Part shown: positions 1 to 64,000 of the stretch, piece after piece
Position numbering within the stretch: position 1 is the first letter of the stretch
Layout of the letters: every line of letters begins with the position of its first letter
Source of the DNA: Vicinamibacterales bacterium
Lineage (GTDB): Bacteria; Acidobacteriota; Vicinamibacteria; Vicinamibacterales; Fen-181
NCBI GenBank assembly: GCA_041947015.1
Contig: JBHGBL010000008.1
Coordinates: forward strand, 5,878 to 69,877
Direction of reading: 5' to 3'
Length of the DNA: 64,000 bases
Translations under genes and position numbers: made by a program
The notes under the pieces: model-generated
Seen by the model: the letters and a program-made list of their open reading frames with translations, nothing else
Databases searched by the model: none
Told to the model about the DNA's origin: nothing

Positions 1-185
1 ACGACGAAGCGGTGAACCTTCTGTTCGTCCGTTGCAACCGTGCCCGTGAACGTCTCGGTCACTGTGACAGTGGGCTCAGGTGTCGGCGTGGGGTCCGCGG
101 GGATCGGGTCCTCATTGCAGGCGACGACCGCAACCGCGAGGAAAGCGGGCAGGAGGCCCAGGCGACCGAGCAGCGACCAACGCAT
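1..185 (-). CDS. Putative lipoprotein, 5' part only (runs off window start)
   Basis: Not in the ORF track. Manual translation from ATG at 185: MRWSLLGRLGLLPAFLAVAVVAC-NEDPIPADPTPTPEPTVTVTETFTGTV. Signal peptide with lipobox-like VVAC, Pro/Thr linker, purine-rich upstream tract. Confidence 0.7.
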   Translation of the reverse strand, partial: MRWSLLGRLGLLPAFLAVAVVACNEDPIPADPTPTPEPTVTVTETFTGTVATDEQKVHRFV

Positions 186-522
186 CTTCTCTTCTCTCTT
201 CTTCTCTCAGGGCGGCCCGAACGGCGCCTCGGCGTCTCTCTGGCCTTCCAAGTATCCAGAAAACACGGGCCACAGCGCAAGTGCCGATCTGGCCATTGAT
301 CGCTTGCGGACACCTGGGCAGACAACCAGCAAGAGCAGCGCCTCCAACGGCCGCGCCTCGGAGCACTGGGTTGCCGGCCGGGCTTTTCGTCCGTCCTCCA
401 ACGACGTCAGCCAGACGAAAAAGCGGAAATCCCGGAAGGAAATCGACGATTCCTGTTGGCGCCTTCCTTGCTCAGCCCCTTGGCGAGCCGGCCCCGACGT
501 CCGGCAGAACCAAGGGGGCAAG

Positions 523-1314
523 ATGATGACGCGGACGCGAACTTGCGAAGGCACGAAGGTCCTCTCCGTGGAGACGGCGCTTGACGCCAGCGCGAACGGC
601 ACCGCAGAGGCACGGGACCTTGAGGGGCACACCGGCGCGATCACGCGTCCAAGAGGCCGCCGGAGGCTCAGCTTGCTGCCCGCCATCGCCGCAGTGCTGC
701 TTGCGGTTCCATCGTGCGTGTCGAGCGGCGGGTGGTACGGTGGCCGCCAGGGTGTGTGGGTGCCGGTCGACTACGAGCGCATCGCCTATGAGAACGGCTA
801 CCGGCGCGGCTTCGAACGTGGCGCGGCCGACTACCGCTCTGGCCGCGTGTACGAGTTCCGGAACGAGCGCGACTATCGCAATGCCGACTGGGGCTACGAC
901 AGCCGGCTTGGTCCGCGCGGTCAGTACCGGCAGTTCTTCCGGAGCGGTTATGAGCGCGGTTATTCGGACGGCTACAGAGGACAAGGAGCCGGGCGCGACC
1001 CGTATGGCTACCCGGGCGGCGTCTATCCGAGAGGCGGTTACCCGGCGCCTGCCCCGGGGCGCTACCCAGGCGGCGCGCGCAGCGGCTACGGTTACAACAG
1101 CGTGGCTTACGACCACGGCTATCGCGACGGCTACGAGAAGGGCATCGAAGACCTGCGCGATCGCGACCCCTACGACCCCCTCCGCCACGGCTGGTACCGC
1201 GACGGGGACAGGCATTACAACAGCCGGTACGGCCCCAGGGAGGAGTACAGGCGGGTTTACCGCGAAGGGTTCCGCGCGGGTTACGATGCGGTTTTCCGCG
1301 GGGGACGGTACTAG
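523..1314 (+). CDS. Gly/Tyr/Arg-rich exported protein with two internal AY..GY..G repeats
   Basis: C-terminal part of ORF 40..1314. Hydrophobic stretch ending LAVPSC, then two ~65 aa repeats (AYENGYRRGFERG... and AYDHGYRDGYEKG...). Start uncertain. Confidence 0.7.
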   Translation: MMTRTRTCEGTKVLSVETALDASANGTAEARDLEGHTGAITRPRGRRRLSLLPAIAAVLLAVPSCVSSGGWYGGRQGVWVPVDYERIAYENGYRRGFERGAADYRSGRVYEFRNERDYRNADWGYDSRLGPRGQYRQFFRSGYERGYSDGYRGQGAGRDPYGYPGGVYPRGGYPAPAPGRYPGGARSGYGYNSVAYDHGYRDGYEKGIEDLRDRDPYDPLRHGWYRDGDRHYNSRYGPREEYRRVYREGFRAGYDAVFRGGRY

Positions 1315-1356
1315 CGCCGCCATCGCGCTGCGTCTCCTCCCGGGTGTCTTGTTCGG

Positions 1357-1815
1357 CTAGGAGCCCAGCCTGGCGGGCAGCGGTTTGCCCTCATCGACAA
1401 ACAGCAGCGATACCGAGTTCAGGCAGTAGCGGAGATGCGTTGGGAACGGGCCGTCAGGGAACACGTGGCCGAGGTGCCCTCCGCAGCGCGCGCACCGCAC
1501 CTCGGTGCGGACCATGCCGTGGCTGCGGTCGTCCAGTTCCTCGATGTGGGCCGGGTCGAACGGCTCGTAGAAGCTGGGCCAGCCTGTGCCCGAGTGGAAC
1601 TTCGCCTTTGAAGTAAAGAGAGGCAGGCCGCACAGCCGGCAGGCGTAGATGCCTTGCCGCTTGTTGTCCAGCAGGTTTCCGCAGAACGGGGCTTCCGTGC
1701 CTTGGCAGAGAATCACCTGGCGTTCCTCGGGTGTGAGATCCGCCGCCAGGCGATCGACCGTCTCCCTGTCGAGCCGCGAGACGTTGTAGCCGGATTGCGA
1801 TTCCCTGTTGGTCAT
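1357..1815 (-). CDS. msrB: Peptide-methionine (R)-S-oxide reductase
   Basis: GTEAPF, CRLC and CARC Zn motifs, SGTGWPSF, GHLGHVFPDGP, RYCLNS. Start at 1815 (ATG) or 1845. Confidence 0.95.
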   Translation of the reverse strand: MTNRESQSGYNVSRLDRETVDRLAADLTPEERQVILCQGTEAPFCGNLLDNKRQGIYACRLCGLPLFTSKAKFHSGTGWPSFYEPFDPAHIEELDDRSHGMVRTEVRCARCGGHLGHVFPDGPFPTHLRYCLNSVSLLFVDEGKPLPARLGS

Positions 1816-1825
1816 CGCGTCCAGC

Positions 1826-2833
1826 TCACGCGGTTCGAGCGCCACCTTGGCTGGCCGTCAGCTCTTCGGTCGCGTCACGTTCCACCTCGAGACCCCTTCG
1901 GAAGAGATGTCCGAAAGAGCGGCTGTCGGGGCGTGTCCCTTCTGTCGCCCAGATCGATATCGCCTTGCCGATCGCCCACGTTCCACCGTACGCAACCGCG
2001 ACCTTGGGCACTATCCCGACGACGGGGACCAGGCCGACGAGCTCCCTCGCGATCTGACGGAAGAGCATCGCGCCGCCGATGACGCCAGCGATTTCGCCCA
2101 CGAGATCCTTCGGGCGGCCGTCCTTTCCAGCGGCCAGAGCGATCCGGTAGCTCATGATGACCTGGTTCTTCGTGAGAATGACTATGTCTCCTATTACCGC
2201 GGGCACGTTCAACCCGGGAACGGTTTCGGCGAGCCCCGTGCTCAAGGCGTAGCTCGCGTTGGCGCGCGCGGTCTCGTCGATGAGCACGTTGAAGAGCGCC
2301 GGCCGGAGAGGCGGAAGGCGCCGTCCAAGGGCGAGCCTCAGGTCCGGGTCGACGGCCGCCAGCAGGGCCTGCGCTATCCAGGCTGTGGCGCGCTCGTCGA
2401 GCATTGTCACTCCAACGCGGGCGCTCTCTCCGCGCCCCGGCCGCAGTCTCTGGTTCGCCCTCGTGCCTGTCACAACGGTGACGAACGGCGCTTTCGCGGC
2501 GTCGAGGGCGTGGGCGGTTGCTGCCAGAGCGGGCGAGAGGCCGGGCTCCCGGCCAACGAGGATGATGGCCTCCACCTCCCCTTCGGCTATCGGGCGGCTG
2601 CGTTGTCCAGTGGTTCCCGAAAGCGTCCCGCCGCCCTTGCCGTTCAGCCAGGCGGCGTCGAGAGACGGGTTCGATGCCCACCCGTCGCCCCCGAGGAGTG
2701 TAACTACCCGCTGTGCCTCGGCCACCTCATCGCTGATTACCGTGACGCGTACCGGCGTCAGGGCTGTCTGGCGAATCGCTTCGAGGTCCACTTCACGGAC
2801 GATGCGCCAGATGGTCTTGAGCCGCCAGAGCAT
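1826..2833 (-). CDS. DUF697/YcjF-like protein
   Basis: C-terminal DIVILTKNQVIM...GLVPVVGIVPKVAVAYGGTWAIG resembles DUF697-type proteins. GGAGG RBS before ATG 2833. Confidence 0.65.
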   Translation of the reverse strand: MLWRLKTIWRIVREVDLEAIRQTALTPVRVTVISDEVAEAQRVVTLLGGDGWASNPSLDAAWLNGKGGGTLSGTTGQRSRPIAEGEVEAIILVGREPGLSPALAATAHALDAAKAPFVTVVTGTRANQRLRPGRGESARVGVTMLDERATAWIAQALLAAVDPDLRLALGRRLPPLRPALFNVLIDETARANASYALSTGLAETVPGLNVPAVIGDIVILTKNQVIMSYRIALAAGKDGRPKDLVGEIAGVIGGAMLFRQIARELVGLVPVVGIVPKVAVAYGGTWAIGKAISIWATEGTRPDSRSFGHLFRRGLEVERDATEELTASQGGARTA

Positions 2834-2848
2834 GCGTTCCTCCACGCC

Positions 2849-3901
2849 TCAACTGTAGGGCCCGGGTGGAGGGAATGCAAGGGCGGGACCGGAGACCGGG
2901 GTTGCCTGGTCCAGCGCGCCCGCCGACAGCATCCTGGAGTCGGACGCAAACGGGTCGTCGTATATCCCGTCGTCGAAGAAGAGCGCGGGCGTCGTGACAA
3001 CGACCGGCGGCACCTCGCCGAACGACGAGCGCTGAATGCACTGCAGCGAAACGCCGGTCCGATCTGCCAGCGACTGAGCGACGCGGCCCAGGAACACGAT
3101 CTGTCCCGCCCTGTTCGACTGACTGTGGTCCATTCCGCCTGCCCCGAGTCTGCGCAGGGATGGCCCCATCCCTGCGCTCATCGATCCCGCTCCAATCCAG
3201 GGGCCAGAACCTCCAGGTCTGGCGGAGACCTGTGCAGGGAGGCCCGCGGTGATTGCGGGCATGGAATCGCTGTTTGCCGCGTACGACTTGGCCCCCACGT
3301 GCGTTTCGCCGATCAGGGTCGTGCGCGAAGGCAGGTTCACGAGGACGCTGAAGAACCCATCGTGCTGCACTTGGTCGAGCTCGGGCAGGTCGGAGAAACT
3401 CCTGATGTCGGCGCGATAGCCCAAACGCAGCGCTACGGTCTCGCGCGGCTTGATCTCCACATTGGCCACCATGCCCACTGCGTGGAAGTCGGCGGCGGCC
3501 CACGACGACCCGTTCCTTCTCCACGAGGCCGAGCCGCCCAGGTAGAGGCTGTTGCCGCCCGACTCGCCGAGCGGGAGCCGGTAGGTCGCGCCGCCGTTGT
3601 GCAGCAAGTACTTCCAGTCACCGACAGTGCTGAACGTTCCGGCGTCGAACTCGTTGTAGAGGCGCAGGCGCGAATCGAATGCGAGGTGCTCCGCTTCGAG
3701 GGACCCATAGGTCGTCTGGCGCTGCGCGGCATCGCCGAGCGAAGCCTCCGTCGCCGCCGCGACCGAATTGAGTCCCTGGCCGGCGGTGAAAGTGAAGCCG
3801 GGCTGTGCCAAGGCGCTGGAATCTGCGGCCAGGAGGCAGGCGAAGGCGATCCCGGTGGCCGCGAACATCCGCGATGGACAGCGATTGATTCGGTCACGCA
3901 T
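2849..3901 (-). CDS. Exported, probable outer-membrane beta-barrel-like protein, possibly C-terminally truncated
   Basis: Signal peptide (…ACLLAADSSALAQ) and alternating aromatic/polar strands. Ends in an atypical Pro-rich tail that overlaps the next gene's promoter. Confidence 0.6.
   Translation of the reverse strand: MRDRINRCPSRMFAATGIAFACLLAADSSALAQPGFTFTAGQGLNSVAAATEASLGDAAQRQTTYGSLEAEHLAFDSRLRLYNEFDAGTFSTVGDWKYLLHNGGATYRLPLGESGGNSLYLGGSASWRRNGSSWAAADFHAVGMVANVEIKPRETVALRLGYRADIRSFSDLPELDQVQHDGFFSVLVNLPSRTTLIGETHVGAKSYAANSDSMPAITAGLPAQVSARPGGSGPWIGAGSMSAGMGPSLRRLGAGGMDHSQSNRAGQIVFLGRVAQSLADRTGVSLQCIQRSSFGEVPPVVVTTPALFFDDGIYDDPFASDSRMLSAGALDQATPVSGPALAFPPPGPYS
2852..2880 (-). promoter_or_regulatory. 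Sigma70-type promoter for the 2833 gene
   Basis: Minus strand TTGCAT-17 nt-TACAGT. Confidence 0.55.
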
Positions 3902-3917
3902 TTGGGTCACCGCTGAC

Positions 3918-4763
3918 TCAGTTCCGTTCCTGTTTCTGAATGAGATCGGCAATCTCGATCGGCCGCTTCCCGTGGCGCTCGGCCAGTTCCCTGATGTTGT
4001 CGCCGCGTTCCGCTGCGGTTATCCCGTTGGCCTTCAGCCTCTCGACTGCCGTCTCGACCGGTATGCCAAGCTGGTTCGCGATGTCCTCGACGGTCTTCCG
4101 CCCGTAGCCGCCGCCCTCGGCGAGCGGCACCGGCGCGACAGAGGCGTCGGCCCTTGCTCGCTGGTAGACCGCCTGTGGCGTGAGGTGATGGGCCTCGGCT
4201 ATTTCGGCCAGAGTCGTCTTCTTCGGGTCGAATCCCTCGATGCCAGAACGGCGCAGGTTGTCCACGGCTTTCTCGACCGGGATCCTGGTCGTTTCGGAGA
4301 ACTTCTCGACAGTCCAGAGCTCTGCGTGCGGGACGGGTGGCTCGCTGGAGCTATCGCCCCAGGAGTTCTTCACGTCCTCGCCCAGGTCCATCACCGTGCC
4401 GAATGGGGGTGCGCCAGCGATTGTAGAAACCACGAGGATGAGCATGACGCCCATAGAGGCTCCCAGCTCTCGCTTGCGGCGCATGCCCTCGTTCAGGCGC
4501 TTCCTGAGATAGCCCAGGATCACGCGCCAGTTGAAGTAGATGTGGAAGGCGGCCGCCACCACGAAGAGAAACGCGATGATGGTGTGGACCGCCTGCCAGT
4601 CTGCCTTGTCGAGCCCTGTCATCCGCCACACCGACCAGTTCGCGATCCGCCCGGGTGGCGAGACGAAGAGGACGATGCCCGACAGGGCGATGACGACGAA
4701 AGAGAAGACCACGTAGAAGGTGACGAAAGCCCGCCAGTAAAAAGGTTCACGCTTCGCAGCCAT
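3918..4763 (-). CDS. DUF4405-domain membrane protein
   Basis: SGIVLFVSPPGRIANW...W..VH......AFHIYFNW pattern with conserved His in TM helices, then soluble repeats. Confidence 0.8.
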   Translation of the reverse strand: MAAKREPFYWRAFVTFYVVFSFVVIALSGIVLFVSPPGRIANWSVWRMTGLDKADWQAVHTIIAFLFVVAAAFHIYFNWRVILGYLRKRLNEGMRRKRELGASMGVMLILVVSTIAGAPPFGTVMDLGEDVKNSWGDSSSEPPVPHAELWTVEKFSETTRIPVEKAVDNLRRSGIEGFDPKKTTLAEIAEAHHLTPQAVYQRARADASVAPVPLAEGGGYGRKTVEDIANQLGIPVETAVERLKANGITAAERGDNIRELAERHGKRPIEIADLIQKQERN

Positions 4764-4906
4764 TGCCGTCTCCGCCAGATCGAGGCACAGCGTAAGTCCC
4801 CCAGACCCGCCGAAGTGCCAGTGTTTCGTGTGGCGCGAAGGCGGGTGAAGTCCGGGGGCCAGGACCGGGCCGCTCTAGGGGCCAGCGGCGACCCGGTCCC
4901 GCTCCG

Positions 4907-5257
4907 TTACCTGCCAGGCCCGCGGCCGCCCCTGCGGGCAGCGCCCTTGGGACCCGTCCCGTCGCACACGCCGGTCCCGTTGCCGGCACCGTAGCCGGTG
5001 CCGTCCTTCGGGCCGACGCCCTTGTTGCCGGTGCCATCGCCCGGCCCGAAGCCTCCGTGGCCCCGCATGCGCCCCGCGCGGCTGCCCGCGCGGTTTCCTG
5101 CCTGGTAGTTGTCACAGATGCCGTCGCCGTTGGCATCCACGAAGTTGGGGCCGACCCCCGTTGCCTGCCTGGCGGACCGCGCCGGCGGCGTCTGCGCCTG
5201 GGTGCCGGCCGCAACGGCTAGCACCAGGGCGAGCGCGATGAAGAATGCCCGTTTCAT
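4907..5257 (-). CDS. Small secreted Gly-rich protein with FVDANGDGICD motif
   Basis: MKRAFFIALALVLAVAAGTQA signal peptide, AGGAG RBS, DxNxDG loop, GDGTG repeats. Confidence 0.8.
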   Translation of the reverse strand: MKRAFFIALALVLAVAAGTQAQTPPARSARQATGVGPNFVDANGDGICDNYQAGNRAGSRAGRMRGHGGFGPGDGTGNKGVGPKDGTGYGAGNGTGVCDGTGPKGAARRGGRGPGR

Positions 5258-5341
5258 GACGTTTCTCCTTCCTGTTCCTGCTCGAAGGTTGTTCTTGCGC
5301 TGACATCGCCAACGTTTCGTTGGCCGCTGCCACCCAGCAGG

Positions 5342-5356
5342 GCAAGGGGTGTGCCG
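5342..5356 (-). promoter_or_regulatory. Sigma54 (-24/-12) promoter
   Basis: Minus strand CGGCAC-ACCCC-TTGC matches TGGCAC-N5-TTGC, ~85 nt upstream of ATG 5257. Confidence 0.65.
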
Positions 5357-5700
5357 CCGCGCCCCGGCGAGCGGCATCGTCTGTAAGTTGTCAGGTCCAA
5401 ACCGCTTGTCGTCAGGTGTCTTTCGCCGCAGGGCGTGCACCGCTTCTCCGTGTTCGACCTGGCGGTCGAGAGGTTCGACCATTTGGTCGACGAACGGCTT
5501 GCCGGTACTGGCCACACGCAAGGCGCTGCGGACAAGGAGGCAAGACCAAGGACGCGCCGCCGGCCCTTGACTGAAACGGGGAGCGATTCCACAATTGAGG
5601 GCCCGACTGGCAGGCGTGCCCGACGTACACCGCGGCCTGCCGGGCCCCTTCGATACACGTTCCGCCCCGGGCCGGACCGAACGCCGGCCAAGGAGTCACC

Positions 5701-6699
5701 ATGCACCTTGCCCGTTTCCCGCGCAGGCGCTACACGCACGCGCCGACGCCGATCGAGAAGCTCGAGAACCTGACGCGGCACCTGCGCGGACCGAACCTCT
5801 ACATCAAGCGCGACGACATGCTGGGCCTCGCGGCCGGCGGCAACAAGACGCGAAAGCTGGAGTTCCTCGTCGCCGATGCGCTCTCCAAGGGTGCCGACAC
5901 GCTCATCACCTGCGGCGCCGTCCAGTCGAACCACTGCCGGCTCACGCTCGCCGCCGCTGCCAAGGAGGGCCTGAAGTGCAGGCTGGTGCTCGAAGAGCGG
6001 GTGCCGGGCAGCTACAAGGCCGACGCGAGCGGCAACAACTTCCTCTACCGCCTTCTCGGCGTGGAGACGATCACGGTCGTCCCTGCCGGAACGGACATGA
6101 CGACAGCCATGTCCGCCGTGGCCGACGAGGTGCGTGCGGCGGGCGGAACGCCCTACACGATTCCGGGCGGCGGTTCGAACCCGCTCGGAGCTCTCGGGTA
6201 CGTCGCCTGCGCGGAAGAGATCCTCGCTCAGACCTTCGACATGGGCCTCGCAATCGACCACATCGTCGTGGCCAGCGGGAGCGCTGGCACCCATGCCGGC
6301 CTGATCAGCGGCCTGATCGGGAACAACAGCCACATCCCGCTGACCGGCATCAATGTCAGCAGGAGCCGCGAGGAGCAGGAGCCGAAGGTCCATGCGCTGG
6401 CTCAGGGTGTGGCCGATCTCCTGTGCATAAAAGGCGGCATCCCCCGCGAGGCGATCACGGCCCTCGGCGACTGGGTCGGGCCCGGCTACTCGCTGCCGAC
6501 GCCGGCGATGGTCAACGCGGTACGGACGCTTGCTCGCATGGAGAACATCCTCCTCGACCCGGTCTACACGGGGAAGGCAATGGCGGGTCTCCTGGCGCTG
6601 GTCAAGGACGGGAAGTTCAAGAAGGGCGAGAACGTCCTCTTCGTGCACACCGGCGGCTCGCCTGCCCTGTATCACTACCAGTCGGTGTTATTGGACTGA
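5701..6699 (+). CDS. dcyD: D-cysteine desulfhydrase (PLP-dependent, ACC deaminase family)
   Basis: IKRDD...GGNKTRKLEF, QSNH, GGSN, SGSAGT, LDPVYTGK, HTGG. AGGAG RBS. Confidence 0.92.
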   Translation: MHLARFPRRRYTHAPTPIEKLENLTRHLRGPNLYIKRDDMLGLAAGGNKTRKLEFLVADALSKGADTLITCGAVQSNHCRLTLAAAAKEGLKCRLVLEERVPGSYKADASGNNFLYRLLGVETITVVPAGTDMTTAMSAVADEVRAAGGTPYTIPGGGSNPLGALGYVACAEEILAQTFDMGLAIDHIVVASGSAGTHAGLISGLIGNNSHIPLTGINVSRSREEQEPKVHALAQGVADLLCIKGGIPREAITALGDWVGPGYSLPTPAMVNAVRTLARMENILLDPVYTGKAMAGLLALVKDGKFKKGENVLFVHTGGSPALYHYQSVLLD

Positions 6700-6753
6700 A
6701 CCTGGACAGGACTGAGGACTGAGGACTGAGCCAGTACCCATACCTCAGTCCTG
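6693..6753. repeat. AGGACTG heptamer tandem repeat with inverted copy (hairpin element)
   Basis: (AGGACTG)x3 at 6708-6728 and inverted CCTCAGTCCTG at 6743-6753. Confidence 0.75.
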
Positions 6754-6785
6754 ACACGCTCGGGTTCCCGGCCGAAGGAGGCTTT

Positions 6786-7196
6786 GTGAATCTGTCACTG
6801 CGGCTCATCGTCGTCGCGCTGGCGCTCATGATACTTGCGGCTCAGGCTGCGCCCGTGACGGCGACCGCCGGGGATGGGCAGGGCGCGAACGCTCTGACGG
6901 GTGTGGCCGGCAAGTACGAAGGGAACACCGACTCGCCGGAGGGCGTGCTTGCCTTCACATGCGAATTGAAGCTCGAGGAAGGGACGCTCAAGGGGAGCAT
7001 GGTTGCGGGACCTTACTCAGTCGAGATCGACAGCGCCACCTTCGAGGGCGATAGGCTTCAGATGAACGGCACGGTGGACGGCATGGCGATTACGATTGTC
7101 GGCACCTGGAAGGCAGGCGTTTTCGACGGCAGGTGGTACATCGAGGATTCCTCAGGCGCCATGAAGATGGTGAAGGTGACGGCTGGAAAGAAGTAG
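6786..7196 (+). CDS. Hypothetical secreted beta-rich protein
   Basis: Signal peptide, AAGGAGG RBS before GTG, G.Y.G...G.W beta-barrel-like pattern. Confidence 0.7.
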
Positions 7197-7300
7197 GCTG
7201 GGGCGGCCGAAGCCGCCCGAGACGGGCGGGTTGAACCCTCTGCGGGGCTGCGGTACGATTGGGGGTTGCCGGTCCTCCGAAACTCCCGACGTCTGCTGCC

Positions 7301-10300
7301 ATGGCTGAAGGAACCCGCGTGGCCGCGGCCGAGATAGTTGTCCGCGGCGCGCGCACGCACAACCTCAAGAACATCGACGTGACCATCCCGGCCGAGAGCC
7401 TGACGGTGGTCACCGGTGTCAGCGGATCAGGCAAGTCGTCGCTCGCCTTCGACACTATCTACGCCGAGGGTCAACGGAGGTACGTCGAGTCGCTGTCGGC
7501 CTACGCCCGGCAGTTCCTCGAGCGGATGGAGAAGCCCGACGTCGACCGCATCGAGGGCATCTCGCCGGCAATAGCTATCCGCCAGAAGAACAGCATCCGC
7601 AATCCCCGCTCGACCGTCGGGACCACGACCGAGATCCAGGACTACCTGCGCCTTCTCTACGCGCGCATCGGGCGGACGTTCTGCCGCAGCTGCGGCCAGG
7701 AGGTCGTCCGGGAGAGCGCCGAGGTCGTCGCCGGCCGCATCATGGCCCTGCCGGAAGGCGCTCGCCTGCTCATCGGTTTCGACCTGCCGGTAATCAGCGG
7801 GCCAGTCACCGGGCAGCCGGAGGCCGATGCGAACGGGCGCATGGACGGGGGCAGCGAGCGCTTCCCGGCGGCCGAGGACCAGACAGGTGGAGTCCTCGAC
7901 TGGGCCGAAACGGAGCAGGAAGGGCGGGGGGCGTCCACGGCCGAGCAGGCAGTGCCCGGCATCGAGGCGGTCCGCTCGACCATCGACGCGCTCCGGCGAA
8001 AAGGCTTCGGCCGGCTCCTTCTCGATGGCCAGGCGCGCCTCTTCGAGGATCTCGACCTCGGAACTCCTGAAGAGCCCGGCCCTGACGGGCTGAAGCTGGC
8101 GAGCGACTCCGTCCTGCGCATCGTCGTGGACCGTGTCGAGTTGAAAGAAGGCATCCGGGGGCGCGTGACCGACTCGGTCGAAACCGCGTACTCGGAAGGC
8201 GGCGGTGCGGCCTGGGCGATCGAGATCGGTGGAGCGGATGGCCAGGCGCGGACGCACCTCTTCTCGGAGCGTTTCGAATGCGTTCCGTGCGGTCTGGCGT
8301 ACGAGGATCCGCAGCCGCGTCTCTTCTCCTTCAACAATCCGTTCGGGGCCTGCCCCGCCTGCCACGGTTTCGGCAACGTCATCGAGCTCGACATGGATCT
8401 GGTCGTGCCGGACAGGACGAAGTCGCTTGCACAGAACGCGGTCGAGCCATGGACCAGGCCGCACTACAGGGCCTGGCAGGCGGCGCTGAAGCGCGCGGCG
8501 CGGAAGGCCGGGGTGCGTCTCGACGTTCCCTGGTCGGAGCTGACGGCCGATGAGCAGCGGTTCGTGATAGAGGGCGACGGCGAGGACTTCGATGGCGTCC
8601 GTGGCTTCTTCGACTGGCTAGACCGCAAGAAATACAAAGTACACGTCCGAGTCTTCCTGTCGCGTTACCGTGGATACCTGACGTGCCCCGACTGCGGCGG
8701 CACGCGGCTGAGGCGTGAAGCGCGCGACGTGCGAGTGGGCGGGCGCTCGATCGGCGAAGTGTCCTCGTTAACGGTGGGAGAGGCCAGCGCGTTCTTTGCC
8801 ACGCTGCCGCTCTCGGAGCGCGAGGCGGCGATCGCCGGTAGGCTGCTGCGGGAGATACGAAAGCGGCTCGCATTCCTCAGCGACGTAGGTCTCGAGTACC
8901 TGACGCTGGACCGGCTGTCGTCGACTCTCTCCGGCGGCGAGACCCAGCGCATAAACCTGGCGACGGCGCTCGGGTCCGCGCTGGTCGGTGCGCTCTACGT
9001 GCTCGACGAGCCATCGATAGGCCTGCACCCGCGCGACAACGAGCGGCTCATCGCGATACTGCGCCAGCTCCGCGACCAGGGGAATACGGTGCTGGTTGTC
9101 GAGCACGACGCGGACATGATCCGGGTGGCCGATCGCGTCATCGACCTCGGGCTCGGCGCCGGGGAACAGGGGGGCCGGGTGGTCTACGCCGGCACGCTCG
9201 AGGGGCTGTTGCAGGAGCAGGGCTCGCTGACTGCCAAGTACCTCAGGGGAGACTTGGCCATCCCCGTCCCGCAGTCCAGGCGCAAGGGCAGCGGGCAGGT
9301 GCTGCGCATCCGCGGCGCGAGCGAGCACAACCTGCGCGACATCGACGTGGAGATCCCGCTCAACACGCTCACGGTGGTGACAGGTGTGAGCGGCTCGGGC
9401 AAGTCGACGCTCGTCCACGATGTCCTCTACCCGGCCTTCAAGCGCGCGAAGGGCTCGTGGGACAGGCGCGTGGGAGCGCTGCGCGGCCTGGATGGTGTAG
9501 AGCACCTGGCGGACGCGGTGTTGATCGACCAGGCACCTATCGGGCGGACCCCGCGGTCGAACCCGGTGACGTACCTGAAAGCGTTCGATCCGATCCGCGA
9601 GCTGTTTGCGGCGACGAAGGACGCCCGAACGCGAGGCCTGACAGCGAGCCACTTCTCGTTCAACGTCCCGGGTGGGCGTTGCGAGACTTGCGAGGGTGAA
9701 GGACAGGTTCGCGTCGAGATGCAGTTCCTGGCCGACGTGTTCGTGCCGTGCGAGCATTGCGACGGTGCGCGCTTCAAGCCCGAGGTCCTCGAGGTGAGGT
9801 ACCGCGGGCGGAACGTCGCCGAGGTGCTCGACCTCACCGTGCGCGAGGCGCTCGCTTTCTTCTCGACCTCGCCCAAGGTGATCCGCAGGCTGCAGGTCCT
9901 CGACGAGATAGGCCTCGGCTACCTTCGTCTGGGACAGGCTGCGACGACCCTTTCCGGCGGCGAGGCTCAGCGGATTAAGATAGCCTCGCACCTGGCGTCG
10001 CACGGCGGCGATCGCCTCCTGTACATCCTGGACGAACCGACGACCGGGCTGCACTTCGACGACATAGCCAAGCTGCTGGCGGCGTTCCGGAAGCTGCTGC
10101 AGGGGGGGCACTCGCTGCTCGTGATAGAGCACAACGTGGACGTGATCAAGACTGCGGATCACGTCATCGACCTCGGCCCCGAGGGCGGGGGCGACGGCGG
10201 GTGCGTGGTCGCAGCGGGCTCTCCCGAGCATATCGTGCAGGTTTCGGCGTCGCACACCGGTCGCTATCTGCGGGCGGCGCTGGCGGCTGGAAGATCTCAC

Positions 10301-10330
10301 ACTTGGGCGGGGGTCGCAGATGATTCGTGA
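7301..10330 (+). CDS. uvrA: Excinuclease ABC subunit A
   Basis: [11 protein letters not shown], two GVSGSGKS Walker A motifs, LSGGE signatures, DEP Walker B motifs, Zn fingers. Confidence 0.96.
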
Positions 10331-11636
10331 CACCGGGCGCGCAGGCGTTCCGCTCGGCGCACTCGCCGGGTTGGCGGCCTCGCTCGTGCTGGTCGCTGGG
10401 CCGGACAGAGGAACGGCGACAGTCGAGGGGCGGCAGTTCAGCTTCGAGCAGGTCGTCGCAGGCCTGAAGCATTCCGAAGCGTCCGCACGGCGGAACTCGA
10501 TGCGCCTGCTCGCCGAAGCCGGATTTCCCGAGGCCGCGGCGCCGCTGGCCGTCCTCCTCACGGACCCGGTGGAAGAAATCCAGCTCGAGGCGATCGCGAC
10601 CGAGGTGTCCTTGCTGGCGGGGAGCCGCTACCCGGCGAGGCGGAGGGTTGCCGGCCTGGTAGATGTACGCCGCGACTCCGCAGCGCAGGCCGCCTTCTGG
10701 GCAGGGCCCGGCCTTTCGCCGCTGCCGGCGCCAGTCGAGGTCGTTCGCGGGATGCTCGCCGCGATGCACGACGACAGCGCTGCCGTGCGCATCGAGGCGA
10801 CCTACGCGTTCGGTGCGCTCGCTGTTCCAGACATCGACAGGGCAGCGGCAGCCGACCTGAAAGCCGCCTTCGACCTGCTCGGCGGGCAGATGTCCGACCC
10901 CGATGCCAGGCAGCGCATGGCGGCGGCGGCAGTCGCCGGGCGCCTGCTCGAGACGTGCGGGCGCCGCTGCGTGCCGCCGGACCCTGTGGCCTTCGGCGAC
11001 CTGTTCGTTGCCGGCCTGAACGACACCGACCGCTACGTGAAGCTGAACTCCATGTGGGTTCTGGGCCTTCTGCGTCACGAGCGGGCCGTGCAGGCCCTTT
11101 CGGAGCAGCTGGCCTATTACGGGCGCGGGCTCGAGGCCGAGGCGGCCCTCGAGGCACTCGCGAGGATCGCGCACCCTTCGAGCGCGAGTACCCTCTGGTT
11201 GCAGCTGGCCTCGAAGGATGCCGGCCTGCGCCGCCGCGCGATCGAGGGAATCGGGCGCCTTGGCGACAGGACCCGTGCCGCGGAGCTCGAGGCCGCTGCT
11301 TCGCGCGAGAGCGATGCTGCAACCAACCTCGCTGTAGCCTTCGCCTTCCAGATGCTGCGCCAGGGGTCATACCTGGACCGGTTCATCGAGGCCGCCTACA
11401 GGGCGGACACCCGCGAGCAGGCACGGCAGTACCTGGTTGAACTCGGACCGTCGATAGTCGATTCCCTCGTGTTGTACCTCCGTGACCCGTCGCCCGAAGT
11501 CCGCGCACTCGTGGCCGACGTCGTCGGACGCACCGGCTCGCCGTCGGCTGCCGCTGCGCTCGCGCCGCTCCGAGACGACCCGGATCGCGCGGTTTCAGCC
11601 GCAGCAACTCGCGCCCTCGCGCGGTTGATGCGGTAG
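10320..11636 (+). CDS. HEAT-repeat protein with N-terminal signal/anchor
   Basis: Repeated L.D....VR..A..ALG helical units. Overlaps the uvrA stop. Confidence 0.8.
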   Translation: MIRDTGRAGVPLGALAGLAASLVLVAGPDRGTATVEGRQFSFEQVVAGLKHSEASARRNSMRLLAEAGFPEAAAPLAVLLTDPVEEIQLEAIATEVSLLAGSRYPARRRVAGLVDVRRDSAAQAAFWAGPGLSPLPAPVEVVRGMLAAMHDDSAAVRIEATYAFGALAVPDIDRAAAADLKAAFDLLGGQMSDPDARQRMAAAAVAGRLLETCGRRCVPPDPVAFGDLFVAGLNDTDRYVKLNSMWVLGLLRHERAVQALSEQLAYYGRGLEAEAALEALARIAHPSSASTLWLQLASKDAGLRRRAIEGIGRLGDRTRAAELEAAASRESDAATNLAVAFAFQMLRQGSYLDRFIEAAYRADTREQARQYLVELGPSIVDSLVLYLRDPSPEVRALVADVVGRTGSPSAAAALAPLRDDPDRAVSAAATRALARLMR

Positions 11637-11653
11637 CGATAGAAGCGCCAACA

Positions 11654-12316
11654 GTGGGTACGCTGCCGAGAAGCTTCTACCTGAGGCCCACACTGGTCGT
11701 CGCCGCCGAGCTCCTCGGCAAGGTTCTGGTCCACTCGACGGATGACGGCGTCACTGCGGGCGTCATTGTCGAAGCCGAGGCCTACATCGGAGAAGAGGAC
11801 CCTGCCTGCCACGCGGCTGCCGGTCCCACGCCGCGCAACCAGCCGCTCTACGGCCCGCCGGGATTCGCCTACGTGTACTTCAACTACGGCGTTCACTATC
11901 TGACCAACGCGGTGACCGAGGCTGAAGGTTCGCCGGCTGCGGTGCTCCTGCGGGCGCTGGACCCGATAGACGGCCTCGAGCTGATGGCGGTCCGCCGCGC
12001 CGCGTTCGACCGTCGAAGGTCGAACGCAGCGGGGACGGCCCCACGCAGTCTGCCCGGTGCGCGCCATGACCTGTGCCGGGGGCCTGGGAACCTCTCGCGG
12101 GCCATGGGAATAACCCTGCGGCAGAACCGCGCGGATCTCTGTGCGAGCTCGTTGAGGATCGAGGATCGCGGCCTCGACGCGGGCACCGTCGCCTGGTCGA
12201 CCCGCATTGGAATCTCGGTTGGAACCGAACGCCGCTGGCGATGCTTCATCGCCGGCCACCCGGCGGTGTCCGGCCCGCGCGCGCCTGTCTTCCGCTATGT
12301 ACCTGCCGGCCCTTGA
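11654..12316 (+). CDS. mpg: 3-methyladenine DNA glycosylase (AAG/MPG family)
   Basis: IVEAEAY.G..DPACHA, YVYFNYGVH, AVLLRAL, GPGNL..AMGI, RIGIS. Confidence 0.93.
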   Translation: MGTLPRSFYLRPTLVVAAELLGKVLVHSTDDGVTAGVIVEAEAYIGEEDPACHAAAGPTPRNQPLYGPPGFAYVYFNYGVHYLTNAVTEAEGSPAAVLLRALDPIDGLELMAVRRAAFDRRRSNAAGTAPRSLPGARHDLCRGPGNLSRAMGITLRQNRADLCASSLRIEDRGLDAGTVAWSTRIGISVGTERRWRCFIAGHPAVSGPRAPVFRYVPAGP

Positions 12317-12395
12317 TCATTGTTCGGATTCTGCGGGCGCTTGTTTCCGTCTCCGGAACAATGGCGCAAGCGACACCGCGACGTGACGGCCTTGA

Positions 12396-12935
12396 TCAGC
12401 GACCGCTGTAAGGGCAGGAGCCGAGCGCCCTGCCTACCGCCAAGATCGTCGTCCAGCTGCGGTTGGTGCTCGGGATTCCGAAGAGTGTGTCGACGGTTGC
12501 GAGATGGGCGATCGCCTTCATGCGACGGCGGTACCGCCCGAACACGAATCTGCCCTGTCGCCCGAGGACCTGCAGTACCCATTCGCCGTCGGAAGGGATA
12601 CTGAGAGGCAAGTCCGGCTCGCGGCGGAGGCGGCCGCACAGGACGTTGACGAAACGGATCACGTCCTGCTGCACCAGCTCCTCGGCGAAGGGGTCGCGAG
12701 CGATCAGCCGGGCAACGTCCCGGCCCCGGCAGATCGCCATGTCGGCTTCGAAGGGCAGCCTGCGCGTCAGTTCTGCACGGAGTTCGGCCGAGGTCATTGC
12801 GCTGCGGAAAACGAAAGTGCCTGCCGCGCCGATGTTGACGGCCCCGAGGTGCTCGAGGTCCCTGGCAAGGGCTGCGGGCCGGAACGTCCGGTGGCCGCCG
12901 ACGTTCACGCCTCTCAGGAAAGCAACGATTGCCAT
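12396..12935 (-). CDS. DUF1697 family protein
   Basis: N-terminal VAFLRGVNVGG and C-terminal TNRSWTT. Confidence 0.85.
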   Translation of the reverse strand: MAIVAFLRGVNVGGHRTFRPAALARDLEHLGAVNIGAAGTFVFRSAMTSAELRAELTRRLPFEADMAICRGRDVARLIARDPFAEELVQQDVIRFVNVLCGRLRREPDLPLSIPSDGEWVLQVLGRQGRFVFGRYRRRMKAIAHLATVDTLFGIPSTNRSWTTILAVGRALGSCPYSGR

Positions 12936-13044
12936 CGGCCAGCCCGTCTCTTCTTGTGCGTTGCGTCGGGGCGGGAAGCAGCGCGCGTAGAACCCCACCG
13001 CGCGGCTTGCAGGAGCCCGCAGACCTGCAGAGCGAGGCCCGCGT

Positions 13045-14226
13045 TCACCGCCCGCGTGTGCCGCTGGCGACCCGGACCTTGAGCTCCATCAGCTTGCCGT
13101 TCCTCAGGATCCCGATGCTCGCAATCGAGCCGATGGGCGCGTCGGCAATGAACCTCAGGAACTGCGACGGGTTGTCCACCGGCTGGCCGTTGACCGAGAC
13201 TATGACGTCCCAGCGCCGGAAGCCGTTGTCGTAGGCACGCTGCCCGAGACCCCACACGACCGCGCCGCGCGCGTCCTTCGTCCCCAGCTGCTCCACCAGT
13301 TGGGGCGTGAGGGGCGCAACCTGCATCGCGCCGATCGATCCACGCCGCACCTCGCCGTACTTGAGAAGGTCGTCGATCACGCGACGAGCGAGGTTGCTCG
13401 GAACCGCAAAACCGATCCCCTGGTAACCGCCGCTCTCGCTGTAGATCGCCGTGTTGATGCCAATCAACTGACCGCTCGCGTCGACGAGCGCGCCTCCCGA
13501 GTTCCCCGGGTTGATTGCGGCGTCGGTCTGGATGAAGTCTTCGTAGTCCGCGATGTTGAGGTTCGCGCGGCCCACCGCGCTGATGATCCCGAGCGTCACC
13601 GTCTGATTCAGCTGGAACGGACTCCCGATGGCGAGCACCCACTGACCCACTCGCAGCCTGCTCGAGTCGCCCCACGGGACCGGCTTCACGCCCTTCACGT
13701 CCAGCTTGAGGAGAGCGATGTCCGTCATCGGGTCCGCCCCGATCAGGGTGCCGCGAACCTCCTGCCTGTCGGCAACGACAGCCGTTATCTCGCGCACGTT
13801 CTCCCCGACAACGTGGCTGTTTGTGACGACGTAGCCGTCGTTGCTTATCAGGACGCCGGAACCGAGGCTGTACGACCGGCGGTCCTGTTCGGGGAAGATG
13901 TCGTCGCCGAAGAAGTAGCGGAAGAACGGATCGTTGGCGAACGGCGATGCCGACCGGCGCACCACCTGCAGCGACGACACGTTGACGACGCCCGAAACCG
14001 CCCTGGCGGCGACCTCAGCGAAATCGGGTGCGCCACGGGGAGGCGCGACCGACTGCTCCGCGGAGGCCGGCGCTTCAGCGGCATCCGGCTGGGCGGATTG
14101 GGAAGCCTGCGAGCCGCCGGCGCCCGCGGCGCTGCTCGCGTCCGAGGTGCCGAGGCGCCCCGTCATGACGAGCCCGGCCACGAAGCCTGCGAGGACGAGG
14201 ACGAGGGAGACGGTAAATCGCTTCAC
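13045..14226 (-). CDS. HtrA/DegP-family serine protease with one PDZ domain
   Basis: Catalytic triad TNSHV, TDIALL, GNSGG. FIQTDAAINPG. N-terminal TM/signal. Confidence 0.93.
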   Translation of the reverse strand: MKRFTVSLVLVLAGFVAGLVMTGRLGTSDASSAAGAGGSQASQSAQPDAAEAPASAEQSVAPPRGAPDFAEVAARAVSGVVNVSSLQVVRRSASPFANDPFFRYFFGDDIFPEQDRRSYSLGSGVLISNDGYVVTNSHVVGENVREITAVVADRQEVRGTLIGADPMTDIALLKLDVKGVKPVPWGDSSRLRVGQWVLAIGSPFQLNQTVTLGIISAVGRANLNIADYEDFIQTDAAINPGNSGGALVDASGQLIGINTAIYSESGGYQGIGFAVPSNLARRVIDDLLKYGEVRRGSIGAMQVAPLTPQLVEQLGTKDARGAVVWGLGQRAYDNGFRRWDVIVSVNGQPVDNPSQFLRFIADAPIGSIASIGILRNGKLMELKVRVASGTRGR

Positions 14227-14290
14227 GCGTACAGGGTAGCGGCAGAGCGGCGGGCGTGACAAGTTGTCGGCCTTCGAGAGCGCTGCGCGC

Positions 14291-14689
14291 TTATTCGATC
14301 TCGATCCGCCGCGGAGGGAATTTCGGGATGGTGATTGTGACCAGGCCGTCCTCGAGCTCCGCGGCCACCCGATCCGGATCGCACGATTGCGGGATAGCGA
14401 AGGTGCGGCCGAAGTGGCCGTGCCCGCGCTCTACCTGGTGGTACTGCTCGCAGCAGACACGCTCCTTGGGCCGGCGGCCTCTCAGTGTCAGCTTGCCGTC
14501 CTGAAGCTGTACCTGGAAGTCGTCTCGTCCGAGCCCGGGGAGTTCGGCGGTGATGACGTAGCGATCGCGCGTCTCGTAGATGTCCACGGGCGGGACCCAG
14601 CCGGCGGCCTCGTTGGAGCTGCCCATCCGGCTCATCCGTTCGTGGAGGGCGATCAAGTCCTGGAGCGGATCCCAGCGCGCAAAAGCCAC
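14291..14689 (-). CDS. Hsp20/alpha-crystallin small heat shock protein
   Basis: WVPPVDIYET, AELPG, ERGHGHFGRTF, DGLVTITIPK. GTG start inferred. Confidence 0.9.
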   Translation of the reverse strand: MAFARWDPLQDLIALHERMSRMGSSNEAAGWVPPVDIYETRDRYVITAELPGLGRDDFQVQLQDGKLTLRGRRPKERVCCEQYHQVERGHGHFGRTFAIPQSCDPDRVAAELEDGLVTITIPKFPPRRIEIE

Positions 14690-14806
14690 AGGCCATCGTA
14701 GCACAGGGCCGGTCAAGCCGCGACCGCCGGGCGATCGCTCAAGTTGTGCTAGGATTCGATGGATCTGGGTTTGAAGGGAACCGGCGGCAAGGCCAGCAAA
14801 GCGACC

Positions 14807-15370
14807 ATGGCAACGATACAAGCAACGCGACTCAGAAAGGGGATGCTGATCAAGCTCGGGTCCGAGCTCTTCCGGATTCTCGACTTGCAGCATGTCACCC
14901 CGGGCAACCTGCGGGGCTTCGTCCGCGTGCGCCTGCGCAACATACGGACAGGAACTCTCTCGGACCAGAAGCTGCGGTCGGAGGACGCCATCGAGCGCGA
15001 GACGCTCGATGAGAAGGAGATGCAGTACCTTTACCGAGACGGCTCATCGTTCCACTTCATGGACACGTCCTCCTACGAGCAGATCCAGCTCTCCGACGAG
15101 GTCCTCGGCGAAGCTGTCAACTACCTGGTGCCGGAGGCGCTCGTGCAGATGGAGTTCTACGGCAACGAGCCGGTCGGAATCGAGCTGCCGCAGACCGTGG
15201 ACCTGCGAGTCGAGGAGACCGCTCCGGGCATCAAGGGCGCCACGGCCAGCGCACAGGTCAAGCCGGCGCGGCTCGAGACCGGGCTGGTAGTCCAGGTGCC
15301 TGCTTTCATCAACAACGGCGACCTCGTTCGCGTGAACACCGAGACCGGAGAGTACCAGTCTCGGGCCTGA
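14807..15370 (+). CDS. efp: Translation elongation factor P
   Basis: HVTPGNLRGFV, MQYLY, FMD..SYEQ, KPARLETG..VQVPAFI, TGEY..RA. Confidence 0.95.
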   Translation: MATIQATRLRKGMLIKLGSELFRILDLQHVTPGNLRGFVRVRLRNIRTGTLSDQKLRSEDAIERETLDEKEMQYLYRDGSSFHFMDTSSYEQIQLSDEVLGEAVNYLVPEALVQMEFYGNEPVGIELPQTVDLRVEETAPGIKGATASAQVKPARLETGLVVQVPAFINNGDLVRVNTETGEYQSRA

Positions 15371-15379
15371 AAGCCGGTA

Positions 15380-15958
15380 ATGGACGTCCCACAGAATCGG
15401 ACGGGCTGGATCGAAGTCATAACCGGCAGCATGTTCAGCGGCAAGAGCGAGGAGCTGATCCGTCGCCTGCGGCGCGCGCAGATTGCCCGCCAGAAGGTGC
15501 AGATCTTCAAGCCGCTCTTCGACACCCGCTTCAGCGAGAACCACATCGTCTCGCACAGCGAAATGCGGATACCTTCCGAGGGCGTCGCGAGGTCGGCCGA
15601 CCTGCTGCAATTCGTCCGAGGGGACACCGAGGTGGTGGGGATAGACGAGGGGCAGTTCTTCGACCAGGATCTCCCGGCCGTCTGCAACGCCCTCGCGAAC
15701 ACAGGCAAGCGCGTGATCGTGGCCGGCCTCGATCAGGACTACCTGGGCCGGCCTTTCGACCCGATGCCGCAGCTACTGGCCATAGCGGAATACATCACGA
15801 AGACGCTGGCGATCTGCATGGTGTGCGGCGGGCCGGCAAACCACACCCAGCGGCTGGTGGCGAGCAGCGACAGGGTGCTTCTCGGGGCGCAGGGTACCTA
15901 CGAGGCCCGATGCCGGCGCTGCTTCGACCCGATGCTGGCTGTGCCCTCGAAGGCCTGA
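15380..15958 (+). CDS. tdk: Thymidine kinase
   Basis: [28 protein letters not shown]...YEARCRRC. Confidence 0.95.
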
Positions 15959-16019
15959 AACGGGAATCCGGCTGTGAAGTCCGGTCACGGGGTCACAAAG
16001 GCGCGAAGAGGCCCCTGAA

Positions 16020-16595
16020 ATGACCCTCGAGAGCATTCTGTCGCTCGTCCTCCTTCTCCTCGGGTTCGGGTTCCTGGTGGCCAACCTCCGCGTGGCAATC
16101 GATCTGTGGTCCTACCTTCGCCGCAGGCCACGCGCGCTGCTCGTGTGGCCGCCGCCGCGGCCGCCCTTCTACAGCATGCTGATAGCGATCGGAGTGGCTC
16201 TCGGCCTCCTGATCGCCTATAACCTGGCTCTCGGGCAGGTGGACTCGATGGTCCTCTTCGGCGAGGGGATGATGTTCCTGTACTACGCGGCCGGGGTGCC
16301 GCTCGCCAGGCGGATCAAGCGCGGCTTCTACGCCGATGGCATCTGGGCCGAGCGCGGATTCATACGCTACGCGAGCATCGACGGCATAAGCTGGCGAGAC
16401 GCGGACAGCGATGGCGGGAACGCGACGCTGCTCCTGATCTCGCGCTTCAAGAACTTCGCGCGGCGGCTGGGAGTCCCGGGGCCTTCACAAGGAGCCGCGC
16501 GCCGCCTGCTTCGCGACAAGATTCGCGCTCACGACATCCGCTACAGGGGCCCGGGCCTCGACCTCGGCGGGCACGACGAGAGAGAGGACGTTTGA
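16020..16595 (+). CDS. Hypothetical membrane protein
   Basis: Three hydrophobic segments followed by a soluble PH-like tail (GFYADGIW). Confidence 0.7.
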   Translation: MTLESILSLVLLLLGFGFLVANLRVAIDLWSYLRRRPRALLVWPPPRPPFYSMLIAIGVALGLLIAYNLALGQVDSMVLFGEGMMFLYYAAGVPLARRIKRGFYADGIWAERGFIRYASIDGISWRDADSDGGNATLLLISRFKNFARRLGVPGPSQGAARRLLRDKIRAHDIRYRGPGLDLGGHDEREDV

Positions 16596-16656
16596 CTGGA
16601 CCCACCCGAGTTCCCGCTCCGTGCCTTCGCGTCTTCGTGGCCCCGTAGTTCCCGAT

Positions 16657-17556
16657 TCACCTAGCCGCCCGCTTCTTCCGCTCTGCCGCGCGTTCGCGCT
16701 CGCTGACGGCCCGGCTGCCAGCGGCGCGCCGGCTCGCTGCCGGACGCTCGATCCCCGCGCGCGCAGGCCTCTTCTTCCCTGCGCTGACCTGGTCCAGGCT
16801 CTTCCGAAGGGCGTCCATCAGGTTCACGACGCGCGGGGGCGCCTCTTCGGGCGGCGCGACCACCTCCTGGCCCTCCACCTTCGCGGCGATGATTCGCCGC
16901 AGGCCCTCCTGGTACTCGTCCTTGTACTCGGACAGATCCAGGTCGCTCTCGAAGGTCTGTATCACCTGCCGCGCGAGCGCCGCTTCTTGAGGCTTGACCT
17001 CGGACGGCACCGACCGGAGCTCATCGATCGCGTCCATCGACCGCACTTCGGCCGCATGGTGGAGTGTGTACATCACCAGTCCCCGTTCACGCGGCCGGAT
17101 CGCCACGAGGTACTCCCGCCCATAGAGGGCGAGCTTGCCTATTCCGGCCTTGCCCTGCATGCCCTCGCGCATGACGGCGAAGGCGTCCGAAGCCACCTGG
17201 CCGTCGGGGGCAAGATAGTACGAGCGGTCCACGTAGATCGGGTCGATCGCGGCGTCATCGGTGAACTGCACCAGGTTGATCACGCGTGTGGACTCGGCGC
17301 GGACCTTCTTCAGGTCCTCTTCGGTCACGACGACGTAGTGGCCCTTGTCGAACTCGTAACCTTTCACTACTTCGGATATCGGCACCTCGCGCTCGCAGTG
17401 CGGGCACCAGCGCTTCTGCTGGATGCGCGTCTGACACTCGGCGTGCAGCTGGTTGAAGGAGATGGTGGCCGACGCCTCGCTCGCGGGGAACACCTTGATC
17501 GGGATGTTGACGAGGCTGACCTTCAGGAAGCCCTTCCACGTGGGGCGCGCGGACAT
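16657..17556 (-). CDS. ku: Non-homologous end-joining protein Ku
   Basis: RPTWKG.L..SLVNIPIK, ISFNQLH, VKGYE, IDPIY..RSYYLAP, YKDEY, VVNLMDALRKS, basic tail. Confidence 0.95.
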   Translation of the reverse strand: MSARPTWKGFLKVSLVNIPIKVFPASEASATISFNQLHAECQTRIQQKRWCPHCEREVPISEVVKGYEFDKGHYVVVTEEDLKKVRAESTRVINLVQFTDDAAIDPIYVDRSYYLAPDGQVASDAFAVMREGMQGKAGIGKLALYGREYLVAIRPRERGLVMYTLHHAAEVRSMDAIDELRSVPSEVKPQEAALARQVIQTFESDLDLSEYKDEYQEGLRRIIAAKVEGQEVVAPPEEAPPRVVNLMDALRKSLDQVSAGKKRPARAGIERPAASRRAAGSRAVSERERAAERKKRAAR

Positions 17557-17653
17557 GAGTACCTTCCTCCCGGGCCGTCGCTGCCCGGAGCGGGCCTACT
17601 TCGTTCCTACAGCAACAGGAAACCCTCTTTCTACAGTAACAGGGAAGGCGCCC

Positions 17654-17851
17654 CTACAGCAGCTTTTCGATCAACCAGCCGATCAGCCCGGAGCCGCTTG
17701 CCGTCGGGTCCCCGAGCCAGGCCGGCGGCGTCAGCCAGACGAAGGCGAGGATGGCGATGACCATCAGGTCGTACTGCCAAGATCCCCGTTCGTAGAGCCA
17801 GAGGAAGGAGCGCCAGAGGACGAGCGCCGGTACAGTGTAGACCTGCTTCAT
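17654..17851 (-). CDS. Small conserved-looking membrane protein
   Basis: W.YERGSWQYDLMV..ILAFVWLTP. Starts immediately after the stop of the 18482 gene. Confidence 0.75.
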   Translation of the reverse strand: MKQVYTVPALVLWRSFLWLYERGSWQYDLMVIAILAFVWLTPPAWLGDPTASGSGLIGWLIEKLL

Positions 17852-17852
17852 T

Positions 17853-18482
17853 TCAGGTCCCCCTGACGAGGCGCTCCGCGAGGTCCTGCTCGGGGCGGCG
17901 CCCGCCGCTCGACTCGCGCCACGTGTAGTAGATGCGGGCGCCGACCGTGACGATCGAAAGCACGAGGATCACCCAGAGCACGGCAGCCATGCGGTTCGTG
18001 AAGGCGCCGATCATGAACAGCACGATCCGCTCGGGCCGCTCCATGAAGCCGACCTTGCACTTCGGGATTATCGACTCTGCCCGCGCCCTCGTGTAGCTCG
18101 TCATCACCGAGAACATCATCGCGAGGGCGGAGATGATCACGTAGTCGGTGCGGCCCAGCTCGGCGTAGAGGTATATGAGGCCGATGAAGAGAGTTATGTC
18201 CGAGAATCGGTCCATCACCGAGTCCCAGAAACCGCCGAAGGGCGTATCGAAGTGCGTCTCGCGCGCTACCTTTCCATCTATGTAATCGAAGATGTTGGCG
18301 ACGATCATCAGCACGCCGGCCAGGAGGAAACGGTGGAGCCCCAGGGCCCACGCCGCCAGCACGTTGACGATGACACCCGCCAGGGTGAGGACGTTGGGGT
18401 GGACGCCAAGCGCGATGGAGACGCGGATTACCCCGCGGAGGGGATAGCCCACGATCGTTCCGATGGCGCCTGTGAAGGTCAT
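17853..18482 (-). CDS. CDP-alcohol phosphatidyltransferase family protein
   Basis: HPN.LT and DYIDGKVAR...GGFWDSVMDRFSD signature. Confidence 0.92.
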   Translation of the reverse strand: MTFTGAIGTIVGYPLRGVIRVSIALGVHPNVLTLAGVIVNVLAAWALGLHRFLLAGVLMIVANIFDYIDGKVARETHFDTPFGGFWDSVMDRFSDITLFIGLIYLYAELGRTDYVIISALAMMFSVMTSYTRARAESIIPKCKVGFMERPERIVLFMIGAFTNRMAAVLWVILVLSIVTVGARIYYTWRESSGGRRPEQDLAERLVRGT

Positions 18483-18561
18483 ACGGCCGCGCCGGGCCGG
18501 ATTGGGCGTCCGTTATAATGGCTGTACCGCCTGCCGGCCCGCAAGCGCGCAATACTATTCC

Positions 18562-20397
18562 ATGCCGATCCAGGAACTCAAGGCCCAGATTGCCCGTCTC
18601 CCGGCGCAGCCTGGCGTCTACCTCTTCTCGAACGCCGAGGGCGAGACGGTCTACGTGGGCAAGGCCCGCTCGCTCAGGGACCGTGTTCGGAGCTACCTCG
18701 CGGCGGCCGGCGCGGACCCCAAGACGGACGCTCTGCTCTCTGAGGCCGACGGCCTGGAGTTCATCCTGACCGACTCGGTGGTCGAGGCGCTCGCCCTCGA
18801 GAATCACCTCATCAAGCAGCGGATGCCACGTTACAACATCCTGCTGCGCGACGACAAGAACTACCCCTACCTCAGGCTGACCACGTCGGAAGCCTTTCCA
18901 AGGGTCCTCGTGGCCAGGCGGGTGGAGCGTGACGGCGACTACTATGCCGGTCCGTTCCTGCCCGCGCACTTCGCGCGAAAGACGATGGGCCTGACGCATC
19001 GGTTGTTCGGCATCAGGTCGTGCAACGAGGAGATAACCGGCAGGCGCGGCCGCCCGTGCCTGGAATTCGACATCGGCCGGTGTGTCGCCCCGTGCGTCGC
19101 GTCGCTCTGTTCGCGGGAGCGCTACGCGCAAGCGGTCTCAGACACGAAGCTGTTCCTCGAGGGGCGTAACGACGAGCTGGTCCAGGCCCTCCGAGGGCGA
19201 ATGAACGAGGCGGCGGCCGGCGAGCGCTACGAGGAGGCGGCCCACCTGCGCGACGCCATGAGGACGGTCGAAGCGCTCCGGGACCGCCAGCAGAAGATGT
19301 CCACGCCGCGGCTGGGCGACCGCGACGCCTTCGGGCTCAAGGTCGGGCCTGCCGGCGGCGTCATCCACGTCTTCCAGGTGAGGAGCGGGCGCGTTGTCGA
19401 GCGCGTCGAGCTCTCGGCTGAAGGCGGCGTCGGGGTGGAGGCCGAGAGGGAAGTGCTCCAGGCGGCGCTGCAGCAGTTCTACGAGGCGCGCGAGGTGCCG
19501 CCGGTCGTACATGTGCCGCTCGAGATCGAGGAACCGTCTGCGGTCGAGCAGTGGCTCTCGTCGCGAACTGGCCGCAGGGTGAAGCTCGTCGTCCCGCGGC
19601 GGGGCGACAGCAGGGGACTCCTGGACCTCGCGGCCCGGAACGCGGCCGCGGGCTACGACCTTCGCTTCAACCAGGCTGCGCTCGCCGAGTACGACGCCCT
19701 CGAGAAGCTGCGTGCAACCCTCGGCCTCCCGGCGGTGCCACGCAGGATCGAGTGCTTCGACGTCTCGACCATCCAAGGGAGCGAAACCGTCGCATCGCTG
19801 GTGGTGTGCGAGGACGGCCGCATGCGCCGAAGCGAGTACCGCAAGTTCAGGATTCGCGGGAGCGGCGGGGAAACCGGGAGGATCGCGGACGACTTCGCGG
19901 CCATGCGGGAAGTCATCCTCCGCCGCTTCCGCCGGCTCCTCGAATCGGGCGGCGATTTCCCGGATCTAGTTGTCGTGGACGGCGGAAGGGGCCACCTTTC
20001 CTCGGCCTACCAGGCGCTTTCCGCCATCGGGCTCGCGAGACTGGCCGTCGTCGGGCTTGCCAAGAAGGAGGAGAGGATCTACACGCGCGATGATCCGGAT
20101 CCCATCGCCCTGGACGGCAGGGATCCCGCCCTTCGCCTGCTCCAGCGTATACGCGACGAGGCGCATCGCTTCGCGGTGGCCTACCACCGGACCGCGAGAC
20201 GCAGGCGCGACCTGAAATCGGAGATGGACGGGGTGGCCGGGATAGGTCCCCGGCGGCGGCGGAAACTGCTGGAGAGGTTCGGCAGCGTTGCAGGCGTCAG
20301 GAGGGCCAGCAGGGAAGAACTGGTTGCGGCGATCGGCGCCCGCGCCGCCGATTCCGTTCTGCGGTACTTCGCTGGAAGTACCCGGAGCGGTTTTTGA
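18562..20397 (+). CDS. uvrC: Excinuclease ABC subunit C
   Basis: PGVY...YVGKA..LR.RV.SY GIY-YIG domain, RIECFDVS, VDGG.G, RDEAHRFA, HhH tail. Confidence 0.96.
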   Translation: MPIQELKAQIARLPAQPGVYLFSNAEGETVYVGKARSLRDRVRSYLAAAGADPKTDALLSEADGLEFILTDSVVEALALENHLIKQRMPRYNILLRDDKNYPYLRLTTSEAFPRVLVARRVERDGDYYAGPFLPAHFARKTMGLTHRLFGIRSCNEEITGRRGRPCLEFDIGRCVAPCVASLCSRERYAQAVSDTKLFLEGRNDELVQALRGRMNEAAAGERYEEAAHLRDAMRTVEALRDRQQKMSTPRLGDRDAFGLKVGPAGGVIHVFQVRSGRVVERVELSAEGGVGVEAEREVLQAALQQFYEAREVPPVVHVPLEIEEPSAVEQWLSSRTGRRVKLVVPRRGDSRGLLDLAARNAAAGYDLRFNQAALAEYDALEKLRATLGLPAVPRRIECFDVSTIQGSETVASLVVCEDGRMRRSEYRKFRIRGSGGETGRIADDFAAMREVILRRFRRLLESGGDFPDLVVVDGGRGHLSSAYQALSAIGLARLAVVGLAKKEERIYTRDDPDPIALDGRDPALRLLQRIRDEAHRFAVAYHRTARRRRDLKSEMDGVAGIGPRRRRKLLERFGSVAGVRRASREELVAAIGARAADSVLRYFAGSTRSGF

Positions 20398-20423
20398 CAG
20401 TCCAAGTGCCGCGATGTTAGCCT
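20394..20423 (+). promoter_or_regulatory. Sigma70 promoter for the site-2 protease/trpS/scpAB cluster
   Basis: TTGACA-18 nt-TAGCCT with an extended -10 TG. Confidence 0.55.
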
Positions 20424-20432
20424 GATTGACCT

Positions 20433-21077
20433 TTGTCGAACCTGGATTTCGGACAAGTACTCGCTGCCTTCGCCGTGCTCCTGTTCGCGCTCACAGTGCA
20501 CGAGTCCGCTCACGCCTGGGTGGCCGACAGGCTGGGGGATCCGACCGCCCGCCGGCTCGGGAGGGTTTCGCTGAACCCAGTCGTGCACGTCGACGTCGTC
20601 GGGACGATTGTCTTTCCGCTCGTCGCCATGTTCACTGGCCTTCCCGTGATCGGCTGGGCGAAACCGGTGCCTGTCAACCCGTACAATCTGCGCGACTTCC
20701 GCCGCGACCACCTCTTCATCGCGCTTGCCGGCCCGGCTTCGAACTTCCTGCTGGCGCTGATCTCCGCTTTCGTGGCGAGGGCCGTGCTGGCCCAGCCGGC
20801 CGTGGGCTGGACAGGTGCGGCCATCGTCGTGCCGCTGTCGATGGTGGCGATGCTGTCGCTCGACATAAACATGCTCCTGGCCCTTTTCAACCTTGTTCCC
20901 GTTCCGCCCCTGGACGGGAGCAGCGTCCTCTCCGGCCTGCTGCCCGAGCGCCTGGCGGGCGCGATCGACAGCCTAAGGCCGTATGGCTTCGTCCTGCTGT
21001 ACGCTCTCATGCTCAGCGGCGCGCTGAGCGCCGTTATCGTTCCTCCTTACCGGCTGCTACTGTCGTGGCTACATTGA
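20433..21077 (+). CDS. Site-2 protease (peptidase M50)
   Basis: HESAH, GWAKPVPVNP, AGPASN, FNLVPVPPLDG. Confidence 0.92.
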   Translation: MSNLDFGQVLAAFAVLLFALTVHESAHAWVADRLGDPTARRLGRVSLNPVVHVDVVGTIVFPLVAMFTGLPVIGWAKPVPVNPYNLRDFRRDHLFIALAGPASNFLLALISAFVARAVLAQPAVGWTGAAIVVPLSMVAMLSLDINMLLALFNLVPVPPLDGSSVLSGLLPERLAGAIDSLRPYGFVLLYALMLSGALSAVIVPPYRLLLSWLH

Positions 21078-22066
21078 AAGCGCGCGTGGTGTCGGGCATG
21101 CGCCCGACCGGAAGACTCCACCTTGGCCACCTCTGCGGCGCCTTGCGCAACTGGGCCGCGCTCCAGAAGGACTACGAGTGCTTCTACTTCGTGGCCGACT
21201 GGCACGCGCTCACCAGCGAGTACGCCGACACATCTGAGATCGTTTCCTTCGCTCTCGACAACGTCGTGGACTGGATTGCCGCGGGCATCGATCCGGAGGA
21301 GAGCACGGTCTTTGTGCAGTCTCTCGTGCCCGAACACGCGGAACTGGACCTTCTGCTCTCGATGGTCGTGCCGATCCCGTGGCTCGAGCGTGTGCCGACC
21401 TACAAGGAGCAGCGCGAGCAGCTTGTGGAGAAGGATCTCTCCACGCTCGGTTTCCTCGGCTACCCGCTCCTCCAGACCGCGGACGTGATCATCTACGATG
21501 CCAGCTACGTCCCCGTCGGCGAGGACCAAGTCCCGCACCTCGAGCTCTCGCGAGAGGTCGTCCGCCGCTTCCACAACCTCTACGGCCAGGTCTTCGTGGA
21601 ACCGCAGCCGCTGCTGACACACTTTCCTCGCCTTCCCGGCCTCGACAACAGGAAGATGAGCAAGAGCTACCAGAACACCATCGACCTCTCGGACACCGAA
21701 GAGGTGGTCCGGAAGAAGGTGATGCGGATGTTCACGGACCCTAAGCGGGTGCGCGCCGACGTTCCCGGCACGGTCGAGGGGAACCCGGTCTTCACCTACC
21801 ACGATGCGTTCAACCCTGACAAGGCTGAGGTCGAAGATCTCAAGGAACGCTACAGGGCCGGCCGGGTGGGCGACGTGGAGGTCAAGCAGAGGCTCGCCCG
21901 GGCGCTCAACGCCACGCTCGAACCAATGCGCGAGCGCAGGAGGGAGCTTCTCTCGAGGCCGGAGCGCATCCGCGAGCTGCTGTTCGATGGCTCAGCCCGC
22001 GCGCGCCGGATTGCCGGCGAGACGATGGGCCGCGTGCGGGAGGCGATGAAGATCGCCTACCGTTAG
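21074..22066 (+). CDS. trpS: Tryptophan--tRNA ligase
   Basis: SGMRPTGRLHLGH, YPLLQTAD, VPVGEDQ, KMSKS. TTG start overlapping the upstream stop. Confidence 0.95.
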   Translation: MKARVVSGMRPTGRLHLGHLCGALRNWAALQKDYECFYFVADWHALTSEYADTSEIVSFALDNVVDWIAAGIDPEESTVFVQSLVPEHAELDLLLSMVVPIPWLERVPTYKEQREQLVEKDLSTLGFLGYPLLQTADVIIYDASYVPVGEDQVPHLELSREVVRRFHNLYGQVFVEPQPLLTHFPRLPGLDNRKMSKSYQNTIDLSDTEEVVRKKVMRMFTDPKRVRADVPGTVEGNPVFTYHDAFNPDKAEVEDLKERYRAGRVGDVEVKQRLARALNATLEPMRERRRELLSRPERIRELLFDGSARARRIAGETMGRVREAMKIAYR

Positions 22067-22089
22067 GGGTCAGGTTGCCTTCCAGCAAG

Positions 22090-22890
22090 ATGCGTGATCT
22101 GACGGCGTTCAAGGCGTACGCCGCCGCGCCTGACGCCGGAGTGCGGGACCCGGACCCGGACGTACGCCAGGGCTACTCGGTGCATCTGCAGGCGTACGAG
22201 GGGCCGCTCGACCTGCTCATTCACCTCATCAAGAAGAACGAGGTGAACATTTACGACATCCCGATCGCGCTCATAACGCGCGAGTACCTGGAGTACCTCG
22301 AGCTCATGCGCGAGCTCGACCTCGATGTGGCAGGCGACTTCCTGCTGATGGCGGCTACGCTCATCCATATCAAGTCGAGAATGCTCCTCCCGAGGCCCGA
22401 CCCGACGCAGGAGGACCCGGAGGAGGATCCCCGCCAGGTGCTGGTGCAGCGCCTGCTCGAGCACCAGCGCTACAAGGCCGCCGCCGGGCTTCTGCACGAG
22501 TGCGAAACGCTCCGCGAGGCCCAGTGGGTGCGGCCGGACGAGCGCATCCAGCCGATCGCCGGCGAAGACTACGAGCCGGAGCTGGAGGTGGATCTCTTCA
22601 GCCTGCTCACGGCGTTCCGCGACGTGCTCGAGAGGGCCAGGTCGAGGCCGAAGGTCCCTCTGCCTGCCGAGCAGGTGCCGATCGAGACGCGGATCGAGCA
22701 GATCCTCGCGAAGCTGTCCGTGACCGAGGCGTGCGGCTTCGAGGACCTTTTCGACGAGGCGGCAGGCGTAGCCGACGTGATCGTGACGTTTCTCGCGCTC
22801 CTGGAGATGATCAGGCTGCGGATGGTCCGCATCTTCCAGGCCGGCGCGCGCGGGCCGATACGGGTGTACCGGCGCGAAGAGGGCAGGTGA
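22090..22890 (+). CDS. scpA: Segregation and condensation protein A
   Basis: YEGPLDLLIHLI, FLLMAATL..IKSRMLLP, TFLALLEM. Confidence 0.93.
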   Translation: MRDLTAFKAYAAAPDAGVRDPDPDVRQGYSVHLQAYEGPLDLLIHLIKKNEVNIYDIPIALITREYLEYLELMRELDLDVAGDFLLMAATLIHIKSRMLLPRPDPTQEDPEEDPRQVLVQRLLEHQRYKAAAGLLHECETLREAQWVRPDERIQPIAGEDYEPELEVDLFSLLTAFRDVLERARSRPKVPLPAEQVPIETRIEQILAKLSVTEACGFEDLFDEAAGVADVIVTFLALLEMIRLRMVRIFQAGARGPIRVYRREEGR

Positions 22891-23052
22891 ACACCGGATT
22901 GACATGCGGGCACCGATTCCGGAAACGGGCCCGCCGGATCCGACCTTGTTCCATGCCGGATTGTGAACCTGGCGAGGCGGTATTCAGGGTTTGCCGGCGC
23001 GGGCTGCTGGACACGCGATGCCGAAGCGAAAAGGTGACGGAGACTGACTGCC

Positions 23053-23928
23053 GTGGAAGAAGACGTGACCCCCGATGAAACCGTCGATGTCGGACAGGCG
23101 ATTGGCGACGCGGGAGCCGGCGTGGCCGTCCACGGAGCGCCGGTCGGGAACCAGCGAGCTGCGACCGGCGACACAGGAGAGGCGGAGCCGGAACCGCCGG
23201 CGGGTGAGGAGATAGCACTGTTGGCAGGAAGGGCCACGCCTGGCGGGCACGCCAGGGAAGCCGGAGTCCGCGAAGCCCATGCGGCGGTTGACGAGCGCGT
23301 CAAGGCCATCGTCGAAGCGCTGATCTTCGCCTCGCCAGAGCCGATCACGCCGCGCCTCCTCTTCAAGCTGCTCGAGAACGAGCCGAAGGAGGACGTGGAG
23401 GCGGCGCTGGCGTCGATCAAGTCGGACTACGCGCGAAAGGGAGGTTTGCAGCTCGTCGAGGTGGCGGGAGGCTATCAGATCGTCACCCGCCCGGAGCTGC
23501 ACGAGTGGGTCAGGCGGCTGTTCCACGAGCGCAAGACGCAGAAGCTCTCCGCCCAGGCCCTGGAGACGCTTGCCGTCATTGCCTACAAGCAGCCGATCAC
23601 GGCGCCGGAGATCGCCGAGATTCGAGGTGTAAACACGACCGGCGTGCTGAGTACGCTGCTCGAACGGCGTCTCATCAAAATTGCGGGACGCAAGCAGGTC
23701 GTGGGCCGGCCGTTCCTGTACGCCACGACGCGCGAGTTCCTGATCCGGTTCGGTCTGCGCGACCTCTCCGACCTGCCGAGGATGGAGGACATGTCGCAGG
23801 TGCTCGGTTTCGACGTGCCGATCGGCCTCGCCGACTCCGAGCCTGTACCGGGCACGCTTCCGCTGGAGATCGACATGGCGGGGGCTGAGGAAAGGACTGA
23901 GCAAGGAGGACTGAGTAAGGAGGACTGA
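23053..23928 (+). CDS. scpB: Segregation and condensation protein B
   Basis: VEALIFAS, VAGGYQ, LETLAVIAYKQPIT..EI..IRGV, GRPFLYATT. Long acidic N-terminal extension, start uncertain. Confidence 0.93.
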   Translation: MEEDVTPDETVDVGQAIGDAGAGVAVHGAPVGNQRAATGDTGEAEPEPPAGEEIALLAGRATPGGHAREAGVREAHAAVDERVKAIVEALIFASPEPITPRLLFKLLENEPKEDVEAALASIKSDYARKGGLQLVEVAGGYQIVTRPELHEWVRRLFHERKTQKLSAQALETLAVIAYKQPITAPEIAEIRGVNTTGVLSTLLERRLIKIAGRKQVVGRPFLYATTREFLIRFGLRDLSDLPRMEDMSQVLGFDVPIGLADSEPVPGTLPLEIDMAGAEERTEQGGLSKED

Positions 23929-23955
23929 GGCCTGAGGAACGAGGATTGAGGAATG
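23893..23955 (+). repeat. Degenerate AGGACTG heptamer tandem array spanning the scpB stop
   Basis: AGGACTG at 23893, 23907 and 23921, then AGGCCTG AGGAACG AGGATTG AGGAATG in 7-nt phase. Confidence 0.7.
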
Positions 23956-23997
23956 ACGTGATGGATGATGGCTGACAGCCCGCTCACGAGACCGTCG

Positions 23998-24780
23998 ATG
24001 CCGGAACGGCTCCAGAAGATCCTGTCGGCTGCGGGGGTGGCGTCGAGGCGTGCATCCGAGCGGCTGATACTCGATGGGCGCGTGACCGTGAACGGAGCCG
24101 TCGTAACGGAGCTCGGAACGCGCGCCGACTCGGAGACCGACGACATCCGCGTGGACGGCTGCCGGCTGCAGAAGCCCCGCCGCCGCTACCTGCTCCTGAA
24201 CAAGCCCCGCGGCTACATAACGAGCAGATCCGACCCAGAGGGCCGGCCGACCGTGCTCGACCTGCTGCCGTCGAACCGCGGGTACCTATATCCCGTCGGG
24301 CGGCTCGACTACGATTCAGAAGGACTTCTCATACTCACGAACGACGGCGACCTCGCCCAGCGGCTGATGCATCCGAGCCACGAAATCGAGCGCGAGTACG
24401 AGGTGACGGTCGTTGGTTGGCCCGACGGTAGCGCGCTCCGCCGCCTGCGGCAGGGGATCGCCCTCGAGGGAAGGCGGACGAAACCCGCAACGGTCAGACT
24501 GGAGGAAACACGCGCCGGGCGGGACCAGGCGAAGCTGACCGTCGTTCTGCGCGAGGGAAGGAGCCGGCAGATACGGAAGATGTGCGAGGCGGTCGGGCAC
24601 CCGGTCGTTCGCCTGAGACGCGTGCGTATCGGCCCGATACGGGACGCTAGCCTTGCGCCCGGCTCCGCGCGCGACCTGACGGCTCGCGAGGTCGCCTTGC
24701 TCAAGAAAGGCAATCAGCGTTCAGGGAAGAGCAGTCAGCCGGTTGCGGGCCGAAATCAACCCCCGGAGCGGCGAAGCTGA
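23998..24780 (+). CDS. rluB: rRNA pseudouridine synthase (RluB/RsuA family)
   Basis: ERLQK...GVASRR S4 domain, LNKPRG, VGRLDYDSEGLL, EGRSRQIRKM. Located after scpAB. Confidence 0.88.
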   Translation: MPERLQKILSAAGVASRRASERLILDGRVTVNGAVVTELGTRADSETDDIRVDGCRLQKPRRRYLLLNKPRGYITSRSDPEGRPTVLDLLPSNRGYLYPVGRLDYDSEGLLILTNDGDLAQRLMHPSHEIEREYEVTVVGWPDGSALRRLRQGIALEGRRTKPATVRLEETRAGRDQAKLTVVLREGRSRQIRKMCEAVGHPVVRLRRVRIGPIRDASLAPGSARDLTAREVALLKKGNQRSGKSSQPVAGRNQPPERRS

Positions 24781-24815
24781 TCGCTGAAAGCTGATCGCTG
24801 CTCGCTGACGCCGAA

Positions 24816-26033
24816 TCACTCCCGGAGCATGCCCGCAATGAGAGAGACGATGGTCCACGCCTCCGATAGCGTCGGCTGGTGCCCGAGTTCGGCGTGGTCC
24901 ATGAGGTCCGTCATGAGGACCCGCGTCCTCGTCTTGCCAGCCAGGTAGTGCTCGAGCAGCAGTGTCTCTTCCGGCGGCACGAGGTTGTCGTCGATTCCGT
25001 GCAGGATGTAGACCGGTGCCCTGGGTGCCGGCGATTCGATCGGCGAGAGGGAACTGGCCTGTACCGCCCCACCCAGCAGCGGCAGGAGGCGCGCGCCGAG
25101 CGCCTCCACGTCGCGGTCGTTCACCTCCCGCATAATCGCGGACGCTGGCTCGGGCAGTTCGCGGCCGAGACGGCGGGCGGTTTCGAACCTCGCTTCGGCG
25201 GCTTCCGGATCGTTGATCCAGATGTGCGAGGCAGCGAGGAACTCGAGGATCGCGCGCCTCAGCGGAGCCAACTGCTCCGGGGGCACGAGCCGGTCCGCCA
25301 GGTCGAGCGCGACGACCGCAGCCCCGTAATCGTGCGGCTTGCGCCAGACTCCGCCCTCGACACGCCTGACCCCAGGGCGCAGGTTCCGCTCCGGTGCCCA
25401 TGGCGGCAGCGGCACAATGCCCGTGCAGAAGAAGCGGAGCACCTGAGGGAAGCTCGCGTGCGGGCCGAAGGCGAAGACGAACGTGACTCGGTCGCGAAGC
25501 GCGGGGCGGCCTGCCGCGACTATCGACAGACCTCCCGCGAAGCTGATGCCGGCCATTCCGATCCTGCCGCCCGGCGCCAGGTCGCGCCGGGCGGCCATCC
25601 ACAGCGCAGCGTCCTCGATCGTGTCGGTCGTTCGAGCTGTGACGAGGTAGCGCGTCATGTCTGGCATGGCGGCCGTAACGACGAGAAGGCCCGTTTCGGA
25701 TATCGCCCGCGCGAAGGCAGAGAGGCGCGGCTCCTCGACGCCAAGCGCGTTGATGCCCGGCACGAGCAGGACGGCGGCGGGGTATCCTCCCGTGGGCCGG
25801 TAGAGTCGCGCGGCTATCGGCCCGTGGCGCGAGGGGATCGTGAGCGGCGATTCCGAGACTGCCTGGCGGTACCAGCTGGCGATGCGCGGATAACGGCCGC
25901 CGAGGCCGGCTGCCCTGACGACGAGCGAGGCCGCGCGGCTGTACGACGACCCGATCACGGCGAGGGAGACGATGCCGCCGGTCACCGTCAGCACGGTCGC
26001 GACAAGGAGGGTACGGCGGAGGCCGCGGCGCAT
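24816..26033 (-). CDS. Alpha/beta-hydrolase fold protein with N-terminal anchor
   Basis: GISFAG nucleophile-elbow-like motif, HGIDDNLVP (Asp), MDHAE (His). Confidence 0.7.
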   Translation of the reverse strand: MRRGLRRTLLVATVLTVTGGIVSLAVIGSSYSRAASLVVRAAGLGGRYPRIASWYRQAVSESPLTIPSRHGPIAARLYRPTGGYPAAVLLVPGINALGVEEPRLSAFARAISETGLLVVTAAMPDMTRYLVTARTTDTIEDAALWMAARRDLAPGGRIGMAGISFAGGLSIVAAGRPALRDRVTFVFAFGPHASFPQVLRFFCTGIVPLPPWAPERNLRPGVRRVEGGVWRKPHDYGAAVVALDLADRLVPPEQLAPLRRAILEFLAASHIWINDPEAAEARFETARRLGRELPEPASAIMREVNDRDVEALGARLLPLLGGAVQASSLSPIESPAPRAPVYILHGIDDNLVPPEETLLLEHYLAGKTRTRVLMTDLMDHAELGHQPTLSEAWTIVSLIAGMLRE

Positions 26034-26089
26034 CCACGCATGTTACACTGACGCCCAGTCTGCGGTGCCTCCTTACTGCGCAGGGAACC

Positions 26090-26743
26090 TTGATTATCGC
26101 GATCGACGGGCCTTCAGGCGTCGGCAAGGGCACAATCGCCCGCGAAGTGGCTCGCACCCTCGGCTACAGGCACATCGACACCGGTGCCATGTACCGAGCG
26201 GTCGCGTGGTTTGCCGTCAACAACCGCATCTCCCTGGACGATGAGCGCGCCGTAAGCGAGGCCGCATCTGGCCTCGTCATAGAGGTCAACGGCGGAGCGG
26301 TTTCTGTGAACGGCCGGGACGTGAGCCGTGAGATCCGCACCCCGGCAATCGACCGCGCCGCGGCGAAGGTGGCGCGGCTGCCTGCCGTCCGCTCGCTCCT
26401 CGTCCGCCTCCAACAGGCGCTGGGCTCGAGCGGCGGCGTTGTCATGGAGGGCAGGGACATTGGTACTGTCGTTTTTCCAGGAGCCGAGGTGAAGGTCTAC
26501 CTCGATGCTTCCAGGGAGGAACGTGCGAGACGCCGGGCGGCCGACCCTGCGCACGGCGGCGGGCACCCCTTCGAGGAAGTGGCGAGAGAGCTGAACGAGC
26601 GCGACGAATCCGACATGACGAGGACCGCGTCGCCTCTCGCTCCCGCCTCGGATGCGCACGTGATAGATACGACCGGCGTGCCGATTGCGGAAGTCGTAGA
26701 GCGCGTGCTGGCAGTTATCCGGCAGAGGACCGGAACCGGCTAA
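26090..26743 (+). CDS. cmk: Cytidylate kinase
   Basis: IAIDGPSGVGKGT, DTGAMYR, VMEGRDIGTVVFP. Confidence 0.96.
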   Translation: MIIAIDGPSGVGKGTIAREVARTLGYRHIDTGAMYRAVAWFAVNNRISLDDERAVSEAASGLVIEVNGGAVSVNGRDVSREIRTPAIDRAAAKVARLPAVRSLLVRLQQALGSSGGVVMEGRDIGTVVFPGAEVKVYLDASREERARRRAADPAHGGGHPFEEVARELNERDESDMTRTASPLAPASDAHVIDTTGVPIAEVVERVLAVIRQRTGTG

Positions 26744-26809
26744 CGGCGCCGAGACGCAGACTGCCGGTCCGCGGCATGCGACACGGGTCTAGGAACCGCG
26801 CCATGGAAC

Positions 26810-27154
26810 TCATGGCATCACCTTGCCCCCTTTCCTCGTGCGCTCCTTGTAGTCTTCGGAGGAAGCCGGGTCGAGCTCCCAGCGGCGCCGGTCGTGCTCT
26901 GTCATCTTTTCGGTGCTCTTGAGCTCTTCGCTGTCCCGGTATTCGAGCCCTACTGCGCGCCCGACGTCATCGACGACCTGTTGGGCGGGAGTCGGGTTGT
27001 CGCCCCCTGGTGCCTCGTCGCCCACCATCGCGGCCGACTGCCAGTCGGCATCGATGTCGCCGCCGGCCACTTCCGGCCCCGCAGGGCGGTTATTCTCCAG
27101 ACGCTCTGGCATCCCGGCCCCGCCGCTGCGCGCGGCCGAGGCCTTCCGCTCCAT
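26810..27154 (-). CDS. DUF6335-like acidic protein
   Basis: GGDIDADW..A..VGDEAPGGDNPTP.Q.VVD..G.A.G...RWELDPASSED. Start uncertain. Confidence 0.75.
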   Translation of the reverse strand: MERKASAARSGGAGMPERLENNRPAGPEVAGGDIDADWQSAAMVGDEAPGGDNPTPAQQVVDDVGRAVGLEYRDSEELKSTEKMTEHDRRRWELDPASSEDYKERTRKGGKVMP

Positions 27155-27274
27155 GTTCAGTGACGACCGGAAAGTGGTGCGCTCTGTTCGGTTCTCTTCT
27201 GCCGGCGGCTGACGATTGGCCGAACGGCTCGTGTCCTTTTTTCTCTCGTGGCATCGGGAACCACCCGTCTGAGC

Positions 27275-27304
27275 TTGACAGTTTTTCGATAAGTGTCGTA
27301 TACT
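27275..27304 (+). promoter_or_regulatory. Sigma70 promoter of rpsA
   Basis: TTGACA-18 nt-TATACT. Confidence 0.75.
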
Positions 27305-27385
27305 CTATTGCTTAACGCCACACGGCGAATACAGCCCGCCGGTGCTGCGAACCGGCAATCTAGGATCAGGAGGACTTGGCGCTAC

Positions 27386-29173
27386 ATGGCGAACGCTGAA
27401 ACGACCAACGACGCGGCCGCGCCGCGCGGGGAGTGGACGCCCCAGAACGTCCAGAAGAAAGGAGGGGAACTCACCAGGCTCGCCGGCTCGGCCGATTCCG
27501 GTGAGCAAGTCGATCCCGCAGAGTACGCCCGCCTGCTCGACTTGTACGACAGCAGCTTCCGCAACATCGCGGAAGGGGAAGTGGTGAAGGGTACCGTCCT
27601 CAAGGTGACCGGCACCGAAGTGGTGGTGGACGTCGGTTACAAGTCGGAAGGCATCATCTCGGTGAGCGAGTTCATCGACGAGAACGGGCATGTCACGGTC
27701 CAGCCCGGCGACATCGTCGACGTCCTGCTCGAGCGGGCCGAGGACAAGGATGGCTACGTCGTCCTCTCGCGCGAGAAGGCCGAGAAGATGAAGATCTGGG
27801 ACGAGGTCGAGAAGGCCTACGCCGACCGCAAGGTCGTCATCGGCCGCGTCATCGAGAGGATCAAGGGCGGGCTGGCGGTCGACATCGGCGTGCGGGCGTT
27901 TCTGCCCGGCTCGCAGGTGGACGTTCGGCCGGTGAGGAACCTCGACGCCTTGCGCAACCAGGAACTGCGGATGCGCGTCATCAAGGTCAACAAGAAGCGC
28001 GGCAATATAGTCCTGTCGCGTAAAGTCCTCCTCGAAGAAGAGAATGCGGAACGCAAGAAGCAGACCCTCGAGACGCTCGCCGAGGGCAAGGTGCTGCGCG
28101 GCGTGGTCAAGAACATCACGGATTACGGCGCATTCATCGATCTCGGCGGCATAGACGGGCTGCTGCACATCACCGACATGTCGTGGGGCCGGGTGGGGCA
28201 CCCCTCGGAGCTCTTCAAGGTCAACGACGAGATCGACGTGATCGTGCTCAAGTACGACCCGGCGACCGAGAGGGTGTCGCTCGGCCACAAGCAACTCATT
28301 GCGGACCCGTGGTCGGCTGTGACGGAACGCTACCCGGTCGGGGCCCGCGTCAGTGGAAAGGTAGTTAGTCTCACCGACTACGGTGCGTTCGTCGAGCTCG
28401 AGCCGGGCGTGGAAGGGCTCATCCACGTTTCGGAGATGTCCTGGAGCAAGCGCGTCAAGCACCCCTCGAAGGTGCTGAACGCGGGCGACCAGGTCGAGGC
28501 GATGGTGCTAGGCGTCGATCCGCAGGCTCGCCGCATATCGCTTGGCCTCAAGCAGATAGAAAGCAACCCGTGGCACGACCTGGCTGACAAGTATCCGGTC
28601 GGATCGCGCATCACAGGGAAGGTGCGCAACCTCACCGAGTTCGGAGCCTTCGTCGAGGTCGAGGAAGACATCGACGGCCTCATCCACATCTCCGACATGT
28701 CGTGGAGCAAGCGCGTGAAGCACCCGTCCGAGGTGCTCAAGAAAGGCGACCGGGTCGAGGCCGTCGTGCTCAACATCGACGCGGAGAACCAGCGGCTGTC
28801 GCTCGGGCTGAAGCAGCTCGCGACCGACATCTGGGACGACTTCTTCACGCACCACAACGTCGGTGACACCGTGGAGGGACGCGTCGTCAGGTCCACCAAC
28901 TTTGGCGCCTTTGTCGAGCTCGCCGAGGGCATCGAGGGCCTGATCCACGTGTCCGAGTTCGACGACTCGCAGGGCGAGAAGATCGAGCTGCAGCCGGACC
29001 AGGTCTACCCGATGAAGATCATCAAGCTGAGCCCGGCCGAGCGGAAGATCGGCCTGAGCATAAGGGCGCTCAAGGCCGACCAGGATCGAGCCGACTGGCA
29101 GGCGTGGACTGAGACTTCCGAGGGCGGGCAGGCGACGATCGGCGAGCGCCTGCGCGTACTGAGGAGCGAGTAG
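27386..29173 (+). CDS. rpsA: 30S ribosomal protein S1
   Basis: Six S1 repeats (DVGYKSEG, RAFLPGSQ, YGAFIDLGGIDGLLH, FGAFVE...GLIH). AGGAGG upstream. Confidence 0.97.
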   Translation: MANAETTNDAAAPRGEWTPQNVQKKGGELTRLAGSADSGEQVDPAEYARLLDLYDSSFRNIAEGEVVKGTVLKVTGTEVVVDVGYKSEGIISVSEFIDENGHVTVQPGDIVDVLLERAEDKDGYVVLSREKAEKMKIWDEVEKAYADRKVVIGRVIERIKGGLAVDIGVRAFLPGSQVDVRPVRNLDALRNQELRMRVIKVNKKRGNIVLSRKVLLEEENAERKKQTLETLAEGKVLRGVVKNITDYGAFIDLGGIDGLLHITDMSWGRVGHPSELFKVNDEIDVIVLKYDPATERVSLGHKQLIADPWSAVTERYPVGARVSGKVVSLTDYGAFVELEPGVEGLIHVSEMSWSKRVKHPSKVLNAGDQVEAMVLGVDPQARRISLGLKQIESNPWHDLADKYPVGSRITGKVRNLTEFGAFVEVEEDIDGLIHISDMSWSKRVKHPSEVLKKGDRVEAVVLNIDAENQRLSLGLKQLATDIWDDFFTHHNVGDTVEGRVVRSTNFGAFVELAEGIEGLIHVSEFDDSQGEKIELQPDQVYPMKIIKLSPAERKIGLSIRALKADQDRADWQAWTETSEGGQATIGERLRVLRSE

Positions 29174-29396
29174 AGCAACGGCGGAGCGGCGATCGGCACT
29201 CGCACTCCGAATGCACTCCCGGGGCGGGGCGGCTGTCACGCTCCGCCCGGTTCCTTGCCGCGGCCCTCGGGGGCATCGGCGGCGGCGAAGCAGCGCTGTC
29301 GCATGCCAAGCGGGATGAGCCCCCTGGCGGGTTTCCCCGGGGCGGCGGGCGCGCCGCCCGTCTGAGAAAGGAGCGGCCGTGTCAACAGGAGGCAGC

Positions 29397-29741
29397 ATGA
29401 CCAAGGCTGAGCTGGTCGAAGAAGTGGCGCGCGTCTCCGATCTCACGAAGAAGCACTCCGAGCTCATTGTAGACACGGTTTTCAAGAGCATCATCACTGC
29501 CTTGCACCGCGGCGAGAAGATCGAGCTGCGGGGTTTCGGCAGCTTCCGTCTGCGGCGGCGCGAGCCGCGAAAGGGCAGGAACCCGAAAACCGGCGACCGC
29601 GTGGACGTGCCGCCCAAGAAAGTCCCCTACTTCAAGCCGGGCAAGGAACTGAAAGACCTGATAAACCGTGAACGCGCCGCCGAGACGTCCGTGGTGGCCG
29701 CTGCCGGGAATATTGCGGAGCAGGTGGCAGAACAGGTCTGA
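29397..29741 (+). CDS. ihfB: Integration host factor beta / HU family DNA-binding protein
   Basis: MTKAEL, IELRGFGSF, GRNPKTG, PYFKPGKELK. Lies downstream of rpsA. Confidence 0.85.
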   Translation: MTKAELVEEVARVSDLTKKHSELIVDTVFKSIITALHRGEKIELRGFGSFRLRRREPRKGRNPKTGDRVDVPPKKVPYFKPGKELKDLINRERAAETSVVAAAGNIAEQVAEQV

Positions 29742-29742
29742 C

Positions 29743-30231
29743 GTGGAACGTCTCTGGACTCCCTGGAGGTATCAGTACGTGAGCGGCACCGGGGACTCAC
29801 AGGGGTGCGTATTCTGCGAGGCCATAAACTCCGAGGAATCCGGGCGGCTCCTGCTCACGCGCGGGCGCACCTGCTTCGTCATACTGAACCTCTATCCGTA
29901 CAACAGCGGGCATTTGATGGTGGTGCCGAACAGGCACGTGCCGTGCCTGGGGGCCCTGTTGCCCGAAGAGCGGGTGGAGCTGATGGAGCTGACCTGCCGG
30001 GCCGAATGCGCGTTGAACGAGGCCTACAGGCCGCAGGGCATGAACGTCGGATTGAACCTAGGCCGTTCGGCCGGGGCCGGCATCGTCGATCATCTGCACG
30101 TGCACTTGGTTCCTCGCTGGACGGGAGATACCAACTTCATGTCGGTCGTCGGTCAGGTTCGCGTGCTGCCCGAGGAACTCGAGCAGACCGCGGAACGCCT
30201 TCGACCGATCTTCGCGCGACTGAGCTGCTGA
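29743..30231 (+). CDS. HIT-family nucleotide hydrolase (Ap4A hydrolase-like)
   Basis: LWTPWR, CVFC, NLYPYNSGHLMV, HLHVHLVPRW.GD.NF. Confidence 0.92.
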   Translation: MERLWTPWRYQYVSGTGDSQGCVFCEAINSEESGRLLLTRGRTCFVILNLYPYNSGHLMVVPNRHVPCLGALLPEERVELMELTCRAECALNEAYRPQGMNVGLNLGRSAGAGIVDHLHVHLVPRWTGDTNFMSVVGQVRVLPEELEQTAERLRPIFARLSC

Positions 30232-30261
30232 GAGCAGCTGGCCGCGCCCGTTCGTGCCCCC

Positions 30262-31401
30262 ATGATCCTCGACCCCTATCCAGAAGACAGAGACTACCAG
30301 GAAAGCGTTCGCGCCTTCGCGGGGGAGGTGGTGCGGCCGGCCGCAGCTGCCATCGACGAAGAGGACCGCTTCCCGTTCGCCGTCATCGACAGGGTGAGAG
30401 CCGAAGGGCTGCTGGGCGTGACGGTCCCGCGCGAGTGGGGCGGGCTCGGCAGGAACTACCTGGCCTACGCTCTGGCGGTCGAGGCGATAGGGGAGGCGAG
30501 TGCGACGGTGGCCGTCATCGTGGCGGTCAACAACTCGCTCGTTGCCGAGCCGCTCGCCCGCTTCGGCTCCCGCGCACAGAAACAACGATGGCTTCGACGG
30601 CTGGCAGCCGGCGAGTGGATCGGCGCTTTCGCGCTGTCGGAAGCCGGGGCCGGCACCGATGCCGCACGCATCGAGGCCAAAGCTGTCTCGCGCGGCGGCG
30701 GCTATCTACTGAACGGTGAGAAGACGTGGGTGGCGAACGCGGAGGCCGCGAAGCTAGGCATCGTCTTCGCCCGAATCCCGGACGAGGCCTGGGGTGGGGT
30801 CACCGCGTTCATCGTGCCTTTCGATTCTCCCGGCGTGCAGCTGGGCGCAAGGACCCTCTCACTCGGGGTACGAGGTCTCGGATGCTTCGACATCGCGTTC
30901 GACAACGTCAGGGTGGCGCCAGAACAGGTTTTGGGTGAGCCGGGGGCGGGCTTCGGCGTCGCGCGCTGGGCCCTCAACGGGGGGCGGGTGGCGATTGCCG
31001 CCCAGGCGCTGGGGCTCGCGCAAGCTGCGGTGAATGAAGCCGTCGCCTACGCTCGGCAACGGCACACGTTCGGCAAGCCGATCGCGACCTACGAGGCGGT
31101 GCAGTGGATGATTGCGGACGCCGCGACGGCGATCGAGGCTTCGCGCGTGCTGACTTACAGGGCAGCCACGCTGCGCAACGTCGAGGCCGAGGCGACTGTC
31201 GCTGCGTCGATGGCGAAGCTGCACGCCTCCGAGACGGCCTCACAGGCGACGAACATGGCCGTACAGGTCTTCGGTGCGGCCGGCTACAGGCGCGGATCGA
31301 CCGTCGAGCGGTTGTTCAGGGACGGGCGCGCGGTGGAGATCTACCAGGGCACTTCGGAAGCTCAGCGGCTCATCATCTCGAGTGCGATTATCAGAGCCTG
31401 A
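30262..31401 (+). CDS. Acyl-CoA dehydrogenase
   Basis: FALSEAGAGTDA, NGEKTWV, GRVAIAAQALG, IYQGTSEAQR. Confidence 0.92.
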   Translation: MILDPYPEDRDYQESVRAFAGEVVRPAAAAIDEEDRFPFAVIDRVRAEGLLGVTVPREWGGLGRNYLAYALAVEAIGEASATVAVIVAVNNSLVAEPLARFGSRAQKQRWLRRLAAGEWIGAFALSEAGAGTDAARIEAKAVSRGGGYLLNGEKTWVANAEAAKLGIVFARIPDEAWGGVTAFIVPFDSPGVQLGARTLSLGVRGLGCFDIAFDNVRVAPEQVLGEPGAGFGVARWALNGGRVAIAAQALGLAQAAVNEAVAYARQRHTFGKPIATYEAVQWMIADAATAIEASRVLTYRAATLRNVEAEATVAASMAKLHASETASQATNMAVQVFGAAGYRRGSTVERLFRDGRAVEIYQGTSEAQRLIISSAIIRA

Positions 31402-31421
31402 GTTGGGATGGGATCGGGATC

Positions 31422-31489
31422 AGGGTTGAGGAATGAGCCAGCTCGAGACTCGAGACTGCTCATACCTCGGTCCTCGTAACTCAGTCCTG
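31422..31489. repeat. Third copy of the AGGACTG-family hairpin element
   Basis: AGGGTTG AGGAATG AGCCAG-(CTCGAGA)x2-...CATACCTCGGTCCT...CTCAGTCCTG. Shares GAGCCAG...CATACCTC.GTCCT with the 6728-6753 copy. Confidence 0.6.
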
Positions 31490-31505
31490 CTCATGAGGCA
31501 CACCC

Positions 31506-31718
31506 ATGATTCAGACATTGGCTTTCAAAGTGGCCGGAATGACGTGCGGCGGGTGCGAGAACGCCGTGAAGCGCACGATCGCTCAGCTGCCCGGCGTCAT
31601 ATCGGTGACTGCTTCCCACAGCGATGGCAGGGTCGAAGTGACCTGCGACGACGAGTCCGTGACTCGTGAGGTCATCGCGGACAGAATACGGAGAACAGGC
31701 TACGAGGTCACCCCATGA
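31506..31718 (+). CDS. Heavy-metal-associated (CopZ-like) chaperone
   Basis: GMTCGGC motif, 70 aa, ends GYEV. Confidence 0.9.
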   Translation: MIQTLAFKVAGMTCGGCENAVKRTIAQLPGVISVTASHSDGRVEVTCDDESVTREVIADRIRRTGYEVTP

Positions 31719-32874
31719 TCTGCCTGGCCAGTGTCTGAAGCTGCATGTTCGACGTGCCCTCGTAAATCTGTCCTATCTTCGCGTCGCGGTAGAGCTTTTC
31801 GACAGGGTAGTCCTTTGTGTACCCGTACCCGCCGAACAGCTGCACCGCAAGCGATGTCACGTGCTCGGCCGCGTCGGACGCGTACAACTTGCACATCGCC
31901 GCCTCGCGCAGGAATGGGCGGCCTGCGTCCCTCAGACGAGCCGCGTTGTAGACCAGCAGCCGAGCCGCCTCGAGTTCGACGGCCGCCCTCGATATCTGGA
32001 ACTGCACGCCCTGGAAGTCTGCGATCGCCCGGCCGAACTGCTTCCTTTCCTTGACGTAGCTGACCATGTGGTCGAAAGCGCCCTGCGCCAGGCCGAGCAT
32101 CTGCGCGCCAATCCCTATACGTCCTTCGTTCAGCGTCTCGATGGCGACCTTGTACCCCTTGCCGACCTCGCCTAGCACGTTCTCGCGCGGGACGCGGCAG
32201 TCTTCGAGCAGCAGCTCGCACGTGCTGCTCGCCCGGATGCCGAGCTTGTCCTCTTTCTTGCCCACCGTGAACCCGGGAAGTCCACGCTCGACGACGAACG
32301 CGGTGATTCCGCGGTAGCCCGCCTGCGGGTTGGCATTTGCGAAGACGATGAAGATGTCGGCCTCGTTTGCCGATGAGATCCAGAGCTTGCGGCCCGTCAG
32401 CACGAACGAGTCGCCGTCCGATACCGCGCGGGTCGCCATCGCGAATGCATCGCTTCCAGCCCCCGCCTCGGAGAGCGCATAGGCGCCGACGGTGTCCGCG
32501 GATAGCCGCTTCAGGTAGCGCTGTTTCTGCCCCTCGGTGCCCCATCGGAGCAGCGCGTTCGTGACGAGGGTGTTCTGCACGTCCACCAGCAGCGCAACAG
32601 CAGGGTCCACCCTCGAGAGCGACTCGACGACGAGAACGGCGTGGAAGAAGCTGGCGCCAGCGCCGCCGTAAGCTTCGGGCACCTCGATACCCATTATGCC
32701 AAGGCCGAAGAGCTCGTCTATGAGCGAACGGGGCATCTTCGCCTGTTCGTCCATCTCCCGGACAAGCGGCCGGATGCGCTGGTCGGCGAACTCGTAGACG
32801 CTGTCCCGCAGGATGGTCTCATCTTCCGCCAGCGCCGTGAGCGGCTCTGCGGAACCAGTTGTCCGGCTGACCAT
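31708..32874 (-). CDS. Acyl-CoA dehydrogenase (short/branched-chain type)
   Basis: VDVQNTLV, YALSEAGAGSDAF, KEDKLGIRASST, RDAKIGQIYEGTSN. Confidence 0.93.
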   Translation of the reverse strand: MVSRTTGSAEPLTALAEDETILRDSVYEFADQRIRPLVREMDEQAKMPRSLIDELFGLGIMGIEVPEAYGGAGASFFHAVLVVESLSRVDPAVALLVDVQNTLVTNALLRWGTEGQKQRYLKRLSADTVGAYALSEAGAGSDAFAMATRAVSDGDSFVLTGRKLWISSANEADIFIVFANANPQAGYRGITAFVVERGLPGFTVGKKEDKLGIRASSTCELLLEDCRVPRENVLGEVGKGYKVAIETLNEGRIGIGAQMLGLAQGAFDHMVSYVKERKQFGRAIADFQGVQFQISRAAVELEAARLLVYNAARLRDAGRPFLREAAMCKLYASDAAEHVTSLAVQLFGGYGYTKDYPVEKLYRDAKIGQIYEGTSNMQLQTLARQIMG

Positions 32875-33015
32875 TGGGCGCCTCCTCCCAAGGTGGCTCA
32901 ATGGTATCATCAACTCAGGGGCGATTCGGCAGGGGCGGGTTTACCGCCGGTCGTCTGCCCGCAGAAACATCCCCGTGCGTTCGGAACGCCGGAATGGTCC
33001 CTGGTTGGGGCAGTG

Positions 33016-35160
33016 ATGAGACAGCAGGTGCGAGCGATCCTCGTTGCGGCGGCGCTGGCGGTTCTGTTTCTCGTTCCGGCAGGCAGAGCCCAGGAGCCGC
33101 AGACTGGGCAGCCGGCCGGCAAGCCAAAAGCACAGCAATCCGAAGAGAAGGCACGGCAATCAGGCCAGCAGGCTCAGCAACAGCCGCCGACCTTCCGCGC
33201 GGGAATCAACTTCGTTCGCGTGGACGTGATCGTCACCGACAAGAGGGGCGAGCCGGTGAGCGATCTCCGGCTGGAGGACTTCGAGGTCACCGAGGACGGC
33301 AAGCCCCAGAGAATAGAGACGTTCAAGCTCGTGCGGATCGGCGAAGAAGTCTCTGCCGTGCCCCCGCGCCAGATCCGCACCGCCTACGACGAGGAAAGCG
33401 AGGCAGCGCGGGACGACGTGCGGCTGTTCGCCATCTTCCTGGACGACTACCACGTGAGGCTGGGGGCGAGCATGGCGGTCCGCGAGCCGCTGAAGCGCTT
33501 CATACAGACTTCGCTCGGGCCGTCAGACATGGTGGCGCTCATGTACCCGCTCACGCCACTCAGTGACGTGAGGATGAGCCGCGACCGCGATGCCGTCATG
33601 GGCGCGATCGACAAGTTCGAGGGCCGCAAGTACAACTATCAGCCGCGCAACTACGCCGAGGAGAAGTACGCGATGTACCCGGCCTCGGTCGTGGAACGGA
33701 TCCGCAACCAGGTTTCGATGGGTGCGATCAAGGCCCTCGTCACACGCCTCGGTTCCCTGCGCGAGGGACGCAAGGCGCTCATCCTCGTGAGCGAGGGTTA
33801 CAGCAACTACCTGCCGCCGCAGCTGAGGGACCCGATTGCTTCGATGCCCGGCCTGGGCAACATCGCGCGAGGCCGGCCGGGCTACGACAACCCCGAAACC
33901 GAGGAGCGCGCCGCCTTTTTCGTCAACACCGACATCCAACGCGACCTGCGCGACGTCTTCGACGCCGCGAACCGCAACAACACCGCAATCTACGCGCTCG
34001 ATCCGCGCGGCCTCGCGACTCACGAGTACGACATAAACGAGGGCGTCGGCATGGAGACCGACCGGATGTCTCTCCAGTCCACGATGGATACGCTCCGCGT
34101 GCTCGCGAGCGAGACCGACGGCCGCGCGATCGTCAACCGCAACGACCTCGACGCGGGCTTGAGGCAGGCCGTGAAGGATTCGAGCGCCTACTACCTGCTC
34201 GGCTACAACTCCACCGAAGCGCCCTCGGACGGCAAGTTCCACCAGATAAGAGTCAGGATCAGGCGGCCCGGCGTGCAGGTCCGGGCACGCAAGGGGTACT
34301 GGGCGCTGACGGCCGAAGAACGTGAAACCGCGCTCGCTCCGCCGAAGCCCGGCCCCGCTCCGGCAGTCACCGAGGCGCTCGCATCGATCATAGTCCCGAG
34401 GGGCCGCTTGACGCGGACGTGGATAGGCACGTCCCGTGGCGACAACGGCCGGACGCTCGTGACCTTTGCCTGGGAATCTGTGCCGCCGGCCCCGGGCACT
34501 GCGCCTCGAGCCGAACCGAAGCGCGTGATGTTGACCGCATCGGGTCCAGATGGCCGCCTCTATTTCCGGGGACGCGTGCCCGATGCGTCGCCCGGTGACG
34601 GATCGCCGTCAATGGGAGCGGTCGCGGCGGCTGCCACATCGCAGGCGGCGCGGCCGGCGACTGCCACAGTCCGCGCGCACGCGCGATTCGAAGCCGATCC
34701 CGGGCTGATGCAGATCCGGATCGCCGTAGAGGGAGAGAACGGCCAGGTTCTCGACTCCGAGACGCGCGAGATCTCGGTGCCCGACCTGACCGCCCCGCAG
34801 GTTTCACTCAGCACTCCGGTCGTCTTCCGCGCAAGGAACGCGCTCGAGTTCCGCGCGCTGCTGAACGAATCCGGGGCCATCCCTGCAGCCGGGCGTGAAT
34901 TCAGCCGGACCGAGCGGCTGCTAGTCCGTTTCGACGTCTACGCTCCGGGTACCGAGACGCCAGCCCCGGCGGCGCGGCTCCTCAACCGGACTGGCGCCCC
35001 GATCAACGATCTCCCGGTTCAGCGGGCCGCGGGCGGTGCCGCTTACCAGATAGATCTGCCGCTGGCTGGGCTAGCCGCCGGAGAGTATCTGCTCGAGATC
35101 TCGGTCAAGGCCGATGACGGAGAAGTGAAGCATCTCACCGGGATGAGAATCACGGGGTGA
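33016..35160 (+). CDS. Secreted VWA-domain protein (acidobacterial VWFA type)
   Basis: Signal peptide, PTFRAGINFVRVDVIVTDK, RKALILVSEG, YYLLGY...DGKFHQIRVR...VRARKGY. Confidence 0.88.
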   Translation: MRQQVRAILVAAALAVLFLVPAGRAQEPQTGQPAGKPKAQQSEEKARQSGQQAQQQPPTFRAGINFVRVDVIVTDKRGEPVSDLRLEDFEVTEDGKPQRIETFKLVRIGEEVSAVPPRQIRTAYDEESEAARDDVRLFAIFLDDYHVRLGASMAVREPLKRFIQTSLGPSDMVALMYPLTPLSDVRMSRDRDAVMGAIDKFEGRKYNYQPRNYAEEKYAMYPASVVERIRNQVSMGAIKALVTRLGSLREGRKALILVSEGYSNYLPPQLRDPIASMPGLGNIARGRPGYDNPETEERAAFFVNTDIQRDLRDVFDAANRNNTAIYALDPRGLATHEYDINEGVGMETDRMSLQSTMDTLRVLASETDGRAIVNRNDLDAGLRQAVKDSSAYYLLGYNSTEAPSDGKFHQIRVRIRRPGVQVRARKGYWALTAEERETALAPPKPGPAPAVTEALASIIVPRGRLTRTWIGTSRGDNGRTLVTFAWESVPPAPGTAPRAEPKRVMLTASGPDGRLYFRGRVPDASPGDGSPSMGAVAAAATSQAARPATATVRAHARFEADPGLMQIRIAVEGENGQVLDSETREISVPDLTAPQVSLSTPVVFRARNALEFRALLNESGAIPAAGREFSRTERLLVRFDVYAPGTETPAPAARLLNRTGAPINDLPVQRAAGGAAYQIDLPLAGLAAGEYLLEISVKADDGEVKHLTGMRITG

Positions 35161-35537
35161 CCCTGGCCGCGAGCTCCGGCCACTTTCTCTGGTGCCGTCG
35201 CGCCGGCGGCCTGGCCGGGACTCCCGTCGCGGAAGCCTCCCTTTCCCTGCCCATCCTCTCGCACATTCCCGTACGGTTCCGCCTCGACTTGTGATATATA
35301 GCGGCGGTCATCCGTTCCCGAGGTTCGGCCCCCTTCTCGAGCGACACTTGCCGGGTCTCGTTGGTCGCGACGATTTGTGGCCGGACTTGTGTACCGGGAC
35401 CCTCCGTTGCCGGGGCGCACGGGCAGGAGGCGAACCCGTTTGTCCAGGCCGTTCGGCTTCTGATCCTGTTGCCACGGGAAGGTCGGGGTCTGCTGCCCAC
35501 CTGCACTCGACCAGCGCCGCACGGGTACAAGGCCGGT

Positions 35538-35553
35538 TGGCCTTGCGCCTGCA
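35538..35553 (+). promoter_or_regulatory. Candidate sigma54 promoter of the oxidoreductase/glutamate synthase operon
   Basis: TGGC-CTTGCGC-CTGCA. GG-N10-GC spacing is correct but the match to consensus is imperfect. Confidence 0.45.
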
Positions 35554-35747
35554 GGACGACAATGCGCTCGGCGGTTCGCCGGTTTGCCAACGGATCTCGT
35601 TTTCGCGCTCGCCGGGACCTGCCATCGGCTGGTCCGTAAACGCCCTCCCACTGCCAATTCGATGCGCCGACCGGTTCGTCAGACCGATGGGAAGCCGGCG
35701 GTCCCGAGGCCTCGCAGAGGCCCGTCGTGTCCACATGGAGGAACCAT

Positions 35748-36578
35748 ATGGAAGCGGATAGCGTACCTGCCATCGTCCAGAGATACCGAGGGCAACGAGG
35801 CGCGATGATCTCGATCCTCGAGGAGGTCCAGCAGAAGTACGGCTACCTGCCTGCGGAGGCGCTGCAGGCGGTGGCGCAGGCGATGGACCGCCCGCTCGTC
35901 GATGTCTATGGCCTGGCGACCTTCTACCGATTCTTCCGCCTCGAGCCCCGCGGCAAGCACCTCTGCTCGGTCTGCGTCGGTACGGCGTGCCACGTTCGCG
36001 GAGCCCAGCCGGTCAAGGACGAGTTCGAGAAGCAGCTGCAGGTCAAAGCCGGCGAGACGACTGCCGATGGGGAGTTCACGCTCGAAACGGTGAATTGCCT
36101 CGGAGCATGTGCGCTCGGCCCGGTCGTCGTGATGGACGGCCACTACAACTCCAGCGTCAACGCGACGAAAGTCGGCCAGATCATATCCAAGGCCCGTCTT
36201 GGCACGTCGAAGGCGGACCTTGCGGGTCCGCCCTTCGCGCTGACGGTTGGCTGCTCGCGGTGCAATCACACCCTGATGGATCCGGTCCATCGGATCGACG
36301 ACCTGCCTTCGATACGGCTGACGGTATCCGGGGGCGGTGTCCACGGATGGCTGCGCTTGTCGGCGCTCTACGGCAGCGACAGCCGTGAATCCGAGCATTC
36401 ATACGCCGACCGCGCCATTCTCGACTTCTACTGCCCTCACTGCCACGCGGAGCTCAAGGGTCCGCTGCCGTGCGGCGAGTGCGTGGCTCCGATGGCGACC
36501 ATGATCGTGCGGGAGGGAGGAATCCTGCAGGTGTGCACGCGGAACGGCTGTGCAGGCCACATGTTCGACTTGTCCTGA
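35748..36578 (+). CDS. NuoE/HydC-like [2Fe-2S] subunit with C-terminal Cys-rich extension
   Basis: YGYLP, ATFY..F, CVGTACHVRG...NCLGACALGP. Extra CxxC x3 plus CTRNGC. GGAGG RBS. Confidence 0.9.
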   Translation: MEADSVPAIVQRYRGQRGAMISILEEVQQKYGYLPAEALQAVAQAMDRPLVDVYGLATFYRFFRLEPRGKHLCSVCVGTACHVRGAQPVKDEFEKQLQVKAGETTADGEFTLETVNCLGACALGPVVVMDGHYNSSVNATKVGQIISKARLGTSKADLAGPPFALTVGCSRCNHTLMDPVHRIDDLPSIRLTVSGGGVHGWLRLSALYGSDSRESEHSYADRAILDFYCPHCHAELKGPLPCGECVAPMATMIVREGGILQVCTRNGCAGHMFDLS

Positions 36579-36629
36579 ACCGCTGCCGCCCCGACCGTGT
36601 TCGGGGCCGGCACTCCACAGAGGTTGCGT

Positions 36630-39600
36630 ATGCGAAGGTTGTCTTCCATCGAGGAGCTGAGGGCGTATCGCGCGGTGGTTTTGGACGGGGCCGCGGACAG
36701 CAGGCCGGCGATCGTCGTCTGCGCCGGCACAGCGTGCCAGGCCAGCGGAGCGAACCCCGTGCTGCGCGTCGCCAAGAAACACGTCGTCGAACGCAGGCTC
36801 GGCGACAAGGTGAAGCTTCGGGTTACGGGCTGCCACGGTTTCTGCGAGATGGGTCCGTTCGTGATGACCCAGCCTCAGCAGGCCTTCTACAGCCGGGTGA
36901 AGCTGGACGACGTGCCGAGGATCATCGATGCCGTGGTCGCCGGGGAGTACGTCGAGGAACTGCTCTACCGGGACCCGGTCACTGGCGAGGTCTATAGAAG
37001 CGCCGACGAGATTCCGTTCTTCAAGAACCAGCGCCGGGTCCTGCTCGAGATGAACCGTTACGTCGATCCGATCCGGATCGACACCTACATCGAGCAGGGA
37101 GGCTATGAGGCGTTCGAACGGGTTCTCTCGAAGGGCGATCCCGCCTGGGTGGTAGAGGAGGTGAAACGCTCGGGGCTGCGGGGAAGGGGCGGCGCGGGCT
37201 TCCCGACCGGGAAGAAGTGGGAGATGCTGGCGGCGCAGCCGGATGGCCGCGGGAAGTTCATCGTCTGCAATGCGGACGAGGGCGACCCGGGGGCGTACAT
37301 GGATCGCAGCGTGCTCGAGGGCAACCCTCAGAGCATCATCGAGGGGATGCTGATCGGCGCGTTCGGAACTGGCACGACCAACGGCGCCGTGTACGTCCGG
37401 AACGAGTACCCGCTGGCGGTCAGGCACGTCAGCGTAGCCCTCGCCCAGGCGCGCGACATGGGTCTGGTCGGGCAGAACATCCTTGGCACCGGGTTCTCGT
37501 TCGAGATCTCGATCGTCAAGGGAGCGGGCGCCTTCGTATGCGGGGAGGAAACGGCGCTGATCCGCTCTGTCGAGGGGCGGATGGGCGAGCCGAGGCAGCG
37601 CCCGCCGTACCCCGTTCAGAAGGGCATCGACGGCAAGCCAACGATCATCAACAACGTCGAGACGTGGGCGAACGTTCCGCTCATCTTCCGCGACGGCGCG
37701 GAGAAGTACGCGAGCGTGGGGACCCCGGGCAACGCCGGCTGCAAGATCTTCAGCCTCGTGGGCAAGATCAAGAACACCGGCCTCGTCGAGGTGCCCATGG
37801 GCGTGACGATCAGCGACGTCGTCTACAAGATAGGCGGCGGTCCTCCGGGCAGGGCGAAGATAAAGGCCGTGCAGACTGGAGGACCGTCGGGCGGCTGCAT
37901 TCCCGCGCGGATGTTCGACCTGCCCATCGATTTCGACAGTCTGACCAAGGCGGGTTCGATCATGGGTTCGGGCGGCATGATCGTCATGGACGAGAACACG
38001 TGCATGGTCGATGTCGCCAAATACTTCATGAAGTTCCTCAAGGACGAGTCGTGCGGCAAGTGCTTCACCTGCCGCAAGGGCACGCAGCGGATGTACGAAA
38101 TCCTCGACGACATCTCGACGGGCCGGGCCACTCTCGACCAGGTAGAGCTGCTTCGCGAGCTGGCTGTAGTCGTGAAGGACACGACAATGTGCGGGCTGGG
38201 CCAGACGGCGTCGAACCCGGTTCTCAGCACGCTGCAGTACTTCCCGGATGAGTACCGGCGGCACGTGATAGAGAAGAAATGCGACGCCTTCGTCTGCAAG
38301 GATCTCGTGGGGGCGCCTTGCCAGGCGGCCTGCCCGATAGGGACGGAGGCATGGCGCTACGTCGCGCACATCGCACGGGGCGAGTGGGAGGATGCGTACA
38401 GGGCAATCCGGGAAGCCAACCCGTTCCCATCGGTCTGCGCGCGGGTCTGTGACCACCCGTGCGAGGAGCGCTGCCGCCTGGGGACGACCGGCAGCAGGGC
38501 CGTCGCCATCCGGGCGTTGAAGCGGATTGTGACCGACACCGTGGACCCGGCGACTTATCGCCCGGTCCGCAGGGCAGGCGCTGCGATGGAAGTGCAGAAG
38601 GTGGCCGTTGTGGGCTCCGGTCCCGCCGGCCTGACCGCTGCGCACTACCTCTCCCTCGACGGCTACGACGTCACGGTATTCGAGGCCGACAGCAAGCCGG
38701 GCGGGATGCTCGTCAGCGGCATCCCCTCATACAGGCTGAAGCGGGACGTCCTGAAAAAGGAAATCGACTCGCTCCTCGACGATCACGTCAAGCTGCGCTG
38801 CAACGCGGCGCTGGGCCACGACTTCTCGCTCGAGAGTCTCCTCAGCGACGGCTTCAAGGCGGTGTTCCTGGCGCTCGGTGCCCACAAGAGCCGGCGGTTG
38901 AACATCGAGGGCGAGGACATCGCCGGTGTACAGCCGGCCATGCAGTTCCTGAAGGCCTTCAACCTGCGCGGCACCGTCAGCGCCCGCGGCCGCGTCGGAG
39001 TGATCGGCGGGGGCAACTCGGCGGTCGACGCCGCACGCGTCGCGCTCCGGCAGGAGGGAGTCGAGAGCGTGACGATCTTCTACCGCCGGACCCGGCAGGA
39101 CATGCCGGCGCTGCGCGAGGAAGTCGCATCGGCGGTTGCCGAGGGAATCGGGCTGGAGTGCCTCGTGTCGCCGATCCGCGTGCTCTCGCGGCATGGCCAC
39201 CTCACCGGCATCGAGTGCGTGCGCAACGCGCTTGGACGCGTGGACAGTAGCGGGCGCGGGCAGCCATCGCCTGTGCCAGGGACCGAGTTCACGGTGCCCC
39301 TGGATTACCTGATAGTGACGATTGGCGACGAGCCGGACATCGACTACGTGAGATCGATGGGACTGAAGGTGACCGACCGCGGGACCCTCTGGGTGGACCC
39401 GGAGACCATGCAGACGAGCCGGCCGGGGATCTTCGCCGGCGGCGACGTGGTGACCGGGCCGAATACGGTGGTGCAGGCGATTGCGGCAGGCAAGAAGGCA
39501 GCGATGGTGATAGACCGCTACCTGAGGGGCGAGGAGCTGGTGTCGAGACCGGCAGCGCCGCGGCTGCCGCAGGTCTATGTCGAGCCGGTCGCCGCTGGAG

Positions 39601-39797
39601 GGGAAGCTACGAAGGTGGATAGGGTGGCGCCGCCGACATTGCCGCCCGACGTACGGAAGCGCAGCTTCGCGGAGGTGGAGCTCGCTATCACGGCGGAAGA
39701 CGCCCGCAGGGAGGCGGCCAGATGCCTGCGGTGCGACCTGGAGTTCACGCGCCCGGCGCAGCAGGTCGTGATTCGGGCGACTGGAGAGCCGACATGA
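36630..39797 (+). CDS. NuoF/HydB-like FMN/NADH subunit fused to a GltD-like FAD/NADPH domain
   Basis: N-terminal thioredoxin-like 2Fe-2S (CAGTAC...GCHGFC), SGLRGRGGAGFPTG, NADEGDPGAYMD, CGEET, GGPSGG, ESCGKCFTC. Then PCQAACP/CARVC..PCEERC, GSGPAG, GGGNSA..YRRT, FAGGD. Confidence 0.92.
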   Translation: MRRLSSIEELRAYRAVVLDGAADSRPAIVVCAGTACQASGANPVLRVAKKHVVERRLGDKVKLRVTGCHGFCEMGPFVMTQPQQAFYSRVKLDDVPRIIDAVVAGEYVEELLYRDPVTGEVYRSADEIPFFKNQRRVLLEMNRYVDPIRIDTYIEQGGYEAFERVLSKGDPAWVVEEVKRSGLRGRGGAGFPTGKKWEMLAAQPDGRGKFIVCNADEGDPGAYMDRSVLEGNPQSIIEGMLIGAFGTGTTNGAVYVRNEYPLAVRHVSVALAQARDMGLVGQNILGTGFSFEISIVKGAGAFVCGEETALIRSVEGRMGEPRQRPPYPVQKGIDGKPTIINNVETWANVPLIFRDGAEKYASVGTPGNAGCKIFSLVGKIKNTGLVEVPMGVTISDVVYKIGGGPPGRAKIKAVQTGGPSGGCIPARMFDLPIDFDSLTKAGSIMGSGGMIVMDENTCMVDVAKYFMKFLKDESCGKCFTCRKGTQRMYEILDDISTGRATLDQVELLRELAVVVKDTTMCGLGQTASNPVLSTLQYFPDEYRRHVIEKKCDAFVCKDLVGAPCQAACPIGTEAWRYVAHIARGEWEDAYRAIREANPFPSVCARVCDHPCEERCRLGTTGSRAVAIRALKRIVTDTVDPATYRPVRRAGAAMEVQKVAVVGSGPAGLTAAHYLSLDGYDVTVFEADSKPGGMLVSGIPSYRLKRDVLKKEIDSLLDDHVKLRCNAALGHDFSLESLLSDGFKAVFLALGAHKSRRLNIEGEDIAGVQPAMQFLKAFNLRGTVSARGRVGVIGGGNSAVDAARVALRQEGVESVTIFYRRTRQDMPALREEVASAVAEGIGLECLVSPIRVLSRHGHLTGIECVRNALGRVDSSGRGQPSPVPGTEFTVPLDYLIVTIGDEPDIDYVRSMGLKVTDRGTLWVDPETMQTSRPGIFAGGDVVTGPNTVVQAIAAGKKAAMVIDRYLRGEELVSRPAAPRLPQVYVEPVAAGGEATKVDRVAPPTLPPDVRKRSFAEVELAITAEDARREAARCLRCDLEFTRPAQQVVIRATGEPT

Positions 39798-40471
39798 TTG
39801 ACCTCAAGATCAACGGCATCCCGGTTTCGGTTGAAAAGGGCACGACGCTGCTGGAGGCCGCGACGTTCCTCGGATTCCCGATCCCCACGTTGTGCCATAT
39901 GGAGGGCCTGACGCCCTACGGCGCGTGCAGGTTGTGCGTGGTGGAGATAGGCGAGGAGCCGAAGGCCAGGCTCGTCTCTTCATGCACGTACCCGGCCGAG
40001 CCCGGCCTCGTCGTGCGAACGGCATCGGCGCGCGTCGTCAGGGCGCGAAGGATGATCATCGAGCTGCTGCTGGCCTCGTGCCCGCAGTCGAAGACAATCC
40101 AGGACCTTGCGTCCGCCCACGCCGTGAGACAGCAGCGGTTCAAGCAGGAGTACGAGGACTGCATCTTGTGCGGCCGCTGCATCCGGATGTGCAAGGAGCA
40201 GATGGCGGCGGGCGCCATCGGGTTCCGCAGCCGCGGCGAGAACCGCAGCCTTGGGACCCCGTTCGACAGGAGCTCCGAGGTGTGCAGGCTGTGCGGTGGA
40301 TGCATCTACGTGTGTCCGGCCTGCCAGCTGCGCTGCACCTACAGCGACCCGGAGAAGGTCATCTGCGGGGGCTGCGCCAACCTCGGGCCGCCCTGCCTGG
40401 AGAAGGAACAGTTCGACGACATGATGTGCTACATGAAGCCCTGTGTGGCTTGCGAGATCCGTAAAGACTGA
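39794..40471 (+). CDS. NuoG/HydA N-terminal-like FeS protein with no catalytic domain
   Basis: IPTLC...GACRLCVVE...SC (2Fe-2S), CILCGRC..MC, CRLCGGC.YVCP, plus an 8-Cys tail. ATGA coupling with the upstream gene. Confidence 0.88.
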   Translation: MIDLKINGIPVSVEKGTTLLEAATFLGFPIPTLCHMEGLTPYGACRLCVVEIGEEPKARLVSSCTYPAEPGLVVRTASARVVRARRMIIELLLASCPQSKTIQDLASAHAVRQQRFKQEYEDCILCGRCIRMCKEQMAAGAIGFRSRGENRSLGTPFDRSSEVCRLCGGCIYVCPACQLRCTYSDPEKVICGGCANLGPPCLEKEQFDDMMCYMKPCVACEIRKD

Positions 40472-40492
40472 CCGGAGAAGGAGGAGACGGAC

Positions 40493-42094
40493 ATGTCATT
40501 CTCGAGAATCAACGCTTCGGCCGCCACCCTCACCAAGAACCGCACGGAAGAGTCCATCGTCCCGATCTCCGGCATGTGCGTTACCTGCGTGGACGGGTGC
40601 GTGGGGATGTGCGAGATAGGAAAGTCGGCCTACCGCGGCCACGAGGTGATCTACCCGCAGCCGTTCGGCGTGATAACAACGGCATGCGAGAAGGACTACC
40701 CGCTCGACTACTCGCACTTCAACATCATGGGAACTGCCGTCGGGGCACACGGCGTCGAGGCCGACTCCGACAAGGCGATATTCCCGGCCGTCAGCCTGGA
40801 GACGAGGGTGGGTCGGGAGCTCGACTTGAAGTTCAAGCTGCCCTGGATCATCTCTGGCATCGGATCCACGAACATCGCGAAGAACAACTGGGAGGGGCTG
40901 GCGATAGGAACGGCACTCTCCGGCGTCGGCCTGACGATCGGGGAGAACGTTGCGGGAATGGACCCTGAGACCGTCCTGAAGCACGGGCGCGTCGTCGACA
41001 CCGTGGACCTGAAGAAACGCGTGAAACTCTACACGGACCACCAGCGGGACGGCTATGGCGCGATCATCGTGCAGGCGAACATCGAGGACACGAGGCTGGG
41101 CGTGCAGGAGTACGCCATCGATAAGCTCGGCGTTCAGGCAGTCGAGCTCAAATGGGGGCAGGGTGCGAAGGACATCGGCGGCGAGGTGAAGATCAACAAC
41201 CTCAAGAAGGCCCAGATGCTCTACGAGCGGGGCTACATCGTCCTGCCCAATCCGACCGACGCGAACGTCATCCGGGCCTTCGAGCGGGGTGCGTTCAAGG
41301 AGTTCGAGAGGCACTCGCGCGTGGGCATGGTGACAGAGGAAGGCTTCGCCGCCCGCGTCGAGGAGCTGAGGAAGGCCGGGGCCAAGTACATCTTCCTGAA
41401 GACCGGCGCTTACCGACCGGCCGACCTCGCCCGGGCAGTCGCCTTCGCGTCGAAGTACGGGATCGACATGCTGACGATCGACGGCGCCGGAGGGGGAACC
41501 GGCATGAGTCCCTGGCACATGATGAACGAGTGGGGCGTGCCCACGGTCGAGCTGCACTCGCTTGCGTACCAGTACGCGAAGAGAATCGCGGACGCCGGCG
41601 GCTACGTGCCACCCCTCTGCTTCGGCGGCGGGTTCACCTTCGAGGATCAGATTTTCAAGGGCCTGGCCCTCGGCGCGCCCTTCGTGAAGATGATTGGACA
41701 GGCCAGAGCACCCATCGCGGCAGCAATGGTCGGGAAGACCATCGGGCGGGCCATCGAGGAGAACCAGATCCCGGTCTACGTCGAGAGGTTCGGCAACACG
41801 AAGGACGAGATCTTCGTGACGGCAACCGAACTCCGCAAGCACCTGGGCGACGATGAGTTCGAAAAGCTCCCGGCAGGGGCCATCGGGCTCTACACTTACT
41901 ACGAGCGGCTGGCGCAGGGCCTGAGGCAGCTGATGGCGGGCAGCCGCAAGTTCACCATCGCTCACATTTCGCGCGGCGACATCGCCGCGCTGACCCAGCA
42001 CGCGGCGGCGGTCAGCGGCATCCCGTTCATAATGGACGTGGACAAGGAAGAGGCAGACTCGATCATCGCGAGCGCGCTCCCCTCGCACGTGTAG
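40493..42094 (+). CDS. Stand-alone FMN-binding glutamate synthase domain protein (GltB2-like)
   Basis: ELKWGQGAKDIGGE, LKTG, IDGAGGGTG, FKGLALGA, GLRQLMAG. N-terminal CVTCVDGC..MC. AAGGAGG RBS. Confidence 0.88.
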   Translation: MSFSRINASAATLTKNRTEESIVPISGMCVTCVDGCVGMCEIGKSAYRGHEVIYPQPFGVITTACEKDYPLDYSHFNIMGTAVGAHGVEADSDKAIFPAVSLETRVGRELDLKFKLPWIISGIGSTNIAKNNWEGLAIGTALSGVGLTIGENVAGMDPETVLKHGRVVDTVDLKKRVKLYTDHQRDGYGAIIVQANIEDTRLGVQEYAIDKLGVQAVELKWGQGAKDIGGEVKINNLKKAQMLYERGYIVLPNPTDANVIRAFERGAFKEFERHSRVGMVTEEGFAARVEELRKAGAKYIFLKTGAYRPADLARAVAFASKYGIDMLTIDGAGGGTGMSPWHMMNEWGVPTVELHSLAYQYAKRIADAGGYVPPLCFGGGFTFEDQIFKGLALGAPFVKMIGQARAPIAAAMVGKTIGRAIEENQIPVYVERFGNTKDEIFVTATELRKHLGDDEFEKLPAGAIGLYTYYERLAQGLRQLMAGSRKFTIAHISRGDIAALTQHAAAVSGIPFIMDVDKEEADSIIASALPSHV

Positions 42095-42259
42095 ACACCC
42101 TCAGGCCTCCCAGCAGCCTGCAGCAGCCGGGGCGACTTGGACGCGCCCCGGCTGCAGTTCGCCGAGTTCCCTGCGATCCCACCCAAGGCAGGCGAGGAGT
42201 CCATCTGCATGCCCGCATCTCCCGATGGCTTCGGGACCCGGCCGAATACTGACCGGTAG

Positions 42260-43744
<1,485 letters not shown>

Positions 43745-43772
43745 GGGCCGGAGGACCGGCGCGAACAACGAA

Positions 43773-45521
43773 ATGGACGAACGAGACAGGCCCGCCGGGC
43801 GTGTCCGCGGCTTCAGGAGCATGGTGCCGTTCGGGTTCCGCGACCTGGTCGACACCATGCTCGTCGAGACCGGAGGCGAACAGCCCGGTGCCGCGATTCT
43901 CGGGCGCATCTGCGAGTCCCTGCTCCGTTTCTCCGGTGCGGACGCCGCCAGCCTGCTCGTCGAGCAGGATGGCGAGGCTACGCGCTGCCTGGCACATGTC
44001 TCCCAGGCAGGAGTTCGTTCGGGGGCGGGCGCCGGGCCGGGCGCCGTCTTCGAAACTTCTGAACGGCCGGAAGCCGATCTCGTCCCCGAAGTGGTCCTGC
44101 GCGCCGTTCTTTCCGGGAGCGTTGCCGCTCCCGCGGAATCCTGCACCCGCGGCGGCAGCTTCTGGACGGGCGATACGGCCAAGCCGATCCTGCTTCGCGA
44201 CCCGGCCGAACACGGTCCCGGCATGCGCACGGTCATAATCGGCGGCAGCTACCCGTCGCTCGCCGTCGTACGGATCCCGATCAGCCGCCGGGCTCGCGGA
44301 GCATTTATCCTTGCGAGTCTTCGCAGGGATTACTTCAACTTCGAGGACATACTGACCTTCGAGACCGTCGGACAGACGCTCGGAGTTGCCTTTGCCCACC
44401 AGCGTGCGCAGTGGGCCCTGCGAGAACGCGTCAAGGAACTGACGTGCCTGTACGGAATCGCTGCCGTGTCGGGGCGGCCCGGAGTCGTACTCGAGGACTG
44501 CCTGCGCGAGATCGCGGCGTTGCTTCCCCCGGCGTGGCAGTACCCGGAAGTGACTGCGGCCAGGATCGTCCTCGACGGCCGCGAGTTCCTGACGCCGGGT
44601 TTCACGGACGCGCCCGCTCGGCTCTCTGCGGCGATTGTAGTAAACGCCGTGGAGAGGGGAGCCGTGGAGGTCGTCTACACTCGGAGGCCGCCTGGCAAGG
44701 ACGGCGACCCTTTCCTCGAGGAAGAGCGCAGCCTGATCGACGAGGTAGCGCGCCGCGTGAGCCTCATAGTCGAGCGCAGGGAGGCCGAAGTCGAGGCCGC
44801 GCGCCTCCAGGAGCAGCTTCGCCACGCGGAGCGGCTCGCGACCGTCGGCCAGCTTTCTGCAGGCGTCGCCCACGAGCTCAACGAGCCACTCGCCGCGGTG
44901 CTCGGCTTCGCGGAACTAGTGAAGACGGCTCCCGACCTCCCCGGCGCTGCAGCGGACGATGTCGATCGCATCATCAAAGCGGCGTTGCACGCCCGCGAGA
45001 TCATTCGGAAACTGATGATATTCACGCGGCAGATGCCGACCACCAAGGTAGCCTGCGACCTCAACCAGATCGCCCGCGAAAGCCTCTACTTCCTCGAGTC
45101 GCGGTGCCGCACGCAGGGCATAGACCTCTCGCGGCAGCTCGAGGAGGGTCTGCCTCTGGTCATGGCCGATCCTTCACAGATTCAGCAGGCGCTGGTGAAT
45201 CTGGTAGTCAATGCCATCCAGGCAACGCCATCCGGCGGTGCGATCAAGGTCAGCACCCGCTCGGAGGCTGATCGGGTCGTGCTCGCAGTGGAGGACACAG
45301 GTCCAGGAATGACGCCTGACGTGCAGCGGAAGCTGTTCACTCCGTTCTTCACGACCAAGGACGTCGGGCAGGGCACCGGCCTGGGCCTCGCCGTCGTTCA
45401 CGGCATTGTCGCGGCGCATGGCGGGACGGTTGACGTCAGGAGCGGGGTTGGTGCGGGTTCGACCTTCGAGATCGCAATACCGGTCGAGCGACCCGCCCCC
45501 GACCCGCTGGAGGCGCGTTGA
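43773..45521 (+). CDS. Cytoplasmic sensor histidine kinase with two GAF-like domains
   Basis: H-box GVAHELNEPL, NLVVNA, DTGPG, PFFTTK, GTGLGL. No TM segments. ERVKELTCLY GAF-like module. Confidence 0.92.
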   Translation: MDERDRPAGRVRGFRSMVPFGFRDLVDTMLVETGGEQPGAAILGRICESLLRFSGADAASLLVEQDGEATRCLAHVSQAGVRSGAGAGPGAVFETSERPEADLVPEVVLRAVLSGSVAAPAESCTRGGSFWTGDTAKPILLRDPAEHGPGMRTVIIGGSYPSLAVVRIPISRRARGAFILASLRRDYFNFEDILTFETVGQTLGVAFAHQRAQWALRERVKELTCLYGIAAVSGRPGVVLEDCLREIAALLPPAWQYPEVTAARIVLDGREFLTPGFTDAPARLSAAIVVNAVERGAVEVVYTRRPPGKDGDPFLEEERSLIDEVARRVSLIVERREAEVEAARLQEQLRHAERLATVGQLSAGVAHELNEPLAAVLGFAELVKTAPDLPGAAADDVDRIIKAALHAREIIRKLMIFTRQMPTTKVACDLNQIARESLYFLESRCRTQGIDLSRQLEEGLPLVMADPSQIQQALVNLVVNAIQATPSGGAIKVSTRSEADRVVLAVEDTGPGMTPDVQRKLFTPFFTTKDVGQGTGLGLAVVHGIVAAHGGTVDVRSGVGAGSTFEIAIPVERPAPDPLEAR

Positions 45522-45522
45522 G

Positions 45523-46890
45523 ATGCCGGCCGTAGAACCCCGGGGCCGCCTGCTCGTGGTAGACGACTCGGCCGATACGACCGAGCTTCTGCGGCGACAC
45601 CTGGTCTCGCGCGGCTACGAGGTGCTGACGGCGGGCGACGTTCGGCAGGCGCTGGCCGTCCTCGATCGCCACCAGGTGGACCTGGTGATAACCGACCTCA
45701 AGATGCCGGGTGCTTCGGGGCTGGAACTCGTGAGGCACGTGATGGCCAACGTGCAGGGCACCCAGGTGATCATGATAACGGGGTACCCCAGCGTCGAAGG
45801 CGCCGTCCAGGCGGTGAAGCTCGGCGCCGAGGAATACCTGCCCAAGCCCTTCACGAAGGAAGAGTTGTTCGCGGCGGTGGGGCGGGCTATGGAGAGGGCA
45901 CGAGGGGCCCGCACCGGACTTCTCGCGGTGCCGTTCGAGCCCCCGAACCCGCTGCGCCTGGTCGCCGCCAGTGAATCGATGCGGCGCGTGATGTTGGCTG
46001 TCCACGAGGCCGCTGCCGGCGCCGGCCCGGTCGTCATCGCAGGCGAGGAGGGCACGGGCAGGCAGCTGCTGGCTCTGGCCCTCCACCACGCGGGCGCCCA
46101 TGCGAACGGGCCGTTCGTCGTCGTGAATTGCGATCTCCCGGAGGATGTCCTCGAGAAGCGGATGTTCCCCGAGCCTGCGGCGACCGAGAGCGGGCTGCCC
46201 GCAAGTCTGTCGTGGGTTGAAGAGGCGAGGGGCGGAACGCTTCTGCTCCGTGACAGCCCGGCGCTGCCGGCCAGGCTCCGGGCGCGGCTGGTCCGCGCGA
46301 TCGATGCGAGTAGAGCCAGCGAACCGGCGGCCGCCAGGTTTCGCGTGGTAGGGACATGCGGCCCGGGGATGTCCCCGGCCGAGCACCTCCCCGGCGCCGC
46401 TGGTGCCGCTGGCGGACTCCACGCCGCAGTCTTCGGGGAGCTTGGCACCCTGCCACGAGCACGGACCATCATCGTTCCGCCGCTGAGGGAGCGGGGCGAC
46501 GACGTCCTCCTTCTCGCTCGCCGCTTTCTCGCCGTGTTCGCCGCGGAGTCGGGCCGCGCAGTGCCGTCGCTCTCGGAGGAGGCAGCCGATTGCTTCAAGC
46601 GGTACCCGTGGCCAGGGAACATAGTCGAGCTTCGAAACGTCGTGCGCGGAATCCTTGCAAGAACCGCCGCGGGCGTCATACGGTCAGGGGACCTGCCGGC
46701 AGGTCTGCGCGCCGGAGCCTCCCTGCGCGCTGACCTCATGCGCTCCCTTGCCGACGTCGAGGCCGAGTACGTGAAGGCGGTCGTCGCCAGCGTAGGCGGC
46801 AACAAGACGAGAGCGGCCGAGATACTCGGCATCAACCGCAAGACGTTGAGGGACAAGCTGCGGCAGAGGGGCCAGGCGGCGCCCTCCTGA
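45523..46890 (+). CDS. NtrC-like response regulator (REC-AAA+-Fis HTH) with degenerate ATPase
   Basis: Intact REC (VDD, TDLKMP, KPF) and HTH (GNKTRAAEILGI). AAA+ lacks GAFTGA, Walker A Lys and Walker B DE. Confidence 0.88.
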   Translation: MPAVEPRGRLLVVDDSADTTELLRRHLVSRGYEVLTAGDVRQALAVLDRHQVDLVITDLKMPGASGLELVRHVMANVQGTQVIMITGYPSVEGAVQAVKLGAEEYLPKPFTKEELFAAVGRAMERARGARTGLLAVPFEPPNPLRLVAASESMRRVMLAVHEAAAGAGPVVIAGEEGTGRQLLALALHHAGAHANGPFVVVNCDLPEDVLEKRMFPEPAATESGLPASLSWVEEARGGTLLLRDSPALPARLRARLVRAIDASRASEPAAARFRVVGTCGPGMSPAEHLPGAAGAAGGLHAAVFGELGTLPRARTIIVPPLRERGDDVLLLARRFLAVFAAESGRAVPSLSEEAADCFKRYPWPGNIVELRNVVRGILARTAAGVIRSGDLPAGLRAGASLRADLMRSLADVEAEYVKAVVASVGGNKTRAAEILGINRKTLRDKLRQRGQAAPS

Positions 46891-46920
46891 CGGCCGCATC
46901 GAGACGCCGGGCAACGCGCG

Positions 46921-48579
46921 ATGCGAAGCACCCATCCGTCCGAAGATGTCACCGTCTACGGCGACGGCGAGCCCGGCGGAAAGGGGGCGGGGCTGATCGC
47001 CGTGAACGGCTGGCGCCTGCCCTGCACTTCCCGGTTGCCCACGATGATCCTCGCAACCGGTTTCTACGACCGCTACCTGGAACGCGGTTGCAGGCTTTGC
47101 GGCGACGACTTCATCGTCCTCAGCGAGATCCTCCAAGCTCTCGGCGAAAGGCCGATCGGGGTGCGGTCTTCGGCAACCGACGAGGCCTGGTCGCCGGGGG
47201 AAGGCCGGACGATCCACGCCGGCGAGAACCTGTCGTTCATGCTTCCCAACAATCACGAGGACAGGGCGGTCCGCCTGCGCCAGCTCGCGCTCGCCGTCCA
47301 GCACGTATACGACGACTTCCACCGAAGGCACGGGCCCGGCTCGAGTGCACGGATGGGAATCGTCATCAACCCAATACCGGGGCTCTTCGATGACACGGCG
47401 GCGGGCCCTTTCTACTACCCGTACGTCTCCGGTGTCGCTGACTCGTTCTTCCCGTACGCACTCAAGAGCCAGGACCCCAGAGAGGGCTACGGGCGCATCG
47501 CCTTCGGCCACGGCTACGCCACGGTGCTGGACGACTTCCCGGTCATCCAGATGGCGACAATCCGGAACCCGCTGCCGCTGAACCTGCTCCAAACCGGCCG
47601 CGGGCAGCAGTTCTTCTACGCTCTTGACCTCACGAAGAACTGGGACCTCCAAGGTGACGAACTCGAGACGATGAAGAAGCTGCACGTGAGGCACGCCAGC
47701 TTCCACCGGGTGAGGCTGCTCGGGGTGCAGGGCCAGATCGTGACGATCGAGAACCTGGTGCAGCAGGATCAATTCGGGTTCCGGACCTCGCTGGCGCGCA
47801 TCATGGAGGAGATAGGTTCCAGGTCGGCCTCGAACTTCCAGATCGAATTCGTCTTCAACCTGGACTTCAGGCGGAAGCCGTGCCGCGAGGGTACTTTCCA
47901 CGTCGTGCAGCTGACCTGCATGCCAAAGACGGCGTGGGACCCGATCGAGATGCCGGCCGGAGCGCTCCGCACGTACCTGTGCACCTCCAGCCTGCAGGGA
48001 CATGGCGTGAGGCGGGGCATCAGGTACGCGGTCGTCGTGTCGCCGTTCCTCTACTCGAAGGACCAGCACGACGCGGTCAGGCGGCGGCTGGCAGAGATCA
48101 ACAGGGGGTTTCTCGGGAGCCGTGAGGAGTACATCCTCGTCGTTCCGGGAAGGCTCGGAAGCAGGAACCGTGATTGGGGCATCCACGTGGAATACGGTGA
48201 CGTCAGCCAGGCGGCGGCGATTTTCGAGTACGGGGTAGACATAGCCGGGCGGGTGCAGCCGCTTCCGGAGGAGAGCGAGATGACCGGCGGCACCTACGGC
48301 AGCCATTTCCTCTATGTCGTGCTGGGAGGCTACAGCGAGGATCAGAGGCGACTGCAGGCCAGGATGCACGGGACGCAGGGCACGCACTTCTTCACAAACC
48401 TCATGAGCGGCAACGTCGTCTACGCTTACGTGTCGCCCACCCAGGACAGCCTCGACCCGTGGTTCTTCTCGCCGCCCGCAGCGGGCGAAGCGGTCTACGT
48501 GCTAACCTTTCCGAGGCCGGCCTCGGTCTTTGCCGACGCGATCAGGCAGAGGTGCCTCGTCGTCGAGGAAGCGGCGTAG
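46921..48579 (+). CDS. PEP-synthase/PPDK N-terminal-like ATP-grasp protein with C-terminal His-motif domain (divergent copy)
   Basis: GGKGAG, GVRSSATDE, SGVADS, IEFV, VVQL. C-terminal PGRLGS...GSHFL...GTHFF. Confidence 0.8.
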   Translation: MRSTHPSEDVTVYGDGEPGGKGAGLIAVNGWRLPCTSRLPTMILATGFYDRYLERGCRLCGDDFIVLSEILQALGERPIGVRSSATDEAWSPGEGRTIHAGENLSFMLPNNHEDRAVRLRQLALAVQHVYDDFHRRHGPGSSARMGIVINPIPGLFDDTAAGPFYYPYVSGVADSFFPYALKSQDPREGYGRIAFGHGYATVLDDFPVIQMATIRNPLPLNLLQTGRGQQFFYALDLTKNWDLQGDELETMKKLHVRHASFHRVRLLGVQGQIVTIENLVQQDQFGFRTSLARIMEEIGSRSASNFQIEFVFNLDFRRKPCREGTFHVVQLTCMPKTAWDPIEMPAGALRTYLCTSSLQGHGVRRGIRYAVVVSPFLYSKDQHDAVRRRLAEINRGFLGSREEYILVVPGRLGSRNRDWGIHVEYGDVSQAAAIFEYGVDIAGRVQPLPEESEMTGGTYGSHFLYVVLGGYSEDQRRLQARMHGTQGTHFFTNLMSGNVVYAYVSPTQDSLDPWFFSPPAAGEAVYVLTFPRPASVFADAIRQRCLVVEEAA

Positions 48580-48631
48580 GAGTGAGGCCATTCGCCGGGC
48601 AGGCCGCACGGCACAGGTAGCAGGTCAAAAC

Positions 48632-49495
48632 GTGGATCAGGTGCTCGTGCTTGCCGCGTCGGAGCAGGTCCGCGCGGCTGGCGCCATCATCGAGTCGGCG
48701 CTACCCGGAACGGTGGTGAGGGTCGAGGCGAACCCTCTCGCGCTGGCCGGCGCGCTGACCGACCGGCCTACCGCCGTCCTGCTCGATGACACGGCGCTAA
48801 ACGTCGCCGGCGCCTCGCTGGAGGCGGCGCGTCGCGGCGACAGCGTCTACGTCCTCCTGTCGGCGCAGCCGCTGGTCGTTTCGGCGCCGGAAGAAATGGC
48901 CAGGAAGGAGTGCCGCTACGTCGACCTGGCAGACCTCATCTTCGCCGTGCCGCCGGCGCTGCCCGTGCCGGAAGCGGTCGTGCTGTCGGCGGTGCGCGCC
49001 GCCGATGACTTGCTTCGTATCGAACGGCGGCGCGAGCCCGGGTTCCCGATCTTCCTCGTCGTGGACGACGAGCCGCGCTGGTTCTCGGTGTTCCTGCCGG
49101 TCCTGTACGATGTCATAGGCCATCGCGCCGCAGTCAGGGTTGCGAGGACATACGAGGATGCCGTTGCATTCCTTTTCGGGACGGCCGACGGGAATCGAAT
49201 AGACGGTGCCGTCGAGGCCGGTCGTTCACGGGATGTGATCGGCCTTGTCACCGACCTCTACTTCCCGCGGTGCGGTGTGGTTTCGGGCGACAGCGGGCGC
49301 GACCTCATCGCTCTCGTCGCTCGTCGGTGTCCACAACTGCCGATTGTGGTTGCCTCGAAGAGTTGCGAGCCGCTGGAGGCGGCCGGTTGCCTTCTCGCTG
49401 TGCGCAAGGGAGAGCCGGGCTTTCTCGAGGCGCTGAGGGCCTGTGTCCGCGATCGTATCGGCCCCGCTTGTTCTGCTCGGACCGCGCCCGGCTGA
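48632..49495 (+). CDS. Tandem receiver-like domain protein
   Basis: FLVVDDE...ARTYEDA...GLVTDLYFP...PIVVAS...RK, homologous to the N-terminal part of 52481..55432. Start uncertain (48530-48632). Confidence 0.72.
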   Translation: MDQVLVLAASEQVRAAGAIIESALPGTVVRVEANPLALAGALTDRPTAVLLDDTALNVAGASLEAARRGDSVYVLLSAQPLVVSAPEEMARKECRYVDLADLIFAVPPALPVPEAVVLSAVRAADDLLRIERRREPGFPIFLVVDDEPRWFSVFLPVLYDVIGHRAAVRVARTYEDAVAFLFGTADGNRIDGAVEAGRSRDVIGLVTDLYFPRCGVVSGDSGRDLIALVARRCPQLPIVVASKSCEPLEAAGCLLAVRKGEPGFLEALRACVRDRIGPACSARTAPG

Positions 49496-49520
49496 CGCTG
49501 GCCGGAGCGGTGGGACAGGC

Positions 49521-50363
49521 ATGCGTTGTTTCTTCGCGACCGACCTGCACGGAGACGAGCGCCGGTACCGCGGCCTCTTCGACGCTGCGGCCGCCGGGAA
49601 TCCCGACGCGGTCTTCCTCGGCGGCGACCTCCTTCCCGCGCTTGCTGGCGCAACTGCCAGAGCTTTCCTCGACGAGGTGGTGGGGAGCGGCCTCAGAGAG
49701 CTTCGGGCCGTTCTCAAGTCGCGCTTCCCGAGGGTGTTCTTCATCCTAGGGAACGACGATCCGCGCCTCGCAGAGCCAGCCCTGCACGCGATGGAACGGG
49801 AGGGCCTCGCCGAGTACATCCACGAAAGGCGCGTGCCGCTCGGCAGTTTCGACGTGTACGGCTACGCCTTCGTTCCGCCCACTCCTTTTGCCCTCAAGGA
49901 CTGGGAGCGCTACGACGTGTCGCGATATGTCGATCCCGGCTGTGTTTCACCCGAAGACGGGCTCTGCTCTCTTCCGCTCGCCGTCGAGGAACGGCGCTAC
50001 GCGACGATCCAGGCGGACCTCGCCAGGCTTGTAGGCGAACGGCCGCTCGACCGCGCCATCTTCCTGTTTCACGGTCCAGCTTACGGTACATCGCTCGACC
50101 GAGCAGCGCTCGACGACAGGCGCGTGGACGGCGTGCCGATGGACGTCCACGTCGGCAGCATCGCCATCAGGCGCTTCATCGAGGAGCGGCAGCCGCTCCT
50201 CACGCTCCACGGGCATGTCCACGAGAGCGCGGCCCTGTCGGGAACCTGGCGGGAACGAATCGGACGAACCATCCTCTTCTCCGCGGCACACTCCGGCCCG
50301 GAGCTGGCGCTGGTGCGGTTCGATCCGGAACGGCTCGACGAAGCTACGCGCGACCTGGTGTGA
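49521..50363 (+). CDS. Calcineurin-like metallophosphoesterase (Icc-related)
   Basis: TDLHG, GGDL, GNDD, FHGP, HGHVHE. Confidence 0.9.
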   Translation: MRCFFATDLHGDERRYRGLFDAAAAGNPDAVFLGGDLLPALAGATARAFLDEVVGSGLRELRAVLKSRFPRVFFILGNDDPRLAEPALHAMEREGLAEYIHERRVPLGSFDVYGYAFVPPTPFALKDWERYDVSRYVDPGCVSPEDGLCSLPLAVEERRYATIQADLARLVGERPLDRAIFLFHGPAYGTSLDRAALDDRRVDGVPMDVHVGSIAIRRFIEERQPLLTLHGHVHESAALSGTWRERIGRTILFSAAHSGPELALVRFDPERLDEATRDLV

Positions 50364-50760
50364 TGTGAATCGGGATGCGGCGCGCCGGATCCCGCGCAGA
50401 TCCAATCTTGACAGCGTAGCTGGTGCGATCGGCCACGTCCTCGGCCGTGACGATGTGGACGTCGAGCATCCCGCCGGCGTCGTGCCCGGTCCGGAGGCGG
50501 TTCGTCTCGCCGAGGCAAAGGCTCCAACCCTCGAGCCAAAGCATCAGGGCTTCTCTCTGAGCGGGCGTGCCCTCGAAGAGCACGAGCAGGTCGATGTCGC
50601 TCCCCGGGCCCGCCGTTGCGTCCTTGGTGCTTCCGATTACGTAGAGCGCCCTCACGCCGAAGCGGGCTCCGTCGAGGTGGGAGCCGAGGCGTTCGGCCAT
50701 CTGCAGCCTCCAACGCGAGTCGTCCCGCAGCAGGTCCCATGCAGCTTCTTCGTTTGCCAT
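50344..50760 (-). CDS. Pol-beta superfamily nucleotidyltransferase domain protein
   Basis: LYVIGSTKDATAGPGSDIDLLV (GS...DxD) and a third Asp in LDVHIV. AGGAG RBS. Confidence 0.85.
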   Translation of the reverse strand: MANEEAAWDLLRDDSRWRLQMAERLGSHLDGARFGVRALYVIGSTKDATAGPGSDIDLLVLFEGTPAQREALMLWLEGWSLCLGETNRLRTGHDAGGMLDVHIVTAEDVADRTSYAVKIGSARDPARRIPIHITPGRA

Positions 50761-50770
50761 GCGGGGCTCC

Positions 50771-52480
50771 TTACCCCGGTTTGACTATCAGCCCGCGGCC
50801 GATACGGCCGTCCACCATGATGTCCAGGGGCGCGGGTAGAACGACATGGCGGGCGAACCTCGATTCGCCCGCTGCCTGCTGCGCATCGAGCCAGGGCCAG
50901 TCCACCTCGTAGGGCTCGCCGTGGCCCACCGAAAAGTAGAGGACCCGGCGGCTGGCAATGTTGTGGAAGAAATGCGACCCGTGGCTCGCCATCACGTCGA
51001 ACTGCGGCAGCGTGGCTTCGACGATGGCGCGAGCGCCCGCGATCTGGCCGAAGTCTGCTGGTATTCCCGCGGACGCGTCGGTGGTTCCCCAGCGGCCGAA
51101 ACCAATGAGCAGGTACGGCCGCCCGCTCGCGACCAGCGCCTGGTTCTCTGCCTCGAGCGCCTCGACGATCTCGGCTCCGTGCCGGGGTTCGAACGCGGAC
51201 GGTTTGACGTAGACGATGTCCCTGATGGTACGCACAATCCCGTTCCCCATCACTCGATCCGAGGCAGCCAGCACCCGTGCGCGCGGGAGGTCCACGACCG
51301 GTACTTCAACCTCTGGGTAGGCAGCTGCCATCGGCCTAACCTGCAGCAGGTCGAACCTCGCCGGCAGCGGCCCGGGCTCGCCGAACGTCATGGCGAACTC
51401 GATCTCGACGGGGCGGCCGATCGCGATGCGCAGGAGGCCGAGCAGATCGACCACGAGGGGGACGAGCGGGATCCGCCGTGCCTTCAGGATTGGTGCGAAA
51501 TCGAGGACGCGCGGCCCGGGCAAGGCTAGCCCCGAGACGATGCGGTCGTCGTCGGCCGAATACGTCGAGGCCAGGAAGGTGAGCGCTCCATCCGCCTCCG
51601 CTTCGGCAAGCGTGTACCGCCTCATCGCACCTCGTTCCAGGCCGTCGGCCCACCTGCCCGCTCGGCAGTCTCCTCCTGAGGCGAGGTCGATGGCCCAGAA
51701 GCTCTTCTGCGTTTGCTCGACCAGGTCGATCGGAGCGCCATAGGGGGGGTTGGCGTGGGGCTGCGCAGGCGAACATCGCCATGCCAGGCCTTCCTCTACG
51801 ATCGTCCGGCCGAGTCCGAGTGCGAGCTCCACCACGCCGTCGTCGGGACGCGCAAGGCCGGCCGCGTAGAAGTTGTACGAGCGCGCGACGCCGGAAATGT
51901 GCGGGTAGAAACGGTCGTTTCGTTCTCTGCCTGCCGCCAGTTGAACGACGACCCCCATCTTCTCGTCGCGATCCAAACGGCCGGACGACGCACGGTATCG
52001 GCGCGCGCTGCGGGCAAAGGCCGACGCGTAAACTCTCTTCACCGCCGCGCAAGCTTCCTCGAGCCTGGTCGCCGGACTGCCGCGGCTCGCAACCATGAGG
52101 GTCGAGTAGACTCCAGCGAAGGGATCCTCCGCGGCGTCCTCCAAAACGCTCGACGAGCGTACAGCGAGAGGGCCACGATGTCGTTCGAGCCACCCTTCGA
52201 GGGCTTGCACGGCGCCGTCAGGGAGCGAGGCGGCAGCGAAAGAGCGAACGAGTTCGTCGTCCGGCGGCTCCCCCCCGGCTGTGAAGCGAGCCAATCCGTT
52301 TTCGTCCAGGAATCTTTCGAAGGCGTCCGTGGAGACTGCAATCAGCGCCGGGATGCCGATTTCCAATCCAGCGAAGAGCCGCGACGCGAGGCCGGCTTCC
52401 GCCAAGACCTCCCGGCCGATGAAAAGGCCTCGGGCCTTGGCGCCGATCTCGCCGCCGCCGTAAACGGCGAAGGGGTCCAT
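50771..52480 (-). CDS. PEP-synthase/PPDK N-terminal-like ATP-grasp protein with His-motif domain
   Basis: IGAKARG, LAVRSSSVLED...FAGVY, EKMGVVVQ, SGVARS, LGLGRTIV, VEIEFA, LQVRP, GRWG, GSHFFHN. Confidence 0.88.
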   Translation of the reverse strand: MDPFAVYGGGEIGAKARGLFIGREVLAEAGLASRLFAGLEIGIPALIAVSTDAFERFLDENGLARFTAGGEPPDDELVRSFAAASLPDGAVQALEGWLERHRGPLAVRSSSVLEDAAEDPFAGVYSTLMVASRGSPATRLEEACAAVKRVYASAFARSARRYRASSGRLDRDEKMGVVVQLAAGRERNDRFYPHISGVARSYNFYAAGLARPDDGVVELALGLGRTIVEEGLAWRCSPAQPHANPPYGAPIDLVEQTQKSFWAIDLASGGDCRAGRWADGLERGAMRRYTLAEAEADGALTFLASTYSADDDRIVSGLALPGPRVLDFAPILKARRIPLVPLVVDLLGLLRIAIGRPVEIEFAMTFGEPGPLPARFDLLQVRPMAAAYPEVEVPVVDLPRARVLAASDRVMGNGIVRTIRDIVYVKPSAFEPRHGAEIVEALEAENQALVASGRPYLLIGFGRWGTTDASAGIPADFGQIAGARAIVEATLPQFDVMASHGSHFFHNIASRRVLYFSVGHGEPYEVDWPWLDAQQAAGESRFARHVVLPAPLDIMVDGRIGRGLIVKPG

Positions 52481-55432
52481 CTAGGCTCCCGGCTTCATCA
52501 CGATGCCCGTATTCGACCGCCCGTCGAGGAGGATCTTCAATGGCGCGGCGCACGCGATGTGCCGGAGGAAGGTCGTTTCGGTCTCGGCCGGCTGGCGTTC
52601 CAGCCAGCAGGTGTCAAGAAGGTCGCCGGGCCGGTGCCGATCGACCGTCAGGTACCCGATCCCGAACGAGACGAGGTTCTGGAAGAAGTGCGAGCCGTCT
52701 GAGGGCTCCACCTCGATGTCGGAGAGTCCCGTCTCGACAATGCATCGCACGCCCGCGATCTGTGCCCACTTGACCGGTATGCCGAGCCACGGGTCGGCGC
52801 TTCCCCACCTCCCCGGTCCAATCAGGAGGTAGGGACGCCCCATCTGCTGGAGCCTCCGGTTCATTTCGCCCACCTCGGCGGCGACCTTCGCGGTATGAGC
52901 GCGCTCGAACCGTTCCGGGCGGACGTAGACGACGTCCGACACGTTCTCGATGCTGCCGTTTCCAAGCGAGGAGTGCGAGACGCAGACCGCCTGGTCGCCG
53001 GCGGTCTCGTCGATTCGAACGTCGTAGGCTTCGGAGCCCAGAACGAGGGGGCGGAGCTGCAAGAAGGCGAACTGGTGCGGCTCTCTGGCGTCGCTCGAAA
53101 GGTTGACGGCGAACTCTATCTCGACCGGGCACGACGCCGCGGCAGCGCCGACCTCGAGAAGGAAAGCGGTGACGTCGGCCAGCGGGAACCTGTGCCCCTT
53201 CAAAATGCTCGCCATGGTGACGAGCCTTGTGCCGTCCCGCGAGATGCCGTCGTAGATGGCGTCGGTATCGGGCGAGTAGACGGAACCAACGGCGTGGAGC
53301 GTACCGTGCTTCTCGGCGACCGAAATGTCCAGCGGCACCAGGTCGGGCGCATAGAGGCTGGACTGCGAGAGGTCGAGCGCGAGGAACGTCCGCTGGGAGT
53401 TCTCGATGTACTCGGCCGGGGTGAACGACTGGATTGGCTTGCGCGGGTGGCGGGGCGAGAACCGCACGCACCTTCCGCCTTCGACGACCGTCTTTCCCAT
53501 CCCGAGCGCCACCGACACCACGCCGTCCTCGGGCTTGACGCCGCCCGTGGCGTAGAAGTTCAGCGAGCGGCCCACGCCGGCGAGATCGGGGTAGAGATAC
53601 TCGCCGTGCGACCGACCGACAACCTGCTGGATGACAACCGCCATCTTCTCTTCTTCGAGACGGTTGGGCAGCGAGGCCATGTATGCCTTGGGGTCGCCGT
53701 GGTAGGTCGACGCGTAGACGCGCTGGATAGCGACGGAAAGCTCCTCCAGCCGCGTTTCCGGGTCATCGGCGTTGTTGGGGGTCATGAACGTCTTGTAGAT
53801 CCCCGCGAAAGGCTGGTACAGAGCATCCTCGAGGAGGCTGGAGGAGCGGACGGCGAGAGGATAGCGGACCCACTGCAGGAAGTCCCACAGGTGCGCGAGC
53901 ACGTCCCGCGGCAGCTCGTGCTCCATGAACGCCCGTGTCACGCGTTCGTCGTCGGATTCCTGAAGCGCGAACTCCATCAGGCCCGACGCGCGCATGAAGC
54001 GGTCGAACACCTCGGTCGTGAGGACGACGGTCGGGGGTACCTGGATGCTGATGCCCGAGAACCGGTTCTGAAGCCCGTAGGCTGATATCAGGGAGTTTAT
54101 GAAGGCGAGGCCGCGGCCTTTGCCTCCGAGCGACCCGTCGCCGATTCTGACGAACCCGCTGCCGCTTTCGAAGGCGCGCGCCGAATAGTCCACGACAACG
54201 CCCGCCACCTGGCGCTGCCGTGTGCCACGTACCGCGTCGAGCAGCGCCTGCCGGAGCGCTCCGGCTGCCGGCGATGCGTCGAGCAGCCTGCGAACGGTTT
54301 CTGCGAGTTCCGCCTGCCCGCGGGCGAGCAGCCAGGTCGAGAAGTCTGGGCGCGCCACGTTGGCCCGAAGCACCTCGTCGGAGACCGCTTCCGCAGCCCA
54401 CTCCAGAGCTCGGAGGTCCGGGACCCGGCTGATCACGCGCCCATCGGGGCCCTGGAACACGAAGTCGCCGAACCCGAGTCGACTCTGCATGAAATTGCGC
54501 AGATCGCCGAGCAGGGTAGGGGAGTTCTTGTCAATGAACTCGAGGCCGACCTCCGATGCCAGGTGCGCGTTTCGCGAGTCCGACTGCATCAGGATAGGGA
54601 GGCCGGGCGAATTCTCGAGGAAGTGCTTCGCTGTGCGGAAGCCGGCGTCGGCTACCACCTTGCCTTGGACTGGAAAGGCGGCGTCCAGGATGACGCCGAG
54701 AAGATGCTCGCGGTGACGGTCGTAGAGCTCGAGAGCCTCCTCGTAGCACCGCGCGAGGAGAACCTTGGGCCGCGCCCGCGCGCGCATCACCTTCTGTGCC
54801 CGGGTGGGACTGGCCGCCTGCAGCGCGTGCACCTGGTTGAAGATCTCGGTGTACAGCATCGGGAGGTACGACGAGTAGAACTGCACCGAGTCCTCGACGA
54901 GGATGATGCTCCTTACGCCGGCGACGCAGGCGTCGTGCCAGGCGTTGCGCCTGTCCTCGACGTTCTTGACGATGGCGAGGAACAGTCGGACGTCTCCGAG
55001 CCAGACGAAGAGGCCATCGACGCCCGAGACCCCGGTTCCGGCCTCGAGCACGCTAGCTTCCCTGGGGCTGCAAGCCAGCAGGACAACGGGGACCTCCGGG
55101 TTCACCGAACGCACGGCGCGCCCGAACTCCGAGACCTCCATGTTGCCGACCCGCGCCATGGAGATCACCAGGTCGAACCGCTCCTTCTGGAGGCGAGCCA
55201 GCGCCTCGGCAGCCGTCGAGACGCGCTGTATCGACGGCGTGAAACGAAGTTCCAAATCCAGGTACTCCGAGAGCAGCATCTCGGAGAACCTCCAGTCCTC
55301 GATGAAGGTGTAGTAGTCGTACAGGCTGCTGACGAGCAGGAGATTGCTGACCTTCCACGGCATCAGGGCGTCGTACGGCACCCCGGCCTCGGGGAGGCTT
55401 CCGACAATCTCGCCGAGCACCGCGTCGCGCAT
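52481..55432 (-). CDS. Receiver domains fused to a PEP-synthase-like ATP-grasp plus His-motif domain
   Basis: N-terminal pseudo-REC plus REC (ILVEDS...VILDAAFP...DKNS), then GGKGRG, AVRSSSLLED, EEKMAVVIQ, LQLRP, GPGRWGS, GSHFFQN. Confidence 0.9.
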   Translation of the reverse strand: MRDAVLGEIVGSLPEAGVPYDALMPWKVSNLLLVSSLYDYYTFIEDWRFSEMLLSEYLDLELRFTPSIQRVSTAAEALARLQKERFDLVISMARVGNMEVSEFGRAVRSVNPEVPVVLLACSPREASVLEAGTGVSGVDGLFVWLGDVRLFLAIVKNVEDRRNAWHDACVAGVRSIILVEDSVQFYSSYLPMLYTEIFNQVHALQAASPTRAQKVMRARARPKVLLARCYEEALELYDRHREHLLGVILDAAFPVQGKVVADAGFRTAKHFLENSPGLPILMQSDSRNAHLASEVGLEFIDKNSPTLLGDLRNFMQSRLGFGDFVFQGPDGRVISRVPDLRALEWAAEAVSDEVLRANVARPDFSTWLLARGQAELAETVRRLLDASPAAGALRQALLDAVRGTRQRQVAGVVVDYSARAFESGSGFVRIGDGSLGGKGRGLAFINSLISAYGLQNRFSGISIQVPPTVVLTTEVFDRFMRASGLMEFALQESDDERVTRAFMEHELPRDVLAHLWDFLQWVRYPLAVRSSSLLEDALYQPFAGIYKTFMTPNNADDPETRLEELSVAIQRVYASTYHGDPKAYMASLPNRLEEEKMAVVIQQVVGRSHGEYLYPDLAGVGRSLNFYATGGVKPEDGVVSVALGMGKTVVEGGRCVRFSPRHPRKPIQSFTPAEYIENSQRTFLALDLSQSSLYAPDLVPLDISVAEKHGTLHAVGSVYSPDTDAIYDGISRDGTRLVTMASILKGHRFPLADVTAFLLEVGAAAASCPVEIEFAVNLSSDAREPHQFAFLQLRPLVLGSEAYDVRIDETAGDQAVCVSHSSLGNGSIENVSDVVYVRPERFERAHTAKVAAEVGEMNRRLQQMGRPYLLIGPGRWGSADPWLGIPVKWAQIAGVRCIVETGLSDIEVEPSDGSHFFQNLVSFGIGYLTVDRHRPGDLLDTCWLERQPAETETTFLRHIACAAPLKILLDGRSNTGIVMKPGA

Positions 55433-55488
55433 GACCTTCCCCGGCTGGCGTTACAGACGGCGCCGACATAGCGGCGCCCATCGAACCG

Positions 55489-58242
55489 TCACATCACGCG
55501 TTCGGATGCATCCGCCAGGAACCCGATTGCCTCGTCCTTGTCGCCGTCCATGATGACGTTGAGCTCACGGTTGCCCGCGGCTTCGGCCACATCGATCACC
55601 CTCACGACGTTCTCGAGGTACGCGTACTCCGGGAGCAGCGTCGCCAGCGAGTTGGGCGCCGTGCGGAAGAACTCCTCGTTGAAGACGATCCCGTCTTCGT
55701 CGGGGTAGAGCGCCAGGTAGCGTATCTTCGCCTCGACCAGGTCCTGGAAGAAGTGCGTGCCGAAGGACAGGTCGGGGACGTAGCCGCCCTTCTTGCGCGC
55801 GATCTCGACGAGGAGCGCCGTGTTCGAGATGCCCGCGTATGTTACCCGAACACCGAGCGTAATATCCCCTCGGCTCCCCCACCGGCCGGGGCCCATGAGC
55901 GCGAAGCCGCGCCGTGGGAGCACCGTGTTCAGTCGGCTCACCGCCTCGCCGACCGCGATCATGTCCGTCATTTTCGAAAGGCCTGCGTACCCCGTCGGAT
56001 CCACGTAGACGATGTAGCGGATCCCTCGCACCTGGGCGGTGCTCACGTAGCGGTTCGCGGTGAAGAGCTTGCGAGACTCCGGGATGCCGGACGGGACAGG
56101 CACGCGCCGCTCGTCGCCGCCGCCGCTTTGCGGCCGGCACTGCACTATGTAGAGATCCTTGCCGTCATGTGCGAACTCGACGTCCACCGGCGCCCCGATC
56201 GCGTCCTTCAGCGCGGCCATGATCTCCTTCATCTGCTTGAGAAAGTCGGTGCCTTCGAGCAGCCCGGCGAAGGTGACCACGACGTCATCGGACTCGGGCC
56301 GGAACGTCAGGCCCATTGGGCGCCGCAGCGTGTCGTTCGAGTAGACCGAGAAGATCTTGTCGATCATCGGCATCCGGCGCCCGACCTCCCGGAGCAGGAC
56401 CTCGATCCGCGGCGACTCGAAGCGCCCGGTCTGCATGTTGAGGACGTCCACCTGATGCTGCGAGTAGTGCCTGATCTCGTCGGGCGTCACGTTGACCCGG
56501 AGGCCAGGTTGGCCTGGACAGACAAGCACCGGATAGTCGTCGCCCACGCGATCCACGGCCCGTGTGCCGAGGCCCATCACCATCCTTATCGCGCCGTCCT
56601 CGCGCCGGATCCGGGGCGACCACCTGAACTCGTTCTGGCTGAATGCGACCCCTGCGAACGCCGGCAGGAAGTAGCGGCCGACGCGGACCCCGACGACACG
56701 CTGGATGAGTACCGCCATCTCCTCCATGAAGTCCACGAGGTCGCGTTCCTTCCGGTACTGGATCGGGTCAGGGCCGAAGAGAGACGCGTAGATCTCGGCT
56801 ATGGCATCCGTAAGAGCAGCCAGGCGCTCTTCCTTTGTGCCGGCATTGGCGAGGAACAGGCTGCGGTACTTGCCCGAGAACGCGGCGCCCTCGTTGTCTT
56901 CGAGCAGGCTCGATGAGCGGACAACCAGCGGCCAGTCGCCCAGATCGTCCAGCGCGAGCTTCAACCCGTTCAGCAGCTCGGGCGGGAAGAACGAGTGCTT
57001 GAAGGTCTGCTCGAGGTACGGGTAGCTCTGGCGCACCTCGTCGACCGGGTAGTACTTGAAGCTCTGGATGTCTTCAAGGCTGTTGTAGCGAATGAAGTCC
57101 AGGAGCCCGTCCGACGTCACCACCCACGTGTGCGGCACCCTGACGCGCTCGATGAGCGGGTTGCCGCGGCCCACCTTGCGCAGGATGTGCTCGGCGAGGA
57201 ACAAGCCCGTTGCCTTCCCCCCGAGCTTCCCGTTCCCGCGAGGCGGCCCGATGACTCGCGAGAGGATGCGTCCGAAATCATGGATGGTCAGATAGCGCTT
57301 CGCGATGCCGATGAGCGACAGGCGGTCGCTCAGGAACCGCCGGATCAGGGCCACTCTCGCGTTCAGGTCGTCTGACGGCGCAAGCGCAGCCTCTCCCTCC
57401 TGCGCGGAGCGGCAGAACCGGTTGACGATGTCGCTCATCTCGATGAGCGGCAGGTCTCGCTGCTCGGAAGCCACCGTCAGGAAGCCCAGCTTGTCCTGAC
57501 GTATCCACTGTTTCAGGAGCGTCGAGAGTGCGGCGTCGGGCACGGTTATCGACGCAACCCGGATGATCTCCTCGAGCACCCGGTTCAGCGTCTTCATGTC
57601 CTGCTTGGGTAGCGGCTGGTTCCCCCCTCCACTCTCTCGTTCGCTGTAGAGAGCGGGGTCGAGCTGCTGGATCAGCCGCTGGACTCCCGGCACGCCGAGC
57701 TTCGAGAGGTGGTTCATGAGCCGGCGAAGCAAACGCCGCCACAGGACCGGGTCGGTTTCCTCCAGCAAGTCGAGGACGATCTCCCACTCCGGCTTCTGCA
57801 CAGGCGCCTGAGACTCGATGTGCCCGGCGTGACTGGCCTCGGCCAGCCTCTCCTCGATTGCGCGCCCGAGCCAGCGCGCAATGGTCTGGATGAGCTTCCG
57901 CTCTTCCAGAAGGAACGGATCGTCCCCGTCGTGATCCTCGAGGTAGGCAACCTCGAGGCTGCCGACGAACTTGCCATCGGCGACGATGTTCGCGCGCTGC
58001 ATCCACTGAGTGGCCTCGAAGCCAGCCGTCTGGTAGACCGAGTCGGCGTAGGTAATTCGGGCCCTGCACACCTCCGGGCGCTGCCACCCCATCGGAAGGG
58101 TTTCGACCACCTGGCGGAGCACCTCATCGATTGGAAGGTCCGCCCTCTGGACGATATCCGAAACGGCGTACAGGCACTGGAGCTCCTTGGCCCGCTCGGT
58201 CAGGTGCGCTGTGGCGGTCTGCTCCCGTCGTTCGGTGGCCAT
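55489..58242 (-). CDS. GAF-like sensor domain fused to a PEP-synthase-like ATP-grasp plus His-motif domain
   Basis: ERAKELQCLY N-terminal domain, GGKATG, VRSSSLLED..FSGKY, EEMAVLIQ, GLGTRAV, VEFA, VQCRP, GPGRWGS, GTHFFQD. Confidence 0.9.
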   Translation of the reverse strand: MATERREQTATAHLTERAKELQCLYAVSDIVQRADLPIDEVLRQVVETLPMGWQRPEVCRARITYADSVYQTAGFEATQWMQRANIVADGKFVGSLEVAYLEDHDGDDPFLLEERKLIQTIARWLGRAIEERLAEASHAGHIESQAPVQKPEWEIVLDLLEETDPVLWRRLLRRLMNHLSKLGVPGVQRLIQQLDPALYSERESGGGNQPLPKQDMKTLNRVLEEIIRVASITVPDAALSTLLKQWIRQDKLGFLTVASEQRDLPLIEMSDIVNRFCRSAQEGEAALAPSDDLNARVALIRRFLSDRLSLIGIAKRYLTIHDFGRILSRVIGPPRGNGKLGGKATGLFLAEHILRKVGRGNPLIERVRVPHTWVVTSDGLLDFIRYNSLEDIQSFKYYPVDEVRQSYPYLEQTFKHSFFPPELLNGLKLALDDLGDWPLVVRSSSLLEDNEGAAFSGKYRSLFLANAGTKEERLAALTDAIAEIYASLFGPDPIQYRKERDLVDFMEEMAVLIQRVVGVRVGRYFLPAFAGVAFSQNEFRWSPRIRREDGAIRMVMGLGTRAVDRVGDDYPVLVCPGQPGLRVNVTPDEIRHYSQHQVDVLNMQTGRFESPRIEVLLREVGRRMPMIDKIFSVYSNDTLRRPMGLTFRPESDDVVVTFAGLLEGTDFLKQMKEIMAALKDAIGAPVDVEFAHDGKDLYIVQCRPQSGGGDERRVPVPSGIPESRKLFTANRYVSTAQVRGIRYIVYVDPTGYAGLSKMTDMIAVGEAVSRLNTVLPRRGFALMGPGRWGSRGDITLGVRVTYAGISNTALLVEIARKKGGYVPDLSFGTHFFQDLVEAKIRYLALYPDEDGIVFNEEFFRTAPNSLATLLPEYAYLENVVRVIDVAEAAGNRELNVIMDGDKDEAIGFLADASERVM

Positions 58243-58275
58243 CGAGGGTCTCCCATGCAACATTACATTATCGAC

Positions 58276-58300
58276 AAAAAAGCCCGGGGTCGCAGCCGGG
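58276..58300 (-). terminator. Intrinsic terminator-like hairpin downstream of the second GDH
   Basis: Minus strand CCCGG-ctgcgacc-CCGGG-C-TTTTTT. Confidence 0.6.
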
Positions 58301-58443
58301 ATCCGCTGGGCGGTCCGGTGCGTCCCGGGCCTCGTAGAGAAGTCCCTGAATCAATAACTACAACCTATAACCTATGAATCATAACGCCTCGCCGGCCCCC
58401 CGTCGCCACTCCCGTCGAGTCTGCCCGGAGAAGCCGCACTCGC

Positions 58444-59736
58444 TCACACCCACCCGCGGTCCTTGCATGCCTTCGCCACGCGGCTGACCGCGATGACGTA
58501 GGCCGCATCGCGCATGTACAACTTCTGGGTTCGCGCGAGCTCGCTGACCGCCTGGAAGGCAGAGGTCATCTTCTGGTCGAGCTTCGTGAGGACCTCGTCT
58601 TTCTCCCAGTAGTAGTTCATGTTGCCCTGCACCTGCTCGAAGTAGCTGCAGGTGACCCCGCCGGCGTTGGCGAGGAAGTCCGGCACGATGAAGATGCCCC
58701 GCGACTCGATGACCTTGTCTGCCTCGGGTGTCGTCGGGCCGTTGGCGCCTTCGACGATGAGCTTTACCCTGGGGCTTATCCGCGTGACGTTGTCGGCCGT
58801 CACCTGGTTCTCCAGCGCGCACGGCAGCAGGATGTCGACGTCCTGCTCGATCCATGCGCCGCCCGGCAGCCGCTCGTAGCCGAGCTCCTTGGCCTTCTGC
58901 TTGTCGATGCCGCCGAAGCGGTCCGTGATGCCGAGCAGCTGATCGACGTCGAGGCCGCTCATCCTGCGATACGTGTAAGACGTCTGGTCTTCCTGATCCC
59001 AGCAGCCGACCGCGATGACCTTGCCGCCGAGCTCCTGATACTTCCGGATGGCGTACTGCCCGACATTGCCGAAGCCCTGCACGCTCGCGGTGGTATTCGG
59101 GATGCTCAGGCCAATCTCGCCCGCGGCTTCGCGGAGGGTGAACACGACGCCGAACCCGGTCGCTTCCGTGCGGCCGAGCGAGCCGCCCATGCCCACCGGC
59201 TTGCCGGTGATGAACCCAGGTTCCTTCCCGCCGTGGATGAGCTCGAGCTCGTCGAGCATCCAGATCATGTGCTGCGGGGAGGTCATGACGTCGGGCGCGG
59301 GGACGTCGGTCGTCGCGCCGACGTTCTTGTGGAGCTGTCGCACCCAGCCTCGGCAGATGGCTTCCTGCTCTCGCATCGTGAGGTGATGCGGATCGCAGAT
59401 GACGCCGCCCTTGCCGCCGCCCAGCGGGATGTCGACGACCGAGCACTTCCACGTCATCCATGTGGCGAGCGCGCGGACGGTGTCGAGCGTCTCGTGGGGA
59501 TGGAAACGGATTCCGCCCTTGCAGGGCCCTCGCGCGTCATTGTGCTGGACGCGGAAGCCGCGGAACACCTTCGTCGTCCCGTCGTCCATGCGGACGGGGA
59601 TCGCGAAGCTGTACTCGCGCAGGGGCCAGCGGAGCAGGTCGCGGGTCGGCTGGTCGAGACCGAGGATGTCGGCGACCTTGTCGAACTGCGCCTGCGCCAT
59701 CTCGAACGCATTGAACGCCTTGCTCGTCGTCACCAC
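58444..59736 (-). CDS. Glu/Leu/Phe/Val dehydrogenase (glutamate dehydrogenase, GDH-2 type)
   Basis: GFRVQHN.ARGP.KGGIRFHP, MTWKC, PLGGGKGG, DVPAPD, TGKP...GGS.GR.EATG, QGFGNVG, EGANGP, PDFLANAGGV. AGGAG RBS before GTG. Confidence 0.93.
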   Translation of the reverse strand: MVTTSKAFNAFEMAQAQFDKVADILGLDQPTRDLLRWPLREYSFAIPVRMDDGTTKVFRGFRVQHNDARGPCKGGIRFHPHETLDTVRALATWMTWKCSVVDIPLGGGKGGVICDPHHLTMREQEAICRGWVRQLHKNVGATTDVPAPDVMTSPQHMIWMLDELELIHGGKEPGFITGKPVGMGGSLGRTEATGFGVVFTLREAAGEIGLSIPNTTASVQGFGNVGQYAIRKYQELGGKVIAVGCWDQEDQTSYTYRRMSGLDVDQLLGITDRFGGIDKQKAKELGYERLPGGAWIEQDVDILLPCALENQVTADNVTRISPRVKLIVEGANGPTTPEADKVIESRGIFIVPDFLANAGGVTCSYFEQVQGNMNYYWEKDEVLTKLDQKMTSAFQAVSELARTQKLYMRDAAYVIAVSRVAKACKDRGWV

Positions 59737-59814
59737 GTTTCTCCTATCGGGGGCTCGAGTGAAGCGGGAAAAGGGGCAGAAGGATAGCGGGCCCCGGGAC
59801 CGGGACCAGCCGCC

Positions 59815-59843
59815 AGAGTAGTTTGACGGGGCAGCCAAGTCAA
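59815..59843 (-). promoter_or_regulatory. Sigma70 promoter of the second GDH operon with overlapping inverted repeat
   Basis: Minus strand TTGACT-17 nt-TACTCT. TTGAC-N11-GTCAA palindrome at 59823-59843. Confidence 0.6.
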
Positions 59844-59958
59844 GCGACCGCCCGGCCGAAGGCCCTGGCGGGCAGGTCTTTACAGGGCTGGTATGTGCTA
59901 ATGTTCCCGCGGCAGGCGGGCTCGCCTGGCCGGCAATCGTCGCCTCCAGACTGACTCT

Positions 59959-61968
59959 ATGACCGACATCGACCGACGCACGTTCCTGGCACAGGTGGCG
60001 GTGACTGCGGCAACGGCTGCTGACGGACGGCGGCACAGACTGCGCGGCCTGTCGAATCAGCGGGGGCCGGGGCCGTCTGGCCTGGCGGCGCTCGCCTACA
60101 GACCGCTGCCGCTAGGTTCCGTGCAGCCGCAAGGCTGGCTGCTTGACCAGCTCCGCATTCAGGCTTCGGGTCTGACAGGCCATCTCGACGAGTTCTGGCC
60201 CGACGTTTCGGACAGCCAGTGGTTCGGCGGGAAGGCTGAGGGGTGGGAGCGGGCGCCCTACTGGCTCGACGGCGCCATCCCCCTCGCGTGGATCCTCGGC
60301 GATCGGCCTCTGCAGCAGCGGATCACCCGCTACGTTCACCACATCGTGTCGGCGCAGCGGCCCGACGGGTGGTACGGCCCGTATCCCGCCGACGTCTCGG
60401 CGAAGCCATACGACCTCTGGGCGATCCTCCTCGTGAACAAGGCACTCGTGCAGTTCCACGACGCAACCGGCGACAGCCTCGTTCTCGACGCGGTCACGCG
60501 CAACCTGCGCGCACTCGATGCTGCGCTCGATCGCGCGCCGCTCTTCAACTGGGGCAAGTTCCGCTGGTTCGAGGGCTTGATATCCATCTTCTACGTCCAC
60601 GAACGAGCACCGGAGCCATGGCTGCTGAGCCTCGCAAGGAAGCTCAGAGCGCAGGGATTCGACTACAAGAAGTTCTTCCTCGAGGACGAGGATGCCACCG
60701 TCCCGACGCCGCGGCGCGGGCTCTGGAAGTGGACCAAGCACGTCGTCAACACGGGCATGGCGCCCAAAGGGGAGGCTCTGGCCTGGCGGCTGAATCAGGC
60801 GGACGGCGACCTCGGGTTCCCGGCGCGCCTGCTGGCCCACCTCGATCGCTACCACGGTCAGGCGAACGGGATGTTCAGCGGCGACGAGTGCCTAGCCGGC
60901 AAGAACCCGCTCCAGGGCACCGAACTCTGCGCCGTGGTCGAGTTCATGTACTCGCTGGAGCACCTCGTTTCGATAACGGGCGACCCAGCTTTTGCCGATC
61001 GCCTGGAGCGGGTCGCATTCAACGCCCTGCCGGCCACATTCAAGCCGGACATGTGGGCGCACCAGTACGACCAGCAGGTCAACCAGGTGCAGTGCACGAT
61101 CAACCCCGATCACCTCTTCACAACCAACGGCCCGGAGTCGAACATCTACGGCCTGGAGCCGAATTTCGGTTGCTGCACGGCGAACATGCACCAGGGCTGG
61201 CCGAAGTTCGCGGCGCACCTCTGGATGGAGACGCCGGACGGCGGGCTGGCGGCCATCGCCTGGGCGCCGGCGGTGGCCAGGTTCCACCCCAAGGGCGTTC
61301 CCGTCACAGTGTCGGTGGAGACGCTCTACCCGTTCCGCGAAACCCTGCAGGTGACGGTGGCTGCTGAACGCGCAGTGAGGTTCCCGCTGGAGCTGCGTGT
61401 CCCTGCCTGGGCGGACGGGCCCGCGATCGTTTTTCGCGGCAGCGATGAGCGCCCTAGGGCCGGTACCTTTCACCGACTGGAGCGGGAGTGGGCAGCGGGG
61501 ACCACGCGGCTGGAGCTGCGGTTCCCGATGCGGCCGAAGTTCTCGCGCCGCTACAACGGCGCCGTAGCGGTAGAACGCGGGCCGCTCGTCTACTCGCTTC
61601 GCATTGGGGAAAGGTGGGCAGAGACAAAATCCGCAAAGCCCCACCGCGAGCTGCCGCACGCGGACTTCGAGGTCCGCCCGACGTCGGAATGGAACTACGG
61701 CCTCGTCGTGAACGAGTCGGAACCTGAAGAGAGTCTGCGTTTCGTGGAGAAGCCGGTTGGAGACGTTCCGTTCTCCCCCGATGGCGCCGGCGTCGAGGCA
61801 GCCGTCAAGGCGAGGCGGTTGCCCGGCTGGAAGATGGCACACGGCTGGGCTGCGGAAACGCCCGTATCCCCCCAAGCGTCGAACGAGCCACTCGAGGAGG
61901 TGCGCCTGATACCGTATGGGTGCACGAACATCCGGGTGACCGAGTTCCCGCTGATTCGCCAGGAATGA
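59959..61968 (+). CDS. GH127/GH146-like (beta-L-arabinofuranosidase family) glycoside hydrolase, Tat-exported
   Basis: DRRTFL twin-Arg motif, P.GWL..QL, WERAPYWLDG, SGDE...TELC, GCCTAN, RGPLVY, LIPYG. Confidence 0.85.
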   Translation: MTDIDRRTFLAQVAVTAATAADGRRHRLRGLSNQRGPGPSGLAALAYRPLPLGSVQPQGWLLDQLRIQASGLTGHLDEFWPDVSDSQWFGGKAEGWERAPYWLDGAIPLAWILGDRPLQQRITRYVHHIVSAQRPDGWYGPYPADVSAKPYDLWAILLVNKALVQFHDATGDSLVLDAVTRNLRALDAALDRAPLFNWGKFRWFEGLISIFYVHERAPEPWLLSLARKLRAQGFDYKKFFLEDEDATVPTPRRGLWKWTKHVVNTGMAPKGEALAWRLNQADGDLGFPARLLAHLDRYHGQANGMFSGDECLAGKNPLQGTELCAVVEFMYSLEHLVSITGDPAFADRLERVAFNALPATFKPDMWAHQYDQQVNQVQCTINPDHLFTTNGPESNIYGLEPNFGCCTANMHQGWPKFAAHLWMETPDGGLAAIAWAPAVARFHPKGVPVTVSVETLYPFRETLQVTVAAERAVRFPLELRVPAWADGPAIVFRGSDERPRAGTFHRLEREWAAGTTRLELRFPMRPKFSRRYNGAVAVERGPLVYSLRIGERWAETKSAKPHRELPHADFEVRPTSEWNYGLVVNESEPEESLRFVEKPVGDVPFSPDGAGVEAAVKARRLPGWKMAHGWAAETPVSPQASNEPLEEVRLIPYGCTNIRVTEFPLIRQE

Positions 61969-62019
61969 TAGCGCGGCGACGGTGGCCTTTTCGGGAGTAC
62001 GCTTGAGGGGGGCGGGTCA

Positions 62020-62940
62020 TTGTCAGCAAACGCCGGATGGCAACGCCGGTTGGCCGCGATCGCCTCTTGGAGCGGGGTGGCGACCGGTCTCCTCTTGGCG
62101 TGGGCACCTTCCGATCGCCAGGTCTTTCGCGCCGGCATCGACGTCGTCCTGGTTTCCGTGACCGTCAAGGACCATGACGGACGGCTGATCACGGGCCTGA
62201 CGCGGGATGACTTCACAGTTTACGAGGACGGCATCGCGCAGACGCTCTCCTACTTCACCAGCGAGCGCCTCCCGGTGAGCCTCGGCATCCTGGTCGATGT
62301 CAGCGACAGCATGTATGGCCAGAGGATCGCGGACGCTCGAAGGGCCATCGACCGGTTCGTTGTCGACCTGCTCGACGCGGAAGACGAAGCCTTCCTGATG
62401 ACCTTCAACCACGGTTGGGAGCTGCTTGCGCGGTGGACACGCCCGCCGAAGGCACTAGCTGGCCGGCTCGAAGCCGTGAGGCCGTTCGGCAGCACCGCAC
62501 TCTACGACGCGCTCGCAGCCGCCGGCCGGCAGATCCCGCGCCGGAGGCACCAGCGGTGCGGCATCGTCGTGATCTCTGATGGGGCTGATACTGCAAGCGA
62601 AAGCGGCTCAGTGGACGCGCGTGCCGCGCTCCTTCGCGCCGATGCCTTCGTCTACGCGATTGCGATCGACGCGCCACCGGATGTTGGAGTCCGGCGCGTG
62701 TTCTCACCCCACGCTCTCGGCGAGATGACAGGCGCTGCCGGAGGCTACACGGAGGTGATCCGCGACGGCAGCGAGCTTGGCGCCGCAACCGAGCGAATCG
62801 CGACCGAGCTGAACAACCAGTACACCCTCGCCTATTCTCCGCCGCACCGGGCCGACGGCCGTTTCCACACGATCCGCGTCGACGCCGCGAACCGGGACCT
62901 TGTCGTCCGCGCCCGGCGGGGATACTTCGCCGTCGAGTGA
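62020..62940 (+). CDS. VWA-domain protein (acidobacterial VWFA type)
   Basis: FRAGIDVVLVSVTV, MIDAS DVSDS, TALYDA, ISDGADT, QYTLAY, RARRGY. Start uncertain. Confidence 0.88.
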   Translation: MSANAGWQRRLAAIASWSGVATGLLLAWAPSDRQVFRAGIDVVLVSVTVKDHDGRLITGLTRDDFTVYEDGIAQTLSYFTSERLPVSLGILVDVSDSMYGQRIADARRAIDRFVVDLLDAEDEAFLMTFNHGWELLARWTRPPKALAGRLEAVRPFGSTALYDALAAAGRQIPRRRHQRCGIVVISDGADTASESGSVDARAALLRADAFVYAIAIDAPPDVGVRRVFSPHALGEMTGAAGGYTEVIRDGSELGAATERIATELNNQYTLAYSPPHRADGRFHTIRVDAANRDLVVRARRGYFAVE

Positions 62941-63084
62941 AGAGAGAGAGCCAGGCGGACACGCAACCTATCCATGTCCCCTATCCTGTAGTACGATTGA
63001 CCGCCCCCGTGGCACCGCGACTCGCCAGGCCAGGCGGTCCCTGCCGGAACTGAAGTCGTGAATTCCGAATGAAAGGCATGAGAA

Positions 63085-64000
63085 ATGGGCAGAATTGGAG
63101 GCATAGTTTTCGCAATGGTGCTCGTCGCTACGAGCGCACTGGCCCAGGATTGGCGCGGCAACGGGCGGCTGATGGGCAAGGTGGTTGACGAGGCGGGCAA
63201 GCCGATCGAAGGCGTCAGCGTTCGGGCGTATTACCCGTCGGTCGTCGGGGCGCTCGAGGCCAAGACGAACCGAAGGGGCGAGTGGAGCGTGGACGACGTG
63301 GCGGAGGGGAGCTGGAAGATCACCTTCGAGAAGGAGGGCTACCACCCGGCCGAATCGAGCGCCGAGGTGGACGAGAGCGGCCGCTCGTCGGCGCTCACGA
63401 CCAAGCTGGAGAAGATATTCGACCCGAACGCTTTTATCGGGGAGCAGGTCAAGAAGGCGGAAGGCTTCCTGGGCCAGCGCAAGTTCGCCGATGCCCGAAA
63501 GCTCTACGAAGAGGTCGTCGCCAAGGTGCCGGACGTCGCCGGGCCGATGCAGATGTACATCGCCCGCACGTATTACGAGGAGAAGAACCCGGCCAAGGCA
63601 ATCGAGCACCTGGAGATCGGCGTGCAGAAGGACCCGGCCAACGCCCAGATGAAGCAGATGCTGGTTTCCGTGTACCTGGAGATAGGTAATACCGAAAAGG
63701 CGACGGCGGTCCTGAGCACGATCGACGAGGCTGCTATAACCGATCCGGCGATCTACCTGAACTTCGGCGTGGCTCTGTTGAAACAGCAGAAAGCAGCCGA
63801 GGCGGTCAAGTCGTTCGACAAGGCGGTCCAGCGCTTCCCGAACGCGCCGGAGGGCTACTACTACCGCGCGAACGCCAACATCGAGCTCTTCAATGCCGAC
63901 AAGAATCCGGAGAGCCCTGAGAAGGCGAAGCGGCTCGAGAGCATCAAGGCTGACCTCCAGAAGTTCCTCCAGATCGCGCCGAACGCCCCCGAGGCAGCGC
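63085..64000 (+). CDS. Secreted carboxypeptidase-regulatory-like domain plus TPR protein (runs off window end)
   Basis: Manual translation: MGRIGGIVFAMVLVATSALAQDWRGNGRLMGKVVDEAGKPIEGV..., then TPR-like helices (YLNFGVALL, PEGYYYRA). Open to the window end. Confidence 0.82.
   Translation, partial: MGRIGGIVFAMVLVATSALAQDWRGNGRLMGKVVDEAGKPIEGVSVRAYYPSVVGALEAKTNRRGEWSVDDVAEGSWKITFEKEGYHPAESSAEVDESGRSSALTTKLEKIFDPNAFIGEQVKKAEGFLGQRKFADARKLYEEVVAKVPDVAGPMQMYIARTYYEEKNPAKAIEHLEIGVQKDPANAQMKQMLVSVYLEIGNTEKATAVLSTIDEAAITDPAIYLNFGVALLKQQKAAEAVKSFDKAVQRFPNAPEGYYYRANANIELFNADKNPESPEKAKRLESIKADLQKFLQIAPNAPEAA

Follow-up and report, generated by a model that had tools for sequence, protein, structure and literature searches.

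Glutamate dehydrogenase (GDH) stands where carbon and nitrogen metabolism meet, and to our knowledge no dedicated covalent control system has been described for the bacterial enzyme. The control of glutamine synthetase by GlnD, GlnE, PII and NtrBC works like the arrangement considered here, in which a nucleotidyltransferase, a hydrolase with the potential to undo a mark, sensors and a histidine kinase/response regulator pair surround a nitrogen-assimilation enzyme. The likeness stops there, as there is no homology between the two systems, the enzyme is a GDH and not glutamine synthetase, its main partner is an ATP-grasp protein, and the nucleotidyltransferase is of a minimal type matching PF01909 and PF18765 only. 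Dedicated regulators of single metabolic enzymes are represented by AceK for isocitrate dehydrogenase and PDRP/PSRP for PPDK/PEP synthase. A large protein dedicated to a single branch-point enzyme, whether or not encoded next to it, would suit the role proposed below for the partners of GDH, but the protein families are unrelated and the modification of GDH is a proposal. PtsP (enzyme I-Ntr), in which a GAF sensor is fused to a phosphotransfer enzyme, resembles one of these partners, the sensor-PPDK_N protein, by its small N-terminal sensor ahead of an enzyme of phosphotransfer type with a link to nitrogen status. PtsP, however, uses PEP and has swivel and barrel domains, which were undetected in the proteins studied here, where GAF is also unconfirmed. 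By domain content, the closest described proteins are PEP synthase, PPDK, rifampicin phosphotransferase and PigC/RedH, with which the partners have the PF01326 ATP-grasp domain and its core residues in common. Unlike PEP synthase and PPDK, they have no detected swivel domain or PEP/pyruvate barrel, carry a different conserved C-terminal domain instead, and belong to a family extended N-terminally by sensor or REC domains and C-terminally by a nucleotidyltransferase. No description of PPDK_N-linked GDH control was found in literature full text.

Organisation of the island

The window, that is the whole stretch of DNA analysed, comprises 64,000 nt from a Vicinamibacterales bacterium (GCA_041947015.1, contig JBHGBL010000008.1, positions 5,878-69,877 of the forward strand), a soil bacterium with a genome rated 100% complete. 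The 15 island genes listed in the original prediction were all found, in the order and on the strands claimed, with short intergenic gaps. Unrelated genes adjoin them at either end: at one, those of an S1 protein and two acyl-CoA dehydrogenases together with an unknown 839-aa ORF; at the other, GH127, VWA and TPR genes. GC content across the island is flat (0.64-0.67) and composition therefore gives no sign of foreign origin; neither the ends of the island nor a donor, both of which were to be defined, are visible in it. PADLOC recognised no defence system in the island, with weak generic matches only (NTase 24 bits, MPE 25.7 bits) and none for the PPDK_N proteins, and the -24/-12 (sigma-54) promoter pattern occurred 17 times for an expectation of 19.5, never upstream of a gdh gene.

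The arrangement first put forward, two GDHs enclosing nine regulators, is peculiar to this genome. Conservation extends to two GDH-partner pairs, each on its own, and the island is a merger of two widespread, uncharacterised modules, each made of one type of GDH and its own PPDK_N-type (ATP-grasp) protein. In module A, gdh2 is followed, often after a short PPDK_N protein, by a sensor-PPDK_N protein usually bearing a C-terminal nucleotidyltransferase (NTase) and faced by a metallophosphoesterase (MPE); in module B, gdhA is followed by a REC-PPDK_N protein. The reading that we prefer, with a probability of roughly 45%, is that the PPDK_N proteins are signal-gated, ATP-using effector enzymes that control the neighbouring GDH.

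The two GDHs

Two ELFV dehydrogenases are present in the genome, both inside the island:

42284-43744, + strand: gdhA, NADP-type GDH (PRK09414, 767 bits for a cut-off of 536; ELFV domains)
58444-59736, - strand: gdh2, GdhA_Arch-like GDH of 430 aa (NF040817, 460 bits; both ELFV Pfam domains)

The PRK09414 match of gdhA begins at residue 46 of the ORF. The 460 bits of gdh2 on GdhA_Arch lie below the cut-off of this archaeal model (750), and its start codon is a GTG behind AGGAGA. An insertion of seven residues is found in gdhA genes beside REC-PPDK_N genes and is missing from the gdhA genes of the island and of locus L039 as well as from the unpaired gene of genome G026; it was set aside as a docking site. 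Among the best 120 of 151 long gdh2 relatives (E<=1e-40), no fusion of GDH with a PF01326 domain was found, an observation that counts against GDH control.

The PPDK_N proteins have a common core and C-terminal domain

Four paralogs of the PPDK_N family are encoded in the island:

55489-58263, - strand: sensor-PPDK_N protein (PF01326, E 2.8e-52; alignment)
52481-55432, - strand: REC-PPDK_N protein of 983 aa (PF01326, E 6e-36; Response_reg, E 1.4e-5)
50771-52480, - strand: short PPDK_N protein of 569 aa (PF01326, E 4e-27; ATP-grasp core and conserved C-terminal domain)
46921-48579, + strand: diverged PPDK_N-family paralog of 552 aa (whole-length alignment with the three PPDK_N paralogs, invariant columns kept)

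All four are composed of an ATP-grasp core and a C-terminal domain of about 180 residues that is absent from Pfam. The PPDK_N domain (PF01326) was recognised in three of them, with E values of 4e-27, 6.3e-36 and 2.8e-52, while the fourth aligns without a Pfam match, and the conserved ATP-grasp residues are retained in all four. The core is preceded by a sensor domain in one form and by REC domains in another, and it also stands by itself. In the sensor-PPDK_N protein (924 aa as ORF, 917 aa in a 100%-identical database record), an N-terminal sensor domain and a helical region precede the core and C-terminal domain; in the REC-PPDK_N protein, two REC-like domains are joined to the core shared with the paralogs. 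Within the C-terminal domain, R69, E94 and H109 are invariant in 16 sequences, and its profile matched 2440 representative proteins at E<=1e-3. The swivel domain PF00391 was matched by none of 32 family members at E<=10, and comparison of the C-terminal domain with 17 true swivel domains by hhalign in three set-ups gave probabilities of 0.2-1.9%, equal to those of unrelated controls. As no likeness to a swivel domain was detectable, a phosphoryl relay via the invariant His amounts to guesswork. The PEP/pyruvate-binding barrel PF02896 was likewise without match in the island proteins and the family members checked.

The family is large, 6591 relatives of the short PPDK_N protein being found at E<=1e-10 among 8000 scored, and the names of relatives span at least eight phyla-level groups, with records named Riflebacteria, Bipolaricaulota, Deltaproteobacteria and Aminicenantes among them. 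Identity across phyla is very high at 48-70%, a level at which one would more readily expect enzymes than signalling proteins, which counts against GDH control. Every named record carries the label hypothetical, "PEP/pyruvate-binding" or "pyruvate, water dikinase", and many are therefore probably misannotated.

The best solved relative of the core is the ATP-grasp part of a Listeria enzyme (5hv1/5fbs, E 1e-6), deposited as "phosphoenolpyruvate synthase" and which we take to be rifampicin phosphotransferase. Relatives of the dikinases carry out ATP-dependent activation of other carbonyl or hydroxyl groups, and among named models the closest ones belong to ligases and phosphotransferases (RedH, PigC, rifamycin phosphotransferase and PEP synthase). 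These models would fit a metabolic role, in which the PPDK_N proteins spend ATP to activate a substrate of the glutamate/2-oxoglutarate reaction, the GDH or a GltB2 complex aminates it without GS-GOGAT, and the MPE later removes the phosphate. Such a role would also be in line with the dikinase-based catabolic system reported in 10.1101/2022.04.28.489975. On the other hand, the 569-aa short form lacks any domain for substrate binding outside the core, and a pathway enzyme would not usually have sensor and REC inputs. Together with the observations on GltB2 and ammonium transport given below, this makes the metabolic role distinctly improbable in our judgement.

Each type of GDH is linked to its own type of partner

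A lack of association of GDH and PPDK_N-only genes in other genomes was to count against the original prediction, yet the two do adjoin in most loci examined. For module A, linkage of gdh2 with the sensor-PPDK_N gene was present in 10 of 11 regions of relatives and in 7 of 9 named genome loci, and a gdh2-type GDH stood upstream of the sensor-PPDK_N gene in 56 of the 61 judgeable loci among 80 metagenome loci sampled, counts that are not independent since many loci come from related Acidobacteriota. The gdh2 orthologs in this position are 62-80% identical, in 43 of 68 loci the short PPDK_N gene separates gdh2 from the sensor-PPDK_N gene, and no further conserved neighbour turned up. For module B, gdhA is followed by the REC-PPDK_N gene in all 17 loci from genomes of the order; in a phylum-wide sample, a GDH adjoins the REC-PPDK_N gene in 22 of 27 loci (gdhA upstream on the same strand in 18, divergent in 2, a gdh2-type gene in 2). 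Full-length REC-PPDK_N orthologs were found in 61 of 151 evenly drawn phylum genomes and in 40 of 106 genera.

This linkage could in principle be a neighbourhood without functional meaning, inherited by descent in one lineage, as the many related Acidobacteriota behind the counts would allow. Against this, the gene order persists at 47-70% protein identity and through rearrangements, it is also seen in the records named Riflebacteria, Bipolaricaulota, Deltaproteobacteria and Aminicenantes, and the NTase fusion is independent of gene order, leaving mere descent with next to no probability. The position of the partner genes after the enzyme gene, within one operon, and their very strong conservation would agree with substrate activation by the PPDK_N proteins as well.

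The sensor domain of the sensor-PPDK_N protein had been labelled GAF, a label that was not accepted: Pfam GAF matched 1 of 11 and then 3 of 16 members, with a best E of 0.034. The gene is associated with two others, on its side away from gdh2:

50344-50760, - strand: minimal NTase of 138 aa, free-standing in the island (NTP_transf_2 PF01909, E 3.5e-6; PF18765)
49443-50363, + strand: calcineurin-like MPE (Metallophos PF00149, E 1.3e-6), convergent with the NTase gene

The translation of the NTase contains the G-S...D-x-D motif, and 60 of 61 loci encode the NTase and the sensor-PPDK_N protein as an in-frame fusion. MPE orthologs of 47-65% identity are found beside the NTase, being present in 27 of 46 loci with an NTase versus 0 of 12 without. 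Searches of PDB sequences with the MPE, the NTase and the sensor domain returned chance-level rows only. Calcineurin-like phosphoesterases are known to include nucleotide phosphodiesterases and dinucleotide hydrolases. This, together with the coupling of NTase and MPE and the use of NAD(P)H by both the GDH and the NuoF::GltD complex described below, would be compatible with a nucleotide or cofactor chemistry, in which core, NTase and MPE would synthesise and degrade a nucleotide-type signal or alter the NAD(P) used by the GDHs and the redox complex. Yet the forms closest to the island sensor-PPDK_N protein lack NTase and MPE and keep gdh2 (12 loci), the NTase is of the minimal PF01909 type, and no nucleotide-cyclase-like or NAD-kinase-like family was matched in the domain searches of the island, so we regard this chemistry as very improbable.

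The histidine kinase, the response regulator and a diverged PPDK_N copy

Between gdhA and the MPE gene, the diverged 552-aa paralog is accompanied by three genes:

43773-45521, + strand: histidine kinase, HK (HisKA, HATPase_c)
45406-46890, + strand: response regulator, RR, with a degenerate sigma-54-type AAA+ domain (Pfam REC, Sigma54_activat, HTH_8)
48530-49495, + strand: REC-like protein (residues 176-311 against residues 177-320 of REC-PPDK_N, 25% identity, E 1e-7)

Residues 210-343 of the HK are the same sensor domain as residues 15-146 of the sensor-PPDK_N protein (38% identity, E 3e-20). The RR likely starts at a Met 40 codons into the ORF, and the AAA+ motifs read in its translation are degenerate. 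HK and RR were considered as NtrB and NtrC and rejected, with 210 bits on the NtrC model TIGR01818 for a cut-off of 558.6 and 95.5 bits on NR(II) for a cut-off of 240; HK and RR genes after gdhA were seen in one other locus only (L039). The 552-aa protein, predicted as a dikinase, belongs to the PPDK_N family by paralog alignment, being 28% identical to the REC-PPDK_N core, but has no direct domain match in Pfam or NCBIfam; no ortholog was found in 40 relatives, the gene occurring in the island genome only. For the naming of its neighbour as a REC protein, the only basis is a match to REC-PPDK_N, in the second REC-like domain of the latter (25% identity, E 1e-7). From these alignments, the two genes look like a copy of the REC-PPDK_N gene that has split and diverged.

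The setting of island paralogs with HK, RR and REC-like protein, and the sensor and REC input domains of the family, may also be read as those of signalling proteins with a target elsewhere. The PPDK_N proteins would then sense nitrogen or carbon status and signal, for example from the invariant His to a REC domain, the GDH being in the operon through co-regulation or as maker of the sensed metabolite. The missing GDH fusion among the best 120 of the 151 gdh2 relatives would suit this explanation, as would locus L082, in which GltB2 in place of gdh2 fits a common metabolite and not a common protein target. Most loci, however, have no REC protein or transcription factor but just gdh2, PPDK_N genes, NTase and MPE, and each GDH type keeps its own type of partner, which would be needless for a global sensor. 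A target elsewhere is thus considered unlikely.

The redox complex with GltB2

Upstream of gdhA, four genes encode a redox complex:

35727-36578, + strand: NuoE/HoxE-like 2Fe-2S subunit, BfuC-like (2Fe-2S_thioredx PF01257, E 1.9e-49; HoxE/NuoE NCBIfam models)
36597-39797, + strand: fusion of a NuoF-like FMN/Fe-S subunit with a GltD-like FAD/NAD(P)H domain, 1066 aa (Complex1_51K, NADH_4Fe-4S, Fer4_20, Pyr_redox_2)
39722-40471, + strand: short NuoG/HoxU-like 2Fe-2S and 4Fe-4S subunit of 249 aa (Fer2_4, Fer4_7; HoxU/NuoG N-terminal models)
40493-42094, + strand: GltB2, FMN-binding glutamate synthase family (Glu_synthase PF01645, 57.7 bits)

In the NuoF::GltD fusion, nuoF_fam is matched with 449 bits on residues 156-557 and PRK12771 with 443 bits on residues 526-1048; the real start of the NuoG-like ORF may lie further downstream. 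The electron path of GOGAT is made of GltD and the FMN domain of GltB, and both a GltD-like domain and an FMN domain (57.7 bits) are present here. GltB2 has no glutaminase or GXGXG domain, falls in the Atlas clusters of the "FMN-binding glutamate synthase family" of about 530 aa at 0.99, and gave chance-level rows only in a PDB sequence search; the canonical GOGAT domains PF00310 and PF01493 were not found in the whole genome. The gltB2 gene was detected in none of the 40 relatives searched and in 5 of 80 metagenome loci. The complex is GOGAT-like as had been predicted, but it is a neighbour of the GDHs in few lineages only and not in general.

In PMC10482914 and PMC12018979, StnABC and NfnABC are described with NuoE-, NuoF- and NuoG-like subunits and a GltD-like FAD/NAD(P)H domain. 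The island redox genes resemble these Bfu-family electron-bifurcating enzymes in having the same three subunit types and the GltD-like domain, which is carried by the NuoF-like subunit in the island versus the NuoG-like subunit in StnC (PMC10482914). Unlike Stn/NfnABC, the island NuoG-like subunit has only 249 aa and a GltB2 subunit is added.

In locus L082, a sensor-PPDK_N-NTase gene follows a NuoEF-GltB2 complex with no gdh2, and loci L033 and L034 have no gdh2 upstream either, suggesting that the partner is tied to the reaction or pathway and not strictly to the GDH protein, which counts against GDH control. The same partner behind GltB2 would be expected if the PPDK_N proteins activate a substrate, but the active sites of GDH and GltB2 are unrelated.

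Canonical nitrogen control in the genome, the order and the phylum

PII, GlnE (PF03710) and GlnD (PF08335) were without match in the whole genome, which makes a different control system plausible. Amt was not found in the whole genome either; the organism therefore does not look made for scavenging scarce ammonium, which speaks against substrate activation by the PPDK_N proteins, while the lack of canonical GOGAT and its lower frequency with REC-PPDK_N (12 of 61 phylum genomes versus 35 of 90 without, p 0.013) would favour it. Within the order, where kin are not independent, the 31 genomes with a PPDK-like gene had PII in 8 cases and GOGAT in 6, and the 10 genomes without one had PII in all 10 and GOGAT in 9. 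Across the phylum, under the same dependence among kin, PII was present in 22 of 61 genomes with REC-PPDK_N versus 42 of 90 without (p 0.24). The complementarity with the canonical system weakens with wider sampling, another point against GDH control, and the module as a replacement of PII, which fits the order, fails across the phylum and was rejected.

Proposed control of GDH and its meaning

Returning to the control of GDH by the PPDK_N proteins, the common core would be an ATP-consuming effector domain, switched on by the ligand-binding sensor domain (also present in the neighbouring HK) or by phosphorylation of REC. It would act on the co-encoded GDH as its presumed target, most likely via a covalent mark, the chemistry being possibly a phosphoryl transfer by the core and, in the long forms, a nucleotidyl transfer by the NTase, and the MPE would take the mark off. 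The pay-off would lie in choosing which GDH runs, the NADP-type (anabolic) or the other, a choice that would set the direction of glutamate/2-oxoglutarate flux and avoid a futile cycle. In a more far-reaching form, which we put forward tentatively and hold to be somewhat less probable than control of GDH as such, the PPDK_N core with its C-terminal His/Arg domain would represent a new class of signal-transduction output enzyme, a sensor- or REC-gated ATP-grasp protein modifier that covalently switches a specific GDH, with NTase and MPE as a second write/erase layer, and would be the main switch of nitrogen flux where PII and GOGAT are not found.

Taken together, the recurrent pairing of a GDH with an ATP-grasp partner points to an undescribed control of a central step of nitrogen metabolism. 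In its more far-reaching form, and if true, it would be the first dedicated covalent control system for a bacterial GDH and the main switch of nitrogen flux in the many Acidobacteriota, and the members of further phyla, in which PII and GOGAT are not found. In the phylum sample of 151 genomes, 104 gave no canonical GOGAT and 87 no PII; the textbook scheme of nitrogen control therefore does not describe these abundant soil bacteria, and the module provides a concrete, clonable pair, one GDH and one neighbour, with which to ask how glutamate flux is controlled.

Gene content of the island

Gene calls and family searches of the window recovered all 15 genes that the original prediction had assigned to the island (window 35748-59736), in the order proposed, and the genes flanking it are unrelated. 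The window covers C35:5878-69877 of a genome that has 4.39 Mb in 36 contigs and is rated 100% complete; G+C content is about 66% in the window, with no break in composition across the island. The named loci nearest to one island protein come from MAGs of Acidobacteriota and Thermoanaerobaculia (59-67% identity) and from one MAG of Riflebacteria. Immediately upstream of the island lies an 839-aa ORF (window 32641-35160) that no Pfam model matches at E<=1e-4.

Genes of the island, by strand (PPDK_N, ATP-grasp domain PF01326)
Plus strand: NuoE-like subunit
Plus strand: NuoF::GltD fusion, 1066 aa
Plus strand: NuoG-like Fe-S subunit (NuoG'), 249 aa
Plus strand: GltB2, FMN-binding glutamate synthase family protein, 533 aa
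42284-43744, plus strand: gdhA, NADP-type (PRK09414, 767 bits)
Plus strand: histidine kinase
45406-46890, plus strand: REC/AAA+/HTH_8 response regulator
Plus strand: 552-aa protein, no family match
Plus strand: 321-aa REC-like protein
Plus strand: metallophosphoesterase (MPE), on which the minus-strand genes converge
Minus strand: gdh2, 430 aa, GdhA_Arch-like, GTG start behind AGGAGA
Minus strand: sensor-PPDK_N protein, 924 aa
Minus strand: REC-PPDK_N protein, 983 aa
Minus strand: short PPDK_N protein, 569 aa
Minus strand: minimal nucleotidyltransferase (NTase), 138 aa

Conservation of gdh2 with the sensor-PPDK_N gene

In 40-kb regions inspected from 11 relatives, gdh2 and the 569-aa-type, sensor-PPDK_N, NTase and MPE genes (module A) were found together in 8, gdh2 and sensor-PPDK_N only in 2 and degraded copies in 1. 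Among loci from named genome records, gdh2 lies directly upstream of sensor-PPDK_N in 7 of 9; in the other two (L033 and L034) the NuoE/NuoF::GltD/NuoG'/GltB2 genes converge on sensor-PPDK_N instead. A scan of metagenome contigs gave at least 598 pattern matches, 511 of them encoding a relative, from which the best 80 loci were kept. The flank is long enough to show the upstream gene in 61 loci; 56 of these have a gdh2-type gene no more than 2.6 kb upstream (2 of the 56 on the opposite strand), the remaining five being L050, L060, L064, L077 and L082. Within the same best 80 loci, a second PPDK_N gene separates gdh2 from sensor-PPDK_N in 43/68, the NTase comes after sensor-PPDK_N in 56/69, the MPE follows in 27/58, and no further conserved gene family was found around the module.

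The NTase and sensor-PPDK_N share one stop-free open frame in 60 of 61 loci, which makes the window, with its separate NTase, an exception. The MPE was present in 27/46 loci with an NTase compared with 0/12 without. Since the NTase-less loci are those with the protein closest to the window's sensor-PPDK_N (56-70% identity) and the long fused forms are more distant (48-52%), the window is read as joining a sensor-PPDK_N gene of the short form to accessory genes that are typical of this family and stand free. The genome of one relative (G001) carries the whole module a second time (L032; G001:C1:2365000-2384999), with matches to gdhA, REC-PPDK_N, MPE, NTase and sensor-PPDK_N; because these are broken into pieces, the copy is probably decaying.

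Conservation of gdhA with the REC-PPDK_N gene

In 17/17 loci from genomes of the order, including families without module A, a gdhA-type gene is followed directly by an ortholog of REC-PPDK_N (43-47% identity); this pair is module B. An evenly drawn sample of 151 genomes from the phylum contains full-length orthologs (E<=1e-100) in 61 genomes, spread over 40 of 106 genera. Of 29 loci taken from this sample, 27 could be judged with a flank of 1.5 kb: gdhA is upstream on the same strand in 18 and divergent in 2, a gdh2-type gene adjoins REC-PPDK_N in 2, and no GDH falls within the flank in 5. A linkage of the genes that carries no meaning is very improbable. The two modules stand head to head, as in the window, in three genomes (G036, G005 and G001, the last degraded).

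In the gdhA genes adjoining REC-PPDK_N (L152-L168), the nucleotide-binding domain is longer by an insertion of 7 residues, which is missing from the window gdhA, from the gene of a Thermoanaerobaculia locus (L039) and from an unpaired gdhA of relative G026. The L039 locus (L039:5402-20932) holds four ELFV dehydrogenase genes, two of them gdh2 and gdhA and the other two at 31-35% identity, which surround REC-PPDK_N, sensor-PPDK_N, histidine kinase and response regulator genes.

The PPDK_N proteins share a C-terminal domain

The 552-aa protein aligns over its full length with the three PPDK_N proteins and retains the columns invariant among them. Common to all four paralogs are the ATP-grasp core and a C-terminal domain of about 180 residues covered by no Pfam model. 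An alignment of 16 sequences taking in all paralog types has N52, L64, G68, R69, G71, G78, E94, G107, H109, F110, F111 and Y121 as invariants of this domain. The second REC-like domain of REC-PPDK_N has a match in the 321-aa protein (25% identity, E 1e-7). On the strength of this match and the PPDK_N alignment, the 552-aa and 321-aa genes look like a split, diverged copy of the REC-PPDK_N gene; they occupy its place in the relatives, downstream of gdhA, and no ortholog of the 552-aa protein was found among 40 relatives. With 38% identity (E 3e-20), the first 130 residues of the 924-aa protein reappear in the histidine kinase. This sensor domain had been labelled GAF, which Pfam GAF searches of its members did not confirm, and a profile search of PDB sequences returned nothing.

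The family is large: 6591 relatives of the 569-aa protein score at E<=1e-10 (8000 scored candidates) and 5759 of the 924-aa protein at E<=1e-30. The C-terminal domain profile, run against 1.84 billion sequences, matched 2440 representatives at E<=1e-3, 1734 at 1e-10 and 728 at 1e-30, with lengths clustering near 580, 920-1060 and 990-1005 residues. Records call these proteins 'hypothetical', 'PEP/pyruvate-binding domain-containing protein' or 'pyruvate, water dikinase', and relatives of the 569-aa and 924-aa proteins come from sources named Acidobacteriota (including cultured Mesoterricola sediminis), Aminicenantes, Riflebacteria, Bipolaricaulota, Deltaproteobacteria, Planctomycetota, Zixibacteria and Fischerbacteria. 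In an NCBI record, Mesoterricola sediminis is the named source of a 57%-identical protein. P0364-P0366, three proteins 1523-1654 aa long, have two copies each of the C-terminal domain and are probably fusions of short PPDK_N and sensor-PPDK_N proteins. GDH is fused to phosphoglycerate kinase in many proteins of about 1100 aa (P0272-P0300 and others; records named Scalindua, Brocadiia and Planctomycetota), and to REC, HD-GYP or GGDEF domains in others (P0254, P0260).

The response regulator

In the sigma-54-type AAA+ domain of the regulator, read in translation, the usual nucleotide-binding and sigma-54-contact motifs are degenerate or lost, and the protein's 210 bits on the NtrC model fall below the cut-off of 558.6. 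Promoter-like -24/-12 sites were not in excess. The regulator probably works without sigma-54, which the genome encodes.

The redox complex and nitrogen metabolism of the genome

The Bfu-type complexes StnABC and NfnABC are described as joining a NuoE/NuoF/NuoG-like scaffold to a GltD-like module (PMC10482914, PMC12018979), and the redox parts of the island match this plan. The island departs from it in two ways: GltD sits on the NuoF-like subunit and not, as in StnC, on the NuoG-like one, and a GltB2 subunit is added. The original prediction had included this GOGAT-like complex in the island. It holds as an occasional neighbour, beside PPDK_N genes also in L033, L034, L042, L082 and L100 and farther off in L048 and L049, but falls outside the conserved core, with gltB2 in 0/40 relatives (E<=1e-30). 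At L082:126-5195 and L100:2083-6738 the NuoF-like match spans the NuoF part only; therefore, the GltB2 complex also exists without a fused GltD domain.

Only two ELFV dehydrogenases are encoded in the whole genome, both inside the island. Searches of the genome found no GltB glutaminase or GXGXG domain, PII, Amt transporter, or GlnE and GlnD domains, the last two being likewise missing in 11/14 control genomes; glutamine synthetase is present, and besides gltB2, PF01645 has a single other match, a weak one at 24 bits. Since no glutaminase domain is encoded, the putative activity of the redox complex is likely a glutamine-independent, ammonia-dependent glutamate synthesis, for which NAD(P)H, and possibly ferredoxin too, would be the electron donor.

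Putative control of GDH

Each of the two GDH types has its own PPDK_N-type neighbour, with one core behind differing input domains. A single enzymatic core that stands alone or follows a sensor domain or REC domains is typical of signalling output domains, and for this reason the PPDK_N core is read as a signal-gated, ATP-using effector that would act on the adjacent GDH. The NTase and MPE may form a second write/erase pair; calcineurin-like phosphoesterases include both protein phosphatases and phosphodiesterases. A plausible purpose would be to stop the NADP-type GDH and its counterpart from working in opposite directions, in an organism that, having neither Amt nor GOGAT, probably feeds on amino acids and would have to choose between ammonium release and fixation. 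We infer throughout from sequence, and put at about 45% the probability that such effectors control the neighbouring GDH to prevent this opposed running.

Against this control of GDH, no GDH-PPDK_N fusion was found among the long gdh2 relatives listed, and some loci have this partner after GltB2 rather than gdh2. A signalling role with targets elsewhere is unlikely. Also against GDH control, the PPDK_N proteins show enzyme-like conservation, and their C-terminal domain has no detectable likeness to a phosphohistidine swivel in Pfam and profile-profile comparisons. An ATP-driven activation of substrate within the amination reaction is quite improbable, and nucleotide or cofactor chemistry still less probable.

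Full-text searches, with matches judged by listings and abstract openings, found no paper that connects GDH to PPDK_N-only proteins. The component superfamilies are all known, but the module did not show the full set of traits that define any of the systems with which it was compared; its putative function would be the control of GDH.

Nitrogen metabolism across the order and phylum

Within the order (41 genomes, 31 with a PPDK-like partner and 10 without), canonical GOGAT occurs in 6/31 genomes with the partner compared with 9/10 without, and PII in 8/31 compared with 10/10. The phylum comparison divides the 151 genomes by REC-PPDK_N alone (61 with it and 90 without, the latter including the unpublished G086 and G063). 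Here GOGAT was found in 12/61 compared with 35/90 (odds ratio 0.38, p 0.013) and PII in 22/61 compared with 42/90 (p 0.24), p values which overstate significance because the genomes are kin. With this phylum-wide PII count, the module does not simply take the place of PII. Of the 151 genomes, 104 gave no match for canonical GOGAT (GXGXG, E<=1e-40) and 87 none for PII (E<=1e-10). Textbook nitrogen-control parts are missing from much of the phylum sample and, on the PII and GOGAT counts of order and phylum, the module tends to go with a GDH-centred nitrogen metabolism.

Follow-up and report, generated by a model that had tools for sequence, protein, structure and literature searches.

Four closely packed genes in a genome of the order Vicinamibacterales, designated here E, F, G and B, probably encode an undescribed redox enzyme that forms glutamate and is common in anaerobic bacteria. 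More specifically, and with slightly less than an even chance of being right, we propose a complex of the Bfu type, in which the third-substrate module would reductively aminate 2-oxoglutarate with ammonia. The genes lie in a stretch of 64,000 nucleotides, referred to below as the window. Sequencing runs found for it are DNA runs labelled soil metagenome, with no RNA among those listed.

The open reading frame listing and the Pfam and NCBIfam scans place four genes on the plus strand between positions 35748 and 42094, in the order E-F-G-B, in agreement with an initial annotation that described a tight operon of NuoE-, NuoF- and NuoG-like genes with a GltB FMN-domain homologue. E (35748..36578) encodes a thioredoxin-like [2Fe-2S] subunit of the NuoE/HydC/BfuC kind (PF01257, residues 15-156, E=1.9e-49); its ATG at 35748 is preceded by GGAGGA 7 nt upstream, and an alternative GTG lies at 35727. 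F (36630..39797) encodes a HydB/BfuB-like NADH/FMN subunit fused to a GltD/NfnB-like module, as judged from Pfam, NCBIfam and PDB sequence matches. Its open reading frame spans 36597-39797, but translation probably begins at the ATG at 36630, giving a product of about 1055 aa. The stop of F overlaps the start of G as ATGA, and G (39794..40471) encodes a minimal Fe-S subunit of 225 aa that resembles BfuA, the N-terminal part of NuoG and HoxU (Fer2_4 E=2.7e-17, Fer4_7 E=3.5e-07). B (40493..42094) encodes a stand-alone, divergent GltB-type FMN TIM-barrel protein; its ATG has a strong RBS and lies 21 nt past the G stop, exactly the spacing first reported for a stand-alone GltB gene. A GC-rich stem-loop without a T run 3' of B (42123..42156, plus strand; MFE -37 kcal/mol for 42095-42175, z = -2.1) is the probable end of the operon.

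How widely is this arrangement kept? The identical order is found in every related genome locus that extends 5 kb or more upstream of B (60 of 60). G adjoins B in 78 of 80 loci, the contigs of the other two ending less than 200 nt before B. Judged by gene order, the arrangement is far beyond chance, and the operon linkage on which the first interpretation depended is thus conserved. The carriers are metagenome-assembled genomes labelled as Acidobacteriota, Planctomycetota, Zixibacteria, KSB1, Ignavibacteriales, Syntrophorhabdus, Smithella, Scalindua and others, and a collection with one genome per species holds at least 583 matching stretches, spread over candidate phyla, Planctomycetota, Acidobacteriota, syntrophs and an anammox genus. 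The most conserved subunits are G and B (median identity among relatives 80.0% and 79.7%), followed by the NuoF part of F (66.3%), the GltD part of F (60.2%) and E (54.6%).

The best NCBIfam models for E are HoxE and NuoE. E also has a C-terminal extension of about 120 aa with 8 Cys, which looks like a zinc ribbon (by sub-threshold matches) and is conserved, with tblastn alignments running to residue ~282 in related loci. The N-terminal part of F consists of a thioredoxin-like [2Fe-2S] domain (residues 38-112 match PF01257, and the PDB alignments begin at residue ~36), a 51K FMN domain (Complex1_51K E=3.6e-43), an SLBB domain and the NuoF [4Fe-4S] region (NADH_4Fe-4S E=1.1e-31). The PDB match to 7t2r_B (2e-198) covers residues 36-571. 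Similarity to HydB stops at residue ~571-578, where a GltD-type Fer4_20 domain follows; the GltD/NfnB-like module as a whole takes up residues ~564-1048 (Fer4_20 E=5.5e-22, Pyr_redox_2 E=1.9e-29, NF009410 E=1.3e-132), with residues 569-984 matching the NfnA chain 9n5u_A (4.2e-97). It has 8 Cys for two [4Fe-4S] clusters, the FAD motif GxGxxG, the NADPH motif GGGNSA and FYRR. The gene first described as NuoF-like therefore does contain a NuoF part, but it is not a plain NuoF.

The module stands where HydB has its C-terminal two-cluster ferredoxin domain (B3/B4), which is absent from F of the window. In the Bfu literature, that ferredoxin-like domain of BfuB with its B3 and B4 [4Fe-4S] clusters is the low-potential branch to ferredoxin (PMC11829005), and it is treated as required for ferredoxin coupling (PMC9304861, PMC11829005). 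Because a GltD-like module occupies the place of these ferredoxin-facing clusters, ferredoxin coupling is doubtful for the window's version of the enzyme. Other features of a Bfu enzyme are present in the window, namely the FMN/NADH site of BfuB with the B1 [4Fe-4S] cluster, the N-terminal [2Fe-2S] domain of BfuB, and BfuC with the C1 [2Fe-2S] cluster. The HydABC-type core of the initial annotation thus stands as regards the FMN/NADH site and BfuC, but not as regards B3/B4. Among 71 F proteins, 50 have the GltD-type module and 21 have the ferredoxin domain instead; in one GltD-less relative (L018), F terminates in two CxxCxxCxxxC motifs. On a quick tree of F the two forms interleave, with 11 changes by parsimony, at least 5 of them forced by well-supported branches.

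The alignment of G reveals two [4Fe-4S] motifs besides one [2Fe-2S] site, and its C-terminal stretch, specific to the family, has 8 conserved Cys. Pfam and NCBIfam scans of G detected no catalytic domain of the H-cluster, NiFe or pterin type, and the FeFe group A6 model covers G only with its first ~206 positions. The earlier description of a NuoG-like protein that ends after its FeS domains is therefore accurate. An AF2 model of G alone is poor (mean pLDDT 52.7, residues 114-225 below 50). With Fe-S motifs only and a Cys-rich tail, G fits the adaptor role described for BfuA in PMC9304861.

Known systems close in composition include the electron-bifurcating Stn/NfnABC (Nfn-Bfu) transhydrogenases (Sporomusa ovata, Caldicellulosiruptor saccharolyticus, Thermococcus sibiricus), which, like E-F-G-B, have NuoE-like, HydB-like, NuoG-like and GltD/NfnB-like parts. 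Their chains match both the NuoF part of F (9n5u_B 3.1e-183, 8oh5_B 3e-164) and its GltD part (9bov_A 1e-101 and 8oh5_C 1.6e-93, besides 9n5u_A). The parts are distributed differently, however. In Stn/Nfn the GltD module resides in the large A subunit, alongside an FDH-like domain (PMC7483475), whereas in the window it forms the C-terminus of the B-type subunit F, replacing B3/B4, and the A-type subunit G has shrunk to 225 aa without an FDH-like domain. The GltB-like fourth subunit has no counterpart in Stn/Nfn.

Perhaps, then, E, F and G are simply an NADH/NADPH(/ferredoxin) transhydrogenase of the Nfn type with rearranged domains, and B is an independent enzyme that is merely co-transcribed. 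F indeed combines an NADH/FMN site with a GltD-type NADPH/FAD site, the same pair of nucleotide sites as in Stn/NfnABC (PMC7483475). Nevertheless, we consider this quite improbable. The 21 relatives without GltD, and so without the NADPH site, still keep E-F-G-B; the two forms interleave on the F tree; the most conserved partners are B and G; and it is difficult to see the use of G, which would be a cluster chain with no destination. In addition, the genome of the window already carries a Stn/Nfn-Bfu-type locus, typical in having GltD inside the A subunit, as well as an NfnAB pair, which makes a third plain transhydrogenase unlikely.

With the bifurcating HydABC-type [FeFe] and [NiFe] hydrogenases, which give the best PDB matches to F (7t2r_B, 7q4v_B and 8a6t_B), the window shares the E/F/G order and the tight operon, and the GltD-less relatives keep the full HydB architecture including the C-terminal two-cluster domain. 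Differences are that G of the window has no H-cluster, NiFe or pterin partner and that E has the extra Cys-rich C-terminal domain. Third substrates vary within the Bfu family (PMC9304861), in keeping with the earlier remark that HydABC-like cores take a variable third substrate. An FMN TIM barrel as the third-substrate module is not among the third reactions in Table 1 of that paper, and the word "glutamate" is absent from its main text, although its supplementary clade and gene-cluster tables may list such clusters as uncharacterised. The literature search turned up no account of a GltB-like module on a NuoEF/HydBC core.

The substrate of the proposed complex depends on B, for which the initial annotation as a GltB FMN domain holds up. 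On sequence comparison, B is a true, distant homologue of that domain. The PF01645 match (57.7 bits against a cut-off of 20.4, E=1.5e-15) is limited to residues 279-400, but hhalign of B against 8 canonical GltB FMN domains aligns 288 columns, the whole FMN domain, with E=2e-4 and a probability of 45.6%. Invariant residues common to B and GltB comprise the GE, KxxQGAK..G, RHS and GGTGxSP motifs and K303. We take QGAK, RHS and GGTGxSP to be active-site motifs, with single residues presumed to have a role in 2-oxoglutarate binding. The FMN-binding and active-site-like motifs are fully conserved in the alignment of relatives, and B has an N-terminal CX2CX3CX3C motif (C29, C32, C36, C40). The distance from GltB is nonetheless large. 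A PDB sequence search with B returned chance-level matches only (best E=0.036), BLASTP against a canonical GltB aligned the GGTGxSP stretch alone (E=0.003), and canonical GltB FMN domains are separated from the B family by very long branches in the tree. A search for longer, fused forms of B found none, which is weak evidence.

Could the same four-subunit complex act on a different carboxylate? At its FMN, B would then reduce or oxidise a 2-oxo/2-hydroxy acid pair (for instance 2-oxoglutarate/2-hydroxyglutarate or pyruvate/lactate) or another imino acid, and glutamate would merely be a neighbouring step of the pathway. The structural comparisons leave some room for this. The AF2 model of B (pLDDT 84.9) has its longest structural alignment with the glutamate synthase 6s6s_A (342 residues, Z 20.7), but fold scores are higher for IDI-2 and for the alpha-hydroxy-acid FMN dehydrogenases (Z 25.7-24.6 together, 25.4-24.6 for the dehydrogenases), the best folds including those acting on lactate, mandelate and glycolate. 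Glutamate synthase appears at rank 27 in Foldseek, where 1ofd_A has the highest sequence identity (17%). The similarity of B to GltB is remote and the parts for using glutamine are missing. On the other hand, B falls in PF01645 and has no match to PF01070 (FMN_dh) at E <= 1e-3 in the Pfam scan, and the motifs shared with GltB, QGAK and RHS included, span the whole domain. Taking these points together with the genomic context described below, we regard action on a different carboxylate as possible but rather doubtful.

The comparison with glutamate synthases also shows which parts are missing. Like GltBD, the window pairs a GltB-type FMN domain, with its QGAK, RHS and GGTGxSP motifs, with a GltD-type FAD/NADPH/2x[4Fe-4S] module. 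Unlike GltBD, it has no amidotransferase, central or GXGXG domain. The Pfam scan found neither glutaminase (GATase_2) nor GXGXG (PF01493) in B, and in the hhalign alignment the canonical [3Fe-4S] motif GC..M..CH..TCP falls on a Cys-free stretch; the N-terminal 4-Cys motif is a further difference. A NuoF-like protein carries the GltD module as a fusion, and 21 of the 71 relatives manage without this module. The enzyme was first described as unlike canonical GltBD, which is right for the absent glutaminase, GXGXG and [3Fe-4S] parts but not for the GltD-like module, present as part of F. Ferredoxin-dependent GltS (1ofd) is alike in that its FMN barrel is fed via an Fe-S cluster from a low-potential donor, but its single chain of 1500 aa includes a glutaminase domain and an ammonia tunnel, its donor is free ferredoxin, and it has no NADH module.

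The nearest relatives of B outside the operon are uncharacterised stand-alone proteins of archaea, Anaerolineae and Bipolaricaulota (for example in Methanocella sp. MCL-LM, locus L163), which are 45-51% identical to B over the full length and carry its N-terminal Cys motif. In the tree they form a sister clade within the B family. None of 80 loci of this clade has E, F or G as neighbours, so B-type proteins can work without these subunits. We also considered whether B is the FMN subunit of the archaeal GltB. This was ruled out, since both proteins coexist in Methanocella and in a Freyarchaeia genome. Of 5 stand-alone-clade genomes checked, 2 have the ordinary split archaeal GOGAT as well, and the B family is therefore paralogous to that FMN subunit.

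In bacteria and archaea alike, the B family adjoins glutamate dehydrogenase (GDH) or glutamine synthetase far above expectation. Of 80 bacterial loci, 9 include a GDH gene, as does the window, and so do 12 of 80 loci of the stand-alone archaeal/Chloroflexi clade; for glutamine synthetase the counts are 1/80 and 15/80. The NADP-type GDH of the window (42383..43744, plus strand; NF006929 E=4.7e-231), with TTGACA-N17-TAAAAC upstream, is predicted to be a transcription unit separate from the operon. A scan of 75 downstream ORFs further identified asparaginase/glutaminase (2), NrpR (1) and 2-oxoglutarate dehydrogenase (1). The adjacent glutamine synthetase genes of the archaeal clade point to nitrogen assimilation rather than to fermentation, and so argue against a 2-hydroxy acid as the substrate of B, as does the failure of hydroxyglutarate-pathway genes to recur in the neighbourhoods of related loci. 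Weak HGD-D-like matches in the genome of the window (29 and 27 bits), and a GDH that is often adjacent and could supply 2-oxoglutarate to B, favour such a substrate.

Judged by marker genes, the genome of the window is 100% complete; it lacks GATase_2 and GXGXG domains and has only weak PF01645 matches. Canonical GltB occurs in only 8 of 50 carrier genomes and, in a sample of 201 genomes from the phylum, in 1 of 19 carriers compared with 62 of 182 non-carriers (the unpublished genome G099 is one of these 63 positives). This anticorrelation is weak, since 120 of the 182 non-carriers also lack canonical GOGAT and kin are not independent. As a GDH-family gene is present in all 50 carrier genomes tested, E-F-G-B as the sole route to glutamate is ruled out, and glutamate formation does not depend on the complex.

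How would a glutamate-forming complex work? What the sequences show is the domain make-up, the conserved gene order, the genomic setting and the kinship of B with GltB; assembly of the subunits, the route of the electrons, the substrate and any direction or stoichiometry we infer. E, F, G and B would assemble as a Bfu-type (HydABC-like) complex, soluble and built on flavins and iron-sulfur clusters, with B handling the third substrate. After oxidation of NADH at the FMN of F, electrons would leave by the NuoF-type [4Fe-4S] cluster, cross G along its Fe-S chain and enter B at the N-terminal 4-Cys cluster, which would hand them to the FMN of B. There, 2-iminoglutarate, formed from 2-oxoglutarate and either free ammonia or ammonia from a separate glutaminase, would be reduced to glutamate, such that B would be a glutamate synthase without an amidotransferase domain. 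The 21 relatives with the BfuB C-terminal clusters keep the branch that leads to ferredoxin in ordinary Bfu enzymes, and in their version NAD(H) and ferredoxin would be coupled to the B reaction. With the GltD-type module (two [4Fe-4S] clusters, FAD and an NADPH site) in place of that branch, as in the other 50 relatives, the window's enzyme would link the B reaction to NAD(H) and NADP(H).

The potential of the reductive amination is high, about -0.14 V, and a low-potential donor would not be needed. The two-way glutamate reaction of the initial annotation is hard to maintain, free reversibility being thermodynamically unlikely. A more ambitious version, which we consider unlikely, is an energy-coupling glutamate synthase, in which the strongly exergonic reduction of 2-iminoglutarate at B would drive flavin-based bifurcation of NADH electrons at the flavin-cluster site of F/E and send a second electron pair uphill. 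Ferredoxin would take up this pair where the HydB C-terminal domain is present, and NADP+ in the GltD-fused version of the window. Ammonium assimilation would then be a source of low-potential reductant itself, and in the opposite direction glutamate oxidation would be pulled by reduced ferredoxin or NADPH. The repeated exchanges of ferredoxin domain and GltD on the F tree would mark interchangeable low-potential partners.

If a glutamate-forming complex is indeed what these genes encode, many anaerobic bacteria use a previously unrecognised enzyme that joins carbon, nitrogen and redox metabolism, with a glutamate-synthase-type reaction driven by a bifurcating-type NADH module and without glutaminase or the ATP-dependent GS/GOGAT cycle. 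The Bfu family would gain a new third substrate, and the annotation of nitrogen assimilation would change for many genomes that apparently lack GOGAT. The two forms of F would also provide a natural experiment on the wiring of the low-potential branch, ferredoxin-facing domain versus NADPH flavoprotein module, which bears on the debated Bfu mechanism.

A last set of observations concerns regulation. Downstream of the GDH gene, the window encodes a sensor histidine kinase (43773..45521, plus strand; HisKA and HATPase_c) that is 46-52% identical to the kinase preceding the operon in other loci and is its orthologue. Next to it is a response regulator of the sigma-54 activator family (45520..46890, plus strand; Pfam), 43% identical to the response regulator of locus L068. 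The AAA+ module of this regulator is degenerate in the window's genome, with Walker A reading GEEGTGRQ and neither the GAFTGA loop nor the Walker B DE conserved. A weak sigma-54-type -24/-12 match (TGGCCTTGCGCCTGCA; 35537..35552, plus strand; score 12), a consensus match only, lies 211 nt before the E start. The exact sigma-54 consensus has three matches in the window, none near the operon and not above the chance count, and a consensus scan for sigma-70 promoters and terminators found sites no more numerous than in shuffles. Between the regulator and E, 18 loci encode a small Cys-rich protein that has no counterpart in the window.

The tight linkage of a two-component system, together with NrpR and PPDK_N-domain proteins in some neighbourhoods, might suggest that the four subunits are a sensor of redox or nitrogen status, or an electron-input module for an unlinked partner, with B binding 2-oxoglutarate without turnover. 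We give this very little credence: B has fully conserved FMN-binding and active-site-like motifs, four cofactor-rich subunits would be a costly design for a sensor, and domain scans of E, F, G and B found no DNA-binding or signalling domain. Across the related loci, a histidine kinase is conserved beside the operon in 39 and a sigma-54 activator in 37, and 23 of 49 regions upstream of E have a sigma-54-type score of at least 13, compared with 2 of 51 coding control segments.

Four genes, designated E, F, G and B, are arranged head to tail on the + strand within 35748-42094 (ORF listing, Pfam and NCBIfam scans), and the initial annotation was correct in seeing a set of NuoE-, NuoF- and NuoG-like genes together with a GltB-like gene. 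E (35748-36578, + strand) encodes a thioredoxin-like [2Fe-2S] domain (PF01257, E=1.9e-49), for which HoxE and NuoE are the top NCBIfam models, followed by a C-terminal extension of ~120 residues with eight Cys that gives only sub-threshold matches to zinc-ribbon models. F (ORF 36597-39797, + strand, probable start ATG at 36630) had been called simply NuoF-like. The description holds for the N-terminal part, with its thioredoxin-like, 51K FMN and SLBB domains and NuoF [4Fe-4S] region, but from residue ~564 the protein continues as a GltD/NfnB-type module (Fer4_20, Pyr_redox_2; NF009410 at 1.3e-132), a fusion that had been overlooked. G (39794-40471, + strand), whose start overlaps the stop of F in an ATGA, combines a [2Fe-2S] domain and two [4Fe-4S] motifs with a Cys-rich tail; neither the Pfam and NCBIfam scans nor an alignment revealed a catalytic domain, so this protein does indeed end after its Fe-S domains as had been claimed. 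B (40493-42094, + strand) begins 21 nt past G behind a strong ribosome-binding site and matches PF01645 (Glu_synthase) above the curated cut-off, the match being confined to residues 279-400. A GC-rich stem-loop lies 3' of B, and the gene after it encodes an NADP-type glutamate dehydrogenase (GDH) with its own promoter-like sequence and ribosome-binding site.

The initial annotation had treated conservation of the operon linkage as a point on which its proposal could fall. Relatives of B number more than 8000 in a large protein collection, the best 120 being ~80% identical and labelled from many phyla, and at least 583 stretches encode one in a collection with one genome per species. Among the best 80 of these stretches, G adjoins B in 78, and in the remaining two the contig breaks off within 200 nt upstream of B; wherever 5 kb or more of sequence precedes B (60 loci), E, F and G are all present in the same order and strand. 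Median identity to the window is 79.7% for B, 80.0% for G, 66.3% and 60.2% for the NuoF and GltD parts of F, and 54.6% for E.

The four proteins probably work as one enzyme in which B would be the substrate-handling module, because the gene order is invariant with coupled starts, G has no catalytic domain of any kind, E, G and B carry family-specific Cys-rich additions, and G and B are exceptionally conserved. This arrangement would fit the modular logic of the Bfu family of HydABC-like bifurcating enzymes as outlined in a review (PMC9304861), where the BfuBC core and a third-substrate module exchange electrons by way of the Fe-S adaptor subunit BfuA, which serves only as a conduit. The reactions listed in Table 1 of that review include none with an amino acid or 2-oxoglutarate, and full-text searches of the main texts of papers turned up no description of a NuoEF/HydBC core that carries a GltB-like module. 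The system fits best within the Bfu kind, as a member that has taken over parts of glutamate synthase (GltS). It departs in defining features from GltS in missing the amidotransferase, the GXGXG domain and the [3Fe-4S] cluster, from Stn/NfnABC in the position of GltD and in missing the large A subunit, and from Bfu enzymes in that the window's F is without the canonical B3/B4 domain.

How does F relate to the known bifurcating enzymes? Its first 570 residues find as top sequence matches the B subunits of structurally solved members (7t2r_B at 2e-198, 7q4v_B, 9n5u_B NfnB and 8a6t_B), complex I NuoF chains being weaker at around 1e-104, while its second half matches NfnB (4ylf_B) and the GltD-like portion of chains of the NfnA/StnC type (9bov_A, 9n5u_A, 8oh5_C). 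In HydB-type subunits the last 50-80 residues are taken up by a ferredoxin-like domain that holds two [4Fe-4S] clusters, B3/B4, which the NfnABC structure paper presents as the low-potential exit to ferredoxin (PMC11829005). A relative of F without GltD (locus L018, 616 aa) ends in just such a two-cluster domain; in the window's F this domain is missing and the GltD module starts at the same point. The module has eight Cys in its Fer4_20 region, a GxGxxG motif for FAD, and a GGGNSA motif with FYRR after it; Kremp et al. (PMC7483475) link the GxGxxA form to NADP(H).

F was found in 71 of the best 80 of the at least 583 loci, with a GltD module in 50 and none in 21. When the NuoF parts are placed on a quick maximum-likelihood tree (SH-aLRT support only), the two architectures interleave, with 11 changes by parsimony, at least five of them forced by well-supported branches, and so the ferredoxin-like domain and the GltD module have replaced each other repeatedly. 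This swap between a ferredoxin-facing domain and a GltD/NADPH module suggests that the window's version uses NADP(H) where the other uses ferredoxin. Both forms occur on one MAG contig (L011), where a GltD-less E-F-G-B operon is followed by glutamine synthetase and, ~5 kb on, by a second E and a GltD-fused F cut by the contig end.

The best guess for the reaction, put forward tentatively, is that B would carry out the reductive amination of 2-oxoglutarate, with ammonia as the putative nitrogen donor because a glutaminase domain is absent; it draws on two observations: B is a homologue of the FMN domain of GltS, and its family is linked, repeatedly and independently, to GDH, glutamine synthetase and nitrogen regulators. 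B belongs to a compact family: among 1.84 billion representatives, 1099 match at E<=1e-3 and 178 at E<=1e-30. In an alignment of 27 members, C29, C32, C36 and C40 are nearly invariant, and further motifs are ELKWGQGAKDIGGE, FERHSR and DGAGGGTGMSP. Profile-profile alignment with eight canonical GltB FMN domains from related genomes covers 288 columns (E=2e-4, probability 45.6%); residues that are invariant in both fall in the GE, KxxQGAK..G, R(HS), K303 and GGTGxSP motifs and in a terminal R.D, and the B stretch aligned with the [3Fe-4S] site of GltB, with its three Cys, is Cys-free. In GltS, 2-oxoglutarate is bound by the QGAK Lys and the RHS Arg, roles for which no confirming open paper was found. 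Against reductive amination, the similarity to GltB is remote, and the fold resembles alpha-hydroxy-acid enzymes better. An AF2 model of B (mean pLDDT 84.9) is an FMN TIM barrel whose top matches by Foldseek and VIA-align are alpha-hydroxy-acid dehydrogenases, IDI-2 and IMPDH (Z 25.7-23); the GltS of A. brasilense reaches Z 20.7, yet aligns over more residues (342) than any other match.

A quick tree places the operon-linked B proteins in a single tight clade with very short branches (support 99) and the stand-alone archaeal-type proteins in a second (support 100), with canonical GltB domains set apart by very long branches. A second locus scan, with the 49% identical family member P0123 as query, yielded 80 loci, spread over Asgard archaea, Methanocellales, Bathyarchaeia, Hadarchaeia, Altiarchaeota, Anaerolineae and Bipolaricaulota. 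E, F or G lay near B in none of the 80; 12 of them contain GDH, and 15 contain glutamine synthetase. Could B simply be an ordinary archaeal GOGAT subunit? This was ruled out: the split archaeal GOGAT also occurs in two of five genomes with a stand-alone B, and the B family is therefore a separate paralogue.

In the fetched flanks of the operon, besides the window itself, 9 of 80 bacterial loci contain GDH, of two different subfamilies and in three arrangements. A scan of 75 downstream ORFs found three GDHs, two asparaginases/glutaminases, one each of glutamine synthetase, NrpR, 2-oxoglutarate dehydrogenase and Glx-tRNA synthetase, and six PPDK_N-domain proteins, the rest being unrelated. Neither GATase_2 nor a GXGXG domain was found in the window's genome (4.39 Mb; 100% complete as judged from marker genes), and its PF01645 matches are all weak. 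The genome has glutamine synthetase, several 2-oxoacid:ferredoxin oxidoreductases and two GDH-family genes, both inside the window, the second on the - strand at about 58453-59187 (G000:C35:64330-65064; PF00208, 246 bits), ~16 kb downstream of the operon. Canonical GltB was found in 8 of 50 genomes that carry B, and any GXGXG match in 13; a GDH-family gene was found in all 50, which again counts against reductive amination by B. Across 201 genomes of the phylum, B occurs in 19 and canonical GltB in 63 (including the unpublished genome G099), with both in only one; this anticorrelation is suggestive only, because 120 of the 182 non-carriers also have no GltB and relatives are not independent.

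A further argument against reductive amination is that it is a high-potential reaction, for which a low-potential donor is not evidently needed. The 2-oxoglutarate/glutamate couple lies at ~ -0.14 V. Physiological potentials in Table 1 of PMC9304861 are -280 mV for NAD, -380 mV for NADP and -500 mV for ferredoxin. Considering these potentials together, glutamate oxidation alone cannot reduce both NAD+ and ferredoxin, so that either a reductive direction or coupling is to be expected. The boldest reading, which we regard as improbable, is that exergonic amination would drive NADH bifurcation to yield reduced ferredoxin or NADPH; the swap between the ferredoxin domain and GltD leaves room for it.

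Elsewhere the window's genome has a typical Stn/Nfn-Bfu locus and an NfnAB pair. The former (L097, G000:C36:46000-58000) encodes a HydA-like protein (426 aa), a HydC-like protein (154 aa), a HydB-like protein (627 aa) with a ferredoxin C-terminal domain, and a large subunit with Fer2_4, Fer4_20, Pyr_redox_2, Fer4_Nqo3 and molybdopterin-like domains, the HydA-like gene lying ahead of the others. The latter (L098, G000:C1:181500-187000) pairs a GltD-like protein (506 aa) with one of 287 aa containing DHODB_Fe-S_bind. Two adjacent ORFs (400 and 383 aa, G000:C12:61099-62461) give borderline matches to HGD-D, the 2-hydroxyglutaryl-CoA dehydratase family (27 and 29 bits).

Conserved operon neighbours are a histidine kinase (39 loci) and a sigma-54-type response regulator (37 loci), and sequences like sigma-54 -24/-12 promoters are enriched upstream of E, scoring at least 13 in 23 of 49 regions vs 2 of 51 control segments. 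In the window, kinase and regulator lie downstream of GDH, and the weak -24/-12-like match upstream of E corresponds to a degenerate AAA+ module in the linked regulator (45520-46890, + strand), whose Walker A reads GEEGTGRQ, whose GAFTGA loop is replaced and whose Walker B DE is lost; the orthologue in locus L068 is intact. A small protein of ~110-150 aa without a Pfam family, absent from the window, is encoded between regulator and E in 18 loci (e.g. L079:4714-5070); it has two repeats, CxxCx5C...WxCEEY (GLCxxCx5C...GGVWHCEEY), and could be an operon-associated carrier of metal or Fe-S.

PPDK_N-domain proteins (650-1100 aa) recur downstream of B (L003, L017, L020, L027, L052 and L054), and some open with LKELxCLY...WQYPE, also found in the sensor part of the histidine kinase. 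A 552-aa ORF in the window (46921-48579, + strand) is a 25%-identical relative without a Pfam match. Upstream of the operon lie an acyl-CoA dehydrogenase gene (31708-32913, - strand) and an 839-aa ORF without a Pfam family (32641-35160, + strand), neither of which recurs in related loci; the 839-aa ORF is followed by a terminator-like hairpin at 35164-35182.

Follow-up and report, generated by a model that had tools for sequence, protein, structure and literature searches.

A compact GAF-fold module on a histidine kinase and a PPDK_N protein in a glutamate dehydrogenase gene cluster of a Vicinamibacterales bacterium

Two protein segments encoded on opposite strands of the 64,000-nucleotide stretch analysed here (the window), one within a soluble histidine kinase and the other at the N terminus of a PPDK_N protein, are homologous copies of a compact GAF-fold signalling module of ~120 residues, which we call mini-GAF (Table 1). 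The joint explanation that we favour, and regard as fairly probable, is that the mini-GAF is the regulatory input of both proteins, that the two copies belong to separate lineages and that they respond to cues from the glutamate/2-oxoglutarate node.

Table 1. Genes and domains of the cluster, with their positions in the window
Feature	Position	Strand	Basis or details
GDH1, NADP-type glutamate dehydrogenase	42383..43744	+	NCBIfam PRK09414, 767 bits vs cut-off 536
Soluble histidine kinase, 582 aa: canonical GAF, mini-GAF, HisKA, HATPase_c	43773..45521	+	Pfam
Full-size GAF-type domain, kinase residues 1-215	43773..44417	+	ESM Atlas features, structure matches
Mini-GAF copy 1	44418..44783	+	Kinase residues 216-337; domain E 1.7e-67 to two-sequence profile
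NtrC-family response regulator	45523..46890	+	Receiver, degenerate AAA+, Fis-type HTH
Fourth, divergent PPDK_N-like paralogue, 552 aa	46921..48579	+	BLASTP to P0006
321-aa protein of unknown function	48530..49495	+	Weak OKR_DC_1_N, E 6.5e-4
Calcineurin-like metallophosphoesterase	49443..50363	+	Pfam Metallophos, E 1.3e-6
PPDK_N-only paralogue (P0006), 569 aa	50771..52480	-	PPDK_N, E 4e-27
Receiver-PPDK_N paralogue (P0005), 983 aa	52481..55432	-	PPDK_N, 6.3e-36
Mini-GAF PPDK_N protein (P0004)	55489..58242	-	PPDK_N PF01326, E 2.8e-52, residues 346-720
C-terminal ~200-aa domain, common to all four paralogues	55492..56103	-	GRWGS, G-x-H-F-F, His837
Mini-GAF copy 2	57845..58203	-	Residues 21-139 of the 924-aa reading of the PPDK_N protein
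GDH2, second glutamate dehydrogenase, ~430 aa from GTG at 59736	58444..59736	-	Pfam

A compact GAF fold in two proteins

The translations of both segments, 44418-44783 (+) and 58203-57845 (-), match the strings quoted in the earlier note, in which they had been aligned by eye and described as GAF-like. Their homology is borne out by BLASTP, which gave a significant pairwise alignment, far beyond chance, with 46 of 121 columns identical (38%), 2 gap positions, 78.2 bits and an E-value of 7e-25 (single comparison, composition-based statistics). The idea that the match arose by chance or from composition in a GC-rich genome, for which only the high G+C content (a source of many spurious ORFs) could be invoked, is refuted by this E-value, by the 8,206 proteins that the two-sequence profile retrieved at E<=1e-10 and by a fold predicted at high confidence, and we give it practically no weight. 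Searched in all six frames at E<=0.01, the complete 4.39-Mb assembly yielded these two copies and no others.

The structure prediction for which the earlier note had called returned a high-confidence GAF fold. The AF2 model, built on a 28-row alignment, covers 119 residues with a pLDDT of 92.8 and a pTM of 0.87, and its predicted topology is a1-a2-b1-b2-b3-b4-a3; a single-sequence AF2 model, all-helical and poor (pLDDT 67.3), was superseded by it. When the model was compared with 48,161 chains using VIA-align, the best matches (Z 12.3-11.4, 109-115 of the 119 residues aligned at 2.0-2.8 A) were the GAF domains of NifA, NLH1/2, PtsP, phytochromes and others; almost all of the top 50 rows (Z 12.3-8.3) are GAF-fold entries, 15 of the 50 titles naming GAF outright. 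GAF domains were also the top matches in Foldseek, with a best E-value of 4.9e-4. At the level of fold, with an antiparallel beta-sheet on N- and C-terminal helices and a match to solved GAF domains, the module belongs to the GAF superfamily and the description GAF-like was correct. A homodimer prediction (2 copies, alignment A2) had a score of 0.01 and gave no answer.

Like the canonical GAF domains that it matches, the mini-GAF stands N-terminal to kinase or enzyme outputs and has terminal helices able to couple onward. Unlike them, it is shorter by about 30-70 residues, its 119 residues aligning onto chain spans of about 140-190 in the VIA-align matches, and in the model the lid helices that close the canonical pocket between strands 2 and 3 are replaced by a conserved 9-residue loop (residues 59-67). 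It also differs from canonical GAFs in having a signature of its own (KELxCLY ... WQxPE ... PFLxEER) together with a conserved Cys, and in scoring below the Pfam cut-off. With the curated gathering threshold as the criterion for the Pfam GAF families PF01590, PF13185 and PF13492, the P0002 copy reached 15.6 bits against the 22.4 required for PF01590 (E 0.024, last third of the profile only), and the P0001 copy matched none of these families at E<=0.1. No Pfam or NCBIfam model covers the domain, and a PDB sequence search with the mini-GAF gave nothing significant (best E 1.6).

The most conserved motifs are those of helix 1 (KELxCLY) and of the start of the last helix (PFLxEER), and the loop residues W40, Q41, P43, F62, W67, G81 and Y87 are strongly conserved too. 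The Cys of helix 1 (C10) is invariant in the 28-row alignment; all 15 kinase-type copies (100%) have it, as do 85% of the 120 copies of the PPDK_N type and 77% of a diverse set of 90. An exhaustive profile search retrieved 10,288 cluster representatives at E<=1e-3, 8,206 of which remain at E<=1e-10; a word-indexed search with the 119-aa domain alone, restricted by a length window, found 1 protein among 9 candidates. The mini-GAF occurs in tandem, with up to 5 copies per protein, and can also be placed between a PAS or GAF domain and the output domain. Partners among the first 54 representatives were 24 histidine kinases, 8 GerE, 2 MCP and 2 PPDK_N domains and one each of Pkinase, STAS, HTH_8, DUF835 and V4R; the next 74 representatives added 18 HATPase_c, 3 PPDK_N, 3 MCP, 3 Pkinase, 3 GerE and 2 GGDEF. 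The family is modular, its members being joined to outputs as varied as kinases, chemoreceptors, LuxR regulators, STAS and PPDK_N domains. Bacteria use GAF domains as one of their main kinds of small-molecule sensor, and the standard Pfam/NCBIfam models miss this compact subfamily, which has more than 10,000 cluster representatives; in the annotation of many signalling proteins the input domain is therefore probably missing.

The proteins that carry the module and their gene neighbourhood

The histidine kinase is of the HisKA type, with an H-box AHELNEPL and Pfam matches to HisKA (PF00512, E 5.1e-10, residues 359-419) and HATPase_c (PF02518, E 2.5e-28, residues 466-572). Its residues 1-215 have no Pfam match at E<=0.1; ESM Atlas features link them, with a score of 0.97, to clusters with a Pfam GAF/GAF_2 content of 90-100%, and in structure matches with a TM of 0.60-0.72 the aligned parts are named GAF or GAF_2. 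This full-size GAF is a possible second sensor, absent from the PPDK_N protein. Reading of the sequence indicates that the last helix of the kinase mini-GAF continues into that of HisKA, uninterrupted by Pro or Gly. No transmembrane-like segment was found in the kinase, where the maximum mean KD of a 19-aa window is 1.39, or in the PPDK_N protein.

The regulator gene begins 2 nt past the kinase stop. In Pfam its product matches Response_reg (5.8e-27), AAA_lid_14 and HTH_8, and Sigma54_activat at only 1e-15 (profile positions 2-121 of 168). The pair has the same HisKA and HATPase_c domains as GAF/PAS-HisKA kinases that work with NtrC-family regulators, and likewise a partner with receiver, AAA+ and HTH_8 domains. 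Sigma-54 activators have an intact AAA+ domain with Walker A and B motifs and a GAFTGA loop that contacts sigma-54. In contrast, by-eye reading of the window's regulator showed GAFTGA to be absent and the Walker motifs to be altered (Walker A, GEEGTGRQ; Walker B, RD), and no -24/-12 consensus occurs in the intergenic regions that precede GDH1, GDH2 or the PPDK_N operon; a sigma-54 consensus scan gave 5 weak matches, agreeing at 9 of the 11 specified bases, all outside those regions. Judged by its motifs, the regulator does not look sigma-54-dependent and falls outside the sigma-54-dependent NtrC-type activators.

On the opposite strand, P0004 is 917 aa long when translated from the ATG at 58242 and 924 aa long when translated from 58263, and its database copy P0157 (917 aa) is 100% identical. 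P0004, P0005 and P0006 all possess a PPDK_N ATP-grasp domain of the dikinase type, and no Pfam family of the PEP/pyruvate TIM-barrel was found in any of the three; 'dikinase' chemistry is assumed for these proteins. P0005, the Response_reg match of which (E 1.4e-5) is under the Pfam cut-off, is 30% identical to P0004 over 527 columns, C-terminal domain included. P0006, whose start abuts the P0005 stop, is made of the ATP-grasp and the conserved C-terminal His domain, and a PDB sequence search with it found nothing. The 552-aa paralogue lacks any Pfam or NCBIfam match; it is 25% identical to P0006 over its full length (BLASTP E 2e-18) and retains the GRxGS and G(S/T)HF motifs.

Within the C-terminal domain, all 47 aligned family members share H837, R794 and G793. 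At E<=10, Pfam gave no match on three C-terminal domains or on the 206-aa linker; the swivel family PF00391 was not matched on the C-terminal segments at this threshold either, the three PF00391 matches of the genome lying on other contigs. A hhalign comparison of the C-terminal profile with 19 genuine swivel segments returned a probability of 0.1%, and a likeness of G-S/T-H-F-F to the T-S-H motif is unsupported at the sequence level when set against swivel domains by hhalign. On such sequence-level comparison, the C-terminal region could still possibly be a remodelled carrier domain.

When the 120 best orthologues of the P0004 catalytic part (61-87% identical) were compared, 113 had one mini-GAF at the N terminus, and the 7 orthologues without it are short (602-815 aa). 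This distribution indicates that the PPDK_N mini-GAF is ancestral to its protein. A sensor-type module on P0004 and a receiver domain on the neighbouring P0005 argue that the PPDK_N enzymes are regulated, and it is plausible, as the earlier note had it, that these proteins are signal transducers rather than metabolic enzymes.

Glutamate dehydrogenase genes stand next to both carriers. GDH1, which has an ATG start with an AGGAGG ribosome-binding site, is directly upstream of the kinase. GDH2 is directly upstream of the mini-GAF PPDK_N gene and matches ELFV_dehydrog (3.6e-72) and ELFV_dehydrog_N (2.4e-52) in Pfam; its NCBIfam GdhA_Arch score of 459.7 bits is under the 750 cut-off. An ORF at 58379-59461 (-), 'unk360', was rejected as a gene, being a wrong-frame ORF inside GDH2. 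GDH2 may form a transcription unit separate from the mini-GAF PPDK_N gene. A terminator-like hairpin lies at 58300-58283, and such matches are no commoner than in shuffled sequence; over 50300-60100, a terminator scan gave 4 terminator-like sites, a count that does not exceed that in shuffled sequence, and a consensus promoter scan gave 0 promoter-like sites. The cluster adjoins NuoE/NuoF/GltD-like redox enzymes.

Much of this neighbourhood is found elsewhere. The mini-GAF PPDK_N gene has a GDH2 orthologue (65-76% identity) upstream of it and in the same orientation in 16 of 29 loci, a further PPDK_N paralogue is upstream in 8/29, and phosphoesterase orthologues (50-58% identity) are downstream within 1.5 kb in 8 of the 29. 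L010/L042 have the same succession of GDH1 (78% identical), kinase and regulator. L056 keeps the order kinase, regulator, 552-aa paralogue, 321-aa protein gene, with a 39% identical orthologue of the 321-aa protein coming after the orthologue of the 552-aa paralogue. The extra mini-GAF protein is a histidine kinase adjoining an NtrC-type regulator in 17 of 20 loci examined; 6 of these 20 (L042-L047) had been selected for spanning the mini-GAF PPDK_N gene and a second mini-GAF, and all 6, which represent six other genomes, encode a mini-GAF kinase followed by an NtrC-type regulator. The kinases of L042, L043 and L046 are close orthologues (53-57%) of the window's kinase, and in four kinase orthologues (open frames 392-448 aa) the mini-GAF is the sole domain before the kinase core. 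The combination of mini-GAF kinase, mini-GAF PPDK_N protein and glutamate dehydrogenase thus recurs in other genomes. Our literature search found no paper linking PPDK_N or GAF/dikinase proteins with glutamate dehydrogenase or a response regulator.

Candidate cues and roles of the mini-GAF

The earlier note had proposed that both mini-GAFs bind one metabolite (Glu, Gln or 2-oxoglutarate), which would drive a transcriptional and a post-translational arm in parallel. We find this doubtful. It is consistent with the presence of both genes in one GDH-centred cluster, an arrangement that recurs in L042, L043 and L046, and with family-wide conserved residues that are common to both copies. The GAF domain of NifA, which binds 2-oxoglutarate, is among the top fold matches together with that of PtsP, yet both are tied with many other GAFs. 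The PtsP study describes its GAF domains as binding glutamine (PMC4848567), and Glu, Gln and 2-oxoglutarate are reasonable guesses as ligand candidates, from the context and from the PtsP precedent.

However, the two copies fall in different lineages, the PPDK_N type forming its own clade (SH-aLRT 99) and the window's kinase copy being nearest to kinase orthologues in the tree. The conserved residues specific to each lineage differ notably in the b2-b3 loop, which replaces the GAF lid: W67 and T65, conserved at 95% and 80% in the PPDK_N type, are both Ala in the window's kinase, and R70, C46, G39 and K103 also differ between lineages. Sharing a genome does not make two copies more alike: the window's own pair is 37% identical, against a cross-genome mean of 36.3%, and 7 further same-genome pairs behave similarly; in alignment A2 the kinase copy is tied as the least similar to the PPDK_N copy (38% vs 38-62%, 27 others). 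We infer that each copy descends from its own old lineage within the mini-GAF family. Besides, the kinase carries the additional full-size GAF, which could be the real sensor, and 20 of the 34 sampled genomes with a PPDK_N copy show no second mini-GAF, which makes the kinase arm optional. Nor does a shared domain imply a shared ligand, since the module is promiscuous, its 10,288 cluster representatives being attached to many outputs. Altogether, the earlier interpretation is partly supported, by the homology, the GAF-like fold, the arguments for regulation of the enzymes and the recurring combination, while one ligand for both arms is unsupported.

Many PAS, GAF and HAMP units are structural transmission or dimerisation modules. 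The mini-GAF could likewise bind no ligand, and relay the signals of other domains or hold dimers together, which we consider unlikely. Its lack of lid helices and its compactness at 119 aa would fit such a role, as would its tandem arrays, its positions between PAS/GAF and output domains and its place after the full-size GAF in the window's kinase. Since conservation is strongest in helix 1 and at the start of the last helix, transmission or dimerisation fits this pattern as well as sensing does. Against this, no other sensor-type domain accompanies the mini-GAF in the PPDK_N orthologues (113 of the 120 best), and in the four short kinase orthologues no other domain precedes the kinase core; moreover, the seven loop residues named above are strongly conserved, and each lineage retains conserved loop residues of its own, as specific binding sites would.

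A thiol/redox switch or a cofactor-binding unit operating through C10 is improbable. The frequency of this Cys in all three sets of copies, its invariance in the 28-row alignment and the NuoE/NuoF/GltD-like neighbours of the cluster speak for it, but the Cys is missing from 15-23% of the PPDK_N-type and diverse copies, and the family-wide conserved residues include no other Cys or His that could act as metal or cluster partners.

Possible working of the module and related systems

In the explanation that we favour, the kinase and the PPDK_N protein would both be cytoplasmic, neither having a transmembrane-like segment, and the mini-GAF would act as regulatory input in each. In the kinase, it lies between the full-size GAF and the phospho-acceptor helix and, because one continuous helix appears to join it to the latter, it probably gates autophosphorylation and thereby the regulator. 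In the PPDK_N protein, where it is the only sensor-type domain and is seemingly attached by a Pro-containing linker, it probably gates the ATP-grasp enzyme that bears the invariant His, and the target of this enzyme would most likely be GDH2 or something made around it. Both copies would report cues at the glutamate/2-oxoglutarate node, not necessarily the same molecule.

A more ambitious proposal, which we put forward as quite speculative, is that mini-GAFs are unrecognised, widespread metabolite or redox sensors that, in Acidobacteriota and in other phyla, coordinate control of glutamate dehydrogenase through two branches. In the first branch, the mini-GAF kinase and its NtrC-like, sigma-54-independent regulator would set transcription; in the second, mini-GAF-gated and receiver-gated His-dependent dikinase-like enzymes would covalently modify GDH2, and the neighbouring metallophosphoesterase would reverse this modification. 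The kinase could also phosphorylate the receiver-PPDK_N paralogue, which would physically join the branches.

Two described systems come close to P0004. In PtsP (EI-Ntr), an N-terminal GAF controls autophosphorylation of a PEP-utilising phosphotransferase and is tied to nitrogen status (PMC4848567). P0004 is similar in its N-terminal GAF-fold domain on an enzyme of the PEP-utilising superfamily and in its nitrogen link. PtsP has the EI swivel-His and a PEP-binding barrel and uses PEP, whereas P0004 has only the PPDK_N ATP-grasp and an unrelated-looking His domain, and its GAF is of the compact type, unlike that of PtsP.

VadK (Rv1127c) is presented, in the accessible part of its description, as a truncated, barrel-less PPDK relative that autophosphorylates on His, interacts with the enzymes of one metabolic cycle and adjusts the flux of this cycle; its proposed role is the regulation of metabolic enzymes, not the making of PEP (PMC13400623). 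Set beside P0004 by that description only, it likewise combines an ATP-binding domain and a His-bearing domain with no pyruvate/PEP barrel (PMC13400623). It differs in its size of ~50 kDa, in that the same part describes no sensor domain, and in a His domain that was overlaid on the PPDK swivel. For the ATP- and Mg-dependent autophosphorylation on a carrier-domain His that marks VadK-like regulatory dikinases, P0004 offers the invariant His837 as a candidate. At the locus studied here, the mini-GAF links an ordinary two-component pair with conserved, unstudied PPDK_N/His enzymes whose genes accompany that of a glutamate dehydrogenase. Its cue, if identified, would give an experimental handle on this GDH-linked system and would also show whether a VadK-like regulatory dikinase controls the central nitrogen metabolism of these soil bacteria.

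The P0004 ATP-grasp has its best PDB matches in rifampin phosphotransferase (5hv6/5fbs, E 1e-5 to 7e-5) and its best NCBIfam matches in PEP synthase models (PRK06241-like dikinases, E 1e-15 to 6e-16). Unlike these enzymes, P0004 has no detected swivel or substrate domain; the matches span residues ~371-528 only, with scores far under the family cut-offs (57.8 vs 598 bits).

The mini-GAF, a compact GAF-fold module

The earlier note had placed one GAF-like input domain on both the histidine kinase and P0004, a PPDK_N protein. The two segments translate to the strings that it had quoted, and BLASTP aligned them with 46/121 identities (38%; 78.2 bits, E 7e-25). A six-frame search of the entire assembly (4.39 Mb, 36 contigs) recovered exactly these two copies of the module of about 120 residues, here called the mini-GAF. 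It is covered by no Pfam-A or NCBIfam model; the sole signal was a sub-threshold one (E 0.024), from one copy against the final third of Pfam's GAF profile.

Table. Features of the window that bear on the mini-GAF proteins.
Feature	Position	Strand	Description
GDH1	42383-43744	+	NADP-type glutamate dehydrogenase
Histidine kinase	43773-45521	+	582 aa; HisKA E 5.1e-10, HATPase_c E 2.5e-28
Mini-GAF copy 1	44418-44783	+	kinase residues 216-337
NtrC-family regulator	45523-46890	+	receiver, AAA+ and Fis-HTH domains
Divergent fourth paralogue	46921-48579	+	552 aa; 25% identical to P0006 over full length, E 2e-18
P0006	50771-52480	-	PPDK_N paralogue with neither mini-GAF nor receiver
P0005	52481-55432	-	PPDK_N paralogue with receiver domain
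P0004	55489-58263	-	ORF of 924 aa; sole Pfam domain PPDK_N, E 2.8e-52, residues 346-720
Mini-GAF copy 2	58203-57845	-	P0004 residues 21-139
GDH2	58444-59736	-	second glutamate dehydrogenase, directly upstream of P0004; ELFV_dehydrog E 3.6e-72

A single-sequence fold gave a poor model and was replaced by an alignment-based one: AlphaFold2 with a 28-row alignment (A2) reached pLDDT 92.8 and pTM 0.87, the order being helix 2-18, helix 25-39, strands 46-52, 55-58, 68-75 and 78-87, and helix 99-118. Foldseek against the PDB returned GAF domains as top matches (best E 4.9e-4), and an independent scan of 48,161 chains aligned 109-115 of 119 residues at 2.0-2.8 Å (best Z 12.3-11.4), its top matches being the GAF domains of a cyanobacterial phytochrome, NLH2/NLH1, a Pseudomonas kinase, PtsP and NifA, among others. 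GAF is named in 15 of the 50 listed titles; most of the other listed matches are phytochromes, PDE2/5/6, CodY or fRMsr, which are GAF-fold proteins, and one, DosP, is a PAS region. The label "GAF-like" is thus right at fold level. Next to canonical GAFs, the mini-GAF is compact: the chain segments that it aligns to are some 140-190 residues long, and a conserved 9-residue loop (59-67) replaces the lid helices.

When searched against 1.84 billion cluster representatives, the two-copy profile matched 10,288 proteins at E<=1e-3, of which 8,206 reached E<=1e-10 and 1,262 reached E<=1e-30. The module was present in 154 of 156 proteins (150 listed matches and six window proteins), as tandem arrays of 2-5 copies in 102 of the 154, and the consensus of 265 full-length copies reads L.ERVKEL.CLY ... 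PP.WQYPE ... ARI ... T.NF.ET.W.Q ... G..EV.YLEE ... GPFLKEER.LI. Pfam scans for partner domains covered the first 54 and then the next 74 of the 150 listed matches; PAS domains also occur in about 28 of the next 74. Given this wide range of partners, the mini-GAF is a general-purpose signalling module, and its common possession by itself says little about a shared ligand.

Table. Partner domains of the mini-GAF; the counts for the next 74 cover the rows from histidine kinase to GGDEF.
Partner	First 54	Next 74
Histidine kinase	24 (HisKA and/or HATPase_c)	18 (HATPase_c)
GerE/LuxR	8	3
MCP	2	3
PPDK_N	2	3
Pkinase	1	3
STAS	1	2
GGDEF		2
HTH_8, DUF835, V4R, HAMP only	1 each	
PAS only	4	
Weak GAF only; weak unrelated family	1 each	
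No partner family	6	

Lineages of the two copies and the question of a ligand

In a quick-search tree of 150 mini-GAF copies (122 columns; low resolution, 73 of 146 inner branches open), all 36 PPDK_N-attached copies and two copies of one other protein form one clade (SH-aLRT 99). The copies nearest to the window's kinase copy are those of kinase orthologues (best 59% identity), and the group in which these orthologues fall is placed as sister to the PPDK_N clade, though weakly (81). Similarity to the PPDK_N copy spans 38-62% among the 27 other A2 sequences, with the kinase copy sharing the lowest place at 38%, and mini-GAF pairs within one genome are no more similar than cross-genome pairs. 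Column statistics separate family-wide residues (E7, L8, C10, L11, P37, I50, F62, G81, E84, V85, Y87, P96, F97, L98, E100, E101 and L104) from those specific to the PPDK_N type (W67 at 95%, T65, R70, C46, G39, K103) or the kinase type (R80, D53); the window's kinase copy has Ala at 65 and 67. The kinase also carries a second sensor candidate, a full-size GAF at residues 1-215 (Atlas feature score 0.97, TM 0.60-0.72). Kinase orthologues in three gene regions from other genomes, L042 (G019:C4, 8136-10274), L055 and L056, have two tandem mini-GAFs instead of a full GAF plus one, and in L046, L051, L054 and L061 (open frames of 392-448 aa) one mini-GAF is the sole domain before the kinase core.

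The tree, the column statistics, the pair comparison and the extra GAF mean that the shared domain no longer argues for one ligand. The earlier note's observation is confirmed and its interpretation supported in part; its step from a shared domain to a single ligand is unsupported. That both copies bind the same metabolite now seems unlikely to us. We also doubt that the mini-GAF is a ligand-free transmission or dimerisation module. A Cys-based redox switch is less probable still, and chance similarity between the two aligned segments can practically be dismissed. As read from the sequence, the last mini-GAF helix runs on into the H-box helix in the kinase and is followed by a Pro-containing linker in P0004. 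Neither the kinase nor P0004 has a transmembrane-like segment, so any cue to them would be intracellular.

PPDK_N paralogues, their neighbours and their co-occurrence with the kinase

P0004, which starts at 58242 and has 917 aa in the database copy, is one of four paralogues of one family in the window; the 552-aa member has no Pfam or NCBIfam match. P0004, P0005 and P0006 look like one operon, since the P0005 stop abuts the P0006 start (52480-52481) and the P0004-P0005 gap is only 56 nt. All four share a C-terminal domain of about 200 aa with GRWGS and G-x-H-F-F motifs, in which His837, Arg794 and several Gly do not vary across the 47 aligned family members. Pfam returned nothing for this domain at E<=10, and profile-profile comparison gave no similarity (probability 0.1%) to 19 genuine swivel domains from the source genome and 12 relatives. 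The PEP/pyruvate barrel is absent from the paralogues, and sequence matches in the PDB and NCBIfam are confined to a portion of the ATP-grasp domain of rifampin phosphotransferase and PEP synthase, with scores well under the family cut-offs. The description "dikinase-like" consequently applies to the ATP-grasp domain and the invariant His only.

The catalytic part of P0004 has at least 7,999 orthologues at E<=1e-10. The best 120 (61-87% identity) carry source names of Acidobacteriota, Holophaga, Mesoterricola, Aminicenantes, Riflebacteria, Deltaproteobacteria and Bipolaricaulota, and are annotated as "PEP/pyruvate-binding domain-containing protein". One N-terminal mini-GAF is found in 113 of them; the other seven (602-815 aa) may be fragments. 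At E<=1e-50, 59 of 201 sampled genomes of the phylum have an orthologue, some matches starting only near residue 150 and hence without the mini-GAF.

Flanks of 1.5 kb were compared around P0004 orthologues at 29 loci of other genomes. At 16 of these the same strand carries a GDH2 orthologue upstream (65-76% identical), with a gap of about 0.9 kb at L023. A further PPDK_N paralogue lies upstream at 8/29, a metallophosphoesterase (50-58% identical) downstream at 8/29 and a GDH1 orthologue downstream at one; the phosphoesterase is the sole scored neighbour at L035, and none of these neighbours occurs within the flanks of L024, L025 and L027, of which contig ends shorten the latter two. Nine loci from a separate contig scan agree, at least three of them not independent (L008, L010 and L011 share their contigs with L020, L013 and L018, respectively). 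GDH2 itself probably starts with GTG at 59736, preceded by a GGAG ribosome-binding site; a 360-aa ATG ORF (58379-59461, minus strand) was rejected as being in the wrong frame. A GC-rich hairpin with a T-run (58283-58300, minus strand) separates the GDH2 stop from the P0004 start, and GDH2 may accordingly have a transcript of its own; shuffled sequence yields such matches at least as often.

The two-copy profile matched 44 of the 201 genomes (1-4 matches each). By hand count, 34 of the 43 other genomes carry a mini-GAF on the PPDK_N orthologue, with further copies in 14 and none at E<=1e-5 in 20. In 17 of 20 regions around extra copies, the extra copy lies in a histidine kinase adjoining an NtrC-type regulator. 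Six of these regions (L042-L047) had been picked because a second mini-GAF lies in them besides that of a PPDK_N gene, and all six have the kinase and regulator: in L042, L043 and L046 the kinase is closely orthologous to that of the window (53-57%), with GDH genes between it and the PPDK_N gene, and in L044, L045 and L047 it is of a different type. L056 retains the order kinase, regulator, 552-aa paralogue and 321-aa protein, in a genome where no P0004 orthologue passed the threshold. The arrangement seen in the window thus recurs across several families of the phylum and is not obligatory.

A proposed two-branch control cluster around glutamate dehydrogenase

The regulator's AAA+ domain is degenerate (GAFTGA absent, Walker A GEEGTGRQ, Walker B RD; by eye), which makes both ATPase activity and sigma-54 dependence improbable for the protein. 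An rpoN gene is present elsewhere in the source genome. No -24/-12 promoter match was found in the relevant intergenic regions, and hexamers seen by eye lie upstream of GDH1 (TTGACA-like, TAAAAC-like) and GDH2 (TTGACT, TACTCT). Together these features suggest that the "transcriptional arm" proposed earlier is probably sigma-54-independent.

The reading that we favour, and hold to be fairly likely, is that the mini-GAF provides regulatory input to both the kinase and P0004 within a GDH-centred control cluster. One branch would consist of the mini-GAF kinase and the NtrC-family regulator; the other, of mini-GAF-gated and receiver-gated ATP-grasp/His enzymes that would act on GDH2 or its surroundings, with the phosphoesterase as their likely antagonist. 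Precedents exist for kinases under GAF control and for a PEP-family phosphotransferase regulated by a GAF. VadK, a truncated PPDK relative, autophosphorylates on His422 and is reported to interact with methylcitrate-cycle enzymes and to tune flux through the cycle (PMC13400623). Our literature search on the GDH/PPDK_N association found no paper. Apparently new here are a compact GAF subfamily that Pfam and NCBIfam models leave uncovered, its fusion, conserved across orthologues, to a GDH-linked PPDK_N/His enzyme, and the recurrent pairing of that enzyme with a kinase bearing the same module.

GDH1 is immediately preceded by a row of redox genes (35727-42094, plus strand), which encode a NuoE-like 2Fe-2S protein, a 1066-aa NuoF and GltD-like fusion, a Fer2/Fer4 protein and a 533-aa protein that has, of glutamate synthase, the FMN region only. 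Together they look like an NADH-linked glutamate-synthase-like complex, and the last two recur next to the mini-GAF PPDK_N gene at L003 and L004.
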